Below are positions 1 through 55,785 of a stretch of 55,785 nt of DNA, piece after piece (the first letter of the stretch is position 1; the number at the start of each line of letters is the position of its first letter). The notes under the pieces were generated by a model. That model had not been told where the DNA came from. It ran no database searches and was given only the letters and a program-made list of their open reading frames with translations. The DNA lies in the IMG/VR virus record IMGVR_UViG_3300031652_000003, positions 1-55,785 of that record; one strand, 5' to 3'. The position numbers and the translations under genes are program-made. The DNA is from a virus. Its lineage: Duplodnaviria; Caudoviricetes.

Positions 1-127
1 AACCGAAATAGTGTTTAATTATTTTGATTTACCTATAGTATATTTGCATTCAAAGTCTCGAAAACGCGAATTGGCTCAAGCTCGACAGATAGCTATGTAT
101 TTTAGCAGAAGGCTAACTGAATCTTCA
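1..127. repeat. Terminal overlap identical to 55659-55785 (circular assembly)
   Basis: Exact 127-nt identity of both ends, and an ORF reads through the junction. Confidence 0.95.
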
Positions 128-481
128 TACGAGTTAATAGGGAAAGTAGTTGGAAATAAGGATCATGTTACTGTAATGTATGGTGAAAAAACAGTGAAAG
201 ACCTGTACGAAACGAGCAGAGAAATAAAAAATCACGTAGACACAATAGAAGAGCTTATATATGATAGTATTGATTTAAGGTCAAAAAATCAATATAAGCT
301 CAGGCCAGAAATTCAAGTAATAAAAAAATATGTGATGATATCTGATGAGATATATAGGTTGCAGGTACAGCTTCCACATAAATATAGACAAATGCAATTA
401 AGTATAACCGAATCATTGGATAGGTTACGGATAGAATTAAAGTTAGTAAAGTGGGTTTTAGGATTAATAGAACTTGAATGA
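11..481 (+). CDS. DnaA C-terminal (domain IV) HTH protein; true start is probably ATG 55615 across the circular junction
   Basis: SKSRKRELAQARQIAMYFSRRLT..S...IG...G.KDHVTVMYG matches the DnaA domain IV signature. 55615 reads MKEIDEKKRNEIRDITEIV in frame. Confidence 0.85.
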   Translation: MFNYFDLPIVYLHSKSRKRELAQARQIAMYFSRRLTESSYELIGKVVGNKDHVTVMYGEKTVKDLYETSREIKNHVDTIEELIYDSIDLRSKNQYKLRPEIQVIKKYVMISDEIYRLQVQLPHKYRQMQLSITESLDRLRIELKLVKWVLGLIELE

Positions 482-486
482 TTAAT

Positions 487-587
487 ATGCTTTTAAGACG
501 ATTCTTCGGAAGTGGCGAAGTGGACACGGTAAACAGTTGCGTACGAACTGACCACATTATAGACTTAATACCTCGTCTTAAAAGCAT
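487..587. ncRNA. Candidate structured RNA or ORF-less cassette closed by a perfect 15-bp inverted repeat
   Basis: atgcttttaagacga (487-501) pairs with tcgtcttaaaagcat (573-587); internal ttc-TTCG-gaa and cagtt/aactg hairpins. Confidence 0.45.
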
Positions 588-588
588 T

Positions 589-942
589 TAACGATGGCGG
601 TATGGGTAGTTTGCCCAACGCACTGCGCCAGACCTGATTTGAAATACTAAACATTAAAATATTTAGCGATGGATTTTAGAAAATTACACGTAATAATTGG
701 AGAGTTAGAACTTGATAATATAAAACTGGCTTCCAAGGGAGATAAGAAGGCATTAAATATACTTGCATTGACACAAGCATTTAGAATAATTGAGCATAAG
801 TACAGAAAAGGAACTGAATGTATAAATTGTGGTTCAAAAAATACTCAAATTGAAATTATATGTAATGACTGTGCAAATATAGAACCGCGCGAGGGAATTG
901 ACCTCGATTTGAAAAACGGTAAATTACCTAAATTTGATGTTA
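589..942. mobile_element. attC-like element (TAAC...GTTA) with the 5' part of ORF 669 in its loop
   Basis: Left arm taacgatggcggtatgggtagtttgcc pairs imperfectly with right arm ggtaaattacctaaatttgatgtta. Confidence 0.6.
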
Positions 943-1100
943 GCTCACTTATTGATTTTAAAGAAATGCGTAAAAACTTCTTTAAAGAACACACATCTAC
1001 AGACTCATTCTTACATATACCTAAGGTAATTACACATCCACATAATCTATTTGAGTGGTTCAAAGCTGAAATAATTGAATATCTTAGGGCTGATTGCTAA
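669..1100 (+). CDS. Hypothetical protein with a CxxC..CxxC Zn ribbon, fused across a cassette junction at 939
   Basis: ORF track; CINC/CNDC. Confidence 0.7.
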   Translation: MDFRKLHVIIGELELDNIKLASKGDKKALNILALTQAFRIIEHKYRKGTECINCGSKNTQIEIICNDCANIEPREGIDLDLKNGKLPKFDVSSLIDFKEMRKNFFKEHTSTDSFLHIPKVITHPHNLFEWFKAEIIEYLRADC

Positions 1101-1157
1101 GGTTGAAACGTATACGGTCGTAGCTACCAATAATTGAAAATACAAAACTTTAAATAC

Positions 1158-1367
1158 ATGAAAGAAATAACAATAATATGCGATGTTTGCCAAAAAGTAC
1201 TGGATGATGAGTACATAAGATTAGGCAGTGAAAGCGAACAGGATTTACACTTTGAAAATAAGCTACCAAATAGGAAAGTTGGCGAAACTATAAATATAGC
1301 CAGATCTAGAGATTTACATTTCTGTTGTAAAGATCATTTTGTTAAGTACTTTTTTGAACAGGATTAG
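1158..1367 (+). CDS. Small hypothetical protein (CDVC...HFCC, possible Zn finger)
   Basis: ORF track; ATG at 1158 after an A-rich leader. Confidence 0.65.
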   Translation: MKEITIICDVCQKVLDDEYIRLGSESEQDLHFENKLPNRKVGETINIARSRDLHFCCKDHFVKYFFEQD

Positions 1368-1445
1368 TGGGTTTTATCATCTACAACAAGCGAATAAATA
1401 AAAACAAAAAAGGTACATAGTAATAATTTTAAAATATTTTTAGAG

Positions 1446-1778
1446 ATGGAAAATTTAAAACACAATTTAAGAAAACAGATTTGCATGGAAGTAGATGCAA
1501 AAAACATTGATGGTAAAACGGCAGCAAGACTGCTTGAATCTATTAATAATTTGTATGATGACAAATTAAAGAAATTAGAACATCATAGGGATACAACGAT
1601 AGGTTTATGGGCATTTGATTGTGCCCCTAAACAATTAATTGAAAAATTTGTAAATAGCCAAAACGATGCTTGTAGTTTATTTACGGAAGACGTTGATAAA
1701 CTAATAAAAGAGTGGGAGAGTTTTTGTAATAATAAAAATATAATCGAATCACCATTTTTTCAAATAAAAGAATATTAA
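1446..1778 (+). CDS. Hypothetical protein
   Basis: ORF track. Confidence 0.65.
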   Translation: MENLKHNLRKQICMEVDAKNIDGKTAARLLESINNLYDDKLKKLEHHRDTTIGLWAFDCAPKQLIEKFVNSQNDACSLFTEDVDKLIKEWESFCNNKNIIESPFFQIKEY

Positions 1779-1788
1779 CTAAAAAGAC

Positions 1789-2124
1789 ATGAAAAAAATA
1801 GAAAAACTCCCTAAATGGGAATACGAAAAAGCAAAGCAGATTGTTTCAGAATACGAAGCTCAATTCTCTTTATCTTTTGTTAAAGGGCATTTTTCTATTA
1901 ATGATTTAGAAATCTATTCAGAATCAATTAGCGTTCCTAAATTAACTGAAAAGATATTTGATGAGCGATGTTGTTGTGTATTAGAACAAGAATTGAATAA
2001 GCGAGTAAACGGCGTTGAATGGGCTAATACTGATGATATGGGGCATTTGGTTATAAGCTTTTACAGAAGAACAGTAACAGATGAAGATATCAAAGCTGTT
2101 ATTGACTCTTTAAATGCCCTTTAA
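1789..2124 (+). CDS. Hypothetical protein whose C-terminal part is a cassette (1879-2125)
   Basis: ORF track; the stop codon is the TAA of TAAC. Confidence 0.7.
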   Translation: MKKIEKLPKWEYEKAKQIVSEYEAQFSLSFVKGHFSINDLEIYSESISVPKLTEKIFDERCCCVLEQELNKRVNGVEWANTDDMGHLVISFYRRTVTDEDIKAVIDSLNAL

Positions 2125-2125
2125 C
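1879..2125 (+). mobile_element. Integron-like cassette with perfect 14-bp complementary ends
   Basis: gttaaagggcattt (1879-1892) / aaatgccctttaac (2112-2125). Confidence 0.75.
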
Positions 2126-2244
2126 GGTTAATTTATGTTGTCGTGGCTGCCATCAAAAAGCTACACAATTTAAAACAAATAAAAACTTAGATATGAGTAC
2201 AGAAAATTCAAATACCAAACAGCCACACACTACAGATAGTATTA
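2122..2244. mobile_element. attC-like hairpin with GTTA decayed to ATTA, carrying the start of ORF 2193
   Basis: taacggttaatttatgttgtcgtggctg vs cagccacacactacagatagtatta. Confidence 0.6.
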
Positions 2245-2885
2245 TGCTTTCGGTGGTTAAAGTCGATTTTTCAAAACTTATCGGTAATAAATATCCACTT
2301 GAAACTAAAATGGCAATATTGGACTGGATGCTTAAGACAGGCAAGGGGTTTGACCACCAACACGGATGGAATAGAAATGGGATTAATAAATCTTTACTTG
2401 ATTATTCAGCAAACAATCACAATACTCCTGTTTGTTTGCCAAAAAACAAAGATTATAATTTATTTTTTGATGCCTTATTTGCAAGAGCTGTTTATGCACA
2501 AGAAAATAAACCTCTAAAAAAATGGAGAGAAAAGGAATCCGTTAAGCCAAACAAGTATCGTATGTTAAAATTTAACGATGCGGTTCCAGTATGTGAGCAA
2601 AAATATTTTTCATGGCTTATTGGAGATATTTTTAAGTTTGATGGAAAGCTTCTGAAAAAGAAATTACATCATCCTGAATATTTAAACCGAACCGAACCAA
2701 AAATACTCTGGATATCAATTTCCACAATTGGAAATGGTTGGATGGTTCAATATCAATTTTCATTTAAAGAATATAATTATGAACCAGGTTGGACAAATGG
2801 TTATCATCAAAATGAAAATGAATCTATTTGGAAATTTCTAAAACGCAGCTATGATGAATTATGTACTGTCATAGCTAAAACATAA
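2193..2885 (+). CDS. Hypothetical protein in cassette 2241-2886 (attatgcttt / aaaacataac)
   Basis: ORF track; stop overlaps TAAC. Confidence 0.75.
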   Translation: MSTENSNTKQPHTTDSIMLSVVKVDFSKLIGNKYPLETKMAILDWMLKTGKGFDHQHGWNRNGINKSLLDYSANNHNTPVCLPKNKDYNLFFDALFARAVYAQENKPLKKWREKESVKPNKYRMLKFNDAVPVCEQKYFSWLIGDIFKFDGKLLKKKLHHPEYLNRTEPKILWISISTIGNGWMVQYQFSFKEYNYEPGWTNGYHQNENESIWKFLKRSYDELCTVIAKT

Positions 2886-3114
2886 CGGTTTATGTATGGA
2901 AAGCATACAACAAGCGAATAAATACCATATAAAAAAATATTAACTAAAAATAATGATATGAAAAGAATGAAACTTTATAATCGGAAACAAACAATTAGAG
3001 CTATGAAAGTAGCTTTTATTACACTCATAGTTATTATAGCTGCCGTTCTTATTTTAATAAATTGCTCTTCTTTTTAACTTATGATAATATTTGTTAAACT
3101 ATAATCAAAAAAAC

Positions 3115-3330
3115 ATGAATAATTTAGAAAATACAACCGGACAACCTCCTAAATGGGAGCACAAAATTGTAATAGATAAATACTTAGGTTATGGTATTAT
3201 GGATGAAATAAACCAACTTGGACAACAGGGATGGGAAATGGTTTCATCTACTAGTGTTGTAGTTGAAGGTACAACTACTCAAATAAATTATTTGTTCAAG
3301 AGGCTTAAAAGACAATCATTAAACAATTAA
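3115..3330 (+). CDS. DUF4177-like small protein
   Basis: KWEHKIV...INQLGQQGWEMVS...YLFKR motif. Confidence 0.7.
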   Translation: MNNLENTTGQPPKWEHKIVIDKYLGYGIMDEINQLGQQGWEMVSSTSVVVEGTTTQINYLFKRLKRQSLNN

Positions 3331-3473
3331 GATGTACCTAGGATTATGAAAAAGCAGCAATTTACCAATATTTTAATAACATGTTTTCAAACATTACATA
3401 AATGTGGCCCATAAAAAATGCATTTTATATGAAAGTTTTATGATTTTATAGTTGATTATTCAAATATTAATGT

Positions 3474-3481
3474 TATATTTG
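3474..3481 (+). promoter_or_regulatory. Bacteroidota -7 promoter box
   Basis: TATATTTG matches TAnnTTTG in an AT-rich intergenic region. Confidence 0.6.
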
Positions 3482-3633
3482 TTAAAGAAAACAATGAGAT
3501 ATTAATTTAAAACTTGAGCATTTAAAATGGAATCCAGAGGCTGATTTTTTAAAGCCAATGATTGAAAGAAGAAAAACAGAATTAACTCAGTTGCAAGAAA
3601 GATTAGATTACTTATTTGAAAAAACTTGTTAAA

Positions 3634-3957
3634 ATGGGAGCAGGAGGAAAAAGAGAAGGAGCGGGGCGCAAGCCTTGTTCCGATAAAAAACAAACAGTTG
3701 CTTTATATATAGAAACTTCAATTATTAACGCACTTGGTGGCCTTGAAAGCACAAAGCAAATCCTTTATAGTTTTGCAAAAACTGAGGCGGGTTGGGAAAA
3801 GAATAAGAATACTTGTACTAAATCTTATGAATGCGTTATTGACCAACAAAGTGATCTGCTAAAGGCTTGGCTGGTATGGAGATTAAAGCATCCGTATAGT
3901 GATTTCAGCACACAGGATTATGATATAGGAGAATTTTTAAAAGCCTATAATGATTAG
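3634..3957 (+). CDS. Small DNA-binding-like protein (GGKREGAGRKP N-terminus) with an appended C-terminal module
   Basis: Motif typical of small phage or antitoxin-like DNA-binding proteins. Confidence 0.6.
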   Translation: MGAGGKREGAGRKPCSDKKQTVALYIETSIINALGGLESTKQILYSFAKTEAGWEKNKNTCTKSYECVIDQQSDLLKAWLVWRLKHPYSDFSTQDYDIGEFLKAYND

Positions 3958-3997
3958 AAAATGATATTATTACATAACAATTTAAAACTATTGAATT

Positions 3998-4315
3998 ATG
4001 AAAACAAGCAAAAAAGAGATAGATTATTCATATATCAACAATAATAATTTTACCAAAGATGCGCGCAAGCACACATCATGCAACCACGAGCTTGCTAAAG
4101 ATGAAATTTGGTTAGGTAATACAAGTGGAGTTGATATTCCTAAACACTATGCTTCATTAAAGACTGTTAGATTGGGAGAGCAAGCATATTGTATAAAAGG
4201 AAAGCCTTTAAGTAGGGATTATTACAGACCATTGATTCTGAACAAATCCGAGCAAGCTCAACACGAGGAAATATGTAAGAAAAGATTTATAGAGGCTCAA
4301 ATGAGATACAATTAG
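3998..4315 (+). CDS. Hypothetical protein
   Basis: ORF track. Confidence 0.65.
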   Translation: MKTSKKEIDYSYINNNNFTKDARKHTSCNHELAKDEIWLGNTSGVDIPKHYASLKTVRLGEQAYCIKGKPLSRDYYRPLILNKSEQAQHEEICKKRFIEAQMRYN

Positions 4316-4404
4316 TAGTATTTGAGATAACAAAAAAAATAAATTAACCTGCCTTTGCTCCTTTAGAAGTCTGGAGTTTGGGGAACAAACAAACATAAAA
4401 CATC

Positions 4405-4689
4405 ATGAAATCTCTTAATGAAAACTTAGCTAAAAAAATACCAGCGATAATTACATCGATCACTCTAGCTGTTGTAGCATATTTTTTATTATCATGTTCG
4501 AATCCTCAACAATTAACCGAGCCTAATTATAACGATAGAATTGTTGTAGGATATTCAAAGAACATGAAGTATTACAAAGTTGTCGATCAGAATGAGATTT
4601 CTAGAACGGATATCCGTATTGATAGTATTGTTAGGCCTGTAGGTTCTGTTTTTATTTCAAAAAACAGGGGTGTTTATTGTAGATATTAG
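4405..4689 (+). CDS. Putative lipoprotein
   Basis: Hydrophobic stretch followed by an LLSC lipobox. Confidence 0.55.
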   Translation: MKSLNENLAKKIPAIITSITLAVVAYFLLSCSNPQQLTEPNYNDRIVVGYSKNMKYYKVVDQNEISRTDIRIDSIVRPVGSVFISKNRGVYCRY

Positions 4690-4720
4690 TGAAATTTTAA
4701 GCGGCTTACTTTTACCGCAT

Positions 4721-5063
4721 GTTAGCAAATCGTAAAGCGAACGGATTATGAGCAAGAAATTATATTTTAAGGATGGCGATGATGAAAAATGTTTCCAATT
4801 AAGCTACTTTAAATGGCTACTTGACTATGATAACTTAGATGAAATTACTGTGTGTGAAGCGCAACCGCAAGATGTAGAAGGTTTCTTTTGGTGTAGGGAA
4901 TACGAAACTGCTATGGATAAAAACGAAGGTGGTTGCGGGTGGAGTTGCAAAGGATACTTACCTCGAAATGGTTTTAATGGTTGCTGTAAACATTACTCAC
5001 TTAAATTTTATGAACCGACATGTAAATGTTTAACGATACGCAAGTGAGCGTATGTTTGCTAAC
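4721..5063 (+). mobile_element. Integron-like cassette holding ORF 4748-5047
   Basis: gttagcaaa (4721) / tttgctaac (5055-5063), followed by the conserved site. Confidence 0.75.
4748..5047 (+). CDS. Cys-rich hypothetical protein
   Basis: ORF track. Confidence 0.7.
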   Translation: MSKKLYFKDGDDEKCFQLSYFKWLLDYDNLDEITVCEAQPQDVEGFFWCREYETAMDKNEGGCGWSCKGYLPRNGFNGCCKHYSLKFYEPTCKCLTIRK

Positions 5064-5094
5064 AAGCGAATAAATACCACGTACGAACACGTAC
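5060..5094. repeat. Conserved array-end site (copies at 1384, 2908, 5060, 5442, 6212, 8368, 12049, 15879, 46183, 48134, 48909, 49214, 51177)
   Basis: YAAC-AMGCGAATAAATACCA-Y-GTACG-N4-CGTAC; the palindrome starts 21 nt after the first base of YAAC in six copies. Confidence 0.9.
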
Positions 5095-5139
5095 AGTAAA
5101 AAATATTTTGGTTTAAAAAACTCAAAAACAAAAATAAAG

Positions 5140-5418
5140 ATGGGAGTTGATGCAAAATTATTAAACAAAAAAACTGGAGATAAAATATACATTGACAGGT
5201 ATTACAATCTACAGAATAATTATACACATTACTTTGATGAAGCTAATAAGTTGAGTGGAGATGGAATGGAACGAGATGAGCTTGTTGAATTATGTGATGA
5301 TTTGATAACATTATCCCATTTAAGTACAGAAATGTTAATAGATATACGCGATAATGTGAAAAAATTAAATAAAGAAGATAGGTTTATCATTATAGATGAA
5401 AATAATGATAAATACTGA
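5140..5418 (+). CDS. Hypothetical protein
   Basis: ORF track. Confidence 0.65.
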   Translation: MGVDAKLLNKKTGDKIYIDRYYNLQNNYTHYFDEANKLSGDGMERDELVELCDDLITLSHLSTEMLIDIRDNVKKLNKEDRFIIIDENNDKY

Positions 5419-5625
5419 TATGTGTAGCCTTTTATTGCCTACAACGCGAATAAATATTTTAGAATTTATTTTAAAACTCAAAAAACTATGAAAGCTAAAT
5501 TAGAACAAGAATGGCGAGTATATTACATAAAGCATCAGATAGCTTGTGCCAAAAAAGCTGGAATTGAAGTGATAATCAAATGTCCAACTAAAATGAATTG
5601 ATATGTTGTCCTTAAAAAAAAAATA

Positions 5626-5940
5626 ATGAAACGAATTTATATAAGTGGAAAAATAACAGGTTTAGACACTCTTGAAGCAGCAAGAAAGTTTCAAGATGCA
5701 GAACATTACCTAATCATGAATTATGATAACGTAGAGATTGTGAATCCTATGAGAAAAGTACCTCATAAAAAAGAAAAGACGTGGGAACAATGCATGATTG
5801 GAGATATAAGCTTATTGTTTGGATGCGATACTATTTATATGCTTGATAATTGGGAAAGTTCGAAAGGAGCAAGAATAGAATGTAGTATAGCAAAAGAAAT
5901 GAGTAAGAATATATTATTTCAAAGTGCGTTGGGAAATTAA
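5626..5940 (+). CDS. DUF4406 / nucleoside 2-deoxyribosyltransferase-like protein
   Basis: IYISGKITG...NP...W..CM..DI..L..CD.IYML.NW..SKGARIE. Confidence 0.8.
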   Translation: MKRIYISGKITGLDTLEAARKFQDAEHYLIMNYDNVEIVNPMRKVPHKKEKTWEQCMIGDISLLFGCDTIYMLDNWESSKGARIECSIAKEMSKNILFQSALGN

Positions 5941-5970
5941 CGCTAAATCTAAATTAATACAGTACGAATT

Positions 5971-6225
5971 ATGAAAAAGATAGATAAAATATTTGATGAC
6001 CTACATTACGAGCTGATAACTGAGAAGCAAGCAAAACAGCAAGTGTTGGATTTATTTAGTATTAGCGGTTGTTACTCAATAACATTTGGTAGGGACTTGA
6101 AATGTAAAGTAAAAGTTACAAATGGTGCACCAGAGGTTGAAGCCGCCATGAATGGTTGGGGCGACAATATAAGTTTAAGCGATATTTCAGTAGATAAACT
6201 GCAATTACCGCTAACACGCGAATAA
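5971..6225 (+). CDS. Hypothetical protein fused across cassette 6061-6215
   Basis: attagcggt / accgctaac ends. Confidence 0.65.
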   Translation: MKKIDKIFDDLHYELITEKQAKQQVLDLFSISGCYSITFGRDLKCKVKVTNGAPEVEAAMNGWGDNISLSDISVDKLQLPLTRE

Positions 6226-6298
6226 ATACCACGTGCGATTACGTACAGTGGGTAAAATAAATAATGATAATAAAATGGAAAAGAATTAAATATAAAAC

Positions 6299-6502
6299 AT
6301 GGAAAAATACAAGATTGCCGGACATAAGGTAGAGTTAATTAATGAGGATTGTTTGATATTCGGCCCTTATGCAATTGGGCTTCCTTTAGTTTTAGAGAAG
6401 ATTGATAAAGGGGATAAGAAAATAATCATGCATGATGGTGTCGAGATACCAATATCTCAACTAAAAGAAATTCAAGCTTGGATTAAAACATTAACGTTAT
6501 GA
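6299..6502 (+). CDS. Hypothetical protein
   Basis: ORF track. Confidence 0.6.
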   Translation: MEKYKIAGHKVELINEDCLIFGPYAIGLPLVLEKIDKGDKKIIMHDGVEIPISQLKEIQAWIKTLTL

Positions 6503-6726
6503 CACAAGAACAGATTGAAAAAGTAAATGGTATAGCAAATAAGCTTGCAAAAGAATTGTGGAGAAGTGAACACTTGGAATGCTTCGGGAACCTTGAAATT
6601 AAGCTACAAGAAATAGTTAAAAATTTAACTATACCTGATGTTGGCGAATCGGATTGTGTCCATTGTGGTGGTTCTGGTGAATTAGCTGGCGGTTTGGTAG
6701 GTTGTCACTATTGTGGCAACTATTAA
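6499..6726 (+). CDS. Hypothetical protein whose CxxCxG module lies in cassette 6640-6745
   Basis: gttggcgaa / tttgctaac pair with G:T wobbles. Confidence 0.65.
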   Translation: MTQEQIEKVNGIANKLAKELWRSEHLECFGNLEIKLQEIVKNLTIPDVGESDCVHCGGSGELAGGLVGCHYCGNY

Positions 6727-6792
6727 TAGCAAGCTGTTTGCTAACGTATTGTAATATGAAATAGGGCGAGATAACCAACAGAAATTGATTAA

Positions 6793-7629
6793 ATGAACGA
6801 TAAAAAAAAGGGGAGGCCAATTGGTATATTATATAATGACCATTTCCAAAATTCAAAGAAATATGGAACTCCGAAAGCGCAATTAATTATTGCTGATGTA
6901 CCATATAATTTAGGCAATAATGCCTATGCAAGTAATCCAGCTTGGTATAAAGATGGAGACAATAAAAATGGTGAAAGCGATCTTGCAGGAAAGGAGTTTT
7001 TTGATACTGACAAAAATTTTAATCCTGCTGAATTTATGCACTTTTGTAGTAAGATGCTAAGACCTGAACCAAAGGAAAAAGGACAAGCACCTGCAATGCT
7101 TTTATTTTGTGCTTTTGACCAGCAAATGTATTTTATAGAATTGGCTAAAAGATATGGATTAAAAAACCACATCAATTTAGTATTTCGAAAAAACTTTTCA
7201 GCTCAGGTTTTAAAAGCAAACATGAAAATTGTAGGTAATTGTGAATATGGATTGTGTTTATACCGGGAAAAGCTGCCAAAATTTAACAATAAAGGCAAAA
7301 TGATATTTAACTGTATTGATTGGGAGAAAGATCCAAATACAGTTAAGAAATTACACCCAACTCAAAAACCTATTGGATTATTGAAAAGATTAATTGAAAT
7401 ATTTACAGATGAAGGAGAGGTAATAATAGACCCTTGCGCAGGTAGTGGTAGTAGTTTAGTGGCGGCTATCCAATGTAATAGAAAAGCATATGGTTTTGAG
7501 ATAAAGAAAAATTTTTATACTGATGCTAATAACTGGATAAATGAAACATTGCAAGATAAATTAGATATTGAGCGATATGGATTTGCTAAAACAAGAATCG
7601 AAAAAGAAGGTGCAACTTTATTTTCATAA
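6793..7629 (+). CDS. DNA N6-adenine/N4-cytosine methyltransferase (beta class)
   Basis: DVPY catalytic motif, HPTQKP, DPCAGSGS SAM-binding motif. Confidence 0.9.
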   Translation: MNDKKKGRPIGILYNDHFQNSKKYGTPKAQLIIADVPYNLGNNAYASNPAWYKDGDNKNGESDLAGKEFFDTDKNFNPAEFMHFCSKMLRPEPKEKGQAPAMLLFCAFDQQMYFIELAKRYGLKNHINLVFRKNFSAQVLKANMKIVGNCEYGLCLYREKLPKFNNKGKMIFNCIDWEKDPNTVKKLHPTQKPIGLLKRLIEIFTDEGEVIIDPCAGSGSSLVAAIQCNRKAYGFEIKKNFYTDANNWINETLQDKLDIERYGFAKTRIEKEGATLFS

Positions 7630-8081
7630 TGCTTTTGTAAAAGCAAGTATGGAGTTATAAAACTCAATTATAGGTGACACATATCACCACAACAATTCAA
7701 ACATTATTTGCGCTATATCGTATACTCTAATAAAAACTATCATGAATTACGAAGCGCACATACAGGTTTTCACAAAAACAATTATTCCTAATGCCACTTT
7801 TGAAGCATTAGCGGAGCTAGAGCAAGAATTCAAAGCTCAGTATGATAAAGTTGAAACTATTATATACAAAGCAATAAAAACTAAAATTGAACAACATGAA
7901 AAATATAGCAATTAAATCAGCCGAACAAGGAATAGCCTTATTCAACACTAATCACGGCGAATTCATAACTTCAGTAGAAGATCTCAGTCCATCAGCTAAA
8001 CTAGCTCGCGCTATAATATTAACAATATCGCATCCTGGAGAGGTTAGTTTTGATAGTGGTAAAGGTGATTGTGAGTTGTTT

Positions 8082-8205
8082 TAACGTTTTGTGTAAGGCA
8101 TCGTTGCGATTTTATAACTTAAACACAAAGAAATGAATAAAGCAAAATCAGGAACCCAGACAGATGGCAAAGAACTAGCTAAGCAATGTGCTTTACATGT
8201 TGTTA
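8082..8205. mobile_element. attC-like hairpin containing the start of ORF 8133
   Basis: taacgttttgtgtaaggcatcgttgc vs gcaatgtgctttacatgttgtta. Confidence 0.75.
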
Positions 8206-8357
8206 GTGAGAGTAATTTGTTTGAATGCCCTGCGTGTGATCAAGTAGCATGTGAGGTTGTTGAAGAATTTATAAGCAAGGCAAACGAAAAAAGAAGCTAC
8301 GATATAGATGTTACGCACTGCGTTTGTAGAAATTGTGGTCATAGTTGGTGGGATTAA
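8133..8357 (+). CDS. Zn-ribbon protein whose ribbon lies in cassette 8202-8371
   Basis: CPAC...CRNC; gttagtgaga / tcttgctaac ends. Confidence 0.7.
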   Translation: MNKAKSGTQTDGKELAKQCALHVVSESNLFECPACDQVACEVVEEFISKANEKRSYDIDVTHCVCRNCGHSWWD

Positions 8358-8556
8358 TCATTCTTGCTAACAAGCGAATAAATACCATGTACAATTTCGT
8401 ACATTAAAAACTAAAACATGATAGTATTAATTGTAGTATTTTTAACTATTCCTTTCTTCTCAGCATTTATTTTTATTTCAAAATATGCAAGAGATTTGAA
8501 AGATGACAATGAAAGTATTTATAATCAGATTATAAAATAAATCTTTTTATGTAAAC

Positions 8557-8600
8557 ATGACAAATATCATTGAAATACCTGATTATTGGTGTTATTTTTA
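8557..8600 (+). promoter_or_regulatory. ATGAC-N4-RTCAT palindrome plus -7 box 22 nt downstream
   Basis: atgacaaatatcat, then tattttta at 8593. Confidence 0.75.
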
Positions 8601-8621
8601 TCTCAAACAAAAATCAAGGAT

Positions 8622-8894
8622 ATGAAAATTATAGAAGCAATAAACGCCGATACCGATATGTGTGAAATAGAATTATCAATAGGTGATGATCGGATGTCTA
8701 AAGAAGATAGAGAAGCTAACGTAACTGTTTACTTTGATTGGGAATGGGACGACGGCAGAAGAGTTGTAAGTGAGATTAAACCAGTAAGAATGGAGGATAT
8801 TCACTTCTATGAAAACCCAGGAAACTACTTTGCCGTTTTAAATTGGGCTAAAGAATTGGTGACTATTGACTATATTGAAAACGTAATTAATTAA
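8622..8894 (+). CDS. Acidic hypothetical protein
   Basis: ORF track. Confidence 0.6.
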   Translation: MKIIEAINADTDMCEIELSIGDDRMSKEDREANVTVYFDWEWDDGRRVVSEIKPVRMEDIHFYENPGNYFAVLNWAKELVTIDYIENVIN

Positions 8895-8905
8895 TCCTTA
8901 ATAAT

Positions 8906-9379
8906 ATGAAAACACATTGGAAGAAACTCGAAAACCCCGATTACATAGGAGCGTATAGTTTAGACGATGGCAAAGATTTAATAGTAACAGTCGAAAGTGT
9001 CAAGCGCGAAATGGTGACTGGCCAAGGAGGTAAAAAAGAGGAATGTACGATAGCCTATCTTAAAGGTCAGAAACCCTTTATATTGAATAGAACTAACATG
9101 AAAATGATTCAAAAGATTTACGGCACTCCATATATTGAGGAATGGGTAGGTAAAAAGTTGACTTTGTATGTTGCTAAGATTAGGGCATTTGGCGAAGATA
9201 ATGTTGAATGCCTAAGAATACGCGAACAAGCTCCAGTAAAGCCAGATTTCAACCCCAATCATGCTAAGTGGAGTGGTGCGATAAAAGCAATAAAGGATGG
9301 AAGTTTTACTATCGATAAATTAAAAGAGATATACACTATTAGTAAGGAAAATGAAAAACTACTCAATGAAAGTATTTAA
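8906..9379 (+). CDS. Putative single-strand annealing or recombination protein
   Basis: Directly upstream of the exonuclease; function inferred from context. Confidence 0.5.
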   Translation: MKTHWKKLENPDYIGAYSLDDGKDLIVTVESVKREMVTGQGGKKEECTIAYLKGQKPFILNRTNMKMIQKIYGTPYIEEWVGKKLTLYVAKIRAFGEDNVECLRIREQAPVKPDFNPNHAKWSGAIKAIKDGSFTIDKLKEIYTISKENEKLLNESI

Positions 9380-10151
9380 AATAAGATGTAGTGCGATTGG
9401 CAAAATAATGGCTGGAAATATAGGTCTTACTGCTAATCAAGAAATAGATTTGCAAACACTGTCTGAAAAACCAACCTTAACTGCTAAGCAGGAAATAAAA
9501 TTAAACGAACTTAAGCATAAAAAAGCAAATCCTGAGTTACCTGAAACAATGAAATCATATTGTAAATTATGGCTGAAAGAGCAAATTTATAATAGAGGTG
9601 TACATTTCAGCAATAAATATACCGACAAGGGTAATGTGATGGAAAATGATAGCATTGATTTCATTGCTAAGATGCTTGATTATGGTATGTTAATGAAAAA
9701 CAATACGGAGTTTGAGAACGATTACATTATTGGAACTCCAGATATCATACTACCTGACTGCGTTATTGACGCTAAAAACTCATGGGATTTTGCAACATTT
9801 CCATTACTCGAAGATAAGCCAACAACAAAGGATTATCCGTGGCAATTACAAGGTTACATGGATCTAACAAATCATAAGTATGCGAAACTGTGCTATGTAT
9901 TGTCGAACACTCCTGATCATTTAATTGAGCGAGAAGCAAGAATATTCACAATGGATAATGGATATGAAGAATTGGATGCAGCTACCTACAAGGAAGTGTA
10001 TGATAGAATGAATTATGATGATATAGATGATAAGCTCCGAATAAAAACGTTTGAGTACGAAAGAGACCAAGATGCGATTAATGAAGTTTACGAGCGCGTC
10101 AAGTTGTGTCGTAAGTATATTGATTCTTTAATTAAAAAGTTGCCAAAATGA
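9366..10151 (+). CDS. YqaJ/lambda-type exonuclease
   Basis: RCSAIG, KGNVME, GTPD, DAKNS, YPWQLQGYM (PD-(D/E)XK viral exonuclease motifs). Confidence 0.85.
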   Translation: MKVFKIRCSAIGKIMAGNIGLTANQEIDLQTLSEKPTLTAKQEIKLNELKHKKANPELPETMKSYCKLWLKEQIYNRGVHFSNKYTDKGNVMENDSIDFIAKMLDYGMLMKNNTEFENDYIIGTPDIILPDCVIDAKNSWDFATFPLLEDKPTTKDYPWQLQGYMDLTNHKYAKLCYVLSNTPDHLIEREARIFTMDNGYEELDAATYKEVYDRMNYDDIDDKLRIKTFEYERDQDAINEVYERVKLCRKYIDSLIKKLPK

Positions 10152-10220
10152 GCGTAAGAATAGAAATAGACGAACGCCCGGGTTAAACTGGCTAATGAAA
10201 AATCTAAACATTGAAAAGTA

Positions 10221-10670
10221 ATGGCAAAAACTAAAAATTATTTATTAGTAAAAAGGGGTGAAAATTTAGTACCTTTAAGTACTGAAGATGGTTTAGCTAT
10301 AGCAGGTTTAAAAGAAGGTGAAATGGTTGCTTGTCTTATTGGTGATGTTAGGGAAGTGTGGAGACATAGAAAGTACTTTAAGCTTCTCAAAGAAGTAATC
10401 AACCATATGCCAGAAGAATTATCTGATAAATACCCCAAGCCTGAAAACCTTTTGGATGAATTGAAGTTGCAAATGGGTTATTATAAAAAACATTACACAT
10501 TGTCAGGTAGAGAAATTTACAAGCCAGATTCAATAAGTTTTGAATCTATGGGTGAAAAAAAATTCATTGAGTTTGTAAATGATTCTAAAAATTTAATTTT
10601 GAAGTATTTTTTAGTCGGCATAAGTGTTGAGCAATTTGATAAAAATTTTATGAGTTTAATATTCGGATAA
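10221..10670 (+). CDS. DUF1367/NinB-like protein
   Basis: HRKYFKLL...PDSISFESM...F. Confidence 0.7.
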   Translation: MAKTKNYLLVKRGENLVPLSTEDGLAIAGLKEGEMVACLIGDVREVWRHRKYFKLLKEVINHMPEELSDKYPKPENLLDELKLQMGYYKKHYTLSGREIYKPDSISFESMGEKKFIEFVNDSKNLILKYFLVGISVEQFDKNFMSLIFG

Positions 10671-10672
10671 TT

Positions 10673-11056
10673 ATGAAAGAATTATTAAAAACACTTGAAG
10701 AAATAAAAGAGTGGCAAATGAACCATGTACGACTTGCAAGAACAACAGAAGTTTACAAACTTGCTGAAAAAGCACAACAGCAGTTAAAAATTTTAAATAC
10801 ACCTGTTGTAGAACAAGCGAATGGACAACCGGATGACAAGTATTACTTACATGTTAGCCATAGATGGGTTATTTATAAGAAAAAACGACCTGATGAAGAT
10901 AATAAAGTTTATAAAACATTGAATGCGGATCTAAAGGTTAATTATACGCTTTACAGTTGCGGCAGGTGGTGTACTGAACAAGGAGAACCAGAAATAATAG
11001 GGTGGTTAGATGCAAATGAGGATGATATAAATGAGTTTTGCGAGTGCTATGAATAG
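10673..11056 (+). CDS. Hypothetical mosaic protein
   Basis: ORF track; contains right-arm-like GTTAGC at 10853. Confidence 0.6.
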   Translation: MKELLKTLEEIKEWQMNHVRLARTTEVYKLAEKAQQQLKILNTPVVEQANGQPDDKYYLHVSHRWVIYKKKRPDEDNKVYKTLNADLKVNYTLYSCGRWCTEQGEPEIIGWLDANEDDINEFCECYE

Positions 11057-11134
11057 TGCGCCCTCGCATACGCACTATCTTAAATAAAATTTAATAATCT
11101 CCACGAACTGCGAGCGTGGGCAATACTTAATAAA

Positions 11135-11338
11135 ATGGAACATGAATTTAAAATAACAAAAGAAATTGAAGCATGTGGTAAAGTATGGTTTCATGTAACT
11201 GTTAATGGGGATCACCAAGCAAGCCGAAAGACGTATGAAGAAGCTAAAGAAATGCTTGAAAAATGTAAAAACAATGTAAGGCGATGGAAGGCAGAAAAAT
11301 ATAAGGAGGTTGTTTATTTAGAGAGGTGGGATGGATAA
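11135..11338 (+). CDS. Hypothetical protein
   Basis: ORF track. Confidence 0.6.
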   Translation: MEHEFKITKEIEACGKVWFHVTVNGDHQASRKTYEEAKEMLEKCKNNVRRWKAEKYKEVVYLERWDG

Positions 11339-11396
11339 AACTTTAACAAAATGAAAGATAATAGAGTGTATGTAATTAAAAACAAAATAAAATATT

Positions 11397-11624
11397 ATGG
11401 CAGGTTGTGAAAAATGTTGGGGTGATGCTTATATGAGAACATTAAGTGACCCGACGAAAAACCAGCATGAACATTATGTTGATCTGCTAGAAGAAAGATA
11501 TAATACACCATGTTCAGCTGAGGAACAAGCAGGTAACGATGCTGACTTTTGTCCTAAATGCGAAAGGAATACAGTACATCAACACACACACAAGTGCGTG
11601 ATATGTGAGTGGAGTAGCAAGTAA
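11397..11624 (+). CDS. Cys-rich hypothetical protein
   Basis: Three CxxC motifs. Confidence 0.65.
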   Translation: MAGCEKCWGDAYMRTLSDPTKNQHEHYVDLLEERYNTPCSAEEQAGNDADFCPKCERNTVHQHTHKCVICEWSSK

Positions 11625-11631
11625 TTAATAC

Positions 11632-11720
11632 TAACGTTGAGCGTATGGTTTCGTAAGCCATGCACCAACGATTCAAATTTAGCAATAACTTCACTGGCTT
11701 ATGAACTATACGCATTGTTA
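11632..11720. mobile_element. attC-like hairpin (89 bp)
   Basis: taacgttgagcgtatggtttcgtaagcca vs tggcttatgaactatacgcattgtta. Confidence 0.8.
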
Positions 11721-12052
11721 GCGTTTCGTTTTTGAGCGGTGGCAAAACAGGATAAAATGACAAGAGAAGAACATTTATTAGTGATACTTGGCGAGGAGTG
11801 TAGCGAAGTTGCGAAAGAAACAGCTAAAGCACTTAGGTTTGGGTTGGATGACAAAGAACCCGGACAGGATAAAACCAACAGGCAAAAAATAGCAACTGAG
11901 TTCAACGACCTTTTTGCAGTTGTGAGAATACTTATTGATGACGGAATACTTAATGATAAAGAAGTTATTGTCGTTGAGCAAATGGAAGCTAAAATGCAAA
12001 AAGTAGAGAAGTACTTAAAGTATTCAAAGAGTGTTGGCAAATGAACGCTAAC
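11717..12052 (+). mobile_element. Integron-like cassette carrying the MazG-like gene
   Basis: gttagcgtt / aacgctaac, then the conserved site at 12049. Confidence 0.8.
11739..12044 (+). CDS. MazG-like NTP pyrophosphohydrolase
   Basis: LGEECSEVAKE...EFNDL (EExxE...ExxD). Confidence 0.75.
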   Translation: MAKQDKMTREEHLLVILGEECSEVAKETAKALRFGLDDKEPGQDKTNRQKIATEFNDLFAVVRILIDDGILNDKEVIVVEQMEAKMQKVEKYLKYSKSVGK

Positions 12053-12102
12053 AAGCGAATAAATACCACGTACGATTTCGTACGCTAAAAACTAAACAAT
12101 AT

Positions 12103-12555
12103 ATGCACGCAGACACAATAAAAAAATATGCTAATAGAAATTATAACTGGTTGCACGAGAAGGCTAAGTTTTACTTTCACAGATTCATAAGACTGAGAGA
12201 TTGTGATGACTACGGAAACTCAATTTGCATAGCAACTGGTAAGCCGATAAGATATGGGGTCAATCTTCAGGCCGGACATTACTTTTCAGCGGGAAAATAC
12301 AAAGCTCTGGAATTCAATGAAGATAACGTTCATGGACAGAGTTTACAGGATAATTATTATGGGCATGACTTTGCATCTTACGCTAGGAATCTAAAAAATA
12401 AAATAGGGGTTGAAAGATTTGAAAAATTAGAACAATTAGCTGCTATTTCAAAAAGAACTCCATTTAAGCAAGACAGATACTTAATAATTGATATAATTGA
12501 AACTTACAAAGTGAAGGTAAAAAAGTTATCAAAAGAAAAAATGTTTAAAGTATGA
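12103..12555 (+). CDS. ninG: NinG/Rap-like recombination endonuclease
   Basis: FHRFIRLRD, AGHYFS, LEFNEDNVHGQ. Confidence 0.8.
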   Translation: MHADTIKKYANRNYNWLHEKAKFYFHRFIRLRDCDDYGNSICIATGKPIRYGVNLQAGHYFSAGKYKALEFNEDNVHGQSLQDNYYGHDFASYARNLKNKIGVERFEKLEQLAAISKRTPFKQDRYLIIDIIETYKVKVKKLSKEKMFKV

Positions 12556-12595
12556 CAAATATCATTGAAATAGGTTGTTTTAATAACTAAATTGC
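12552..12595 (+). promoter_or_regulatory. ATGAC-N4-RTCAT palindrome plus -7 box at +22
   Basis: atgacaaatatcat, then taaattgc at 12588. Confidence 0.75.
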
Positions 12596-12649
12596 CTACG
12601 AACGAGAATATTAACTTATAAAACACTGAAAATTTAACAAAATAAAACA

Positions 12650-13015
12650 ATGGAAAACTTAACAGCATTATTAGAAAATTTAGCAAAAAAATTAGGAACA
12701 ACGACCGAATATTTATGGGGTATCTTAATAAAACAAGCCTCCATAAGTGCAACTACAAATTTAATTTACTTTGTACTTCTAATACTTAGCGGGGTAACTT
12801 TGTATAAAATTTACAAAAGATTAATGAAAAAAGATGAAGACGGAAACGATATCTACTGCGATCTAGAAGAGAGGGCAATTATTCCCATGATTATAGCTGT
12901 TATTATTTGGTCTATAATATTTATTATCTACTTCTTTGAATTAGAAGACGTTATTAACGGATTCTTAAACCCTGAGTACTGGGCATTAAGTGAAGTATCG
13001 AGACTATTCAAGTAA
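12650..13015 (+). CDS. Membrane protein (2 TM)
   Basis: Two hydrophobic helices; LNPEYWAL C-terminus. Confidence 0.7.
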   Translation: MENLTALLENLAKKLGTTTEYLWGILIKQASISATTNLIYFVLLILSGVTLYKIYKRLMKKDEDGNDIYCDLEERAIIPMIIAVIIWSIIFIIYFFELEDVINGFLNPEYWALSEVSRLFK

Positions 13016-13419
13016 TGTTTGAGAAATGTAAAATAATCAAAATTATGAAACATATAAATTTAATTGTCAGGACAGTAATCTGCCTATCTCTAGTGCTATC
13101 AAGCGCTGTTGCGCTAGGACAAGATAAACGACTTTATGTAGAAGTTGTAGATACAATTGAAACAGCTTACTATACTTATTATATTGGAGAATGGAATAGG
13201 TTTTCGAGTCTGCCAGTTATAGAAAAAGATAGTATAGGTATAGATAGTATTAGGATAATCAAATTATTTTATATTGAGGAATATGACCCATATATAAGTA
13301 TAAGAGCTAAAAGCGACACTATTTTACCGTATGCAATCCGCAAAGTCTACCTACAATTTCAGCAAAAAGAATATATTAACGGGTGTAGTAGTTATTTTTC
13401 TAGTGTTGGTGGGTTGTAA
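13015..13419 (+). CDS. Putative secreted protein
   Basis: Signal-like MKHINLIVRTVICLSLVLSSAVALG-Q. Confidence 0.55.
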   Translation: MFEKCKIIKIMKHINLIVRTVICLSLVLSSAVALGQDKRLYVEVVDTIETAYYTYYIGEWNRFSSLPVIEKDSIGIDSIRIIKLFYIEEYDPYISIRAKSDTILPYAIRKVYLQFQQKEYINGCSSYFSSVGGL

Positions 13420-13455
13420 CATTACAAATAACATAACTTTAATAATAACTAATTT

Positions 13456-13887
13456 ATGAGACTAAGAAGAATATGGGAATTACCAGTTAAAAAATTTGAT
13501 GGTGATATGATAGATAATTGTTTTTACGTAAAAGACTTATACGCGCCAGAGTATTACGTGAAGATGAGCGAAATATTTGATTGGATTAAAGAAAAGGCAG
13601 AAACAACAGGTTTGACTGTTGAGCTAAAAGATAACAATATAATGTTTATTAGCGGTTCGTGCTTATCACGAGAAGAAGATGAATACCACAAGAAAAATAG
13701 TATCTCAAATGTTAGCGGAGTTGGTATTATGCCTTGGTTGATTTGTCACTATAACGAAAGAGAAGGTGGATATTTGACTGTTGGTAAAATATACCAAGCA
13801 GTTTCTATTAATGAAGATGGTTGGATAATAAAGGACGACAGTGGTGGTTATAATATATATAGTAGTGCCTACTTAAATAAGGTATAA
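13456..13887 (+). CDS. Hypothetical mosaic protein
   Basis: ORF track; stop overlaps TAAC. Confidence 0.6.
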   Translation: MRLRRIWELPVKKFDGDMIDNCFYVKDLYAPEYYVKMSEIFDWIKEKAETTGLTVELKDNNIMFISGSCLSREEDEYHKKNSISNVSGVGIMPWLICHYNEREGGYLTVGKIYQAVSINEDGWIIKDDSGGYNIYSSAYLNKV

Positions 13888-14025
13888 CTTTGAGTATAAA
13901 AATCTGATGAGGTACGAACTTGTTTTATATAGTGTTACCCATCGTTAATTATTATGAAGCCATGATTGCTAACGGTTGCCTATGTATCGTATGACGATAG
14001 GAATATGGATATATAGCTATTGTTA
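13885..14025. mobile_element. Two short attC-like hairpins (13885-13937, 13970-14025) around an ORF-less spacer
   Basis: taactttgagtataaaa/ttttatatagtgtta and taacggttgcctatgtatc/gatatatagctattgtta. Confidence 0.65.
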
Positions 14026-14225
14026 GCATTAGTACGGATTGAATAAACAAAAAACTTAATAAAATGACAAGAACAGAAATTAGAGATTTAGTAGTAAAGG
14101 CAGTTGTAAATACGGAAGAACTTACAAATGTAACTGATACTATTTTTAAGGAAATAGGTGATGCTTACAATAAAGGATTTAATCAAGGCAAACGAGTACT
14201 AATAAAAATTTAAAATACACAACCG

Positions 14226-14303
14226 ATGGCGAAAAAAGTTTTTATAAAGTACCAGCATATTGAGAGATTATTTGTATATTTACAATATGATTGGAATATA
14301 TAA
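14226..14303 (+). pseudogene. Orphaned 5' end of an RNA ligase allele (MAKKVFIKYQHIERL...)
   Basis: Matches the N-terminus FKKYMHIERF of the ligase at 14897. Confidence 0.65.
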
Positions 14304-14907
14304 AATTATAAATACAGCAAATGGCAAGTATTACATAGGCAGTTCTATTAACATAGATTACCGAATAAAATCACACTTTAAATGTTTAAGAGGTCAGTAT
14401 CATAAAAATACACATCTACAAAATGCGTTTAATAAATACGGTGAAAAATCATTTGTTTCAGAAATAATTGAAATCTGCAATAAAGAGGATTTACTTAAAT
14501 TAGAAACATCGCATATATTAAGTGCAGAATCTTACAAGCGTAAAATAGGGTACAACATACTAATTAATGCAGAACATTCAAGGTTAGGCATAAAGCATAC
14601 ACAAGAAGCTAAAGATAAAATATCAGAAGCTTTTAAGGGTAAGAAATTAAGTAAAGAACATAGAGACAAAGTTTGTCAAAATTTAATAAATGGTAGTTTG
14701 TTAACAGACGAACAGAAAAAAAGAATTAGCAATAAAAATAGGAGATTTAATGAGTTGGATATAAATAATATTATAGACCTGTATAAAATAGGAAAAACAC
14801 AGCGAGAAATAAGCAATATCTATAAATGCAGCAAGACAACTACCAATAAGTTATTTAAACAATTATTTGAATCAGGAACATTAAAAAAACGAAAGAATGG
14901 AGTTTAA
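14287..14907 (+). CDS. GIY-YIG homing endonuclease with NUMOD3 and HTH
   Basis: GIYKIIN..NGKYYIGSS, R...H...L, HLQNAFNKYG, HTQEAKDKIS. Confidence 0.92.
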   Translation: MIGIYKIINTANGKYYIGSSINIDYRIKSHFKCLRGQYHKNTHLQNAFNKYGEKSFVSEIIEICNKEDLLKLETSHILSAESYKRKIGYNILINAEHSRLGIKHTQEAKDKISEAFKGKKLSKEHRDKVCQNLINGSLLTDEQKKRISNKNRRFNELDINNIIDLYKIGKTQREISNIYKCSKTTTNKLFKQLFESGTLKKRKNGV

Positions 14908-15826
14908 GAAATATATGCACATAGAGCGTTTCGGTACTACAGAAGTACAAAATATTGAATTAGGAGAATGTTATATTTTCCCTAAAATAGATGGAACAAA
15001 TTCTAGTATATGGTTAGATGAAAACGGAGAGCTACAAGCAGGAAGCCGTAAACGGCATTTAAGAATAGATGATGATAACGCTGGTTTTTGTAAATGGGCT
15101 AAAGAACAACCTAATTTACTGGCTTATTTAAAAGAAAATCCAACGCATAGACTGTTCGGTGAATGGCTTGTGCCTCATAGTTTAAAAACATACCGCGATG
15201 ATGCATGGAGACGTTTTTATGTGTTTGACGTTGCTTTAGATAAAGATGTAAGCGAAGTTAAGCACGAAGGAGATAGCTTGCTTAAATATTTGCATTACCA
15301 CGAATACAAACCTTTAATTGAAAAACATTTTATTGATTATATACCACCATTGGCAATTATTGAACGTGCAAGCTACGAACAATTTATTAAACAGCTTGAA
15401 AAGAATGTGTTTTTAATTGAGGATGGCAAAGGAGCTGGAGAAGGTATTGTAATTAAGAACTACGATTTTTCTAACCGATATGGACGGCAAACTTGGGCTA
15501 AAATTGTAACCTCTGAGTTTAAAGAAAAACACAGCAAAACAATGGGTGCGCCAAAAGTTGAAGGTAAAAAGATGGTTGAAGAAGAAATTGCAAAGAAATA
15601 TGTAACTACTGCACTTTGCGAGAAAGTGAAAGCTAAAATTGAGCTTGATAACGATGGGTTTAGTAGTAAACAAATACCAAGGCTCTTAAACACTGTTTAT
15701 TATGATGTGGTAAAAGAGGAAAGTTGGAATTTTGTAAAAGAGTTTAAGAACCCGACTATTAATTATAAGACACTACAACACTTTATTTTTGCACAAGTGA
15801 AAATATGTGTTCCGATATTATTTTAA
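14897..15826 (+). CDS. ATP-dependent RNA ligase (Rnl2-like)
   Basis: KIDGTN (motif I), FGEW, FYVFDV, EGIVIKN. Confidence 0.85.
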   Translation: MEFKKYMHIERFGTTEVQNIELGECYIFPKIDGTNSSIWLDENGELQAGSRKRHLRIDDDNAGFCKWAKEQPNLLAYLKENPTHRLFGEWLVPHSLKTYRDDAWRRFYVFDVALDKDVSEVKHEGDSLLKYLHYHEYKPLIEKHFIDYIPPLAIIERASYEQFIKQLEKNVFLIEDGKGAGEGIVIKNYDFSNRYGRQTWAKIVTSEFKEKHSKTMGAPKVEGKKMVEEEIAKKYVTTALCEKVKAKIELDNDGFSSKQIPRLLNTVYYDVVKEESWNFVKEFKNPTINYKTLQHFIFAQVKICVPILF

Positions 15827-15967
15827 TCAGCTTTAATTTAATAATAAAATAGCGTATTATGAGAGTATTATTTTTTTATAACTGAATAAATACCACTTGG
15901 CAATGAATATATAGTAATGATGAATTAATTTCGATCTATAACTATTGACTTATGTTATATAATTTTG

Positions 15968-16055
15968 TATATTCGTGTTTTCATAGTAAGGTTAATGATG
16001 GTTTTCATAATTAGTTTTCCCCGAGCTGCTAAGCCTTAGTAGCTCGGGGTTTTTT
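15968..16055 (+). ncRNA. Candidate small RNA between its own -7 box and a terminator
   Basis: TATATTCG at 15968, no + strand ORF, two TTTTCATA seeds, terminator at 16019-16055. Confidence 0.5.
16019..16055 (+). terminator. Rho-independent terminator
   Basis: ccccgagctgctaag/cttagtagctcgggg followed by T6. Confidence 0.85.
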
Positions 16056-16074
16056 GTTTATAAACTTTAAAAAC

Positions 16075-16118
16075 ATGACATTTATCATTGTTATAGATAT
16101 AAAAAGCCTATACCTTGG
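16075..16118 (+). promoter_or_regulatory. ATGAC-N4-RTCAT palindrome plus -7 box at +22
   Basis: atgacatttatcat, then taccttgg at 16111. Confidence 0.75.
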
Positions 16119-16143
16119 CTGAGTATTAACCAACATAAATAAT

Positions 16144-16473
16144 ATGGAATGGATAAAGCAGATGTTAAAAAAGCCTGTTAAGATAGATTTATCAAACGTA
16201 TCTATCACGGAAAGAGTTAACGCCCCACTTCATTTAAGATTACGCAGATACAAAGATATTAAACGAGAAACAAGCGAATACACAGAATGGGTTCATTGCA
16301 ATGATGACAAACTCACATCCGGCTGGCATAGTTATTCCACTGAAATAAAATTGATTCCATTTAGTGAGTATTGCAGGAGATTTTATTACGGAACACTTGA
16401 TAAAGTAAGTGATACTAGTAAAGCTCACAAATCAATTCATCATAAATTGCGTGACCAAATAGTTATACATTAG
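16144..16473 (+). CDS. Hypothetical protein
   Basis: ORF track. Confidence 0.6.
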   Translation: MEWIKQMLKKPVKIDLSNVSITERVNAPLHLRLRRYKDIKRETSEYTEWVHCNDDKLTSGWHSYSTEIKLIPFSEYCRRFYYGTLDKVSDTSKAHKSIHHKLRDQIVIH

Positions 16474-16509
16474 ATTTTAATTGAAATACAAATTTTAAAA
16501 AACACGAGT

Positions 16510-16869
16510 GTGGAAAAAGAATTTACAAGAGAGCAAAACCCTAACTTTTTTAAGCTGTGGGATTTGAAATGTGTGAAGCGTTGGCGTGATGACCAAAAGC
16601 ACCTGAAAGATTGGTATAGCTATAAAATATACGCTAAGACTACAAAAGATTTAGAAATGAGTGTATGGAATGGCACGCATCCAGTTAAAGAAAATACCAC
16701 CAAACATATTTGCAAGGCAGGAACTAAAGTTATGGTTTGGATGGTAAGCAGATTCGGAGATGTTGGAGTAACAGATAATTTAGAAGCACCTAAAGGATAT
16801 GATGTGAGAGGATTGAATGCCGACATTGACTTAACCGATTATGAGTTTATAGAACTGGGTGCCATTTAA
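16510..16869 (+). CDS. Hypothetical protein
   Basis: ORF track. Confidence 0.65.
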   Translation: MEKEFTREQNPNFFKLWDLKCVKRWRDDQKHLKDWYSYKIYAKTTKDLEMSVWNGTHPVKENTTKHICKAGTKVMVWMVSRFGDVGVTDNLEAPKGYDVRGLNADIDLTDYEFIELGAI

Positions 16870-16899
16870 TTTGCAGCAACTTTAATTAAACACAGTGTA

Positions 16900-17118
16900 A
16901 TGAAAGAAAGATATGGCACTATGCCAGATAAAATAACTAATGAAGGTAATAGAATTTTACTTGAATGGTTTGATAATTTCGACTCTTGGTCTGATTACTA
17001 TACCTCAAACATCGATAATTGGGAATACAAGATAATTCAATTGTTATTTGAATGGCATTTTGACGTATTTGATTTACATTCAAAGAACCTTTGTTTCTAT
17101 TACGATGAATTAAACTAA
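16900..17118 (+). CDS. Hypothetical protein
   Basis: ORF track. Confidence 0.55.
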   Translation: MKERYGTMPDKITNEGNRILLEWFDNFDSWSDYYTSNIDNWEYKIIQLLFEWHFDVFDLHSKNLCFYYDELN

Positions 17119-17136
17119 ACTAAACAAAGATAAGTA

Positions 17137-17475
17137 ATGGAGGGATTTTATGCACAGCATGTGCAGCATGTTAAGCCTGATTGTTGGGTTGAAGGTGTTT
17201 TGACTTATATAAACGACAAAGATATTAAGAAAAAATTAATCAAACTTAATAAAGAAGGTAGATTAACATATATAGAACATTGCGGACGGTTGGAGTATTT
17301 TGATATTAACGGAAATATACGACCAATCGAACCTGTCACTTTAAGCAATGGCAAAAAATACCTCAGGCCAAGAAGAGAGCATGAACATAATTTATGTTTC
17401 CAGTACATACCTCGCAATCAAACTACAGAAGGTTACAAATACATAACTCTTAAGATAGAAGATGAAACTATTTAA
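17137..17475 (+). CDS. Hypothetical protein
   Basis: ORF track. Confidence 0.6.
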   Translation: MEGFYAQHVQHVKPDCWVEGVLTYINDKDIKKKLIKLNKEGRLTYIEHCGRLEYFDINGNIRPIEPVTLSNGKKYLRPRREHEHNLCFQYIPRNQTTEGYKYITLKIEDETI

Positions 17476-17510
17476 CATAATATTATTAATATTCATTTTA
17501 GGATGCAGTA

Positions 17511-17834
17511 ATGAGCGATAAGGTTGAGTTTATATACACAGAAGGGAAATTAGTTTATATAGTCTATAGTTTAAAATGGTGGCGTAGGGCTTTAAACTTC
17601 TTTTATCCATTTTTTAAAACATTTACGATTATAGATAACTTAGAAGCTAACGATATTGTAATAGTTGACCAAGATGGGTATAATGTGAAAAAGAAAAGCC
17701 TTGCATTTACACCAAAGCCAGGAACATATGAAATAGAGGTTGAAGAATTGACAGGTGGCAGCGTCTCAGGTTCAAGCGATACAGTAAAAGAATATTTTAG
17801 CACTACAGGAAATATAAACACTAATTATAAATAA
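17511..17834 (+). CDS. Hypothetical protein
   Basis: ORF track. Confidence 0.55.
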   Translation: MSDKVEFIYTEGKLVYIVYSLKWWRRALNFFYPFFKTFTIIDNLEANDIVIVDQDGYNVKKKSLAFTPKPGTYEIEVEELTGGSVSGSSDTVKEYFSTTGNINTNYK

Positions 17835-17846
17835 AATTGCAAAAAC

Positions 17847-17890
17847 ATGACAAATATCATAGTTTTAATGCAACAAAACTATTACTTTTA
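17847..17890 (+). promoter_or_regulatory. ATGAC-N4-RTCAT palindrome plus -7 box at +22
   Basis: atgacaaatatcat, then tactttta at 17883. Confidence 0.75.
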
Positions 17891-17931
17891 TCGTATAATT
17901 AATTAGAGACAAACACAAGAAACTAGCAGTT

Positions 17932-18336
17932 ATGACAAGGATATTAATAGGAGGCCAAGCATTAAGAGAATTAGGAAGCGATAGACATACAAATGATGTT
18001 GATTACTTAGTTAACGACACATCAACAAAAGATGCATTTATAACTTCTGAAAAAGTTGATTTAATTAACGCGAATGGCAACAAGTTTTTTGCTGAAGTAT
18101 TTAAAATTGAAGAAGGCAACAAAATAGCAACCCCTCAGAGTTTATTAGAGCTAAAAGCTTATTCATTCGTTCAACACTGCCAAAATTTTAACTGGGCAAA
18201 AGTTGACTCAACAGAATACGATATTAAATTCTTAGTTCGCAAATTTAATCTAAAATCTATTAAGATAGCAAATAAGTACATGACATCAGGTGAATTATCT
18301 GAAATAAATAAAATTATAAATTCAGTTAAATTTTAA
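17932..18336 (+). CDS. Minimal nucleotidyltransferase (Pol-beta superfamily)
   Basis: LIGGQAL...R.TNDVD (hG[GS]...DxD). Confidence 0.7.
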   Translation: MTRILIGGQALRELGSDRHTNDVDYLVNDTSTKDAFITSEKVDLINANGNKFFAEVFKIEEGNKIATPQSLLELKAYSFVQHCQNFNWAKVDSTEYDIKFLVRKFNLKSIKIANKYMTSGELSEINKIINSVKF

Positions 18337-18348
18337 AAACTAGCAACT

Positions 18349-18702
18349 ATGAAAACTTTAGAGATTTTAAAAACAAGAAAAGAAGAAATCGTCGAAGCAA
18401 CTTTAGAAGTAATGCCACAAGCCTTGAGTGGAGACCAAGCAAACAGAACTTTTTTCTTTGAAGTGGATGAAGAAACAAATGAGTTAATAGTTGATTATCT
18501 ATACTATCTAGGAAATCAATATTTTAGCGATAATTGCTTTTATACAATTCCAAGCCACGAAACTCCAGATCCAGAAGATTATGGTTATGATTCAATCGAA
18601 GAAATGGATTTTGATTTTTGCGGTTATAGAGAATTTATTGAATATAGTATTAATAGTAATATTGCGGATTTAGAAGTACTGGAATTAAATACAATCTGTT
18701 AG
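18349..18702 (+). CDS. Very acidic hypothetical protein
   Basis: ORF track; D/E-rich. Confidence 0.7.
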   Translation: MKTLEILKTRKEEIVEATLEVMPQALSGDQANRTFFFEVDEETNELIVDYLYYLGNQYFSDNCFYTIPSHETPDPEDYGYDSIEEMDFDFCGYREFIEYSINSNIADLEVLELNTIC

Positions 18703-18727
18703 TTTCCTGCTAGTTTCTAGCAGATTT

Positions 18728-18758
18728 AATCCCCGTTTCGTAATGTCACGGGGATTTT
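18728..18758 (+). terminator. Rho-independent terminator
   Basis: aatccccgt/acggggatt followed by Ts. Confidence 0.7.
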
Positions 18759-18759
18759 G

Positions 18760-18767
18760 TATATTTG
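18760..18767 (+). promoter_or_regulatory. -7 promoter box for the packaging genes
   Basis: TATATTTG. Confidence 0.6.
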
Positions 18768-18838
18768 CATATGTTTAATTGTAAGACAAAATAAGAAAAG
18801 CATTAACGCTAGGACATACGAATAAACAAATTAAAGAC

Positions 18839-19288
18839 ATGGCTTATTCACATAAAGAAAAGGAATTAATGTTTGATAAAATGATAGACTATATAAGCAA
18901 TGGTATGTCATTACGTACAGCATTAAAGCAAGAGGATGTGTTTAGTAAAACTATTTGGGATGAATTAATAAAAGATGAAAAAAAAAATACACGATACGCG
19001 CGCGCGTGTGCAGAGAGGGCAGATGCTATTTTTGAGGAAATAATTGAGATTGCCGATAATTCGGGTAATGACAAAATAGATTTAGGTGATGGAATTGAAG
19101 GCGTTAATCATGAAGCAATACAAAGAGATAGATTAAGAGTTGATGCTAGAAAATGGGCGGTATCAAAAATGAACCCGAAAAAGTACGGTGATAAATTAGG
19201 GTTAGAGCACTCAGGAGAGATAAAGACATCACCTTTAACTCCCGAAGCTGCAAAAGCTATAGACACTAACCTAAAAGAATCTATTTAA
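18839..19288 (+). CDS. terS: Terminase small subunit
   Basis: IQRDRLRVDARKWAVSKMNPKKYGDK; immediately upstream of TerL. Confidence 0.88.
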   Translation: MAYSHKEKELMFDKMIDYISNGMSLRTALKQEDVFSKTIWDELIKDEKKNTRYARACAERADAIFEEIIEIADNSGNDKIDLGDGIEGVNHEAIQRDRLRVDARKWAVSKMNPKKYGDKLGLEHSGEIKTSPLTPEAAKAIDTNLKESI

Positions 19289-20739
19289 TGGATTTTGATA
19301 ATCTAACAAATGATGAGATTTCAGTAGCTAGGTATAATTGTAATAAATCGCTGTTATATTTTACTAGATTTTGGTTTAGATTATTAAGAGGCTCAAAATT
19401 TATAGTCAATTGGCACCATAAGGATATATGTGAACAATTAGAAAGAGTTCAAAATTACGAATTAGAGTACTTAGGTATTAATATTCCTCCTAGGTTCAGT
19501 AAGACAGAATTAGCTGGGGTTAACTTTATTGCCCGGGGTATAGGAATGAACCCAAGCGGTAATTACCTTTATATTACAGCATCTGACGAATTACGCTCCG
19601 AAACATCGATAAGAATAAGAGACATAGTTTCTCACCCTGTATTTAACCGAATGTATGGGGTGGAAATGAAAGCCGACCAAAAGAGTAAAAACTTATGGAG
19701 AACAAAGCAGGGGGGAGGACTTAAAACTGCAACTGTATCTGGTCAAATAACTGGCTTTGGAGCTGGGCAAATGATAGACCATAGTAAAGAGTTGGAGGAT
19801 TATATAAGGGAGTTCGAAGGATGCATAGTGTTAGACGACCTCAATAAAACAGATGACGCTGAAATGCTTAATGCTAATAACACGAAGGTAGCTAGGGTTA
19901 TAGGAAACACGATTCTAAGTCGCGTAAACAGCCATGACACGCCAATAATAAACATACAACAAAGAGCTGGAACTGAGGATGCAACAGAATATTTTAATGA
20001 ACTTTATAGAGATAATGATAAAGCCGTAAATTTAGTCTATCCCATAATCTATAAAGGTGAAAGTTTATGGCCTTGGAAATTTCCAATGAAAAAAATCGAA
20101 GATTTAAAGAATAACCCTAAAACATCGCATACTTTTGAAACTCAATACATGCAGAATCCATTGCCGTTGGAAGGATTAGTATATCCCAATAAATTTCAAA
20201 CATATAAGGAATTACCTAAAGAGATTATCCAGGAAGATGGGAAAGATGTTGTTAGGTTGGTGGGTTGGTGTTTAGGTATAGTAGATTCGGCGGACAAAGG
20301 CGCAGACCATTTCTCAGCCCCCATTCTTCAAATTGTGGGCAACAGAATGTATTTAAAGGATGTTGTGTTTAACACAGATGAACTCATAACGCAAGAGGAT
20401 AAAATAGTTCAAAAGACCAAACAAAATAATGTTATTAAATGGGTGATAGAAACAAATCACGCCGGAAATTACTTTTCTGGTAGAGTAAGGAAACTTTTGC
20501 CTGATATTGAAGTGTTTGGCCAATGGTCTAGTACTAATAAAATGGGGCGTATTTTGGTTAGCGCTGGATTTTTAAATAAATATTTATTCGTCCCTGAAAA
20601 CCCCAATCATGAAATGAGTTTATTTTTAAATGAATGTTACAAACTACTTAAGACGTCGACTAAAAAAGATGACGCTCCAGACTCTTTAAGTATTGGAGTT
20701 GCTCATCTTGAAAAATATCATGGAATTTTTAACGAATAA
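19288..20739 (+). CDS. terL: Terminase large subunit
   Basis: INIPPRFSKT (Walker A), VLDD, QYMQNP, DSA, DDAPDSL nuclease motif. Confidence 0.93.
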   Translation: MDFDNLTNDEISVARYNCNKSLLYFTRFWFRLLRGSKFIVNWHHKDICEQLERVQNYELEYLGINIPPRFSKTELAGVNFIARGIGMNPSGNYLYITASDELRSETSIRIRDIVSHPVFNRMYGVEMKADQKSKNLWRTKQGGGLKTATVSGQITGFGAGQMIDHSKELEDYIREFEGCIVLDDLNKTDDAEMLNANNTKVARVIGNTILSRVNSHDTPIINIQQRAGTEDATEYFNELYRDNDKAVNLVYPIIYKGESLWPWKFPMKKIEDLKNNPKTSHTFETQYMQNPLPLEGLVYPNKFQTYKELPKEIIQEDGKDVVRLVGWCLGIVDSADKGADHFSAPILQIVGNRMYLKDVVFNTDELITQEDKIVQKTKQNNVIKWVIETNHAGNYFSGRVRKLLPDIEVFGQWSSTNKMGRILVSAGFLNKYLFVPENPNHEMSLFLNECYKLLKTSTKKDDAPDSLSIGVAHLEKYHGIFNE

Positions 20740-20751
20740 AACTAAATAATT

Positions 20752-21003
20752 ATGAAAAGAATAGGTAAGATTAAAATATCGGACTCATTTTTTAAAGATG
20801 AGCTTATTATAGATTTAGCACCATTATTCAGTAAGTTTATACCAATACATATAGAACATAGATTTCATCATAGAGATTGTGTTTATACTGGATATTGTGC
20901 TGATTTTGATAAAGTAGAAGATGTAATTGCAATACCGTATTACACATGTACTATGAAAAAAGATGGAGATACAATTGAAATATCATTTAATAAAGAAAAC
21001 TAA
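20752..21003 (+). CDS. Hypothetical protein (moron)
   Basis: Flanked by 20-bp direct repeats. Confidence 0.65.
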   Translation: MKRIGKIKISDSFFKDELIIDLAPLFSKFIPIHIEHRFHHRDCVYTGYCADFDKVEDVIAIPYYTCTMKKDGDTIEISFNKEN

Positions 21004-21009
21004 ATAATT

Positions 21010-21321
21010 ATGAAATATAAATTAGCCAAAGCAGGCTTATTAGATTGGATATCTAAAAATAAAGTTAGATACTTTAACAATAAGCCGAAGGCGTCTAAAA
21101 GACCAAAATCCATTGCAAATTATGTAAATTATATTACTCACGGCATGGCAGTAATACAGCATCATACAGAAACTAGCTGTAGGCCATGTAAATTAATACT
21201 TACAGATATGCCAGTAATAAAGCGTAAAAAATATTTTAAAGTGATACATTATAAACAAAGTGCTTATAAGTGCGCTTATTGCGGCTGGGAAAGTGAAATA
21301 ATTACAGAAAAAATAAACTAA
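21010..21321 (+). CDS. Hypothetical protein
   Basis: ORF track. Confidence 0.55.
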   Translation: MKYKLAKAGLLDWISKNKVRYFNNKPKASKRPKSIANYVNYITHGMAVIQHHTETSCRPCKLILTDMPVIKRKKYFKVIHYKQSAYKCAYCGWESEIITEKIN

Positions 21322-21326
21322 AAATT

Positions 21327-21641
21327 ATGGAAGGAAAATATTTAATTACGACGGATAATTGGTTCTATGCGCCAGACGGCTTACAATATAGGGCGGTATG
21401 GGGTAACGTATCAATAATAGAAGATGTATTTCTAGGATTAAAAACCAATAGAAACAGCACTAATTGGTACGCCAAGATAGGTTCAGATAAAAATCACTGT
21501 ATTGTAGCAGGGTGTCAAATATATTACGCTGTTAAATGCGATTCAAAGCCAAATATAAATGATGTTGAAGATTATTCAGCTGATGCAGAAAAAGGTAAGC
21601 AGTGTTACACAAGACGCACTAATATTTATATAGCAGAATAA
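21327..21641 (+). CDS. Hypothetical protein
   Basis: ORF track. Confidence 0.7.
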   Translation: MEGKYLITTDNWFYAPDGLQYRAVWGNVSIIEDVFLGLKTNRNSTNWYAKIGSDKNHCIVAGCQIYYAVKCDSKPNINDVEDYSADAEKGKQCYTRRTNIYIAE

Positions 21642-21793
21642 CAGTAAAAAAAATAAGAAATGATTATGAGAAAACATAAACCATCAGGAAATAAAACGCC
21701 TGCAAAAATACAAGCTGTTATTGACGCATTGAAAGAAGATTCATATTCAAACTACTCAGAATGTATAGATAATCATAGAAAAACAAAAAGACT

Positions 21794-22015
21794 ATGACAG
21801 CGCGAAACATTAAGACAGGTATAACTTACGAAGGAGGAAGAACTTATATAGGTAGTATTATAGGTCTTGACAGAGTCACATTATGGAGATGGGAAACTAA
21901 AAAAAATATAATTGAAGAAGAGTACAATGGGTATATAGTAAGATTTGATAACGTTGTGAGAGAAAAACAGAGGAAAGGGCAAAATCTAGAAAATTATAGG
22001 CATTATAAAAAATAA
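21794..22015 (+). CDS. Small HTH-like protein
   Basis: IGSIIGLDRVTLWRW is HTH-like. Confidence 0.5.
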   Translation: MTARNIKTGITYEGGRTYIGSIIGLDRVTLWRWETKKNIIEEEYNGYIVRFDNVVREKQRKGQNLENYRHYKK

Positions 22016-22026
22016 TCCTCTCAAAT

Positions 22027-22115
22027 GGAAAAGTAAGTCCATAACTGGTATTGGCGCGCCCTGCTAAGGCGTTCATCGTTAGTTCGGTGTAAGAGTTCGA
22101 GTCTCTTCTTTTCCG
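22027..22115 (+). tRNA. trnS: tRNA-Ser(GCT)
   Basis: Acceptor ggaaaag/cttttcc with G discriminator, anticodon arm gcgcc-ctGCTaa-ggcgt, long variable arm, aagag-ttcgagt-ctctt T arm. Confidence 0.88.
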
Positions 22116-22158
22116 CAAAGTAATAAATACATGGTGTAAACGTTGCAATAATACTCAG

Positions 22159-22199
22159 CTTAACATAATATTACTTAACATAATATTACTTAACATAAT
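22159..22199. repeat. Tandem 15-bp repeat, about 2.7 copies (cttaacataatatta)
   Basis: Directly upstream of a TAATTTTG -7 box and the portal gene. Confidence 0.85.
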
Positions 22200-22230
22200 G
22201 TTTTTGTAATTTTGTGTAAACATGTTTTAA

Positions 22231-23583
22231 ATGAGTAGTTGGAACTTTCGAAGTCTTATTAATGTTTTTAACAAGAGGGGTATTTCGCGCAACTCCTCAA
22301 TTAACAGTACTTTTCAGTACTTAATAGATAAACCAGCTTGGTTGTCTTTATCAACTCCAACACAATTCCGACAAGCAGTATCTGAGAACCCAGTGTTAAA
22401 CGGGTGTATTTCTATATTAGCTCAAGCAGCAGCCAACGGGCGTAAGTACTTGGTAGATTTAGAAGGCAATGAGGTTCCTTGGTCAGATAAAAAACCGGCT
22501 GTACAAGCAGCTAAGAAGTTGTTTGTTGATAGGCCAAATCCCCTACAATCTCCTTTTGAATTTAATTATGAGCGTTATTATTATTTACCCACATTTGGGA
22601 ATAATTACGTTTATATGAATAATCCATCGAGCATGGAAACAGATATATTGACTGTTAAGAGCCTTATGAATCTTAATTCCGAGTTTGTACAGGTTCAGCA
22701 GACAGGAAAGCTATTTGACCAAATAACCTTAGAAGGTATTATATCTAAATATGTTTTAACTAATTACAACCCTGTAAAAGAATTCGAAACAAGCAGGATA
22801 ATCCATTTTAACGAAGTCAACACTTCAGGAATAGGCGCGTCAATAATGGGTACTTCAAGATTGCAAACATTATCATTGCCTATTGAAAACACTCAATTAG
22901 CTTTTGAGGCTATGAATGTAATCTTGAAGTCGAGAGGAATGCAAGGTATTATTAAAACCGTTAGCAAGGATGCTACGGGAGCTTCAATACCTTTGATGGG
23001 GGAAACCAAAAAAGATGTTGATGCTAAATTTAAAAATGACTACGGAATAGGCAAAAATCAAAAACAATTCCTTATAGTAAACGCAGATATTGAATATATA
23101 AAAACCATAATGAATTCCGAAGAGCTAGGTATTTATAAGGAATTCCAAAACAACGCGATGATTATTAGCAATGGTTTAGGTATCCCGCCTGAAATTTATA
23201 AGATAAATTCTCAAGGCTCTACTTTTAATAATCAATCTCAATATATTAAAAGTCTTTATCAGGATAGAGTAATTCCCATGGTTGAAAATGATGATGCAAT
23301 CTACAATGATAGACTTAAATTCAAAGATTATGGACTAGAATTAAAAACAAGCTTCGAACATATTCCAGCTTTGCAGGAATCATTCAAAGAAGAAGCTTCG
23401 GCGCTTAATATGAACGTTAGAAGTGCTGAATTAGCTTATAACAATAACACTATCACGTGGAATAAATATCTGGAAATAATCGGTGAGGAAGGAATAGGGA
23501 ACGAAGGTGAGATTTATAAGTATGAACGTGATTTATTAACAATGCCTAAAAAGGAAGACGATGGAAATCAAGAAACAGCCTAA
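22231..23583 (+). CDS. Portal protein (HK97-like)
   Basis: RPNPLQS, FGNNY, IIHF, GTSRL, GIPP; position after TerL. Confidence 0.88.
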   Translation: MSSWNFRSLINVFNKRGISRNSSINSTFQYLIDKPAWLSLSTPTQFRQAVSENPVLNGCISILAQAAANGRKYLVDLEGNEVPWSDKKPAVQAAKKLFVDRPNPLQSPFEFNYERYYYLPTFGNNYVYMNNPSSMETDILTVKSLMNLNSEFVQVQQTGKLFDQITLEGIISKYVLTNYNPVKEFETSRIIHFNEVNTSGIGASIMGTSRLQTLSLPIENTQLAFEAMNVILKSRGMQGIIKTVSKDATGASIPLMGETKKDVDAKFKNDYGIGKNQKQFLIVNADIEYIKTIMNSEELGIYKEFQNNAMIISNGLGIPPEIYKINSQGSTFNNQSQYIKSLYQDRVIPMVENDDAIYNDRLKFKDYGLELKTSFEHIPALQESFKEEASALNMNVRSAELAYNNNTITWNKYLEIIGEEGIGNEGEIYKYERDLLTMPKKEDDGNQETA

Positions 23584-23669
23584 GAAATTAAGCAGAGATT
23601 TTATACAAAAGCTAAAAGCTAGAAAGGCTAAGAAACTCGAAGATGTAGAAATGATTAAAAAGTAACGCT

Positions 23670-24515
23670 ATGATACACTGCAAAGAATTAAATATAGATT
23701 ATGCAACTAAAAAGGAAATGTATTCGGCTTTAGTTGAGAATAAAGATATCTTAATAGCTCAAAAGAAAGCAATTAAAAAAGAGGTTGATTGCGGTGTTGT
23801 TGTTAATCCTATTATAGTTAGAGACAAACAAGAAGCTAATAAGCAAGATGGAGATATTATAGACCCCATAAATTTAAATGAGCTTAAAGTAGTTGTTATT
23901 ATTAATACAACTAATTTTCTAGATAAGCATGGCGATGTCCATATTCCCGGATTATGGAGTAAAAGTTTATCTGAAAATAAAATGATAATGCATTTGCAAG
24001 GGCATAAAATGGAGTTTGATAAAATTATTGCGGATGGGGAACAATTAAAAGCTTATACAAAAACATATACTTGGGCAGAACTTGGATATTCTTATGAAGG
24101 AATGACTGAGGGGTTAACGTTTGAGTCTACTATTTTAAGAAAGCGTAATGAATTTATGTTAAATCAGTACGCTAATGGATGGGTAAAAAATCATTCTGTT
24201 GGCATGTATTATGTTAAAATGGATTTCGCTATAAATGATGAAGATTATCCAAACGAGTTTGAAGCATGGAATAAATATTACCCCCAAATAGCAAACAAAG
24301 AGGTTGCTGATGACAAGGGTTATTTTTGGTATGTATTAGAAGCGAAAGTAATAGAGGGTTCGGCTGTTCCAATCGGGAGCAACTCAGCTACCCCAACTTT
24401 AGATAATGGAATGAAATCTGATGATTTAATTAAAACAGAAAAAACATTAGAAAATAATATAGCTCCTATTAATTTATTCGATTATAAATATCTAAGAGAA
24501 AACTACAAAAGATGA
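23670..24515 (+). CDS. Prohead maturation protease
   Basis: DKHGDVH, HSVGM, EGSAV..GSN..TP. Confidence 0.82.
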   Translation: MIHCKELNIDYATKKEMYSALVENKDILIAQKKAIKKEVDCGVVVNPIIVRDKQEANKQDGDIIDPINLNELKVVVIINTTNFLDKHGDVHIPGLWSKSLSENKMIMHLQGHKMEFDKIIADGEQLKAYTKTYTWAELGYSYEGMTEGLTFESTILRKRNEFMLNQYANGWVKNHSVGMYYVKMDFAINDEDYPNEFEAWNKYYPQIANKEVADDKGYFWYVLEAKVIEGSAVPIGSNSATPTLDNGMKSDDLIKTEKTLENNIAPINLFDYKYLRENYKR

Positions 24516-25027
24516 AAGAGATATTTTTAACACAAAATAAAGTAGCCTTAGTTGATGATAAAGATTTTGATTATCTAAATCAATTTAAGTGGTATGCTGA
24601 ACGCAAAGGTAATACATATTATGCGGCTAGAAAGATAGTTGTAAACGGATTAAAAACATCTATTAGGATGCACACGGTAATTTTAAATATAAAAAATGGG
24701 TTAATATGCGACCATATAGACCATAATGGATTAAATAATCAAAGGAATAATATAAGGATTTGCACTAATAGACAAAATTCAATGAACAAAAGTTCATCAG
24801 GCATATCAAAATACCTAGGTGTTTCGCCTAGCAATATAGATAAAAAACCATGGAGAGCATTTATAAAAATAAATGGTAAAAGTACGTCTTTAGGTTATTT
24901 TAAAACAGAAAAAGATGCTGCAAAAATTTACAACGAGGCAGCTAAAGAACACTTTAAAGAATTTGCAAACTTAAATATATTAGAGCCGTTGAAACAACAC
25001 TCTAATATCTTAGAGCCGCAACTATAG
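24512..25027 (+). CDS. HNH homing endonuclease with AP2 domain
   Basis: ALVDDKDF, DHIDHNGLNNQRNNIR, SKYLGV..WRA.I..LGYF. Confidence 0.92.
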   Translation: MKEIFLTQNKVALVDDKDFDYLNQFKWYAERKGNTYYAARKIVVNGLKTSIRMHTVILNIKNGLICDHIDHNGLNNQRNNIRICTNRQNSMNKSSSGISKYLGVSPSNIDKKPWRAFIKINGKSTSLGYFKTEKDAAKIYNEAAKEHFKEFANLNILEPLKQHSNILEPQL

Positions 25028-25078
25028 CACTCTAATAATTAATTATAATTATTTACGACAAAATTTAAAATTAAAGTA

Positions 25079-26419
25079 ATGACACCAGAAGAAAAAGCAC
25101 AAAAAGATTTGCTTTTACAAGAAATAAAAGCAGAAGTACAAGGGCTTATTGATGACTCTCAAAAAGAGAACGTCACAAAGGCCGACCTTGATTCTAAAGT
25201 TTCTGAGATTAACAATAAGATTGAATCATCTCTAGACAATGAAGGAATGAGAGCGCTTAAAGAAAGCGTTGATGAATTGGTACAGAATTCTAGCGACAAC
25301 ACAGCAGCTATTAAAGCTCTGACTGAAAAAGCAGCTCAGACAATTGATGAAGCTCCAAAAGATTTTAGAAGTGCCTTAAAAGCCGCTATTCTTACTAAAA
25401 AAGACTTGGTTCTTACTGAAAAGAACGACGACAACGGCCAAAGACTTTCTCTAAAAGACTATTTTACCGAAAAAGGTAATAAGCAAACGCCTGTATTTAA
25501 AGTTGCGGTTGATATGCTTGAGTCTAATATTGTGCAGTCAAATGTAGCAACTGTTAGATTAACTGAGCTTGATCCTAATCGTGTAGGTATTCCTTTAACA
25601 GTTTATCCACATGTGTTAGATTGGATTCCTTCAAGAGGTATCGCAAAACCTTATATGAGTGTTTTAGTTGCTTATTCTTATGAGGACGGAGTAGGAACTA
25701 AAACTGAAGGTTCAGCCCCTAGTAAATCTAGTTTCTTATTTAAGACTGTAGGGTTTAGCGCCTTCACTATTGGAACTTATTTCACTTTATCTGATGAGAC
25801 TCTTGACGATTTAGACGAAACATTAGACGAGATTTCTATAGTAGCTCCCGATAAAATTCAAGATAATGTAGATGAGCAGGTTTTGGGTGCTTTAGGAAAC
25901 GACACTACAGCTCTAGCAGGTTTATTGACTGCAAATAAGAATACTGCTTTTGTTCCAACAACTTATGCAGGTTCCGTTGCAGGTGCTAATCTAATTGATG
26001 TATTTACTAAAATGAAGCTTTCGGCTTTAGCTAATAAATATAGACCTGATACAATTATTCTTAATCCTAATACTATTGATAATATCGCAGCTATCAAAGA
26101 CCAACTTGATAACTCAATTATGGATAGAAGGATACGTTTTGACAACATGGGTAACCCTGTTGCAATAGCCGGAATGCGTATTGTTGCTGCTACCGACATG
26201 GTGGAAGGTACAGGTGTTGTTCTTAGCTCTGCCCAACTGCTAATTGGTAAGCGTAGAGAAATGACAATGGAAATAGGATATAACGGCACTGACTTTACAG
26301 AAGGACAGAAAACAGTAGTTATTAATATTCGTATTGCCTTTGCCGTAAGGGATAAAGCTGCTGTTATTTATTCAGATGGTCTTGATGCAGCTAAAGACGT
26401 AATTGATGCAGGAGTATAA
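25079..26419 (+). CDS. Major capsid protein (HK97 fold, N-terminal coiled-coil delta domain)
   Basis: Position, coiled-coil N-terminus, EG..P.S, ILNP, G.DF..G..TV....R. Confidence 0.88.
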   Translation: MTPEEKAQKDLLLQEIKAEVQGLIDDSQKENVTKADLDSKVSEINNKIESSLDNEGMRALKESVDELVQNSSDNTAAIKALTEKAAQTIDEAPKDFRSALKAAILTKKDLVLTEKNDDNGQRLSLKDYFTEKGNKQTPVFKVAVDMLESNIVQSNVATVRLTELDPNRVGIPLTVYPHVLDWIPSRGIAKPYMSVLVAYSYEDGVGTKTEGSAPSKSSFLFKTVGFSAFTIGTYFTLSDETLDDLDETLDEISIVAPDKIQDNVDEQVLGALGNDTTALAGLLTANKNTAFVPTTYAGSVAGANLIDVFTKMKLSALANKYRPDTIILNPNTIDNIAAIKDQLDNSIMDRRIRFDNMGNPVAIAGMRIVAATDMVEGTGVVLSSAQLLIGKRREMTMEIGYNGTDFTEGQKTVVINIRIAFAVRDKAAVIYSDGLDAAKDVIDAGV

Positions 26420-26423
26420 GAGT

Positions 26424-26885
26424 ATGAAAAAGTTAATTATAATGTTAATTGCAGCTCTAGGAATTGCAATTAGCGCACAAGCACAAACAAAGGCAACAGA
26501 AGTTGCGCCTAATGGATATATATCTGATGAATATTATGGATATATTTTTGGAACCACTTCAGACACGCTAACAAACGCTGATACTTTGACATGGGTAGTG
26601 CGCTGTAAGGGTGGTCATACTCAGAATTGGAATATTAAATTGTATCTTGACCATGTGTCTGGTACCGCTGGCGGTAATTTATGGGTAACTCAATCAATGG
26701 ACGGGGTAACTTATGTTCCTGAAGCAGGAGATACTATTACTGCAAGTTCTGTAACTGGTGATGTAATGGATACTCAGACAATAAGTAAGACAGACTTCTT
26801 ATACCCTTACTTAAAGTTTTATTATATCCAAACAGGGACAGCGGTTACTATACCTAAAGTATGGATTTACACAAAACCTGACTAA
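26424..26885 (+). CDS. Possible capsid decoration protein with a Sec signal peptide
   Basis: MKKLIIMLIAALGIAISAQA-Q; beta-rich; follows the capsid gene. Confidence 0.6.
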   Translation: MKKLIIMLIAALGIAISAQAQTKATEVAPNGYISDEYYGYIFGTTSDTLTNADTLTWVVRCKGGHTQNWNIKLYLDHVSGTAGGNLWVTQSMDGVTYVPEAGDTITASSVTGDVMDTQTISKTDFLYPYLKFYYIQTGTAVTIPKVWIYTKPD

Positions 26886-27094
26886 TGAAAGCTAAGTTAA
26901 AAAACGGTAAAACAATAAAAGGCAAGCTGGCAGATACTTTCTGTCGGCTTGGTATTGCCGTTGAAGTGAAAGAAGCTAAAACGGAGCAGCCTATTACTAA
27001 TACCCCTGTTGTAAAGCAAGAGGTTAAACGTAAAAGAAGAACTAAAGCAGAGATTGAAGCTGATAAAAAGCGAAAAAATGAAAAATCTATTTAA
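26885..27094 (+). CDS. Small basic head-region protein
   Basis: ORF track. Confidence 0.6.
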   Translation: MKAKLKNGKTIKGKLADTFCRLGIAVEVKEAKTEQPITNTPVVKQEVKRKRRTKAEIEADKKRKNEKSI

Positions 27095-27139
27095 CATAAT
27101 ATTATTTTTTGCTTTAAAATTCAGTATTAAATATAGAAA

Positions 27140-27760
27140 ATGAGTATAATTAATGCGACATATTATAAAGGAGACATAAATCTTACAGCTACCCAACTAA
27201 ATGGATTAATAGACGGTTCAGGGTCTGATTGGCAAAGCATTTATGAGGACGTAATAATGGAGAAGCTTTTAGGCTATCCTTTGTTTAAGCTTTATAAAGC
27301 CGATTTAAATGACACAAGCGATCCAACAGCCACAAGATTTAAATCTTTAGTTGATGGAGATGAATTCTCTTTTGGATATGCGGGAAATACAATTGAGACA
27401 AAATGGATGGGGTTGAGGAATAAAACTCTGTTAACATCTCTCGTTGCTTATTATGTTTATTATCAATATAGGAATGAAACCGAAACATTCAATTCTGGTT
27501 CTGGACAGAAAAAGACCAAAACAGAAAACTCAGTAGACGTGGATGTTAGACCAAAACTTATTAATAGCTGGAACAAGATGATTTATCTGTATGGCCACAT
27601 CCCTAGCTGTTACGCGAATAAAGATAATTTTCTTAACAATGATAATTATGTTCATTACAATTCTCTACCGTCAGCTTACAACTATTTGTTAGCTAATATT
27701 GACACATATCCGGAATGGATATTTGAACCTTTAGAAACGCAAAATATTTTTGGGATATGA
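27140..27760 (+). CDS. Putative head-tail adaptor
   Basis: Synteny. Confidence 0.55.
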   Translation: MSIINATYYKGDINLTATQLNGLIDGSGSDWQSIYEDVIMEKLLGYPLFKLYKADLNDTSDPTATRFKSLVDGDEFSFGYAGNTIETKWMGLRNKTLLTSLVAYYVYYQYRNETETFNSGSGQKKTKTENSVDVDVRPKLINSWNKMIYLYGHIPSCYANKDNFLNNDNYVHYNSLPSAYNYLLANIDTYPEWIFEPLETQNIFGI

Positions 27761-28488
27761 CAGATAGAAAATATTTTGTAGATGTATTTAGCGACATTGT
27801 AGATGCGATGAGAGCGACTGGAACAATAATTGGCTCTAGTGAAGTGAGTGGAACTTATACACTAATTTCTGACAATTCATTTAACGCTTATGAATCCGTC
27901 AAGATTAATGATGTAGATTACCTAATAATAAGTGCTACATCAACGCAATTTATCATTCAAGCTGCTACTGGTCTCGATTTTACAGGCGAATCATGGCAGG
28001 CTTTAGCCCCTTATTATATCTACGGGCATTATTTGGAAATAACAAATAGATTAGATTTAAAAAGCAGGAAAGCTGTAGATAAATTTAGAATATGGCCTTT
28101 AATAGTTTTAATACTTGACTTGAAAGAAAAGCATGATGAAAGTGTAAACTATATTTATTCTTTGGATTCGATCTCTCTATATATAGTCACCCCTACACCG
28201 GATAAGACAGCGACGTCACCAACACGGAAAGAAACCGTATTTGAGCCTATATTATATCCTTTATATTGGGATTTGATAGAAAAAATTAAGGAATCGAAAG
28301 CTGTATCTACGCCAAAAAATTTATTAGAGCATGAAAAATATGATAGATACGGCTGGGGAAATGAAACAGCTTACGGAAACGAGGGATTAGTTTTTAATGA
28401 ATTTCTCGATGCTATTCAAGTAAACACATCTGATATAAAGGTATACAGAAACACAATAAATCCTGGATGTACAGGAATTAGTTTATGA
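27757..28488 (+). CDS. Putative neck or tail terminator protein
   Basis: Synteny. Confidence 0.5.
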   Translation: MTDRKYFVDVFSDIVDAMRATGTIIGSSEVSGTYTLISDNSFNAYESVKINDVDYLIISATSTQFIIQAATGLDFTGESWQALAPYYIYGHYLEITNRLDLKSRKAVDKFRIWPLIVLILDLKEKHDESVNYIYSLDSISLYIVTPTPDKTATSPTRKETVFEPILYPLYWDLIEKIKESKAVSTPKNLLEHEKYDRYGWGNETAYGNEGLVFNEFLDAIQVNTSDIKVYRNTINPGCTGISL

Positions 28489-29405
28489 GCATTCAAAAAC
28501 CAAATATAAATTTACCGGACACCCTCAGAACTTTTGTGAGGAATTCTGATGCTTACAAATTAACGGAAAGTTTATTTATAACGCCAGATGATTTCTCATT
28601 CACAAAAGCCGAATTTGCTGATGATGATTACTGGTATTCTGAATTAGGTATTAATATATTTCCTCTACATGGAGTTAATGAGTTTGTTTCAAAAGACACA
28701 GAATCAAAAATTATTACGTCACTTCAAGATTATGATTATAAAATCAACAACGGAAAATACAAACACGAGTTTAAATACGATTGGTCGCTTGATTATCACA
28801 AGTTAATTAACGAAATATCAGGACAAAAGATAAGAATTATTTATCGCTCTGGAAATGTATTGAGGGCGACTACTGATGGCTCCACTGTGACAGGGTTTTC
28901 GATATCAACATTTGAACTAGAAAAAATACTATTTAATAGTGGTGATTCTATTGGAAATAGCAAGTTGTTTTTAGAGTGGATGGATTCTGACGAATTAAAC
29001 GTTAATGGATATGAAGTTGAGGTAGATTGGAATCCCGGAAAGATGAATAGGTTGGTGCTAAACATTAATCTAGCATTTGGAAGTGATTCAATAACAATGT
29101 ATGTCAAGTATCTGGATAAAACCATAAGCGACATTAATTCTTCAGACATAACCATAACTGATGAATTAAACGGAAATATAACATTTGGTATATTCATGCC
29201 CGGGGATGGAATTTACCAATTAGGAGATTTTTCTAACACAATAACAAGAGCCTGTATATATGTTCAGAGTACTTTATATATAGGAGCCAAGAAATTCACA
29301 TTTAACTTTATTCTTCAAATTGAGCAAAATCTAAACTTCATAAGCGGAGATAACTGGGAACTTATTAGCGGGGACAATCTTAATTTAATTAATAAAACAG
29401 CGTAA
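28485..29405 (+). CDS. Tail-tube-like paralogue
   Basis: Collinear similarity to 29948-30847. Confidence 0.5.
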   Translation: MSIQKPNINLPDTLRTFVRNSDAYKLTESLFITPDDFSFTKAEFADDDYWYSELGINIFPLHGVNEFVSKDTESKIITSLQDYDYKINNGKYKHEFKYDWSLDYHKLINEISGQKIRIIYRSGNVLRATTDGSTVTGFSISTFELEKILFNSGDSIGNSKLFLEWMDSDELNVNGYEVEVDWNPGKMNRLVLNINLAFGSDSITMYVKYLDKTISDINSSDITITDELNGNITFGIFMPGDGIYQLGDFSNTITRACIYVQSTLYIGAKKFTFNFILQIEQNLNFISGDNWELISGDNLNLINKTA

Positions 29406-29407
29406 TC

Positions 29408-29935
29408 ATGCCGAATATATTAGATATTACGAACATACTAACGACGATAAATGATAATACCTTGCTTTACGGCGGGTCGCCAGCTGCTACTCCTGAAGGT
29501 TACGAGGATGCTAAATTTTCAAAAGCTAATTTGCTTAAAGAGGTGGCCGCACTCATCGTGGCGAATGCTGATGATATCTTGACAAACGCTGGTGATATAA
29601 CAACATTACAATCAACACTTAATGTTGATGCGAATCTTAATGTATCAGGCTTTGGGAACAGGACATTACCCGCGAATGGGGTAATAATAGAATTAAATAT
29701 AACTGTAGTCTCAGGAACTAATGTCGAGGTGTTAATTGGAACAACCGTAGGGGGCGACGAATTGGCAGATTATAGCGGGACAAAAGCTCTCACCACTGGC
29801 GGATTCAAAAGAAAATTAACAACATACAGAAATACTGTTACTGCTGGGGAATCACCATCGAAACCAATATATTTCACAGTAACAGGAGGAAGCGTACATA
29901 TACACACTTATTATAGATTATTAACAACAACATAA
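29408..29935 (+). CDS. Structural protein
   Basis: Synteny; T/G-rich. Confidence 0.55.
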   Translation: MPNILDITNILTTINDNTLLYGGSPAATPEGYEDAKFSKANLLKEVAALIVANADDILTNAGDITTLQSTLNVDANLNVSGFGNRTLPANGVIIELNITVVSGTNVEVLIGTTVGGDELADYSGTKALTTGGFKRKLTTYRNTVTAGESPSKPIYFTVTGGSVHIHTYYRLLTTT

Positions 29936-29947
29936 AAATTAAAGAAA

Positions 29948-30847
29948 ATGGCAGAATTAGGAAGTTGTCCTACTATTTTGGACGGAATGGGAAGCGGTGG
30001 ATGCATCACATCTCCTATTATCAAGTTTATTACTGGATTTATTCCAGCGCTAGAATCTCAACAGTATGATACTTTTGCAGATTTTAATAGTGAATCGGTT
30101 AATAAAACTCAGATTGTATCTGGAGATTTATTGCCGATTGGGATTTTTGATGAAATAGAAAACGTTTCCACAGAAGAATTAACTTCTGAAACATCAAGGG
30201 GAACAAAACTATTTCATCGTAATGGAAAATCTGGATTTATTGGAAAACTTTTATTATCTCCAGACCAAAATCGTATTTTGCAATCTTACGACCAAAATAT
30301 AAGAGCAGGTTATATAATGGATGATGAGGGCAATAGGTTAGGTACGTCAGCGGATGGGATAATAGTCAAGCCTCTGTCTGTGTCGTATTTCAAAGTAAAA
30401 CCTATGGATTTACCATTCTCGGCGGATGGTTCCGCATGGTCTATGATTGAGGTTCAATTTGAATTTGTTGATGAAATTAACAAACAACCAGCCTATTCTA
30501 TATCAGACGAGTTAGATTGGATTCCAACAAAAGTTCTAAAACCGCTTACTAAGATAACCTTATCGCCCGGAGCGATGGCGACTTTTGCTTTTGTGTGTTC
30601 GTTCGCTTATGTCGACCCAACAACCGGTAAGTCAGTGCCTTTAACAGGTCTTGGAACAGATGGAGCTGAGCTTACGGTTCTTGATCAAGCTGGGGCTGCC
30701 GCTACGGTAACAGTCGCTCCTGTAGTTGGTACTCCAGGCGATTATACAATAACAGACAGTGGGGCAGGCATGACTAGCGGTTCAATTAAGCTCAATGCGA
30801 CTGTAGATTCATTTTATTACTCTGACACAACAACTGTATCTGCTTAA
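29948..30847 (+). CDS. Major tail (tube) protein
   Basis: Synteny; Ig-like T/G-rich C-terminus. Confidence 0.6.
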   Translation: MAELGSCPTILDGMGSGGCITSPIIKFITGFIPALESQQYDTFADFNSESVNKTQIVSGDLLPIGIFDEIENVSTEELTSETSRGTKLFHRNGKSGFIGKLLLSPDQNRILQSYDQNIRAGYIMDDEGNRLGTSADGIIVKPLSVSYFKVKPMDLPFSADGSAWSMIEVQFEFVDEINKQPAYSISDELDWIPTKVLKPLTKITLSPGAMATFAFVCSFAYVDPTTGKSVPLTGLGTDGAELTVLDQAGAAATVTVAPVVGTPGDYTITDSGAGMTSGSIKLNATVDSFYYSDTTTVSA

Positions 30848-31263
30848 TGACATTAGACAGCTTCATAAGGAACGTTCAAAATCTTAATGCCAAGGCTTTA
30901 ATTCTAAAGGCGGCAGCTCTTAAGAAAAAAGAGCTTGCCGACCTTAATAGGAGCAATCTATCAAAAGGTAAGTTAGCCAGCGGTGATGATACTATGGAGT
31001 ATAAGTCAATATCGTACATCAACGAAAAGGTGTCAATAGGAAGTATTTCTGTACCTAATATGGATTTCAAGCTAATTGGAAGTTTTCACAAAGGTATAAG
31101 CGTGGATGTTGGTAATGAAATTGTTTTTAATGGAGCTGACGAGAAAACATCTAAACTGTTACAGATATATGGAGACGATTTGTTGACTGTTCAGACAGAT
31201 GATTTGATTAAAACTACAGACCCGGAAATTGTAAAAATAATGAATAAAGAGATGACTAAATGA
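30847..31263 (+). CDS. Tail completion protein (HK97 gp10-like)
   Basis: Motif D..L.GSFH..I...YG; synteny. Confidence 0.5.
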   Translation: MTLDSFIRNVQNLNAKALILKAAALKKKELADLNRSNLSKGKLASGDDTMEYKSISYINEKVSIGSISVPNMDFKLIGSFHKGISVDVGNEIVFNGADEKTSKLLQIYGDDLLTVQTDDLIKTTDPEIVKIMNKEMTK

Positions 31264-31359
31264 AAGAAACTAAGCTACGAAAAAAAACAAGGAAAATGAA
31301 TTCAAAAAACATTCCTATATCTGAAATTAAGAATGGTATTAACATAATGAAATCAGCAT

Positions 31360-31665
31360 ATGAAAATTAAAAGCTATTTAATAACAGCAAAGCAAAAAGC
31401 TCACCTTTCAAAGGGTTCTAATTTCTATGTCACAAAACAAGGAATTAAACGTGATTTTAACTTGATGGGCGCTAAGTACGAATACAAAGTTTATTTTAAA
31501 AATGGACTATACGTTGAAAATTATGAAGGAGCTAAAATTGAGAAACCTACTGTTTTGGAAAAAGAAAGAAAAACAAAACCGGAAGAAAAAGGAAGTAAAA
31601 AAGCTACCATATCACCAGAGTTGCGAAACCCTGCCGCTGAGAAGGTTGATAAAAATGTCAAATAA
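31360..31665 (+). CDS. Hypothetical protein, possible tail chaperone
   Basis: ORF track. Confidence 0.5.
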   Translation: MKIKSYLITAKQKAHLSKGSNFYVTKQGIKRDFNLMGAKYEYKVYFKNGLYVENYEGAKIEKPTVLEKERKTKPEEKGSKKATISPELRNPAAEKVDKNVK

Positions 31666-32143
31666 GAAAGATGTCCGGTATTTGCTTATAGATGAGTTTT
31701 GGCCTGAAGATTACGAGGATTCGGATTTATACGCTAAAGCCGATGAAATATTGTGGGAAAATCAAAAACTGAAAGGCGATAGGTCATATCAAAAGAGTAT
31801 AAGAGATGAAGGAAATAAAAAAAACGAAGAAGGTAGAATAAAATTCCTGTCTGTATTGCTTTATCTCTTTGATTTAGATGAAAAATCAGCCTTATATGTT
31901 ATAAAAGAAACCAACTCAAAGTACAAAACAAAAGAAGAAGTAAAAAAGGCTTTGAATAATAGAATATTCGATAAAGAAGTTGAGAGAGTTCAAGCTGAAG
32001 GAAAAGAACAGATAAAAAAAGAAATTACATTCGAATCTATGTGTATTCCAATTGAAAAACATTTCAAAATAACACTTGACAGAGATATAACAGTTGTCAA
32101 GTATTGGGCTTGGGTAGAGGAATTAAAAAGAGCAACCGCATAA
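31502..32143 (+). CDS. Tail assembly chaperone-like protein (start uncertain)
   Basis: Immediately before the tape measure gene. Confidence 0.55.
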   Translation: MDYTLKIMKELKLRNLLFWKKKEKQNRKKKEVKKLPYHQSCETLPLRRLIKMSNKKDVRYLLIDEFWPEDYEDSDLYAKADEILWENQKLKGDRSYQKSIRDEGNKKNEEGRIKFLSVLLYLFDLDEKSALYVIKETNSKYKTKEEVKKALNNRIFDKEVERVQAEGKEQIKKEITFESMCIPIEKHFKITLDRDITVVKYWAWVEELKRATA

Positions 32144-32153
32144 TATAAAAGAG

Positions 32154-35009
32154 ATGGCAAACGATGTATTTCAAGATGTAGATGATGCGGTAAAAAAATT
32201 GTTACCTCAATTGGAAGCGGTTCAAAAAGCTATAAAAGGCGTTTCAACTGAATTAATAGCTCTTGATAAAACAACAAAAACAACTGCCAAAAACCAATCC
32301 GACTTAAAACAAAAAACATCTCAATTATCGGCGGTAGATAAACAGCTTATTAAATTAGATAAACAGCTTGAGACAGCTGAAGCTCAGTTAACTGAAGAAT
32401 ATAAGCAGGTACAAAAGGCTGTGCTGAAGAAGAAAGAAGCTGTTAAGCAATCTAACGACGAATTAAAAAAACAAGCTGGAATAGTTAAAAAAGCTTCAAC
32501 TGAGTTAACATCTCTCGAAAAAACAACAAAAAATGTCGCTAAAAGCCAATCCGATTTAAAGGCGAAAAGCTCTCAATTATCGGATGTAGATAAAGAGCTT
32601 ATTAAGCTTGATAAGCAAATGGCTATTGCAGAAACTAAGCTTACAAATGAATATAAGCAGGTACAAAAAGCATTAATTAGAAAACAAGAAGCGCAAAAAA
32701 AGGCTGCGGCTGCCATAAGAGAAGAAGTCACAGGTGCAAAGGCTGCAAAAAAAGCTGCACAAGATCAAAGGAAAGCAGCTCAAGAGTTAAATAGAGCGCA
32801 CGCCGAAGCTATAAAAATAAACAACAAACTAAACCAAACACAAAAAAAGTCAAGCGGGTACTTTAAAAATATGGCCAAAACGATGCTTGCTACAGGGGCG
32901 GCATTATTCGGAATCAACAAATTATTGAGTTCGTTCAATAAACTCATAAGCAATTCTATTAAAAACGCAGATAAGCAACTAAAGGCCGAACGAATGCTTT
33001 TAGTTGCTTTGGATGGCCGTGAAGACGCACAAAAAAAACTTATATCTCAAGCGCAGCAATTACAAAAAGAAACCTTATTTGGCGATGAAGAAACAATAAA
33101 AGCTCAAGCGTTAATAGCTGCATTCGTTAAAGAAGAAGATCAGATAAAAAAAATAATTCCGTTAGTTCAAGATTTGGCTACAGCTAAAGGTATGGGTTTA
33201 GCCGGAGCCGCTGATTTAGTTAGTAAAACACTAGGAAGCAGTACCAACGCTTTAGCAAGATACGGCATACAGGTTGAGGGTAGTGTAGGAGGAACGCAGC
33301 GTCTTGAGTCGTTAGCCAGAAGTTTAAGCAATGCATTTGGCGGCCAAGCTAAAGCTGCGGCTGAAGCTGGAGCAGGAGGATTAACGCAACTTAAAAATGT
33401 GCTTGGAGATGTTTCCGAGAACATGGGTAAAAAATTACTCCCTTTTATAAATAGAGTATCTAAAGCTTTAATTAATAAATTAAGCCCTCAAGAAAAAACT
33501 GTTAATTTATATAAACTTGAAAATAAGGAATTGACCGCATTGTTTGGCAGTCTAAAAAACACAAACTTATCTCAAGGAGCAAGAAATAAATTATTAACAG
33601 AGGTAAATACAAAGTATGGAAAATATTTACCAAATCTACTAACCGAAAAATCTACTTTAGAAGATATAGAAAAAGCCGAAAAGGGAATAAATAAACAATT
33701 AAAACTTAAAGTAATACAACAGGCTTTTCAAGAAGAAATTAACGAGTTATTAAAAGAGCAGTTGAATGCTCAAGAATCACTTATAAATAACGAAATAGCC
33801 TTAGATAAAATATCACAAGATAGGTTAACTGTTATAAGTGCAGGTGGAGCGGCTGCACTAGAACTTCAAAAAGACTTAATAAAAACTACAAATGGTTTAT
33901 TTCAAGCTCAAGTAGATAATAACGATAAAGAAGTAAAAAGTACTGAGGATAAATTCAAAAGAATAGGGGAGCTTTATGGTATCGCATTTTCAGAAATAGA
34001 GGCAGCTATGCAAGCTGAAACCGAAGTAGCTAATGTCGAGAATAACAAACAAGTAGAATCTACCAAAAAGAAATACAAAACTCAAGTTGAAATAGATAAT
34101 GAAACTAAGCAAGAGAGATTAAAAAACTATCAAGATTTCTTAAATAAAAGAGAAATCGCAGATCAACAGGCTGATCAAGATGCAATAAAACGAGCCGAAG
34201 TGTTAGCTCAAGAAAGACTAAGAATACTTGAAGAAGAAACAGAAGAAGCAACAGAACTAAGAAAAAAAGCTAAAGAAGAAGAATTAAAGCTAGAAAAAGA
34301 ATGGGAAGATGCTAAACTAGCAATAAAAGAGGCTGGATTAGACGCCGCCGGTAAAATTGCAAGTGATAGATTAATAGCAGGAGTAGATGAAAAATTAAAT
34401 GCATTTTTAGCCGAGAATGAAGCTGAACAAAAAATACTGGATGATAGGTTGGATAAAGGTAAAATATCTGAATCTGAATATCTGAGAGAAACTAAGAAAT
34501 TAAAGGATAAGGCTAAGCTTGAAGAAATTAAAGCCGAAAAAAAGAAAGCTCAATACGAGAACTTAATCAACACTCTAGTAGCGATAACAAAAGCTCTGCC
34601 AAATATTCCTCTATCTATAGCTATCGGAGCCGCAGGATTAGCTAACGGAATAGCCATTGCAGCTGAACCAGTACCTAAATTTAGACTTGGTACAGATAAT
34701 TTTGAGGGAGGTTTAGCTGATGTTCATACGGGAGAAATTATTAAATTAGCCGATGGTTCTATGTACGAAACTCCGGTAGGAGAGACAAGAATATACTTAC
34801 CTCCAGCCACAGATGTTATTCCGGCACATAAAGCTGAAACAATTATCAAAGAGAATAATTCTGGAGAAGAAATAAGTATACTAAAAAGTATTGACAGAAA
34901 ACTAAGCAAACAAAACAATAATATCCAAGCGACTTGGACGCATAAGGGATTAAAAGTAAGAGATTATAATAATAATATTGACAGAACGTATATTGGAAAA
35001 TACAGATAA
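32154..35009 (+). CDS. Tape measure protein
   Basis: 951 aa, helical and A/K/E/Q-rich, 84-aa tandem duplication. Confidence 0.9.
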   Translation: MANDVFQDVDDAVKKLLPQLEAVQKAIKGVSTELIALDKTTKTTAKNQSDLKQKTSQLSAVDKQLIKLDKQLETAEAQLTEEYKQVQKAVLKKKEAVKQSNDELKKQAGIVKKASTELTSLEKTTKNVAKSQSDLKAKSSQLSDVDKELIKLDKQMAIAETKLTNEYKQVQKALIRKQEAQKKAAAAIREEVTGAKAAKKAAQDQRKAAQELNRAHAEAIKINNKLNQTQKKSSGYFKNMAKTMLATGAALFGINKLLSSFNKLISNSIKNADKQLKAERMLLVALDGREDAQKKLISQAQQLQKETLFGDEETIKAQALIAAFVKEEDQIKKIIPLVQDLATAKGMGLAGAADLVSKTLGSSTNALARYGIQVEGSVGGTQRLESLARSLSNAFGGQAKAAAEAGAGGLTQLKNVLGDVSENMGKKLLPFINRVSKALINKLSPQEKTVNLYKLENKELTALFGSLKNTNLSQGARNKLLTEVNTKYGKYLPNLLTEKSTLEDIEKAEKGINKQLKLKVIQQAFQEEINELLKEQLNAQESLINNEIALDKISQDRLTVISAGGAAALELQKDLIKTTNGLFQAQVDNNDKEVKSTEDKFKRIGELYGIAFSEIEAAMQAETEVANVENNKQVESTKKKYKTQVEIDNETKQERLKNYQDFLNKREIADQQADQDAIKRAEVLAQERLRILEEETEEATELRKKAKEEELKLEKEWEDAKLAIKEAGLDAAGKIASDRLIAGVDEKLNAFLAENEAEQKILDDRLDKGKISESEYLRETKKLKDKAKLEEIKAEKKKAQYENLINTLVAITKALPNIPLSIAIGAAGLANGIAIAAEPVPKFRLGTDNFEGGLADVHTGEIIKLADGSMYETPVGETRIYLPPATDVIPAHKAETIIKENNSGEEISILKSIDRKLSKQNNNIQATWTHKGLKVRDYNNNIDRTYIGKYR

Positions 35010-37165
35010 TGAATGTAAATCCTTATTATATAATATTAACTAATTTAAAAACGTCAGCTTCTAAAACTGATGTGCGTATTTCGAATTGGCAAGGAATAAC
35101 CGAAAGACTATTTAGAAGTGTTGATTACGGAGCTATTAATCTTAATCAAACTTTACCTATAAATTTTCCTCGCATAGGAAGTTTAGCAACCGATAAAGGG
35201 GGGTATTATTTTATCGATAGCGCTAAAAATGCCGACGGGGTTAAAGCTCAAGTTCAGATAGAAATAAAAAGACTCGACGGTGACACAAATAGTTATGTAG
35301 ATTCGTTTATAGGTATGTTGGACTTCAGGCCTTCAGCTGGGTACAATAAACAGGATGAAATTATTGAATGTAAAGTTATAGATTCAAGTAAGTTTTCAAA
35401 ATTTAGTTCACGCGATGAAATAGATTATAATGTGTTTAGTCTAGTAAGCTCTGATAGTATTACTATGCAAGATTTCACTAATCCTTACACCGAAGCAACT
35501 TATAAACCAGTCGATATATATGCTAAATGTGTTTCTAGTGGAGGACTTGAGGGGACAAGGGGTGCTGCTAGTATATTCACGGCAGCTTTAAGGTGGGATT
35601 ATGAGGGTGTTACTAGTATTAATGAGATAGGGGATAGGGTTAAAATTTCAACTACTCCATCAAATAATACAGTATATATAAACGAAACAGATATAGATGT
35701 TGAAATAACTGGTGTTTCAGTACAGGGTCGTGCAAAATTCTTTTTTATAGTATCATCATTCACTGGAACAAAATGGGATGCTGAGTTGTTGATTATTTCA
35801 AAATCAGATATTATAGGGCGAATCAATACACAAACTATTGCTACATTCACTGGAACATCAGCAGGATTAATAAATGTAGATGAAGATTTTGATTTTGATT
35901 TAATTCCTTTAGTTCCAGATGTGTTGCCTCCAGGGGAGGAATATAAATTTTTCTTTCAATTCAATCTAACAGTAACGCTAGGTTTAGCGGATTTAACCGT
36001 TGTCATTACTAATGAATTCGATATATACAATTATACATTTTACGAAAAAACATCAGGATGGCCTGAAAACCAAATAAGAGGTTTATACTCACACGAGGTA
36101 ATGAGTAGGTTAATTCAGCTTATTACTTCAGAAACTGACACAAGTAAATTAATTTATTCAACCTTACTTGGTAGACCTAATTCCGAATTTCAAACATATG
36201 TGGGTAATGGCACACTTGGTTTAGAATTTTTTACAAATGGAGCGCAATTGCGGCAATTGGTAAATAGAGCTTTAAATATTAATTTTAAAGATGCTTTCAA
36301 ATCACTTAACGCAATTACTCCAATCGGATGTTGGTATGATAAAACTAATGATTATTTTGTTATAGAAAGGATTGATAATTTTTATTTGTCTGAGTATTAT
36401 ACCTTTAACCTAGGTCAAGTGAGAGATATTAAAACAACTGATTTTAAAGAATTATACTTTAATACAATTCTAACTGGATACCCAAAAACTGAATACGAAG
36501 AGTTTAATGGAGTAAATGAAGTTAATACCGAGACAGAACACGAAATATCTATAGAAGAAAAAACAAAATATGATATTCGATCACCATATTATGGCGATAC
36601 TAAAGGTCAGGAATTCGCAAGAAGGAGAAATGTATCTGTGGCAGCTTCGAAAGATACTAAATATGATAATAATGTATATATAACAAGTTTAAATATATCA
36701 AATGAGACAATTCAAGGAGGTTTGTCTGATTTAGCCGGTTATGCAGGTGTTGAACAAGATTATAATTTAACAAAAACACCGAGGCAAAATTTACAAAGAC
36801 ATTTTAAAATAATTCAATCTCCATTGTATAAAGCTCCTTCGGATATATTCTCATTTAGAAAATCGGCAAAGGACACCAATATAACATATACTGACCCTGA
36901 AACTCTCACTCTTGTTAATGAATTAAATAACTTAAGCCAATACGCTATAACCAACAATATAATAGACCCCGAGCTAGATGAATTTGAAGGAATAATTAAT
37001 GAGGATATAGCAAACGAAATAACCGAAAATCCACATAAAATTATTAAATACCTAGATAGAGAAGGAAATAGAAAATATGGATATATTTGGGAAGTCGAAT
37101 TTAATAGATATACAAAAGAGGCTACTTATAGATTGATTAAAGTAAACGAAAACAGACTACCATAA
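35009..37165 (+). CDS. Tail tip or hub protein
   Basis: Follows the tape measure gene. Confidence 0.65.
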   Translation: MNVNPYYIILTNLKTSASKTDVRISNWQGITERLFRSVDYGAINLNQTLPINFPRIGSLATDKGGYYFIDSAKNADGVKAQVQIEIKRLDGDTNSYVDSFIGMLDFRPSAGYNKQDEIIECKVIDSSKFSKFSSRDEIDYNVFSLVSSDSITMQDFTNPYTEATYKPVDIYAKCVSSGGLEGTRGAASIFTAALRWDYEGVTSINEIGDRVKISTTPSNNTVYINETDIDVEITGVSVQGRAKFFFIVSSFTGTKWDAELLIISKSDIIGRINTQTIATFTGTSAGLINVDEDFDFDLIPLVPDVLPPGEEYKFFFQFNLTVTLGLADLTVVITNEFDIYNYTFYEKTSGWPENQIRGLYSHEVMSRLIQLITSETDTSKLIYSTLLGRPNSEFQTYVGNGTLGLEFFTNGAQLRQLVNRALNINFKDAFKSLNAITPIGCWYDKTNDYFVIERIDNFYLSEYYTFNLGQVRDIKTTDFKELYFNTILTGYPKTEYEEFNGVNEVNTETEHEISIEEKTKYDIRSPYYGDTKGQEFARRRNVSVAASKDTKYDNNVYITSLNISNETIQGGLSDLAGYAGVEQDYNLTKTPRQNLQRHFKIIQSPLYKAPSDIFSFRKSAKDTNITYTDPETLTLVNELNNLSQYAITNNIIDPELDEFEGIINEDIANEITENPHKIIKYLDREGNRKYGYIWEVEFNRYTKEATYRLIKVNENRLP

Positions 37166-37980
37166 TGGCAACGATAATACCATACATGAACCCATTGAGG
37201 TTCACAAAAAGAGGAGCAGGTGTAGATATAGACTACCATACTAGGCTTCCCCGTTATGATCTTATGTATAATGGAGTTGACTATCAAAGAGGTATAATCG
37301 CTAATAAAAGCTATTACCCTGATCACTTGAAAACTAATAAATTAACATTTGAGTTTTTGACGACTACAGCTCAAAGCAGCATACAGGCTATTATCCTTAA
37401 GCCAGATGGAACTTCCAACAATTTGACTATAAAAAATATAACGCCAACTGGATGGGTATCCAAGCCTATATACACATTTACTTATTATCCCATAGACGTA
37501 GGTTATCATCAGGTATCGATAAAGACAGAGACATGGTATGATTCGGATATATTTTACAATAACATAAACGGAGATGATTCACTTAAGAACTTGGTTGAGT
37601 TTGAATATCGAGACAGCCAAAATAGATACGCTGCGTTTTTTACAGGGGATAACGGAAGTTGGATACCTAAAGCTTATTATACAGGGTTCGTTATAGAGGG
37701 GGATGGAGAAACAGAACAATCATTATTCATTGACCAACCCGGGAACCCAACTATTCTCGAAACCACCGAATCAGATGGGTTAATAGTGACGCTAACAGAC
37801 TTGACAATAAAAGACTATAAACGCATAAGATGGCAAAGAAAATGCGATGATTTTCGTGTAAACGGCTCTAAAGTTGTATGCTTAGATATCTCCTCAGAAA
37901 GGAAAGACCCTAACTCAAATATGATTGATGTGACATTAAAATGTGCTTATGCTGAAAATAATGGTTATTATGTTTATTAA
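37165..37980 (+). CDS. Tail protein
   Basis: Synteny. Confidence 0.55.
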   Translation: MATIIPYMNPLRFTKRGAGVDIDYHTRLPRYDLMYNGVDYQRGIIANKSYYPDHLKTNKLTFEFLTTTAQSSIQAIILKPDGTSNNLTIKNITPTGWVSKPIYTFTYYPIDVGYHQVSIKTETWYDSDIFYNNINGDDSLKNLVEFEYRDSQNRYAAFFTGDNGSWIPKAYYTGFVIEGDGETEQSLFIDQPGNPTILETTESDGLIVTLTDLTIKDYKRIRWQRKCDDFRVNGSKVVCLDISSERKDPNSNMIDVTLKCAYAENNGYYVY

Positions 37981-38007
37981 ATTTCGTAACTTGCAAAAAA
38001 TATAACA

Positions 38008-40539
38008 ATGAAAAGGATATTTATCATATTAGGACTATTTATATTTATTCTAAATAGCTATGGTCAACAAGATGGTGAGTTTGATAACTTAGATGTTTTG
38101 TATGAGTCAAGATATAAAGGTGTATTAATTGAAGACTGGATTAATGACAGTACTCCGGCAAGTTCTATAGCTGGCGATAACGGACTCACAAAAACAGGTT
38201 CAAACATAGGGCTAGGTGGCACTTTGAATACTAATACTGAAATATTAGGTGTTGGTTATCCATTAACTTTAGGAACAAATTTAAGTAGGTTGGGCGATTT
38301 TACTGTTCAGTCTATAGATACATATATAAGTGCGAACGGAGAGTTTACTTTAGAAGTTGGAGGCGTTGAATGGGTATTTAATGGAGTATATTTCATCTCT
38401 GACGGCGGTGATACATTAATGACAAATGATTTAGTTGACGCCAAAATATTAGCAAACGCATCTTATTTACCCTTTAACTACAATTACAATTACAGCACCA
38501 CGATAACAGATTCTCGCCCGGGAGTTGGTTATTTCAGATTAAATAACGCCATTTATTCAAATGTAACTTATATATTTATTGATAATTTTGATGTAAATAG
38601 TACAGATAAAAGTGATTATTTACAGCAACCCGACACAGGCTCTTATATAAGTATATCAGACGGGGTTAATTATGTTAACTTCCAACTTAGCGGAGCTTTA
38701 ACTGCGGCTAGTTCTTATTATAAATATGCCGTCACTTACTTGTCGCATAGCGGTGTTTTATCAGGCACTTGTAAGATAAGCATGGATTTAAGCAACAATT
38801 TAGGAAGAAGCGATGCTGATAGCTTATATCATGAATATTCTAGCAAATGGTTAGCAAATGGTGACACAATACTAATACAAGATACATCAACCTATGCAGA
38901 CACAGCAACTTATGCGTTAAATACTCCTTCAGATTCATTGTATCACAAAGACACTCAAACGTGGTTATTAAATGGCGGCACAATACCAAAGTCTGATAGT
39001 GTTAGGTTAGAAATGACAGCAACGAATAAGCTTACAACAGATTCTATTTACTCTGAAAATGATATTGTTTTATATTCCGGCGAGTCATTAGAGCTTAATT
39101 TTGGAGGAAATATTTACACTTATGATGGCGCTTACTTCTATGACGATTCTGATACTTTAGCTAAAAAATCTGATATCCCATCGAGTGATAGTTCTTGGGT
39201 TTCATTTACTACAGACACCGTTAAAAATAAAACTAGTGCTGGATTGGTATTACAATCTACATCAGGGAGTGTAATTTTAGATTCGGATTCGGACACAGTT
39301 AAAATTACTACCGGGTCTAACTCATACAAATATATCAATGACACGGCAGATTATGCTTTAAACAACCTTAGAGCGAATCTATTTAGAAGTTATAATAGCT
39401 ACTTTTCTTATGCGGATAGTTTAGTGTTCTCAGGAGAACCTATATTATTCAACGGAGTTCTTGTTATAGCAGATTCAAATGTAGGGTCACCACGATTATA
39501 TTCTTATTTTTCATACGATAATAGTACATCATTTATGTATCAATATAGCAATGCTTTCAAGGTTCAACAGTCAAGCGCAGGTATATCATCAAGAATTATG
39601 CTAACCCCTCTTAACGTAGCAGCTATTACGGCAACTGATGCATCTGATAATGTATCTTACATAAGTGCTGTTCCTACCGAGGGAGTTAAATTATATCAAC
39701 TTGATGCTGGAACATCTACAACTATACCTGTATTGACGATAAGCAAAGATTCTGTATCAATAACTAAAAATGACATCCCTTTATATACATTTAGGGATGA
39801 TACTTTAGATATGACTACATCAAGTTTGATTACTAAATCTATAATAGCTTATGAAATTACTAGATTAAATAAAGCTGAAACAGACACTTTAATAATGGGG
39901 GCAGATTCGGCTACACAAATATTGCCAGCGCAAACTTACATTCCATTGATGGACTTGGACAGCATACAAGTTGATAAGCTAGTAGGCTCTACAAATAGAG
40001 ATAGTATTTATATTGGAGGTAATTTATACATCTCAGCAGATTTGTTTGTATATGGTAAATCTTTTTTGAATAAATATACAGCTCATGCCTATATTTCGAC
40101 AGATAGTGTCGCGACAACGTCTCTATCAACTACATGGACATTTTTAGGGAGTGGAACAAACAATAAGTTCATTAACGATTTAAGTGATGGGTTCACATTT
40201 GACGACGATACATTAGTGTTCGATCCAATGTCAACAGATTCTAGAGATTCCGTTCGGCACATATTGAATTATGATGGACTAAGTGCAACTAGTTCTGTTA
40301 ATGAAACGGTATATTATGGGATATTTGTAAAACATGTTGGAGGGTCTTATATCGAACAGGCTGCTTTTACAAAGTCTACAACAACGAGTACAGCGGACGT
40401 GTATTATCCAGGAGCTATATGCACAGGTGCTGTGTTGTGGTTAAAGGATGGCGATAAAATCCAAATTAGAGTCAAATGTGAAACAGGGACAACAACATTA
40501 AGTACAACATCGTTTGGAATACTATTAAAAGAGGAATAA
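38008..40539 (+). CDS. Tail-fibre or adhesin-like protein with a Sec signal peptide
   Basis: MKRIFIILGLFIFILNSYG-Q; NGLT....IGLGGTL motif; S/T/D-rich. Confidence 0.65.
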   Translation: MKRIFIILGLFIFILNSYGQQDGEFDNLDVLYESRYKGVLIEDWINDSTPASSIAGDNGLTKTGSNIGLGGTLNTNTEILGVGYPLTLGTNLSRLGDFTVQSIDTYISANGEFTLEVGGVEWVFNGVYFISDGGDTLMTNDLVDAKILANASYLPFNYNYNYSTTITDSRPGVGYFRLNNAIYSNVTYIFIDNFDVNSTDKSDYLQQPDTGSYISISDGVNYVNFQLSGALTAASSYYKYAVTYLSHSGVLSGTCKISMDLSNNLGRSDADSLYHEYSSKWLANGDTILIQDTSTYADTATYALNTPSDSLYHKDTQTWLLNGGTIPKSDSVRLEMTATNKLTTDSIYSENDIVLYSGESLELNFGGNIYTYDGAYFYDDSDTLAKKSDIPSSDSSWVSFTTDTVKNKTSAGLVLQSTSGSVILDSDSDTVKITTGSNSYKYINDTADYALNNLRANLFRSYNSYFSYADSLVFSGEPILFNGVLVIADSNVGSPRLYSYFSYDNSTSFMYQYSNAFKVQQSSAGISSRIMLTPLNVAAITATDASDNVSYISAVPTEGVKLYQLDAGTSTTIPVLTISKDSVSITKNDIPLYTFRDDTLDMTTSSLITKSIIAYEITRLNKAETDTLIMGADSATQILPAQTYIPLMDLDSIQVDKLVGSTNRDSIYIGGNLYISADLFVYGKSFLNKYTAHAYISTDSVATTSLSTTWTFLGSGTNNKFINDLSDGFTFDDDTLVFDPMSTDSRDSVRHILNYDGLSATSSVNETVYYGIFVKHVGGSYIEQAAFTKSTTTSTADVYYPGAICTGAVLWLKDGDKIQIRVKCETGTTTLSTTSFGILLKEE

Positions 40540-40542
40540 ATT

Positions 40543-42117
40543 ATGAAAAAACTATTTATAATATTAGCTTTTTTGCCCCTGTTCGGATTCGGGCAAAAAT
40601 CGTTATTGGGGTTTGATGGCGGAATATTAGGGTTTAATAATACTCTTCTATCAGCATCACGATTAGATACAGTGATATTAATTCATATGATAGGACAAGA
40701 TAATATTGGTGGTGGTGCCTTAATATCAGGGTTAACAGGTAACTTAGAAAAATACACTGGGGAACAAGGTGTATTTATATTTGATTCTACTAATTTCAAT
40801 AAAATTAATTCAGATGTAAATAATAATCAGTTTCCTGTATCACAACAAAACTCACATTTTGGTCTTGAATTATCACTAGCCTACAGGTTAGACAGTTTGT
40901 TACCCGGAAATATATATATTAATAAATATGCTATAGGAAGTTCATATTTATACGCTGACCCCACATTAGATTGGAACGTAGTCAGTACGGAAGAGCTTTA
41001 TTATAGGTTCAAAAATATGAGGAGTAGGGCTTTAGATAAATTATCAAGTTGTGTCGTGGTAGAATATGTGGTCTGGTATCAAGGCGAAAAAGACGCTTCA
41101 AGTTTGGCGGCTTCCAACGTATACGCTGCTAATTTGAATAACTTTATAGATTCTGTGAACACTTTAACGGATAGTTGTAAATTCTATTGTGTAAGAATTC
41201 ATGAAGATATGGCTAATATTGGATATCCTTACCACGACACTATTCGAGGCTCGCAATATAGTGTTTTTCAAAATCATTATAACACTGAATTAGTGACTGT
41301 TGATGATTATAGTTTACAAACAGATAGCATTCATCTTAACGTACAAGGAGAAATTGATTTAGGTGAAAAATTGGCTGTTCGTATAGAACAAGACTTTACT
41401 CCTTCTGTAGAAGCAGTTAATTTATATGCGAGATTTACAAATCCAACGCTGAATGAGAGAACTAAAATAATACATGTATTTGATTCAATGAACTATAAAG
41501 GATTGACAGATAGCACTAATATATTATACTTTTTCAAAACTAACAACGAGACAAATGCAAACTTAAATTGGATGAGCTCATCTTTTACCGGTACGCCTAT
41601 GAATTCCCCAACATTTTATTCAGATTCAGGGTACGTATTTTCTTCTGCAAGTTCACAATATTTTAATACTAATTTTAACACTAGTTCAGATTTTGATTAT
41701 CCGCTTAAATATATGTCAATGGGTATTTATTCGAGTGCTGCTATAGGGTCCGGACTATACGCTGATATTGGGAATAGTAATGGGGTGCAAAGAAATTATA
41801 TTACAGCTTCATATAACGGGAATATGTATGGATTTCTATCTACAATATCAATTAGCGGGGCTAACACTTCGGATGTAGGGTTATTTTCGGTTAGGCGAGA
41901 TGTAATTGATGAATATATCTATAGAAATACTACCGAGATAGCTAATGGAATTCTCGCAGATACAGTTAGAATTAATTATGATCTGTATATAGGTGCTTTA
42001 AGTGCTTCACAATATTCTAATCGTTCATATTCTTGTATGTGGTTTGGAAGATTTCAAAATATATCTGGAATATATGGAATAATAAATCAATATTTGTATG
42101 ATAAATTAATATTTTAA
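40543..42117 (+). CDS. SASA/SGNH sialate O-acetylesterase-like domain plus beta-rich domain, with a signal peptide
   Basis: GQDN (canonical GQSN), WYQGEKDA, DSIH. Confidence 0.75.
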   Translation: MKKLFIILAFLPLFGFGQKSLLGFDGGILGFNNTLLSASRLDTVILIHMIGQDNIGGGALISGLTGNLEKYTGEQGVFIFDSTNFNKINSDVNNNQFPVSQQNSHFGLELSLAYRLDSLLPGNIYINKYAIGSSYLYADPTLDWNVVSTEELYYRFKNMRSRALDKLSSCVVVEYVVWYQGEKDASSLAASNVYAANLNNFIDSVNTLTDSCKFYCVRIHEDMANIGYPYHDTIRGSQYSVFQNHYNTELVTVDDYSLQTDSIHLNVQGEIDLGEKLAVRIEQDFTPSVEAVNLYARFTNPTLNERTKIIHVFDSMNYKGLTDSTNILYFFKTNNETNANLNWMSSSFTGTPMNSPTFYSDSGYVFSSASSQYFNTNFNTSSDFDYPLKYMSMGIYSSAAIGSGLYADIGNSNGVQRNYITASYNGNMYGFLSTISISGANTSDVGLFSVRRDVIDEYIYRNTTEIANGILADTVRINYDLYIGALSASQYSNRSYSCMWFGRFQNISGIYGIINQYLYDKLIF

Positions 42118-42122
42118 TAAAG

Positions 42123-42215
42123 ATGAAAAAGTTTCTAAATTGGCAGAGAGTTGAAGATGGCAATAGCGATTTGGGCAATGGCGATGCAGACGAACCAACA
42201 CCACCTGATAAATGA
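42123..42215 (+). CDS. 30-aa peptide translationally coupled to the next gene
   Basis: MKKFLNWQRVEDGNSDLGNGDADEPTPPDK; ATGA overlap at 42212. Confidence 0.5.
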   Translation: MKKFLNWQRVEDGNSDLGNGDADEPTPPDK

Positions 42216-42598
42216 AAAAGATAGCCACTATATTTGTTGTCATAGGCTTGTTTTTAGGGCTATTTTCAGCTATTGTTCCTTACGCTGATATATTTAGTGT
42301 TAAGTGGGAAAATAGGATATACTTTAGAGGTATACTATTAGGGTTTTTATTAATAAGTTTTAGTGCCGCATTAATTGAAAACCGATACATTCAAGATGCA
42401 ATAATAGCGTTGGGGAGCGGTATTATGTCATTATTATTTATAAGTACTTTAAATCTATTAATTGATACTCCTCAAGATAATATTATTAAGACAGAGTTTT
42501 ATTTTACAGCTACGTTTTGGATTATCGGTGGAGTGTTTATTATCTTAACAATTTCGCGGCTATGGTTGAACAAACTATTAACATTTATAGGGCTTTAG
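42212..42598 (+). CDS. 4-TM membrane protein
   Basis: Hydrophobicity pattern. Confidence 0.65.
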   Translation: MKKIATIFVVIGLFLGLFSAIVPYADIFSVKWENRIYFRGILLGFLLISFSAALIENRYIQDAIIALGSGIMSLLFISTLNLLIDTPQDNIIKTEFYFTATFWIIGGVFIILTISRLWLNKLLTFIGL

Positions 42599-42840
42599 AA
42601 TATGTAGGGTTAGTTATGACAATTATCATAGCTGCAATGGTGATAGGCCGGAATATAAAAAAAGGCTACCAGAATTACGTAGATAATAAAATTGATATTA
42701 TGGATACAAAGATAACGTCAATACAAAGAGAAGTGCACGACAATAAGCACAACAATCAACGAGAACATGACGCGATTAAAGAAGAGTTTTTATCAAGGGT
42801 TAATATGATTTTTGAATGGATAAAATCGCAATCAAATTAA
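42562..42840 (+). CDS. Holin-like protein (1 TM plus coiled coil)
   Basis: Topology and position before the endolysin. Confidence 0.5.
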   Translation: MVEQTINIYRALEYVGLVMTIIIAAMVIGRNIKKGYQNYVDNKIDIMDTKITSIQREVHDNKHNNQREHDAIKEEFLSRVNMIFEWIKSQSN

Positions 42841-42852
42841 TACTAAGAAATA

Positions 42853-43209
42853 ATGAAAATAACCACAACACTAACTATCATGTGCCTGATTCTTTTTTCA
42901 TGTCAGGAGTCAGGCACTTACTCCGAGTCTTACGTTCAGCTTAAGAATGACACTATTCAGATGCAAAAGGAAATGTTTGATATCCTCCAGCACAATTGCA
43001 ATAGTTTCATTTCTGAATTACAAGGGCGGAATGTTATTCAATCAGATGCTTATGAGTACACAGTTAAAGGAGCCAGAGACACAGATAGCTTGTCTATAAC
43101 TGTCAATAAGGATTATTTGAACGCTACAATTCTAATCAGGGACGGACAGAAGGAAATAAGAATAGGTTATGGAAGGGGAGGGTTATTAATAGATAATCCA
43201 TATGAATAA
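42853..43209 (+). CDS. Putative lipoprotein
   Basis: LILFSC lipobox. Confidence 0.6.
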   Translation: MKITTTLTIMCLILFSCQESGTYSESYVQLKNDTIQMQKEMFDILQHNCNSFISELQGRNVIQSDAYEYTVKGARDTDSLSITVNKDYLNATILIRDGQKEIRIGYGRGGLLIDNPYE

Positions 43210-43337
43210 AATTAGATGGAGTAAGGAGCCTTATAGTTCATTTAGAAGGGCTACCGGAAGCACTGAAAAAGCTATTGAACTACTTGAGTTTATGAAGAAA
43301 AATGAACATGTAAGAAAGCAAATAATAAGAGAATATT

Positions 43338-43760
43338 ATGAAATATAAACTGAGTCAAAGAAGCCTAAATAAATTAGCTGAATGTCACGAAGATTTGCAG
43401 GTTTTAGCTAAAGAGGCAATTAAATTAAGCCCATATGATTACGGCATAAGCTGGGGATATCGCTCACCAATTTTACAAAACGAGCTTTATCAACAAGGTA
43501 GAACTAAAGAGGGTAATATAGTTACAAATGTAGATGGCTACAATAAAAAATCTAAACACAATCATTTACCAGCATTAGCATTCGACATAGTTGCCTATGT
43601 TGATGGTAAGGTCACATGGGAACGGTCTGTATACATGGAGATAGGCGTGCATATAATGGAAGTAGCCGAAGAACTTTTCGAAAAAGATTTAATTAAAAAC
43701 AGAATAACTTGGGGCGGACACTGGCACAAGTTTAAAGATTGGCCTCATTTTCAGATATGA
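43338..43760 (+). CDS. Endolysin, M15-family L-Ala-D-Glu peptidase
   Basis: GYRS..LYQQGRT..VTN..SKHN..AFD..WGG.W..DWPHFQ. Confidence 0.92.
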   Translation: MKYKLSQRSLNKLAECHEDLQVLAKEAIKLSPYDYGISWGYRSPILQNELYQQGRTKEGNIVTNVDGYNKKSKHNHLPALAFDIVAYVDGKVTWERSVYMEIGVHIMEVAEELFEKDLIKNRITWGGHWHKFKDWPHFQI

Positions 43761-44158
43761 GCAAGCAAAAATACATAATACCCTCGGTAATTGCATTGTT
43801 GATAACATTGTTAGCTCTGACAGACGCTCTATTTTTTAAGGGAGATAAAAGCTTAAGTAAGATTGTCGAGGAAATTAGCATCCTGATATTATTTTATTTG
43901 CCTTTATTGTACCCTAGAAATCCACCATTTAAGTTTCTACTTAACATAATATTAACCTATATATTTTTACGAATAGCGCTTTTTGATGTGTTCTTTAATA
44001 TATTCGCAGGTTTAGATGTGTATTATTTAGGTTCAACTGATATTTGGAACTGCTTATTAAGCAATATAGGATTGCATTTTATGTTGTTCTGGATATATAA
44101 AGCCTTTTTCATATTCTTAGTGGTTATAATTTGGATTAAAAATATAAGCAATGGATAA
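43757..44158 (+). CDS. Membrane protein
   Basis: Multiple TM segments. Confidence 0.65.
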   Translation: MSKQKYIIPSVIALLITLLALTDALFFKGDKSLSKIVEEISILILFYLPLLYPRNPPFKFLLNIILTYIFLRIALFDVFFNIFAGLDVYYLGSTDIWNCLLSNIGLHFMLFWIYKAFFIFLVVIIWIKNISNG

Positions 44159-44393
44159 ATATCTAATAGGCGGATTAGCGGTTTCGTTACTAATCAATAT
44201 GCTTACAATTTGGTTGCTGTTTAAGAAGCCAACAACACACAACGAAATAGCTAATCTAAAGCAGAAGAACAAGCGAAATAAAAACTCTAATATCGATAAC
44301 GATATAAGTGCTAAGATGGAAGCTAAAGAGCCTAAAAAAGGCTTATTTAAAAACAGAGAAAAACGATTACTCAGAAAGAGTAAAAACAAATAA
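44151..44393 (+). CDS. 1-TM protein with a basic tail (lysis accessory)
   Basis: N-terminal TM helix. Confidence 0.55.
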   Translation: MDKYLIGGLAVSLLINMLTIWLLFKKPTTHNEIANLKQKNKRNKNSNIDNDISAKMEAKEPKKGLFKNREKRLLRKSKNK

Positions 44394-44420
44394 TTTTAAT
44401 ATTAACTAAAAAAAGAAACA

Positions 44421-44768
44421 ATGAAATTAAATGCGTTTTGGAAAGGGTTGATAATGGCCTTAGTTGGCTTTGTCGCCACGACATTATCAGATTTAGAAAC
44501 ATTCAACGCCGCGTATGTTATTATCGCGACATTAGGTTTTACAGTTATTTATGTCGCTAAAAATTACGCGTTCCCGTCTATTTCAGTTTTTGGCTTAGAT
44601 ATTCGGGATGCTATCTCTGGATTAATTCTGGCGGTAGGTATGGGGTTGTCAAGTTATGTTGCTCAAATACTGACTACAGGGTTTGAATGGCAGACATTAT
44701 GGATTGCTGTATCTGGAGCTGTAGTTGGTTATATTATGAAAACACTGCCGTCAAAAGCAAAAGAATAG
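44421..44768 (+). CDS. Holin-like 4-TM protein with an internal two-fold repeat
   Basis: GLIMA..G..YVAKN / GLILA..G..YIMKT. Confidence 0.55.
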   Translation: MKLNAFWKGLIMALVGFVATTLSDLETFNAAYVIIATLGFTVIYVAKNYAFPSISVFGLDIRDAISGLILAVGMGLSSYVAQILTTGFEWQTLWIAVSGAVVGYIMKTLPSKAKE

Positions 44769-44838
44769 TTTCTTTTCATAGTTCGAGGGTCTATCTTTAG
44801 GGATAAGCTCTTTATTCTCTCACAACGCGGGTTATTCT

Positions 44839-44870
44839 AGCCTCGACAATTAATTTTGTCGGGGCTTTTT
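44839..44870 (+). terminator. Terminator of the late operon
   Basis: agcctcgacaa/ttgtcggggct followed by Ts. Confidence 0.8.
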
Positions 44871-44877
44871 GTTAAAC

Positions 44878-44921
44878 ATGACATTTATCATTGTTTTTTG
44901 GGGATTGCATAAGTATATTTA
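44878..44921 (+). promoter_or_regulatory. ATGAC-N4-RTCAT palindrome plus -7 box at +22
   Basis: atgacatttatcat, then tatattta at 44914. Confidence 0.75.
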
Positions 44922-45049
44922 CATTATATTAATTATTACATAAAACAATAATTACTAAAGGAGAAACTTAAAATGTAAACGGTTAGAGAAAACCTAACAC
45001 ACCGCCCCAGCTCCGTAAATGGTCTGAGGTTTTTGGGTGGAAACAAAAA

Positions 45050-45154
45050 AAATATAGAGAGTAGCAACCCGAAAAAACACTGGTAGTGGCTTAGTGGCAT
45101 GATGGGTGAGCAGTAATACAGCGGAAACTTTATGCTCTGCCATTCTCTATATTT
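45050..45154 (+). ncRNA. Candidate three-way-junction RNA in a long leader
   Basis: P1 45050-66/45138-54, P2 accc/gggt and P3 gagca/tgctc abut exactly. Confidence 0.5.
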
Positions 45155-45183
45155 ATTATTGTGTATTATAAACTGAGAAAATT

Positions 45184-45441
45184 ATGGATGTAACGACAAA
45201 AGGCAACGTGGTTGCTAATAAAATAAAAGTAGGTGATATACACCACGAATTTGAGTATGGATGCGCAATTAAATGTAAAGTAATTACATTACCAGTCAAT
45301 GACGGTAACGGTTACTGGACATGGAAAAGCAGAAATGTAAACACAGGTGAAGAAATCAAATATGGCGTACGTGAAAATATGAGCCATTACGCCCCAAATT
45401 TATATGATTATGAAGCTTACCCTGGTTGCAAGTTTGTTTAG
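45184..45441 (+). CDS. Hypothetical protein
   Basis: ORF track. Confidence 0.65.
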   Translation: MDVTTKGNVVANKIKVGDIHHEFEYGCAIKCKVITLPVNDGNGYWTWKSRNVNTGEEIKYGVRENMSHYAPNLYDYEAYPGCKFV

Positions 45442-45502
45442 TATAAGGTTATATATTGTAACGGACAGTACTAATATCAAATAACCCAAATAGAGAACGA
45501 TT

Positions 45503-45808
45503 ATGTATAACAAATTTAATTTATTAAGGAAATATTTTACAGAGAATTATCCTCAAATACCTAAAGAGGCATTAAGTGATTATGTACTTTCAGAAATATT
45601 AGATATTGCAAAAGAAGAACTAAAGGCAAGCGAGAAGATAGTGAGCGATGCCGAACAAGCAAATGAATCATCACCGCTCGATAGCGTTTTTGTACTACAG
45701 CATAAAGAGACTAGAAGACTACATGGTTGCTTTGATAATAGAGAAAAGGCTGAAAGCTACGCAAATGGTAGTACGAATATATCGATAATGGAGCTTGAAA
45801 TAGCTTGA
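45503..45808 (+). CDS. Hypothetical protein
   Basis: ORF track. Confidence 0.6.
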   Translation: MYNKFNLLRKYFTENYPQIPKEALSDYVLSEILDIAKEELKASEKIVSDAEQANESSPLDSVFVLQHKETRRLHGCFDNREKAESYANGSTNISIMELEIA

Positions 45809-45917
45809 TAAACGTAGTTTTATAAGAAACTTAAACAAATGAATTACTTTGAAAAGAAGAACCCCGAAATTATGCACACGGTTCAAACGGAAATATAAAT
45901 TTTAAAATACAAGAGCG

Positions 45918-46175
45918 ATGGCAGAAACACCATTAAGAAAAAATGAACTTAGAGTAATTGCATTATTAAGTGGAATGATAAGGCAATACAATGAAATAGA
46001 CAGCAATATTCCACTAGATGATATGTATAAATTAATATGTAAAACGGCTATTGAAATACTAAATGTGTGTGAAAGCGAACAGTTGAGTTGCGACACTTGT
46101 ATTGACTTAAACAACTTAACAGGCACACAAAAATGTAGTGAGTGCAGTAAATATGATAAACATAGAGCAACTTAA
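45918..46175 (+). CDS. Hypothetical protein with a C-terminal CxxC..CxxC module
   Basis: ORF track; followed by the conserved site at 46183. Confidence 0.6.
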   Translation: MAETPLRKNELRVIALLSGMIRQYNEIDSNIPLDDMYKLICKTAIEILNVCESEQLSCDTCIDLNNLTGTQKCSECSKYDKHRAT

Positions 46176-46650
46176 TTGACTACAACACGCGAATAAATAC
46201 ATATACGATTTTGTACATTAAAATAAACTGTAAAAAAATTATGAAAATTAAAGTAGGAATTAAAAATAAGGAGTATTATGCTGGAATATATATTTGCAGC
46301 GGTGGAATTTCTTCATTAGTAAATTATAGACAAGGTAAAAAACTTTGGAAAGTTCTAGGAGTGTTTAGGTTAAAAAATTTATGGATTGGGTTGATTGGAA
46401 AACGAACCAAATAATTTTTTATTGTTTATGATTTCTGTTATAAATACGTAAGATTATGGAAAAAGTAAGTTTAGATTTATCTTATAATGATAAAGACAAA
46501 AAGGAATACGAATCTTTTTTTGAGCAGTTAGAAGAAGAGGGATGGCAGCTTGAAAATACATTTATAGATCAAAGAAAAGGTAAAGGCAATTATTATTACC
46601 GCACAATGATTAGAAGGATTGTGAAATAATTTTTTTATAAAACACAAAAC

Positions 46651-46694
46651 ATGACATTTGTCATTTCGTATAACATAATTATCAATTAAATTGC
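46651..46694 (+). promoter_or_regulatory. Perfect ATGAC-N4-GTCAT palindrome plus -7 box at +22
   Basis: atgacatttgtcat, then taaattgc at 46687. Confidence 0.78.
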
Positions 46695-46899
46695 AAATAA
46701 AAAAGCTATGATAGTAAAAGCAAAACTAGGAAGCAAAATTAGATGTTTCGAGATTCCATCTTTTTTAGAAGAAAAGTTTCTCGATGATATTGAGAAACAT
46801 ACTCCTATAGGCATGATGATATCTTACACTCAGTTAATAAGATGGTTTAGGCATAATAAAGTTGCCATTAATGAAGTGTTAATATAATATATATCCTAA

Positions 46900-47157
46900 A
46901 TGATTGAAGAATTAATTCATATAAACACTGAAAAGAAAATAAGAACTCATAGATTAATATCGGGGGAGCAAGATAACGAGAAGTGTATTTACATTTATCA
47001 TTATTACACTAAAGGGTATTTCGATATTAAGGAGTCTAAAGATAAACTAAAGCGTAGAAACCCAGAGGATGAAGCTTTTTTATTAGATGCAAATAAATTC
47101 GGAATTAAACTATTAAAAATCCATGATCATGAAATGGAACAAAAAAGAGGTAAGTAA
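46900..47157 (+). CDS. Hypothetical protein
   Basis: ORF track. Confidence 0.55.
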   Translation: MIEELIHINTEKKIRTHRLISGEQDNEKCIYIYHYYTKGYFDIKESKDKLKRRNPEDEAFLLDANKFGIKLLKIHDHEMEQKRGK

Positions 47158-47386
47158 ATTCGAGCAAGTTCAGGTTAATGTTCACTACAAGACAAGAAAG
47201 CAGGTTGAATACAAAGGCGAAAAAACAACCATTAACTATGACAAGAAAATTTGCGGATTAATAGTTAGTTCTGGCGATAATGATATTCAGTTCTTGCCTA
47301 ATAATGACGATATTACTAGGAGTATACTGTATTCTCAAATTGTGAATATTACACCTCCCGAGCCGGATTATTATCAAACGACATAA
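47123..47386 (+). CDS. Hypothetical protein
   Basis: ORF track. Confidence 0.55.
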   Translation: MIMKWNKKEVSKFEQVQVNVHYKTRKQVEYKGEKTTINYDKKICGLIVSSGDNDIQFLPNNDDITRSILYSQIVNITPPEPDYYQTT

Positions 47387-47414
47387 TATAAGTTTTATAA
47401 CTAAAATTATAACA

Positions 47415-47660
47415 ATGATTAAAGAAATAGTAGAAGCAACGATTAAAGAATGTTACCCTAAATTTGTAAGCGTAACAACACTACCAAGCGATTTTGAAAC
47501 ACAGGTGCTTAACGAAGTAAGAGAGCAAGTTAAAAATTTGAATATACCTACTGTTAGCAACCGAAGGGAACTGCTAATTTCCTACACTTTAAAGATGCTT
47601 AGTTGCACAGACGAACACGCAGAAACAATGGTTGATAGTTATTTGAGCTTATATGGCTAA
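47415..47660 (+). CDS. Hypothetical protein fused across a GTTAGC junction at 47553
   Basis: KNLNIPTVSNRRELL. Confidence 0.6.
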   Translation: MIKEIVEATIKECYPKFVSVTTLPSDFETQVLNEVREQVKNLNIPTVSNRRELLISYTLKMLSCTDEHAETMVDSYLSLYG

Positions 47661-47683
47661 TATTTTGCATGTGGTCTTAAGGC

Positions 47684-47730
47684 TAACGGTAAGAATAAAT
47701 GGGCGTTTTAATGCCATTTATTTATTGTTA
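47684..47730. mobile_element. Short attC-like hairpin (47 bp)
   Basis: taacggtaagaataaatgggcg / tgccatttatttattgtta. Confidence 0.75.
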
Positions 47731-48137
47731 CCAACTGCACGGTATTAACAACTAAAATTAAATTGAAATGATATACTTAACGGTAATTAACACGATAGCG
47801 ATAATTTACATATTAACGCACAAACAATTTTCTATTCATAAAAACGAGACATTCTCAAACAATACGTTGTTAGGTTATGGTTTGTATTATAAGAACAAAA
47901 GGAGATTATATACACCCATAAGAAATGCAAGAAGAACAGAGCTTAACGAGGAAGTTCACAGGATGATAAATGACACAGTTAACAAGCATTACACAATAAG
48001 AGCTAAATTTAGCTGGATAAAAACCATAACCGATGCTGAGCAGTTCAGAAAAGACTATGAAGTAGTAGATAGAAAATTAGTTAACGAGCTTGTGGATAAC
48101 TTTAAATTGGAACACCAACAGTAGTGTTGTTGGTAAC
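47727..48137 (+). mobile_element. Integron-like cassette with ORF 47768-48124
   Basis: gttaccaactgcac / gtgttgttggtaac (12 of 14 complementary), then the conserved site. Confidence 0.8.
47768..48124 (+). CDS. Hypothetical protein with an N-terminal TM
   Basis: ORF track. Confidence 0.65.
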   Translation: MIYLTVINTIAIIYILTHKQFSIHKNETFSNNTLLGYGLYYKNKRRLYTPIRNARRTELNEEVHRMINDTVNKHYTIRAKFSWIKTITDAEQFRKDYEVVDRKLVNELVDNFKLEHQQ

Positions 48138-48358
48138 ACGCGAATAAATACCATGTACGGTTTAGTACACTAAAACTAAGATTATGGAGAAATATTTCAA
48201 TCCAAAACCAAATTATAACCCAATCTTAGGATGTGTTTTCAAGGGCGATGTAATAAAGAGGGAATCTCTCAATAATGAATCATTAGATAGAATTGAATCT
48301 AGGAAAACTAAGCGGTGTTTATAAAAAGAGAGTGTAATAACTTAAATAAAATTGAGCA

Positions 48359-48898
48359 ATGGAAATAACTAATAAAATAGTTGAAAGCTATAAATTTAAA
48401 CGAATAAACAACAGTATGTGGCGCAGAGATGAAATGACATTACAAAATGCATACACTCATAGAGGCGACAATATCTACGAGAAAATACTAAACACCAAAA
48501 AAGCTTATAAGGCATGTTATAAAGGTAAATTTGTAGCAATGATTGAAACTGAAATGGGACTACACCATTTAGTTTATATGTATTTTGAGCGGGGCGCAAA
48601 TATGGAAATTAAGACGTATGTAATATCCAGTGAAACAGATAGCCAAGTAATACAAGCTAAAAACATAGCGTCTGTAATATGTAAATACGGTTTAATTTGT
48701 GGCGATATAAATAAAGAAATTGTAGCCATAATTGAACTTGAGCGAGGGGTAGAGTTTTTAAAGCAATTTTCGAGCATGACACAAGCAAATGAATTATTAC
48801 CGCGTGTTATCAAAATGCAGCTTCTTTCCGACGACCAACTTAGAATATTAAATGATACTTATAATAGATTACTTGGCGAAGAACCTACAAAATTATAG
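48359..48898 (+). CDS. Hypothetical mosaic protein
   Basis: Internal ttgagcgRggg repeats and a GTTA junction at 48806. Confidence 0.6.
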   Translation: MEITNKIVESYKFKRINNSMWRRDEMTLQNAYTHRGDNIYEKILNTKKAYKACYKGKFVAMIETEMGLHHLVYMYFERGANMEIKTYVISSETDSQVIQAKNIASVICKYGLICGDINKEIVAIIELERGVEFLKQFSSMTQANELLPRVIKMQLLSDDQLRILNDTYNRLLGEEPTKL

Positions 48899-48942
48899 TT
48901 ATTTGCGCTAACAAGCGAATAAACACACTAAAACTTAATACA

Positions 48943-49173
48943 ATGAAACAAAAATCGAGTGTACTAGAAAAAATAAGACAAAGAATGCCATTGGAAACTA
49001 AACTTAAAATATCGTTTCAGATGCACGATTATGAAAACTGGAAAGATGGTGAATATTTTGGAGATACTGAAAAGTACGTTAAAATAGCACTTGATGAAAT
49101 AAAGGAACATATACAAATACGCTATCCTAATGTTAATATAGATAAATTGTGTTTATACCGTGTTGTAAAATAA
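48943..49173 (+). CDS. Hypothetical protein
   Basis: ORF track. Confidence 0.6.
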   Translation: MKQKSSVLEKIRQRMPLETKLKISFQMHDYENWKDGEYFGDTEKYVKIALDEIKEHIQIRYPNVNIDKLCLYRVVK

Positions 49174-49390
49174 CATAAGCGACATAAAGAATTTACTGGT
49201 GGGGAATGCGCTACAATAAGCAAATAATACAAACTATAATAAAATTAAACACAAAGATTTATTATGTCAATATTAATTTGTATATTTGCCTAATAGAACG
49301 CGGGAAGCCTCTTTGTAATGCTCACTAACTCACGTCTTCGAAGCCGGATTAATTTCCGGTTTATTTAAAACTTTAAAATTACAATTGTCA

Positions 49391-49570
49391 ATGAAACTAA
49401 TTAAAACATCTGAGAAAGTATTGGTTTGGATGCATCGGACAGGTAAGACTCAATTAGAAGTTTCTGATGCTATGAATATAAATAGACAAGCCTTGGCATC
49501 TAAAATAAAAGATAATGTTTTTAGTGTGTCCGATCTAATGAATCTCAAGCGTTTAGGGTTTAACGAATAG
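49391..49570 (+). CDS. XRE/Cro-like HTH regulator
   Basis: KTQLEVSDAMNINRQALASKIK. Confidence 0.7.
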   Translation: MKLIKTSEKVLVWMHRTGKTQLEVSDAMNINRQALASKIKDNVFSVSDLMNLKRLGFNE

Positions 49571-49630
49571 ATTTTTTTGGCCATAAATTTTAACAAATGT
49601 AAATTTTTATTATTAATTAAAATTAAGATT

Positions 49631-49897
49631 ATGAAAGAAATTAAACACACAGCTCGTGGGGGTACTGATATTTGTATTTACGAACATACTGAGACTCAAA
49701 TTATAGGTAGCTTCTTTAATGATAAAGATAAACCTGAAGTCGGAGATATTATAAATACAGCCTACGAAAAACCTAATTACGTTGTAGTTAAAATCATCGA
49801 AAATAGAGATGCTTGTATTCATTCTGATTGCAGAAAAAATCCAAACAATGCCTACTTTATTCTTGAGGTAGATAGAGTAAATCCTCAACGACTCTAA
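49631..49897 (+). CDS. Hypothetical protein
   Basis: ORF track. Confidence 0.6.
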   Translation: MKEIKHTARGGTDICIYEHTETQIIGSFFNDKDKPEVGDIINTAYEKPNYVVVKIIENRDACIHSDCRKNPNNAYFILEVDRVNPQRL

Positions 49898-50013
49898 TAA
49901 GAATAATAGCCAAAAAATAGCGAGAAACTTCTATAACCTCGCATAATTAACAAAGAGATATGAATGTAAAAACTATTGCAGACGTCTTCGACAAGGTAAA
50001 GGATAATGTGCTA

Positions 50014-50137
50014 TAACAGTAACTTGTAAGTGTAGTTTGGGATTAAACCCACTACATGACCAAGATAGTAATAACTTAATAAATTGATATATAGATGAAT
50101 AACGCAGCGAAACCCAAATTACATTTACAAAATGTTG
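50014..50137. mobile_element. attC-like hairpin containing the start of ORF 50095
   Basis: taacagtaacttgtaagtgtagtttggg vs cccaaattacatttacaaaatgttg. Confidence 0.8.
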
Positions 50138-50304
50138 TGCACCGTTTATTAAGGGTAGTTTTGACACCCCTTATAATTGTGACCATGTGCATAGTTGCTT
50201 TAAGTGCCGTAATTAGCTTACCAATTTGGATAGTGAGTGGCAAAACGATTATACCGTATGCTGTAAATTTAGCCCATAAACACATGGAATTAGCTTGGGA
50301 TTAA
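50095..50304 (+). CDS. Small membrane protein whose TM part lies in cassette 50134-50316
   Basis: gttgtgcacc / ggtgcataac ends. Confidence 0.65.
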   Translation: MNNAAKPKLHLQNVVHRLLRVVLTPLIIVTMCIVALSAVISLPIWIVSGKTIIPYAVNLAHKHMELAWD

Positions 50305-50486
50305 ATGGTGCATAACGTATGGTTGTATAGTGTAGCGTGAATTACTCACTAAACTACAATTGAAAAGCTACTGTTAAAAATTATTTTTTAGGGAGGGTTT
50401 TTATTTTTTTTGTGTAAATAGTTTGTATTTAAAAAGTATTTACTATATTTGTATAGCAATAATGCAGATAACTTTAAATTAAGATT

Positions 50487-50933
50487 ATGAAAACTTATTT
50501 AATAGCCAGAGCTAAAATTGAAGAAAGAGACTATAAAAAAGGATTTGACTCTATTGTGAATTTAGATTACATGGGTGCTTCTGAGTATGAATGGGGAGCA
50601 ATGCCAGAATCTCTAGTCAGAACTAGAAAGAACATTAACGATTACACTTATTTAGATGTACCAATTAAAAATATAAGCGTAACCGTATTTTGCCACAACG
50701 ATAATAAAAGCGATGTAAAAAAGTACTTAACAGAACTTGCTAACGGCAAAATGCGAACCAAGAACGGAAATCACTTTGATTGGTACGTACAAAACGAAAA
50801 GAAAAGTGATTTTACTTATGTTAGAGATAGGGTGAATTTTTGGTGGGACATTGAAAACGATTTGATGTTTTGGATTAAAAGCCCTGATTTTGAAATTAAG
50901 TTTAAGGATATTATTAAAGTAAAACCAGAATAA
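50487..50933 (+). CDS. Hypothetical protein, first gene of the enclosed module
   Basis: LDYMGASEYEWG motif; own TATATTTG promoter at 50444. Confidence 0.75.
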   Translation: MKTYLIARAKIEERDYKKGFDSIVNLDYMGASEYEWGAMPESLVRTRKNINDYTYLDVPIKNISVTVFCHNDNKSDVKKYLTELANGKMRTKNGNHFDWYVQNEKKSDFTYVRDRVNFWWDIENDLMFWIKSPDFEIKFKDIIKVKPE

Positions 50934-51091
50934 TGGCAACTAAGAAAGTAACTATTAGCTTAACTCAAGAACAACAAGACAAAGCTAAAGAAGATAGCAA
51001 AGCCATATTTGGCAAAGAAAACCTAAGTGGATATATTCAAATTCTTATCCAAAATGGTTTTGAAAAAACCAAAGAGCGTGGGCAAAAATAA
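50933..51091 (+). CDS. Ribbon-helix-helix-like protein (52 aa, not in the ORF track)
   Basis: MATKKVTISLT...ENLSGYIQILI; TAATG coupling to the previous gene. Confidence 0.65.
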   Translation: MATKKVTISLTQEQQDKAKEDSKAIFGKENLSGYIQILIQNGFEKTKERGQK

Positions 51092-51151
51092 TTTTGGATT
51101 AACCCACTGAGCTTGATTAAATGAACGAAACAGCTATACACTATACAACGT

Positions 51152-51180
51152 GTTAGCTTTTCGTTTTAATGAAAGCTAAC
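51152..51180. mobile_element. Empty 29-bp cassette
   Basis: gttagcttt-tcgttttaatg-aaagctaac, then the conserved site. Confidence 0.7.
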
Positions 51181-51226
51181 ACGCGAATAAATACCATGTA
51201 CGGTTTCGTACACTAAAACTAAGATT

Positions 51227-51448
51227 ATGGAGAAAAGCGTTTTATTAGAAGAAATAGAAAAATGGTCGCATAAATATGAATTAAGCTTTCAATTCTGGGG
51301 GAATGATTGTAATAATGTTTTTATTAGCAAGGATGGAGTTGATTTATATGATACTGGCGGATATTCATCTATAGAAGATGTGTTAATAGTTACTTTAAAA
51401 TGGATTTACAGAGTAAATAGGACTCCAAGTAATAAACGAATTTGTTAA
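51227..51448 (+). CDS. Hypothetical protein
   Basis: ORF track. Confidence 0.6.
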   Translation: MEKSVLLEEIEKWSHKYELSFQFWGNDCNNVFISKDGVDLYDTGGYSSIEDVLIVTLKWIYRVNRTPSNKRIC

Positions 51449-51458
51449 ATTAGATAAT

Positions 51459-52280
51459 ATGGCAAGACCTCATAGAAACACAGTCGATTATTTCCCCTTC
51501 TATTGCGCTGAAGGTAAGAAAATGTATTATCTTGAAGAAAAATACGGTAACGATGGGTTCGCGGTATTTTTAAAGATATTACGAGAACTTGCAAAATCAG
51601 AACATCACTACTTAGATTTATCAAAAAAAACCACCTTAATGTTTCTTAGTGCAAAATGTAAGGTCAGTGTAGAAACTTTACAGGTTATTATAAATGATTT
51701 AGTAGATTTAGAAAAATTCGATTCAATTCTTTGGAACGAAAATAAAATAATTTGGTGTCAAGATTTTATTGATAGCATTCAAGATGCTTACAACAAAAGA
51801 ATTAATAACTGTATAACTTACGATGGTTTACTATCACTTTTAGTTGGTTTAGGGGTACGTAAACCAACTAAAAGTGATAGTGAAGGTGACATAAAACCAC
51901 AAAGTATACTAGAGTATAGTAAAGAAGATAAAAGTATATATAAACAATTCTCTCATTTAAAAATTTCTATTGAAAAAAATAATAAACTAATAAATTTAGG
52001 TTATAAGCAAGATGAGATAGATTCTGTTTATGAAAGTATAGAGAATTACAAAAAGAATACTCAGTATAAATCGCTTTATTTAACATCAAAAAAATGGTTA
52101 AAAAAGGAATATGGAGATAGAAAAATAAGACCATTACAAACTAAACCATTACCCAAATGGGAGTGTAAATTCAATGCAGCTCCAACAAAGATTTATGAAT
52201 GCGATACTGAAGAAGAAGCGAGAGAGTTATATTTTAATTTTGGCGGAGCCTACCCTCAACAAGTAAGACAAATTAAATAA
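51459..52280 (+). CDS. Replication initiator (DUF4373/Lin1244-like N-terminus)
   Basis: MARP...VDYFP...EEKYGNDGFAVFLKIL; upstream of the primase-helicase. Confidence 0.75.
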   Translation: MARPHRNTVDYFPFYCAEGKKMYYLEEKYGNDGFAVFLKILRELAKSEHHYLDLSKKTTLMFLSAKCKVSVETLQVIINDLVDLEKFDSILWNENKIIWCQDFIDSIQDAYNKRINNCITYDGLLSLLVGLGVRKPTKSDSEGDIKPQSILEYSKEDKSIYKQFSHLKISIEKNNKLINLGYKQDEIDSVYESIENYKKNTQYKSLYLTSKKWLKKEYGDRKIRPLQTKPLPKWECKFNAAPTKIYECDTEEEARELYFNFGGAYPQQVRQIK

Positions 52281-54142
52281 TGCAAATAAACGGATTCGAA
52301 ATATCGAAGTTTAATATACATAAATTCCCTGAAGGGGTAAAGTATCATACTTGCCCATTATGTAGCGCTGATCGTAAAAAGAAAACACAAAAATGTGTCA
52401 GAATATATTGGGAATCTGGACTTGCTAAATGTTCTCATTGCGGAGAGGTTATTCAGTTACATGAGTTTAAAAGGAAAAAAGAAAAAATAAGGTATAATAT
52501 CCCTGATTGGAAGAATAACACTTCATTAAGTGATAATGTTGTTAAATGGTTTGAATCACGTAATATTAGCCAATTTATTTTAAGGTTAATGAAAATAGGT
52601 GAAGGAATAGAATCAATGCCTCATTATACAAAAAAAGAATCTATATGGAAAAATAAAAACACAATACAATTTCCTTATTTCAGAAATGGAAATGTAATAG
52701 ATATAAAATACAGGTCAGGTGATAAAACTTTTAAGCTATTTAAAGGAGCTGAAAGAATACCTTATAATCTTGATAATATACAAGGACAGGAAGTTATCTA
52801 TTGTGTAGAAGGTGAACCAGATGTTTTAGCAACTATGGAATGTGGAATTCATAATGTCACAAGTCCTCCAAATGGATTCACAGAAAAAGGAAATGTTAAT
52901 TTAGATTGGCTTAATGCAGATGTTGAACATTTTATAAAAGCTGAAAAATTAATCCTTGCGTTTGATAATGATGTTCCTGGAGAAAACGGTAAAAGAGAAT
53001 TTATAAGACGGTTTGGTGCCCACAAATGTTTCACTGTAGATTTAAAAAATTGTAAGGATGCAAATGAATATTTAGTTGAATATGGAGTTGAAGAACTTAA
53101 AATAGCTCTTGAAAATCACATTGAAATACCTTTAGAAAATGTAAGTACATATAACGACTATAAAGAAAAAGTAAGAGATTTCTTTTTAAATGGAATGCCA
53201 AAAGGAATTATTACTAAAACATTGAAAGGTCTTGATAATAATTTTAGTGTAAATTTTGCTCAAACTGTTATGGTTACTGGTAAACCTTCATCTGGAAAAT
53301 CAGATGTTGTTGATCAAATAGTACTAAGTTATGCACTAAACTATGGATATAAAACGGCTTTTGCTAGTGTTGAAAATAAACCTAATCAATTACACCATCA
53401 AAAACTAATAAAAAAATTAAATGGTATTGTTCCATCAAAACCAGAGCATTTTAATAAATCGTTTGAAGCATGCGAAAAGTTTATTGATGATCATATCATA
53501 ATGATAGATTTAGAGAATGGATATGATTTAGAACGAGTACTTTTAAAAGCTGAAGAGTTAGTTTATAGAAAAGGTGTCCGTATATTGGTTATCGACCCAT
53601 TCAATAAAATACCATACAAAGGAAATATCGAAAGTATTACTGGAAATAGAACTAATGATTACACAAATAAATATCATCAATTGTTAAATGAATTTGAGAA
53701 TAAATTTGATGTATTAGTTTTCTTAGTTGCTCATCCGGTTAAACTTCCTAAAATGGATAATGGCAAAAGAGTTATTCCTGATTTTTATGATGTCAAAGGA
53801 GGTGGAGAGCACTATGATATGAGTCATCATGGAATTGTTGTTGATAGGGATTATGAACTTGATATTACTTTAATAAGAACTCTAAAAGTCAAATTTATTC
53901 ATTTAGGAGAAAACAACAAAGATTCTTTTTTTAAGTATAACATTAACAACGGGCGTTTATGTGATATAGATGGAGATCCTTATAGTGTTGAAGGTTTCAA
54001 TATACTTTGGGACAACGAAAACTGGGTAACTAAAGGTATGGATGAAGCAGAACAAAAAGATATATTTAGTAATAATGATTTAACACATAATCCAGATGAA
54101 TGGCTTGAACCGAAGAAAGGAGATGATTATGTACCATTTTGA
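52280..54142 (+). CDS. T7 gp4/Twinkle-type primase-helicase
   Basis: Zn finger CPLC/CSHC, TOPRIM VEGEPD and FDND, Walker A GKPSSGKS, IDPFN, VAHP. Confidence 0.92.
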   Translation: MQINGFEISKFNIHKFPEGVKYHTCPLCSADRKKKTQKCVRIYWESGLAKCSHCGEVIQLHEFKRKKEKIRYNIPDWKNNTSLSDNVVKWFESRNISQFILRLMKIGEGIESMPHYTKKESIWKNKNTIQFPYFRNGNVIDIKYRSGDKTFKLFKGAERIPYNLDNIQGQEVIYCVEGEPDVLATMECGIHNVTSPPNGFTEKGNVNLDWLNADVEHFIKAEKLILAFDNDVPGENGKREFIRRFGAHKCFTVDLKNCKDANEYLVEYGVEELKIALENHIEIPLENVSTYNDYKEKVRDFFLNGMPKGIITKTLKGLDNNFSVNFAQTVMVTGKPSSGKSDVVDQIVLSYALNYGYKTAFASVENKPNQLHHQKLIKKLNGIVPSKPEHFNKSFEACEKFIDDHIIMIDLENGYDLERVLLKAEELVYRKGVRILVIDPFNKIPYKGNIESITGNRTNDYTNKYHQLLNEFENKFDVLVFLVAHPVKLPKMDNGKRVIPDFYDVKGGGEHYDMSHHGIVVDRDYELDITLIRTLKVKFIHLGENNKDSFFKYNINNGRLCDIDGDPYSVEGFNILWDNENWVTKGMDEAEQKDIFSNNDLTHNPDEWLEPKKGDDYVPF

Positions 54143-54518
54143 TAACAACGAATCAAATTTACATTTTTATTCTAAAGTAGTACTACGAAATTGGATAAGA
54201 TCATTCCCTGATAGATTTGGAATAATAGATTTACAAAGCGTAAGGCTTGAGGAGTGTTTTGCTGAAAATGGAAGGATTATTTTTGTGCCTGATGTGTCAG
54301 TATACGATAGAAATGGGTTAACTCATATGTTTGAAATAGAACACACGTCACCGTTAACAGGTGAAAAATTAAATAGAATGCAATGGTATTTCTTTAATAA
54401 TAAAGAAAATCCTATTATATATGAAATTGAGGCTAAATATATAATGAAACAGACTAAGTGTCCTACAAAAATAGAAATGCAGCGATTTGAATTGTTTAAT
54501 GATGGAATTAAATTCTAG
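54123..54518 (+). CDS. PD-(D/E)XK-like nuclease
   Basis: VPDV...FEIEHTSP. Confidence 0.5.
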   Translation: MIMYHFDNNESNLHFYSKVVLRNWIRSFPDRFGIIDLQSVRLEECFAENGRIIFVPDVSVYDRNGLTHMFEIEHTSPLTGEKLNRMQWYFFNNKENPIIYEIEAKYIMKQTKCPTKIEMQRFELFNDGIKF

Positions 54519-54523
54519 GTGGT

Positions 54524-54760
54524 ATGAGTGAAATATCCGACAAATTAGAATACGGGTCTATTGCTATTAAGATAAAAAATGGTAAAGCAAAAAGAAAAGA
54601 TTATGAAAGACTTAATCTCGTAGAGGCTAGAATATATTCTATTGAGTTACAAGAAAAACTAAGAAAAAAGTATTCTCCAGAACTTGTAAGTAAGATAAAT
54701 GCTTTAGAAATACGCATTAGGAATATGGAACAAAGTTGGGATATATACAAAAAAGACTAA
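54524..54760 (+). CDS. Hypothetical protein
   Basis: ORF track. Confidence 0.55.
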   Translation: MSEISDKLEYGSIAIKIKNGKAKRKDYERLNLVEARIYSIELQEKLRKKYSPELVSKINALEIRIRNMEQSWDIYKKD

Positions 54761-54797
54761 GCTATGAAACAACTAATTAATCGCAAAAATTGATTAA

Positions 54798-55448
54798 ATG
54801 AACGAATTTAAGAAAGAAAAAAGGGGGGGTATTTGTTTTTATAACTGTGATAATATCGAGTTTATGAAAACTAAACCAGATAATTATTACGACCTTGCAA
54901 TAGTTGACCCACCTTATGGTATTTTAAATAAGACAAAACGTGGAGGCGACAAAAAATTCAATATGGCAGAATACAGTCAATGGGATAAAAAACCTGATAA
55001 TAGTTATTTTAATGAACTATTTCGTGTCTCAAAAAATCAAATAATATGGGGCGGTAATTATTTTGGTCAATTGTGGCAAAGAAGTGAATATAATAAAGGA
55101 TTTGTCATTTGGGATAAAAATCAACCTGAATCATTAAATAACTTTTCAATGGCTGAAATGGCTTGGTCTTCATTGGATAGACCATCAAAAATATTTCATT
55201 ACAGTGTTCGCAAGAATAGGAATAAAATCCATCCAACTCAAAAACCAATAGTATTATATGAATGGCTTCTTAAGATGTATGCAAAAGAAGGCGATAAAAT
55301 TCTTGATACGCATGGAGGGAGTTGCACCCACGCAATTGCATGTGATATGGAAGGCTATGATTTAGATATATGTGAAATAGATCACGAGTACTTTAATAAT
55401 GGCTTAAACGCTTTTGATAAGTACAAACGCCAGCTCAAACTATTTTAA
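54798..55448 (+). CDS. DNA N6-adenine/N4-cytosine methyltransferase (beta class)
   Basis: DPPY, IIWGGNYF, HPTQKP, DTHGGS. Confidence 0.92.
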   Translation: MNEFKKEKRGGICFYNCDNIEFMKTKPDNYYDLAIVDPPYGILNKTKRGGDKKFNMAEYSQWDKKPDNSYFNELFRVSKNQIIWGGNYFGQLWQRSEYNKGFVIWDKNQPESLNNFSMAEMAWSSLDRPSKIFHYSVRKNRNKIHPTQKPIVLYEWLLKMYAKEGDKILDTHGGSCTHAIACDMEGYDLDICEIDHEYFNNGLNAFDKYKRQLKLF

Positions 55449-55658
55449 AAAAAACTAATACTATGAAACAACTAATTGATTTAAAAGAAACTTTAAAAAC
55501 ACAAGAATCTCAGATACCTGAGTTTGTTAGAGACTTGAATTTAATTCTAAAAAGTTACGAAAAATGACTTTTCTCATGTTTTAAGTAAATAATTATGATT
55601 AATATTGATGAATTATGAAAGAAATAGACGAAAAAAAACGTAACGAGATTAGGGATAT

Positions 55659-55785
55659 AACCGAAATAGTGTTTAATTATTTTGATTTACCTATAGTATA
55701 TTTGCATTCAAAGTCTCGAAAACGCGAATTGGCTCAAGCTCGACAGATAGCTATGTATTTTAGCAGAAGGCTAACTGAATCTTCA
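55659..55785. repeat. Terminal overlap identical to 1-127
   Basis: Exact copy of the first 127 nt. Confidence 0.95.

Follow-up and report, generated by a model that had tools for sequence, protein, structure and literature searches.

In polymorphic toxin loci a conserved peptide, VENN in CdiA or PxxxxDPxGL in Rhs, lies at the point where C-terminal modules are swapped. Rickettsia palindromic elements belong to a single repeat family, copies of which have inserted into genes in frame. Closer to the present subject are the PeSLs (promoter-early stem-loops) of T4-type phages (Arbiol et al. 2010, PMC2839356; Comeau et al. 2014, PMC4122927). As described, these composite motifs are short, conserved and intergenic, with a local stem-loop. 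They are repeated in plastic early regions beside small ORFans, where they are exchange points between otherwise unrelated sequences, and they provide the precedent for boundary-mediated shuffling. Integron cassettes, and the phage attC clusters without integrase described in PMC9892861, have GTT..AAC ends in which structure and not sequence is conserved, and form one-directional arrays of small genes with methyltransferase cargo. In that report Qi et al. (2023) predicted an attC cluster around the DNA methyltransferase genes of Polaribacter phage P12002L, a relative of the phage analyzed here, and one of the predicted attC sites recombined with attI1 under IntI1.

We have analyzed a stretch of 55,785 nucleotides (the window), the complete circular genome of a marine phage. 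Among named phages, Tenacibaculum phage JQ is its closest relative. In this phage and its relatives the early genes form units, each having a conserved signal on the left and a pairing end on the right. In full the left signal is A-16 T-15 K-14 N3 TWTA N5 T/GTTA N5-6 CGTT, where the slash marks the junction here and below, and the right end is AATK N6 TAAC, on the stop codon or just 3' of it. Over their inner 9-17 nt the two ends are complementary, and this inner sequence is unit-specific and co-varying. In whole-gene units the left signal lies 14-75 nt 5' of the start codon, or on it. Where it is intragenic, the signal, translated as ..L-(P/H)-x-x-x-V.., leads into a unit that encodes the C-terminal part of the protein. 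Arm-defined pairs are present in the window, G001, G003, G004, L022, L034 and L035, and the system occurs in six other phages, four uncultured relatives plus JQ and P12002L. The L031 homologue of ORF 1789-2124 is only 44% identical, yet keeps the pairing through two compensatory changes (GTTAAAGGG..CCCTTTAAC in the window, GTTAGAGGT..ACCTCTAAC in L031). Given this preserved stem and the recurrence in relatives, the boundary system is real.

Like PeSLs as described, the window elements are short composite motifs repeated in plastic early regions beside small ORFans, and are exchange points between otherwise unrelated sequences. Unlike them, the boundaries pair across a whole unit of 100-830 nt, the pairing signal is unit-specific with compensatory changes, and the signal often lies inside an ORF, leading to exchange of parts of proteins. 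In sequence the motifs have no relation to the sigma-70 type PeSL. Of the PeSL type are 12 copies of a promoter-like motif, A(A/C)GCGAATAAATACC, all intergenic and on the + strand between 1388 and 51195 (starts at 1388, 2912, 5064, 5444, 6216, 8372, 12053, 15880, 46187, 48138, 48913 and 51181). Seven contain a clear short hairpin (GTACG N4 CGTAC), with a weaker version at 46187, and the next start codon follows at 24-83 nt, except at 15880 (264 nt). With integron cassettes as reported, the units share the GTT..AAC ends, the conservation of structure and not of sequence, and the one-directional arrays of small genes with methyltransferase cargo. They differ in having no R''-L''-L'-R' hairpin between units, pairing that spans the cargo and a strong conserved upstream motif, and some have no start codon, translation entering them in frame from the upstream ORF. 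Nor was an integrase found, the six frames of the genome containing no tyrosine recombinase, serine recombinase or Y1 transposase. As in polymorphic toxins, variable C-terminal modules would be exchanged by recombination at a conserved coding stretch of short length; in the window, however, N- and C-parts both vary, the proteins have 70-150 residues, the conserved stretch is also found in non-coding DNA, and the C-part has a pairing right end. Palindromic DNA in frame within ORFs is shared with the Rickettsia elements, but the window units have unique content and only their ends in common.

A position weight matrix (PWM) was built from 26 arm-defined junctions picked blind to the upstream sequence. 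T is found in 25 of the 26 at both -15 and -10 and in 24 at -8 and at -1, and A in 25 at -7; the right boundary has AAT at -12 to -10 and terminal TAAC. We searched for right arms from -12 to +30 nt of the ORF stop, counting pairing from GTT onward. Arms of 9 bp or more beside a stop occur at 5 of the 28 new motif sites (those left out of PWM building), compared with 5 of 600 GTTA sites used as controls (Fisher p = 2.6e-5), so motif and arm are clearly associated above chance. Most new sites (21/28) lack a good right arm, having less than 8 bp. In the window, the + strand has 12 PWM matches of at least 14 bits, confined to 0.9-14 kb and 47.5-51.2 kb, and the - strand has 2. The G-T pairs form on the sense strand, and the one that recurs at stem position 10 favors this strand as the one that would pair. 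At six of the nine matches of at least 12 bits in JQ there are arms of 9-17 bp that end 11-17 nt past the annotated stop, and at one further match an arm of 8 bp follows 20 nt past it. P12002L gp37 reads ..LLNLHV/VGSS.. and has 17-bp arms. The methyltransferase genes of JQ and P12002L sit within these boundaries.

All the units described below lie on the + strand. The best-paired intragenic unit (1862-2125, ORF 1789-2124, 21.6 bits) is closed by a 14/14 Watson-Crick inverted repeat running from GTT at 1879, which is Val31, to a right arm at 2112-2125 that includes the stop TAA plus C. The arms in ORF 50095-50304 (unit 50117-50316, 15.8 bits) form 15 bp including two G-T pairs, junction 50134 reading ..PKLHLQN/VV.. 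before a hydrophobic C-part with its right arm at 50302-50316. Twelve base pairs, three of them G-T, close the unit in ORF 8133-8357 (8185-8371, 22.9 bits; junction 8202, ..KQCALHV/VSES..), and its right arm at 8360-8371 is followed by the promoter-like motif. These three sites belong to the PWM training set. ORF 6499-6726 (unit 6623-6745, 17.9 bits) has 10 bp including three G-T pairs between junction 6640 (..KNLTIPD/VGES..) and 6736-6745, and a Cys-rich C-part of 28 residues. A weak unit in ORF 5971-6225 (6061-6215, 7.3 bits) begins with ATT at 6061 and pairs over 8 bp, after an A-C mismatch in the first position, with ACCGCTAAC at 6207-6215. In ORF 47415-47660 (47536-47687, 15.2 bits; junction 47553, ..KNLNIPT/VSNR..) pairing is limited to the 6-nt core of GTTAGC with GCTAAC at 47682-47687. 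This ORF and ORF 6499 have a 15-residue local likeness at equal distance from the N-terminus, and no relatives of either were detectable. ORF 669-1100 has a left boundary (16.0 bits; junction 939, ..NGKLPKFD/VSS..) and a C-part, termed X (922-1100), whose right arm, TTGCTAAG, is degenerate with nothing above the null. The gene is intact without this arm, so pairing is not needed for the protein. ORF 48943-49173 stops three codons past junction 49162 (..CLYR/VVK and stop; unit 49145-49173, 15.3 bits, without an arm).

Other units carry whole genes. ORF 4748-5047 (unit 4704-5063, 15.5 bits) has arms of 9-10 bp, the left at 4721, 27 nt 5' of the ATG, and the right at 5054-5063, immediately 5' of the promoter-like motif. 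ORF 11739-12044 (11700-12052, 19.6 bits) lies within an arm pair at 11717, 22 nt 5' of the ORF, and 12043-12052. ORF 47768-48124 (47710-48137, 21.0 bits) has 9-bp arms at 47727, 41 nt 5' of the ORF, and 48129-48137. A two-gene unit (50322-51149; ORFs 50487-50933 and 50933-51091) is closed by a 13/13 inverted repeat, GTTGTATAGTGTA with TACACTATACAAC. It is followed by an 'empty' unit (51152-51180) comprising a 9-bp stem, GTTAGCTTT with AAAGCTAAC, and the loop TCGTTTTAATG, whose words are also found in relatives; the promoter-like motif comes next. Adjacent units are separated by 1-5 nt (AAC-G-GTT, AAC-GT-GTT, AAC-GTATG-GTT). Among the arm-defined pairs, 31 left arms are located within an ORF, 5' of a gene or on the start codon, and 12 of these, about one third, are of the whole-gene kind. 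The units therefore do not simply contrast with classical whole-gene cassettes, as a previous sequence-only reading had supposed. That reading also derived the leaders KQCALHV, KNLTIPD, KNLNIPT and PKLHLQN from the hairpin loop or the upstream gene. An origin in a hairpin loop is not seen; the leaders are the translated left-boundary motif, which is also found 5' of whole genes in non-coding DNA. Its view that start-less C-terminal units exist is borne out, and these have their own pairing ends.

The same reading listed 12 GTT or ATT sites as in-frame junctions, and as a whole this observation is partly confirmed. All 12 are codons of the containing ORF (10 GTT, 2 ATT), yet they are of different kinds. 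Seven (939, 1879, 6640, 8202, 47553, 49162 and 50134) are real boundary elements with the left motif by PWM, four of them outside the training set (939, 6640, 47553 and 49162). Definition by end pairing holds for 1879, 50134, 8202 and 6640, weakly for 6061, and not for the remainder; there was no right arm above the null between -12 and +30 nt of the stop at 939, 2241, 10853, 13711, 48806 and 49162. The left motif is weak at 48806 (6.7 bits) and absent by PWM at 2241 (1.6 bits), 13711 (-0.9) and 10853 (-6.5). Among the sites offered as weaker agreement, 49162 has the motif without an arm, and 10853, 13711 and 48806 are in frame with no clear motif or arm. At site 2241, ORF 2193-2885 has its own ATG immediately 3' of the ATT and is a whole gene. 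The best-scoring aligned stretch starts at query residue 16-24 in most full-length sequences (62 representatives), only ~1-6 residues precede the conserved block in five of seven homologues inspected, and the longer N-tails of P0022 and P0027 are unrelated.

A single reading frame is only weakly above chance as a regularity. Within ORFs GTT is in frame 0 in 46% of occurrences, ATT in 33%, GTTA in 52% and TGTTA in 65%, and GTTAG and GTTAA are never in frame 1 because a stop codon arises there. Frame 0 was found for 16 of 19 arm-defined left arms within ORFs (p = 0.059 against 0.65) and for 11 of 16 new motif-defined sites (p = 0.49), the latter count being partly biased by PWM training sites that are mostly frame 0. 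The combined 27 of 35 exceeds the GTTA value of 0.52 (p = 0.002), but is not significant against the TGTTA value of 0.65 (p = 0.089). The regularity can also be explained by the conserved T/A at -1, -4, -7, -10 and -16, which are wobble positions in frame 0.

Do protein parts switch at the valine? The sequence-only reading of the cassettes as swappable domains is partly supported, and the homology comparison that it proposed is positive for ORF 669-1100. In the ORF 669-1100 family four unrelated N-parts (A, B, C and D) and three unrelated C-parts (X, Y and Z) are joined exactly at GKLPxxD/VS (alignment A2), the switch corresponding to junction 939 being seen in P0018-P0021, L021, L035 and G004. 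Thus the likeness of L021 ORF 5631 to P0019 is confined to residues 1-61, that of L035 to P0018 is found only from the linker on (87% over 70 aa), and G004 resembles the window in the C-part. A second family has a common 17-residue leader and two unrelated bodies, likeness between G004 30453 and G001 53428 being confined to the first 24 residues. These alignments support fusion by N/C swapping at the valine in the two families. In contrast, alignment runs unbroken over the valine and the full length in all 13 homologues of ORF 1789-2124, the ORF with the best pairing, and the single homologue of ORF 8133-8357 (70% identical) is also continuous across it. By the comparison that the sequence-only reading itself set, neither ORF is shown to be swappable. 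The swap families found number only two.

The reading that we favor, to which we give about an even chance of being correct, is short-homology recombination at the boundaries, PeSL-like as in T4 but reaching inside genes. The conserved boundaries would serve as short patches of homology, at which co-infecting relatives would recombine using the phage's own RecE-like exonuclease, NinB and NinG, all of which it encodes. Two breakpoints fit this route. Homology with L021 begins within one of the promoter-like motifs, and one contig in run X2 has 6746 linked to 8369, the joint falling between two TTGCTAAC arms. Other indel joints in relatives (3997 to 4405, 14263 to 14936 and 13686 to 16324) lie off these boundaries. 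The phage was found in no RNA run. The pairing probably acts on a folded single strand, either RNA or DNA. Plain homologous recombination leaves the need for arm pairing unaccounted for.

It is possible, and in our judgment rather unlikely, that the boundaries are purely expression signals acting on the transcript. An RNA 5' end would then lie near GTTA, with the left motif as processing site or internal promoter, the 3' end would be set by the right arm, and the paired ends would close and stabilize each message. The distance of the motif from start codons in non-coding DNA is typical of a 5'-UTR, and the sense bias of both the motif (12 against 2) and the position-10 G-T pair fits. The flavobacterial sigma-A -7 box is TAnnTTTG, spanning -12 to -5 (PMC9723704), and two copies (939 and G001 53479) have a perfect TAnnTTTG ending 3 nt 5' of GTT; in most copies, however, the consensus TWTA at -10 to -7 and T at -1 differ from it. 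For 1870-2135 the minimum-free-energy fold (z = -3.0) contains the closing stem, but 50125-50325 folds no better than shuffles (z = -1.3), and there was no match to any Rfam family. Frame would be a by-product of codon usage, as its lack of significance against the 65% baseline allows, and the swaps ordinary mosaicism breaking at any conserved sequence. Against this, the break falls exactly at the valine in two separate families, and ribosomes would melt arms within a translated ORF.

An integron-type origin, with attC-like ends cut G/TT as folded single-stranded DNA by a host integron integrase, is improbable. The termini and the variable, co-varying inner sequence resemble R'/R'' boxes, and the boundaries enclose the methyltransferase genes around which the P12002L attC cluster was predicted. 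Those attC sites are presumably the boundaries described here. Besides the missing integrase, there is no local R''..R' hairpin 5' of any junction (the best 7-mer matches are at the level of the null), GTT/AAC forms the outer base of the stem with the cargo inside, the opposite of attC, the spacing of 1-5 nt is too short for attC, and attC has no counterpart of the strong upstream motif. Least probable of all is that selection of a common in-frame codon of an AT-rich genome, picked by translation, created the pattern: TGTTA favors frame 0, five of the 12 sites (2241, 6061, 10853, 13711 and 48806) score below 8 bits, three of these without pairing, and the sequence-only reading conceded that its weaker sites were partly found through translation, yet seven sites have a motif derived independently of sites and translation, and the motif-arm association, the compensatory change in a distant homologue and the same architecture in annotated cultured phages already refute it for the system as a whole, leaving it to stand for 10853, 13711 and 48806.

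Under short-homology recombination, whole genes would be reshuffled, together with protein halves where a boundary is intragenic, and we propose that in-frame joints survive because most intragenic boundaries share one codon phase. The boundaries may thus split the early regions of one group of Flavobacteriaceae phages into exchangeable units, a conclusion that we consider evenly balanced.

The window contains long-range inverted repeats with GTT..AAC ends, each of which closes a unit of DNA. The arms pair at 1879/2125 (14/14), 50322/51149 (13/13), 50134/50316 (15 bp with two G-T) and 8202/8371 (12 bp with three G-T). Further repeats of this kind lie at 4721/5063, 11717/12052 and 47727/48137, together with a tight hairpin at 51152-51180. 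The left arm is either inside an ORF or before a start codon, in which case it encloses a whole gene. The right arm is on the stop codon or a few bases past it, abutting a promoter-like motif directly in five cases, and adjacent units are separated by 1-5 nt. Pairs anchored by GTT..AAC, of at least 9 bp with at most one G-T and with the right arm within −12 to +25 of the stop of an ORF, were sought in the window, in four contigs and in four records of related uncultured phages. The result was 31 pairs, in the window and six of the scanned relatives.

A motif upstream of the left arm was derived from 26 junctions picked by pairing only. It comprises A at −16 (19/26), T at −15 (25/26), G or T at −14 (25/26), T at −10 (25/26), A or T at −9 (26/26), T at −8 (24/26), A at −7 (25/26) and T at −1 (24/26), at a fixed spacing. 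The junction follows as GTTA (23/26), with CGTT near +9 to +12. The consensus of the right end is AAT(G/T) N6 TAAC and then a purine. The left motif is identical in kind at ORF-internal and non-coding junctions, and is therefore a nucleic-acid signal. The sequence-only reading had taken KQCALHV, KNLTIPD, KNLNIPT and PKLHLQN as protein leaders supplied by the hairpin loop or the upstream gene; these peptides are the translation of the left-boundary DNA motif. A loose regular expression for the upstream peptide or DNA motif was not enriched (13 matches versus 9.2 in shuffles), and only the position-specific table revealed it. On the + strand of the window 12 matches reach 14 bits, all in two early regions, and on the − strand two do. 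Of 28 sites outside the matrix training set, five have an arm of 9 bp or more next to a stop, compared with 5/600 control GTTA sites (p = 2.6e-5), and 21 of the 28 pair over less than 8 bp.

There is one case where selection on the pairing is open to testing. In the related phage L031 the homologue of ORF 1789-2124 (44% protein identity) has arms GTTAGAGGT..ACCTCTAAC, compared with GTTAAAGGG..CCCTTTAAC in the window. Both differences are compensated, one of them at the cost of an Ala-to-Asp change, so here the pairing is under selection. Empty hairpins without cargo are present at 51152-51180, around 47700-47720 in the window, at ~3340-3370 of L031 and at ~10150-10185 of L032, another related phage. 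Their stems differ, while the loop words are nearly alike (..CGTTTTAATG..). The same words flank the cargo in filled units, as CGTT after the left arm and AATG before the right arm.

The boundaries are also found in cultured phages. Tenacibaculum phage JQ has nine matches of at least 12 bits. At six of them an arm of 9-17 bp comes to its end 11-17 nt past an annotated stop, and a seventh (3572) has an 8-bp arm 20 nt past one. Both JQ methyltransferase genes are whole-gene units, and two junctions are located inside coding sequences, in frame 0. One methyltransferase gene of Polaribacter phage P12002L lies within a pairing boundary, and gp37 of this phage reads ..LLNLHV-VGSS.. (hyphens in peptides mark the junction) with arms of 17 bp. 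At 29237-30011 and 37263-38038 of P12002L the left-type motif is found at both ends of the unit in inverted orientation, and the enclosed genes (a methyltransferase and a Mom-like protein) are on the opposite strand. This suggests that units are able to sit either way round.

It had been proposed that twelve GTT or ATT sites in the window are junctions sharing one reading frame, at which swappable protein domains are docked. We scored each site with a matrix spanning −17 to +3. The motif is present at 8202 (22.9 bits), 1879 (21.6 bits) and 50134 (15.8 bits), which were used in the matrix, and at 6640 (17.9 bits), 939 (16.0 bits), 49162 (15.3 bits) and 47553 (15.2 bits). It is weak at 6061 (7.3 bits) and 48806 (6.7 bits), and absent at 2241 (1.6 bits), 13711 (−0.9 bits) and 10853 (−6.5 bits). 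All 12 sites do have GTT or ATT in frame, but as an argument for one shared frame this is statistically weak. Within ORFs of the window, 46% of GTT and 33% of ATT are in frame 0, and across the phages studied frame 0 takes 52% of ORF occurrences of GTTA and 65% of those of TGTTA. GTTAG creates a stop in frame 1 and so never occurs there. Left arms defined by pairing and lying in an ORF are in frame 0 in 16/19 cases (p = 0.059 against the TGTTA baseline of 0.65), compared with 9/20 for a control in which the right arm was displaced into the ORF. Among the listed pairs of at least 24 bits the figure is 9/9 (p = 0.02 against the same baseline), and for new motif-defined sites in ORFs it is 11/16 (p = 0.49). 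For the combined 27/35, p is 0.002 with the GTTA baseline (0.52) and 0.089 with that of TGTTA (0.65). There is a ready explanation: the conserved bases −1, −4, −7, −10 and −16 all occupy the third place of a codon in frame 0, where the motif thus has its lowest coding cost.

Some reading frames end close to a left arm. ORF 4405-4689 stops at TAG, and the +1 frame is open from at least 4661, reading ..GLLLPH-VSKS and then a stop, into the left arm at 4721. The open +1 frame at 4660-4735 could be explained by a frameshift, or by an N-part that extends into a whole-gene unit for a few codons. A similar end is seen in ORF 48943-49173, with ..CLYR-VVK before its stop. Invertible cassettes were considered separately and rejected; read by eye, the reverse strands of 1879-2125 and 50134-50316 both stop within nine codons.

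If protein parts are exchanged at these junctions, homology should switch at the Val. Relatives were sought in large protein databases for six of the 12 ORFs (669, 1789, 2193, 6499, 8133 and 47415). This is clear for ORF 669-1100, whose relatives combine unrelated halves. The window joins N-part A to C-part X, and the homologue P0018 joins A to Y. Three others (P0019, P0020 and P0021) have B with X, while the related phage sequences L021, L035 and G004 have B with Z, D with Y, and C with an X-like part respectively. All the joints in this family are at (D/N)GKLPxx(D/L)-VS, and the C-parts of L035 and G004 bear GTTAGC..GCTAAC arms of their own. A second switch is provided by G004 30453 and G001 53428, from two related sequences, which are alike over the first 24 residues only. 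By contrast, 13/13 homologues of ORF 1789-2124 are full length, with conservation highest just around the junction, and the single homologue of ORF 8133-8357 is 70% identical, ungapped, and identical over DGKELAKQCALHVVSES; neither switches.

The behavior of ORF 2193-2885 is different. The best-scoring stretch starts from query residue 16-24 in most full-length members of 62 representatives. Of seven relatives that were read, five have only ~1-6 residues before the conserved block, and the other two (P0022 and P0027) have longer, unrelated N-tails. In the window an ATG directly follows the ATT. Homology begins a few residues past the site because the gene starts there itself; ORF 2193-2885 is a complete gene that supplies its own start codon and is no start-less module. 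Searches of 11 of the 12 ORFs against Pfam and PHROGs (all but 48943-49173, with PHROGs only for 48359-48898) gave no significant match, and no paralogous N- or C-parts were found among the 12 within the window at E<0.05. The sole internal likeness is 15 residues shared by ORFs 6499 and 47415, neither of which gave detectable relatives in IMG/VR or GenBank phages. The sequence-only reading had come upon boundaries that are real and form an unusual system, and it was right about one consequence, but it carried this guess too far, to non-boundary sites and to genes without swapping.

A second repeated signal accompanies the units. The promoter-like motif A(A/C)GCGAATAAATACC has 12 intergenic copies, all on the + strand, at 1.4-15.9 kb and 46.2-51.2 kb. 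They lie 24-83 nt upstream of the next start codon, except for that at 15880 (264 nt), and most are followed by a short hairpin lacking a T run. A scan with the sigma-70 type −35/−10 consensus gave 76 sites versus 83.8 in shuffles; the probable flavobacterial host has a different promoter type. Three stretches (5052-5099, 12041-12088 and 51169-51216) each have an open frame of 15 codons that runs through the right arm, promoter-like motif and hairpin; its first codon is the ATG within the AATG word, and it reads M-x-A-N-K/T-R-I-N-T-... Variation tracks the hairpin and not codon positions, and therefore these frames are probably not coding. Two more repeated + strand motifs, ACATGACAAATATCATTG (8545, 12539, 16062, 17834 and 44865) and TTAACATAATATTA (17475, 22159, 22174, 27089 and 43940), lie upstream of gene blocks, the second preceding structural modules. 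These could serve as promoters of the middle and late classes.

The record covers a complete genome with terminal repeats, bases 1-127 recurring at 55659-55785. It has a G+C content of ~32% and all its genes are on the + strand. They include those for the large terminase, portal, tape measure, primase/helicase, RNA ligase, two DNA methylases, a DnaA-like HTH protein, NinG, a GIY-YIG endonuclease, a RecE-like exonuclease and NinB. Within the tape-measure gene, ~250 nt are duplicated in tandem (32243-32692; 74% identity over 198 aligned nt). No tRNA was found in a scan of the window, and Rfam gave no match over its whole length at gathering scores. Just upstream of the primase/helicase gene, a perfect 22-nt inverted repeat with an 8-nt spacer (51830-51881) lies inside ORF 51459-52280, which has a Lin1244-like N-terminal domain; it is a candidate replication origin or operator. 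JQ is the closest named phage by terminase (42% identity), and megablast of the terminase-portal region found no match among GenBank phages. The window sequence is also present in a DNA run labelled salt-marsh metagenome, from which it may derive, while no RNA run was listed as containing 600-8500. Given the JQ likeness and the salt-marsh label, the host is probably a marine flavobacterium.

Close relatives give further evidence on exchange. L021 is 98% identical to the window over the primase region and mosaic elsewhere, and its homology to 2915-3071 begins within the promoter-like motif. A low-depth contig from one DNA run, X2, links 6746 with 8369, from one TTGCTAAC arm to another, and lacks a methylase gene and three small ORFs. 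The remaining breakpoints of L021 and X2 lie elsewhere; among the low-depth contigs of X2, other joints are at start codons or remove the GIY-YIG gene. L003/L023 and L022 have a ~70% identical primase, and their early regions have nothing useful in common with the window.

Three other elements were observed in the comparison with L021. The GIY-YIG/NUMOD3 endonuclease gene (14260-14907), just upstream of the RNA ligase gene, is missing in L021 and in one X2 contig (joint 14263 to 14936), an absence pattern that is typical of a free-standing homing endonuclease. Of a 145-residue L021 protein, the 39-codon ORF 2958-3077 matches just the signal-peptide-like start (residues 1-38, ..LINCSS). The homology stops abruptly at ~3071 without a boundary motif, so that the gene is a truncated or recombined one. 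A non-coding element of ~100 nt at 487-587, with a perfect 15-bp closing stem (ATGCTTTTAAGACGA / TCGTCTTAAAAGCAT) and no Rfam match, is 94% conserved in the otherwise mosaic L021, and could be a small structured RNA.

How might the units move? No tyrosine recombinase, serine recombinase or Y1 transposase was found in the phage genome, and PF00589 matched none of the six translated frames over the full sequence (14/14 control genomes match). Nor is there an attC-like local hairpin upstream of the junctions, where the best 7-mer partner within 20-200 nt equalled the null at 17/17 sites tested. The phage does encode a recombination gene set. Taken together these results favour recombination between conserved boundaries. 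The phage recombination functions would act much as at the PeSLs of T4-type phages, for which such recombination is shown in PMC2839356 and PMC4122927, but with one boundary able to be intragenic. Like PeSLs, the promoter-like motif of the window with its adjacent stem-loop is repeated, intergenic and concentrated in plastic early regions, and a homology breakpoint of a close relative, L021, falls inside it.

Boundary recombination leaves the required pairing of the ends unexplained. That pairing implies a folded single strand, and the recurrent G-T at stem position 10 (14/26), the sole basis for choosing a strand, would fit folding on the sense strand. A serious rival is a role at the level of the transcript, in which the 5' end of an RNA, near GTTA, pairs with its own 3' end. 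It is unlikely, in our judgment, that these phages have a dedicated domain-shuffling system of standardized phase, a counterpart of exon shuffling. A conserved docking signal would there end in an in-frame Val codon that joins any start-less C-cassette to any N-part. The ends, folding together on one strand, would mark each cassette, and folded-strand recombination or template switching, not plain homology, would move it. An integron-type route through a host integrase is a weaker rival. As in integron cassettes, the opening bases of a unit are complementary to the 3' end of that unit (the R' in a circular form; 9-17 bp, GTT..AAC). The route gains some weight from Qi et al. 2023 (PMC9892861), who report attC sites predicted around the P12002L methyltransferase genes, one of which recombined with IntI1, with IntI recombination between G and TT at that one predicted site. 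Yet, unlike integron arrays, the phage genome has no integron integrase, and spacers of 1-5 nt take the place of the R''(RYYYAAC)-L''..L'-R'(GTTRRRY) attC hairpin of 55-140 nt between units.

The boundary system is a new variant of the known phage cassette-shuffling signals. The published 'attC cluster' of a flavobacterial phage might, judging by gene content, be re-read as belonging to a more widespread system of boundaries carried by phages. Unknown functions in host takeover and anti-defence are found chiefly among the small early proteins of phages, whose diversification is poorly understood. If domain shuffling were true, new early proteins of these kinds would be generated combinatorially, and this hypothesis of rapid innovation is testable in the cultured members JQ and P12002L. 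A signal that marks exchangeable units, sometimes protein halves, offers a parsing rule for ORFan regions, and the same signal allows domain boundaries to be predicted in proteins without homologues.

Follow-up and report, generated by a model that had tools for sequence, protein, structure and literature searches.

Paired stems and conserved boxes between the early genes

The window considered here is the whole analysed stretch of 55,785 nucleotides; the phage is uncultured and of flavobacterial type. We find that paired GTTAG...CTAAC stems and conserved boxes form a genuine family that punctuates the early genes, and all features given below lie on the + strand. Three stems bracket one whole ORF each: 4721..5063 (arms 4721-4729, GTTAGCAAA, and 5055-5063, TTTGCTAAC; duplex p ~0.031) contains ORF 4748-5047 (a homologue occurs in genome G001); 11717..12052 (arms GTTAGCGTT and AACGCTAAC, with the direct repeat GAGYGKTGGCAAA inside each arm; duplex p ~0.003) contains ORF 11757-12044, a MazG-like NTP pyrophosphohydrolase; and 47727..48137 (arms GTTACCAAC and GTTGGTAAC, extended by GCAC/GTGT; p ~0.003) contains ORF 47768-48124. 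The compact unit at 51149..51183 brackets nothing ('empty'); it has a 13-bp stem with core GTTAGCTTT (z -3.6), the invariant loop TCGTTTTAATG, and box A (see below) directly after the stem.

The remaining five of the nine 'cassettes' listed in the original prediction start within an ORF (1879, 6061, 6640, 8202 and 50134; ORF maps). At 1877..2127, a 16-bp stem (14 Watson-Crick; duplex p ~0.003) has its left arm within ORF 1789-2124, the stop of which lies in the right arm (TTTAAC), while at 8200..8373 a 14-bp stem, G·U pairs counted (duplex p ~0.024), has its left arm within ORF 8133-8357 and its right arm just past the stop of that ORF. Two adjoining long stems at 50024..50318 (duplex p ~0.003), one of 18 bp (50024-50041/50113-50130) and one of 17 bp (50132-50148/50302-50318), surround and overlap ORF 50095-50304. 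The weak stem at 6061..6215 (ATTAGCGGT / ACCGCTAAC, with an outer A·C mismatch; p ~0.17, not significant alone) starts within ORF 5971-6225, and that at 6640..6745 (10 bp including three G·U; duplex p ~0.12) starts within ORF 6499-6726, its right arm, GCTAAC, forming one edge of a 1.6-kb indel in run X2.

These GTT...AAC end pairs are non-random, yet looser than first described. All nine were found where the original prediction placed them, with uneven quality: counted from the outer ends, at least 9 contiguous Watson-Crick pairs form in only five (14 at 1879/2125; 9 at 4721/5063, 11717/12052, 47727/48137 and 51152/51180), against 5 at 8202/8371, 3 each at 6640/6745 and 50134/50316, and 0 at 6061/6215, where the left end is ATT. 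Allowing G·U gives 14 bp at 8200-8373, 17 bp at 50132-50318 and 16 bp at 1877-2127. The core is mostly GTTAGC (GTTRRY) rather than the GTTRRR that had been proposed, and 9-mer inverted repeats with a strict GTTRRR start show no enrichment over shuffles (1 vs 0.36); those starting with GTTR are enriched (8 vs 1.62 +/- 1.17, maximum 5, in 100 dinucleotide shuffles), and all eight lie outside 14-45 kb. Compared one by one with random segments in a duplex test, 5/20 sites give p ~0.003 and 3/20 give 0.014-0.031; the other 12/20, 6061-6215 and 6640-6745 among them, are not significant. Genome-wide, the + strand has 102 stems of at least 13 bp when G·U is allowed (shuffles, 74.5 +/- 8.1); in the mirror test, which allows A·C instead, the count is 58 (shuffles, 61.8 +/- 8.4).

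Across 16 stems from five genomes, the GTTAG/CTAAC core is common to all and the inner extension is private to each and paired, which bears out the claim that the flanks differ between cassettes yet co-vary within each pair. In their first 12 positions these stems have 155 Watson-Crick and 19 G·U pairs, with 2 A·C and 16 of other kinds. G·U outnumbers A·C 19:2, which favours the sense strand, although the G·U count is partly biased because some stems came from a G·U-tolerant search.

Could all of this lack function, as leftovers of duplicated intergenic DNA, a small-protein motif (NL-x-IP-x-V-S) and chance repeats in an AT-rich genome? The motif before the left arm is coding in six cases, in one frame (window 6630, 8192 and 47543; G001; G007 twice), and encodes an NL.IP.V-like peptide in four of them; 9-mer inverted repeats of any sequence are barely enriched (315 vs 273 +/- 23 in shuffles), and the 12 individually non-significant sites fit as well. 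This reading is already disfavoured, and we consider it very improbable, given compensatory changes in the 16 stems and in a conserved-loop hairpin, p ~0.003 at five sites, a box found on one strand exclusively, and conservation among phages that otherwise share almost nothing.

Box A follows the right arm on one strand

Box A is a block of ~45 nt 3' of the right arm, CTAAC-AMGCGAATAAATACCAYGTACG..CGTAC..TAAAAAC, which the original prediction overlooked together with the conserved-loop hairpin and the G·U-over-A·C bias. Seven full and four partial copies are present, 11/11 on the + (coding) strand and none on the - strand. Full copies lie at 5057..5110 (right arm plus AAGCGAATAAATACCACGTACG..CGTAC..; next ATG 5140), 6209..6266 (next ATG 6299), 8365..8420 (next ATG 8418; the X2 indel has its other edge here), 12046..12100 (next ATG 12103, NinG/Rap), 46183..46231 (diverged, CTACAAC subtype; next ATG 46241), 48131..48187 (next ATG 48184) and 51175..51230 (next ATG 51227). 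The partial copies are at 1383..1400 (AACAAGCGAATAAATA only; E 0.18), 2908..2930 (a short local hairpin, GTATG-GAAAG-CATAC, just before), 5444..5456 (with a leader that repeats the one of the 5057 copy) and 48906..48925 (next ATG 48943). Gene 5140-5418 has a direct copy of the box and its leader on either side (5057, 5444), and is missing at the homologous place in L061. From the GCGAATAA start of box A to the next ATG is 28-81 nt, and 44 nt in 4/11 copies. Matches in nhmmer with E<1e-3 are restricted to 2908-12100 and 46183-51230, so the claim that the structural module carries no such sites holds for the box.

An alternative that we judge improbable is that these are promoter cassettes (strict PeSL), with either box A or the motif T(A/T)TA(C/T)-N4-T upstream of the left arm as the promoter, and each bracketed ORF as its own transcript from the left arm. 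The left arm is preceded in G001, L126 and G007 by TATATTTG, TATATTTT or TATATTTA, which resembles the Bacteroidota -7 element, and AAC-N16-CGTA in box A resembles ECF-type promoters. However, TAnnTTTG does not fit the left motifs of the window (TATACAACGT, TATACGCATT, TTTACCGCAT and others), several left motifs are coding, the ECF reading turns the invariant block GCGAATAAA into the spacer while CGTA is absent from 4/11 copies, and a Pfam/PHROG search of the phage finds no sigma factor, RNA polymerase or recombinase match. Promoter-like sites of the host type (TAnnTTTG) and U-tract terminators are found at other intergenic positions, suggesting that the boxes sit inside operons.

Local hairpins and related sites in other phages

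Between the cassettes the original prediction had placed nine imperfect TAAC...GTTA hairpins, three of which fold well as attC-like local hairpins: 11632..11720 (TAACG...ATTGTTA; z -4.3), its 3' end overlapping the left arm of the 11717 stem; 13967..14028 (62 nt, TGCTAAC...GTTAGCA; z -3.6 for 13970-14025), its loop TGACGATAGGAA recurring in a hairpin of Polaribacter phage P12002L; and 47684..47732 (z -4.0 for 47684-47730), which has the invariant loop GCGTTTTAATG and belongs to the family of the published P12002L_attC1. As to the others, 50014-50137 scores through its internal 18-bp stem, two are weak, and 589-942, 13885-13937 and 50313-51155 are unsupported. In the conserved-loop hairpin, CGTTTTAATG is invariant in 5/5 copies and the stems covary, 8/13 predicted pairs staying paired through two-sided changes. 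An invariant loop on a freely varying stem is expected for a protein-read site; attC sites do the reverse, varying the loop and keeping the stem.

The same architecture is found in four other phages, P12002L included, and is conserved across phages with almost nothing else in common. Homology between the window and the unrelated phage G007 begins at the left motif, and the gene content of relatives differs at or beside the sites. Two sites of this kind in P12002L are described as attC (a CALIN) by Qi et al. (2023), who report that attC2 is recombined by IntI1 in E. coli and that attC1 is the one site of six that is not (PMC9892861). We find that attC1 is homologous to the conserved-loop hairpin of the window, and that attC1 and attC2 flank the MTase gp35, the two ends of which pair 11/11.

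Recombination at the sites

Profile searches find no tyrosine or serine recombinase in the phage (PF00589 and PF00239, 0 hits at E<=1), in agreement with the claim that it has no integrase; general recombination genes are present, namely an exonuclease (9351-10151), NinB/Orf (10221-10670) and NinG/Rap (12103-12555). The proposed supply of an IntI-like recombinase by a Bacteroidota host fares poorly, as an integron integrase scores above the curated cut-off in only 1/401 sampled genomes of class Bacteroidia. Relatives had been predicted to gain and lose genes at G/TT; a related strain offers three clear gene-scale indels, of which two lie away from GTT/AAC and the third has GCTAAC at both ends. 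This third indel is seen in a run X2 contig, which joins 6746 to 8369 (GCTAAC to GCTAAC), and it removes an MTase module; each of its edges carries the 8-bp direct repeat TTGCTAAC. The crossover would have to fall within only 8 shared bases, which is compatible with a site-specific event as well.

The original prediction was of integron-like cassettes, and that these sites are real, pair-specific, confined to the accessory genome and placed where gene content differs is upheld here. Site-specific recombination of this type (a CALIN) would have the TAAC...GTTA hairpins act as attC sites folded from single-stranded DNA, with a trans-supplied tyrosine recombinase, IntI or other, cutting the arms at G/TT and the cassette ends pairing in the circle. 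The CTAAC/GTTAG ends do match those of classical attC, as do the TAACG...ATTGTTAGAC ends of the aadA7 control sequence (supplementary Table S3, PMC9892861); three hairpins, 47-89 nt long, fold well; 11632-12052 and 47684-48137, read antisense, are a cassette followed by a hairpin; and both the X2 indel and the P12002L sites, with attC2 active, fit. We nevertheless regard it as unlikely. Pairs of attC-type sites (RYYYAAC...GTTRRRY, 57-141 nt) are not enriched over shuffles (6 vs 5.2 +/- 2.4), fully complementary ones numbering 0 vs 0.5. No R' site lies between the box A right arm and the next gene in 11/11 copies, five of nine 'cassettes' would cut an ORF, and the homology between L061 and the window continues through both arms into the 'cassette'. 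The conserved loop on a variable stem, the failure of the attC1 homologue with IntI1, the 19:2 ratio of G·U to A·C, the lack of a recombinase in the phage, the rarity of integron integrases in the sampled Bacteroidia genomes, and the two indels away from GTT/AAC likewise count against it.

Invertons, intragenic ones included, are common in Bacteroidota, and identical sites in inverted orientation, each pair with a spacer of its own, are the pattern shown by heterospecific recombinase sites. GTTAG-NNN / NNN-CTAAC could thus be identical inverted sites with a private spacer, at which a host invertase flips the bracketed ORF, or its 3' part, to switch or recode it. In-silico inversion keeps the frame open for 27-44 codons in 3/8 intragenic cases and closes it within 0-9 codons in the other five, and four of the eight bracketed genes are among the 13 highest of 88 for antisense openness. 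Double-stranded sites would not be expected to show the asymmetry between G·U and A·C, the structure is not symmetric because left and right arms are flanked by different conserved blocks, and no strand-change joint at the arms is reported in the X1/X2 contigs (contigs only, weak evidence). We hold inversion to be quite improbable.

Discussion

Judged from sequence, the best reading, to which we give about an even chance, is that these are RNA-level intercistronic modules that also serve as recombination joints; in this they would be like PeSL/SAS. The elements look like mRNA control signals and gene-swap crossover points, unlike a working integron. Some observations argue otherwise: ribosomes would often melt stems whose 100-775-nt loops run through translated ORFs; the GTTAG/CTAAC core is kept in sequence, beyond pairing, and matches the attC R'/R'' consensus; and homologous sites in P12002L are predicted attC, with attC2 recombined by IntI1 (PMC9892861).

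Under the RNA-level reading, the modules would be strand-specific cis-elements between accessory (early) genes, acting in the sense transcript. Downstream of a small gene, an arm with CTAAC at its end would pair with a GTTAG arm in that gene's own 5' leader or coding region, the pair-specific inner extension matching each arm to its own partner. Directly after the 3' arm comes either box A (AMGCGAATAAATACCA, a small GTACG..CGTAC hairpin and an A-rich leader, in that order) or a shorter type-B junction, G-N(4-10)-ATG, and then the next gene; some units add the local hairpin with its invariant loop. Such RNA structures may mark and insulate cistrons within polycistronic early transcripts, possibly as determinants of processing or stability, e.g., for double-strand-specific cleavage or as an exonuclease barrier, and the modules would give the next gene a standard leader. 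Because the blocks repeat in one orientation and are common to flavobacterial phages, they may also be joints for ordinary phage recombination, homologous and microhomology-driven, by general rather than site-specific enzymes, through which small gene modules would be gained, lost and exchanged.

Genome organization and likely host

The window is a complete virus record of 55,785 bp with direct terminal repeats and a GC content of ~30-35%, and all of its long ORFs lie on the + strand. Portal, capsid and terminase genes occupy 18.8-26.4 kb, followed on the same strand by tail and lysis genes up to ~44.8 kb. The regions on either side, 1-18 kb and 45-55.8 kb, hold small, mostly unknown ORFs together with replication and recombination genes (primase-helicase, replication initiator, exonuclease, NinB/Orf and NinG/Rap), two DNA methyltransferases, an RNA ligase, a GIY-YIG endonuclease and a MazG-like pyrophosphohydrolase. 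No RNA polymerase or sigma factor is matched in the window, and an ARAGORN scan finds no tRNA gene in it, so the structured region at 22016-22230 is not a tRNA. Three tandem ~15-nt copies (ACTTAACATAATATT) are present at ~22160-22215, in the 215-nt gap upstream of the portal gene. The longest inverted repeat of the genome is a 25-nt hairpin with 96% complementarity and an 8-nt loop at 51827-51884, within the replication-initiator gene (51459-52280), and is a possible origin or regulatory site.

Portal proteins of Polaribacter phages share ~31% identity with that of the window. Matching phage records number 70, each below 60% identity, and 65 of these infect Flavobacterium, Polaribacter or Cellulophaga, from which we infer a Flavobacteriia-type host. 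Megablast of window positions 1-14000 against the phage database returns no match.

GTTAG and CTAAC arms form paired stems outside the structural block

The original prediction listed nine segments that begin with GTTRRR and end with their own reverse complement, each taken to be a gene cassette. All nine pairs are found, with uneven quality: the 1879/2125 pair does form the 14 contiguous Watson-Crick pairs claimed for it, four others form nine (4721/5063, 11717/12052, 47727/48137 and 51152/51180), one forms five and two form three, while the pair at 6061 begins with ATT. When G·U pairs are allowed, the stems at 8200-8373, 50132-50318 and 1877-2127 extend to 14, 17 and 16 bp, respectively. The shared core proves to be GTTAGC rather than GTTRRR. 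Strict GTTRRR 9-mer inverted repeats show no enrichment (one vs. 0.36 in shuffled sequences). GTTR-initiated 9-mer inverted repeats do, numbering eight vs. 1.62 ± 1.17 expected, with a maximum of five among 100 shuffles. A duplex test of individual sites against 300 random segments gives p ≈ 0.003 at 5 of 20 sites and 0.014-0.031 at three more, and nothing at the other 12.

We aligned 16 stems on the GTTAG/CTAAC core, nine from the window, one from the phage genome G001, one from the contig L061, three from the phage genome G007 and two from the contig L126. Each carries its own inner extension and is paired within it, which upholds the earlier view that the flanks differ from pair to pair yet co-vary. 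The first 12 positions of these stems comprise 155 Watson-Crick, 19 G·U, 2 A·C and 16 other pairs, the G·U count being partly biased because some stems came from a G·U-tolerant search; a double-stranded palindrome that diverges at random gives G·T and A·C in equal numbers. An unbiased, genome-wide comparison finds 102 stems of at least 13 bp with G·U allowed vs. 74.5 ± 8.1 in shuffles, and 58 vs. 61.8 ± 8.4 with A·C allowed; for G·U-tolerant stems of at least 11 bp the excess is modest and is present on both strands. These data point to selection on the stems that acts on the sense strand.

The notion that each listed pair delimits a gene cassette fares less well, since five of the nine start within an ORF and only three enclose a whole one (4748-5047, 11757-12044 and 47768-48124, all on the + strand and non-paralogous to one another), and the 51152-51180 pair encloses just an 11-nt loop. 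Left-arm DNA can also be coding: across a group of related small proteins it is translated in a single frame as (N)L-x-(I/P)-P-x-V-S/G (window 6499-6726, 8133-8357 and 47415-47660; G001 reverse complement ~53420-53630; G007 19959-20153 and 20832-21092), several of which run on into a CxxC...CxxC tail that resembles a zinc ribbon. In these genes, only the variable C-terminal part is enclosed by the stem, a hint of domain swapping. Stem-bracketed ORFs also have a direct repeat, GAGYGNTGG(C)AAA, immediately within both arms, with its left copy in the ORF leader (window 11735-11749 and 12027-12041; G007 20582-20594 and 20766-20780), and may be an extra recombination joint or a leader duplication.

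A conserved box follows the right arm within operons

We find that the right arm leads into a box, here box A, missed by the original prediction, with the consensus CTAAC-A(A/C)-GCGAATAAATACCA-YGTACG-N4-CGTACA-N-TAAAAAC. A profile search of the window returns seven full and four partial copies, all 11 on the + strand and confined to 1.4-12.1 kb and 46.2-51.2 kb; the eight GTTR-initiated repeats likewise lie outside the structural block, in keeping with the prediction that the structural module is free of sites. The distance from GCGAATAA to the next ATG is 28-81 nt, and is 44 nt in 4 of the 11 copies. An alternative, looser right-arm junction consists of G, 4-10 nt, and then ATG. Left arms are preceded by T(A/T)TA(C/T)-N4-T and are often followed by YGTTTT.

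The Bacteroidota promoter consensus is TTTG...TAnnTTTG. By inspection, this consensus is found in neither box A nor the left motifs of the window, and occurs elsewhere in it. The stems run into AAGCGAATAAATACC or G..ATG with no U-tract; classical terminators are present at other positions, e.g., 16019-16049. Promoter-like sites of host type, U-tract terminators and an operator-like palindrome of 14 bp all occupy intergenic sites other than the boxes, and the box A copies therefore lie inside operons. A reading of the elements strictly as promoters suits some relatives; the window's own motifs do not fit it, and we regard it as very unlikely. The 14-bp palindrome, ATGACAWWTRTCAT, occurs at seven window sites vs. 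0.55 expected by chance, counting matches on both strands (8557-8570, 12552-12565, 16075-16088, 17847-17860, 42616-42629, 44878-44891 and 46651-46664); most of these sites are intergenic and adjoin TAnnTTTG-like promoter elements, and the palindrome is probably an operator bound by a repressor or activator of the phage.

Several other identities for box A were considered and rejected. As a mini-ORF (M-x-A-N-K/T-R-I-N-T...), it would have invariant third codon positions, and its stop and start are unconserved in the 6218, 8374 and L061 copies; as an ECF-type promoter (AAC-N16-CGTA), the spacer would have to be its invariant block, and 4 of 11 copies lack CGTA. GTAC, considered as a site of restriction or methylation, occurs 121 times vs. 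120 by chance, and a strand bias of TAACG (78 vs. 24) is mostly of coding origin. A search against all Rfam families returns no match at E ≤ 1.

A hairpin with an invariant loop links the window to Polaribacter phage P12002L

A local hairpin with the loop CGTTTTAATG has five copies: two in the window (47684-47732 and 51149-51183), two in Polaribacter phage P12002L and one in L061. All five have an identical loop, and 8 of the 13 predicted stem pairs are maintained through changes on both sides. Allowing one mismatch, the loop sequence occurs in the window at chance frequency, such that just the two exact copies count.

A published screen of phage genomes with IntegronFinder and HattCI reports attC clusters without an integrase in virulent phages, including P12002L, with IntI1 recombining five of the six sites tested, P12002L_attC2 among them; the exception is P12002L_attC1 (Qi et al. 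2023, PMC9892861). As listed in Table S3 of its supplement, P12002L_attC1 is the hairpin TGCTAAC...stem...TCGTTTTAATG...stem...ATTGTTAGGC, and is a member of the same element family as the two window hairpins. On the early-gene strand of the P12002L record, the 3' end of attC1 carries TTGTTAGGCAC, which pairs 11/11 with GTGCCTAACAA; this partner directly follows the stop of the methyltransferase gene gp35, and the listed attC2 is the reverse complement of a stretch that begins at this right arm. It follows that the two published P12002L sites are the two ends of a single gene-bracketing stem like those of the window. Qi et al. treat them as two separate attC sites of divergent direction, unlike the reading proposed here, and the parts of their paper that cover the P12002L sites contain no description that we found of bracket pairing, box A or a conserved loop (PMC9892861). 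The accessory cargo of both phages includes DNA methyltransferases, and neither carries an integrase.

The same grammar occurs in phages with few common genes

The elements recur in phages that have little else in common with the window. G001 (54.8 kb) is distantly related to the window, with 29-53% identity between structural proteins; it is the sole match of a first box pattern among viral contigs and carries one full box A and a 16-bp stem with the left arm inside an ORF. A left-arm/leader pattern in the same set finds G007 and L126. G007 (37.5 kb, GC 40%) has an array of stem units at 19.8-21.1 kb and only 137 nt in common with the window; these begin exactly at the left motif and stop 28 codons into the MazG-like gene. 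L126 (GC 28%) has a 14-bp and a 22-bp stem, the longer of which encloses a whole 73-codon ORF. A second box pattern yields one further viral locus, L066, whose context is unlike the element.

Box searches of metagenome contigs give eight matches. One, L061, is a true relative, in which GTTAGCTG...CAGCTAAC enclose a 171-codon ORF without a window homologue, followed by box A and then a homologue of window gene 5488-5601; the other seven are taken as chance because they lie in higher-GC contigs, inside conserved sequence of protein-coding look. The reverse strand of L061 also has a second repeated intergenic hairpin, CAATTGCC...GGGCTTT, at ~40-90, 440-490 and 880-930, which is terminator-like and absent from the window. 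None of 47 box-pattern matches in bacterial genomes is in an element context. Box A is found neither in five related viral records at ≤3 mismatches nor in L049, a contig with a primase 70% identical to that of the window. Search listings of the literature on Flavobacterium, Cellulophaga and Polaribacter phages turn up no mention of intergenic repeats or stem-loops.

Evidence bearing on an integron-type system

Classical attC sites are imperfect palindromes with RYYYAAC/GTTRRRY-like ends, L''/L' boxes, an unpaired central spacer and extrahelical bases that govern the choice of strand; the ends of a cassette pair in its circular form, and the cargo is small and accessory. The window shares palindromic RYYYAAC/GTTRRRY-like ends, ends that would pair in a circle and small accessory genes with classical cassettes (Mazel 2006, via PMC2839356). 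The idea of a recombinase-driven cassette system (integron or CALIN) also agrees with the published interpretation of P12002L, while the direct IntI1 test of a window-type hairpin, attC1, was negative as reported (PMC9892861). The attC-like hairpins at 11632-11720, 13967-14028 and 47684-47732, with TAAC/GTTA ends, do fold well as predicted, but such site pairs are not enriched overall: pairs of attC type (57-141 nt overall) number 6 vs. 5.2 ± 2.4 in shuffles, and fully complementary RYYYAAC...GTTRRRY pairs 0 vs. 0.5. None of the 11 box A junctions has an R' site (GTTRRRY) before the next ATG, and five of the nine units would cut a gene, whereas an integron cassette is a whole, usually promoterless ORF with its own attC behind it and G/TT boundaries between genes. 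In the best hairpin, the conserved part is the loop and not the boxes beside R.

We find no tyrosine or serine recombinase in the window, with no PF00589 match at E ≤ 1, in agreement with the prediction that the phage lacks an integrase. As for the IntI-like enzyme then expected from the host, TIGR02249 exceeds its curated cut-off in only 1 of 401 genomes sampled from the class of a Fluviicola MAG; this sample includes one unpublished genome, G102, which scores below the cut-off. Unlike classical integrons, the window has no integrase and no ORF-attC arrays, and has sites within ORFs; unlike classical attC sites, its hairpin retains the loop instead of the L boxes, and its stems contain sense-strand G·U pairs. 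A recombinase-driven cassette system is thus unlikely, and the integron label is not earned on present evidence.

Indels, inversion and recombination joints

Related strains are represented by short Logan contigs of X2, a second salt-marsh sequencing run, and reveal three clear indels. Gene gain and loss were expected to break at G/TT; one indel has its edges at GCTAAC/GCTAAC, and the other two end elsewhere. In the first, a contig joins 6746 to 8369, and a methyltransferase module is gone exactly between two GCTAAC arms sharing TTGCTAAC. In the second, 3997 is joined to 4405 at ATGAAA/ATGAAA, a 6-bp microhomology between two start contexts, which shows that such events occur here without any special site; this deletion removes gene 3998-4315 and the downstream spacer. 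In the third, 14263 continues to 14936 without the GIY-YIG/NUMOD3 homing-endonuclease gene 14287-14907, with 10 other letters bridging the gap, as is typical of free-standing homing endonucleases, which are often present in one strain and absent from another. In the window, box plus leader is directly repeated on either side of gene 5140-5418, and L061 has a single copy of it, the pattern expected of recombination between repeats.

Inversion of the bracketed segments in silico gives a mixed result: of eight cases, the frame stays open for 27-44 codons in three and is shut within 0-9 codons in five. No circle or inversion junction is reported in the X2 contigs, from which rare forms could escape, and we consider inversion highly improbable. 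Unusually long minus-strand open frames (11699-12040, 49613-49888 and 50076-50285) nearly cover genes 11757-12044, 49631-49897 and 50095-50304, whose antisense open fractions of 0.97-1.00 rank 1, 2 and 5 of 88; two of these three genes are stem-bracketed.

A broader proposal is that pair-coded GTTAG-NNN...NNN-CTAAC arms form a recombination address system common to otherwise unrelated flavobacterial phages, in which a recombinase that is neither of phage origin nor a classical IntI excises, inserts or flips genes or their 3' parts via folded or paired arms. We judge this quite unlikely; if true, the P12002L "CALIN" and the window units would together represent a single, new type of cassette system carried by phages.

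A proposed RNA-level model and its likeness to known elements

The elements are strand-specific, sit at a fixed distance from starts inside operons, tolerate G·U pairs and include a loop-specific hairpin, and for these reasons we infer, with moderate confidence, that they are most likely RNA-level intercistronic modules. The stems would close off each small cistron on the sense transcript, and box A would give the next gene a standard leader and act as a site for processing or binding. RNase III acts on comparable stems in T7 early mRNA and on long-range stems that bracket 16S and 23S rRNA. Like these, the predicted window stems would be intercistronic or gene-bracketing duplexes on polycistronic transcripts, of comparable length at 13-22 bp; unlike them, many window stems are shorter (8-11 bp) and the core sequence is conserved.

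The asymmetric SAS repeats of Cluster K mycobacteriophages are described as 13 bp long, directly at the start codon, in one orientation and in 11-19 copies upstream of some of the non-structural genes; an imperfect inverted repeat, whose spacer varies and is mostly 4-13 bp in the ESAS, comes before about half of them, and their role, listed as unknown, is thought to be translation-related (Pope et al. 2011, PMC3203893). The window shares this layout, a one-orientation repeat before starts with an inverted repeat upstream, but its box is ~45 nt long and 28-81 nt upstream of the start, its spacer can be as short as 5 nt or span several hundred, and sequences and hosts are unrelated. By analogy with the published description, the window element would work like SAS/ESAS and is not a member, because sequence, size and spacing differ.

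The PeSLs of T4-type phages, described as a sigma-70-type promoter with a local terminator hairpin, neighbouring units of which recombine into mini-circles, were likened by their authors to integron cassettes despite the absence of an integrase (Arbiol et al. 2010, PMC2839356; Comeau et al. 2014, PMC4122927). The window elements resemble these accounts in being short composite intergenic repeats of plastic regions that flank small ORFans and mark indels or replacements between relatives. Unlike PeSLs as described there, the window unit contains no host-type promoter consensus, its stem lacks a U-tract, and as much as 775 nt can separate the two arms that flank a gene, with a sequence of its own in each pair. 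Being repeated, the elements would also serve as joints where general recombination enzymes, presumably those that the phage itself encodes, could act, which would account for the gain, loss and exchange of modules as in PeSLs (PMC2839356, PMC4122927).

Collectively, the window elements form a genuine family of structured intergenic elements in phages, part of which is new. They are unusual in that their stems enclose either whole genes or the ends of genes, the paired sequence differs from one stem to the next, one hairpin has an invariant loop, and the same grammar extends across phages with almost no common genes. The family bears on a published claim, as the sites of the cultured phage P12002L reported as integron attC (PMC9892861) obtain an alternative, testable reading, the outcome of which affects how far phages count as carriers of integron cassettes. 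Repeated intergenic modules are the means by which many phages arrange and reshuffle their small, fast-evolving early genes.
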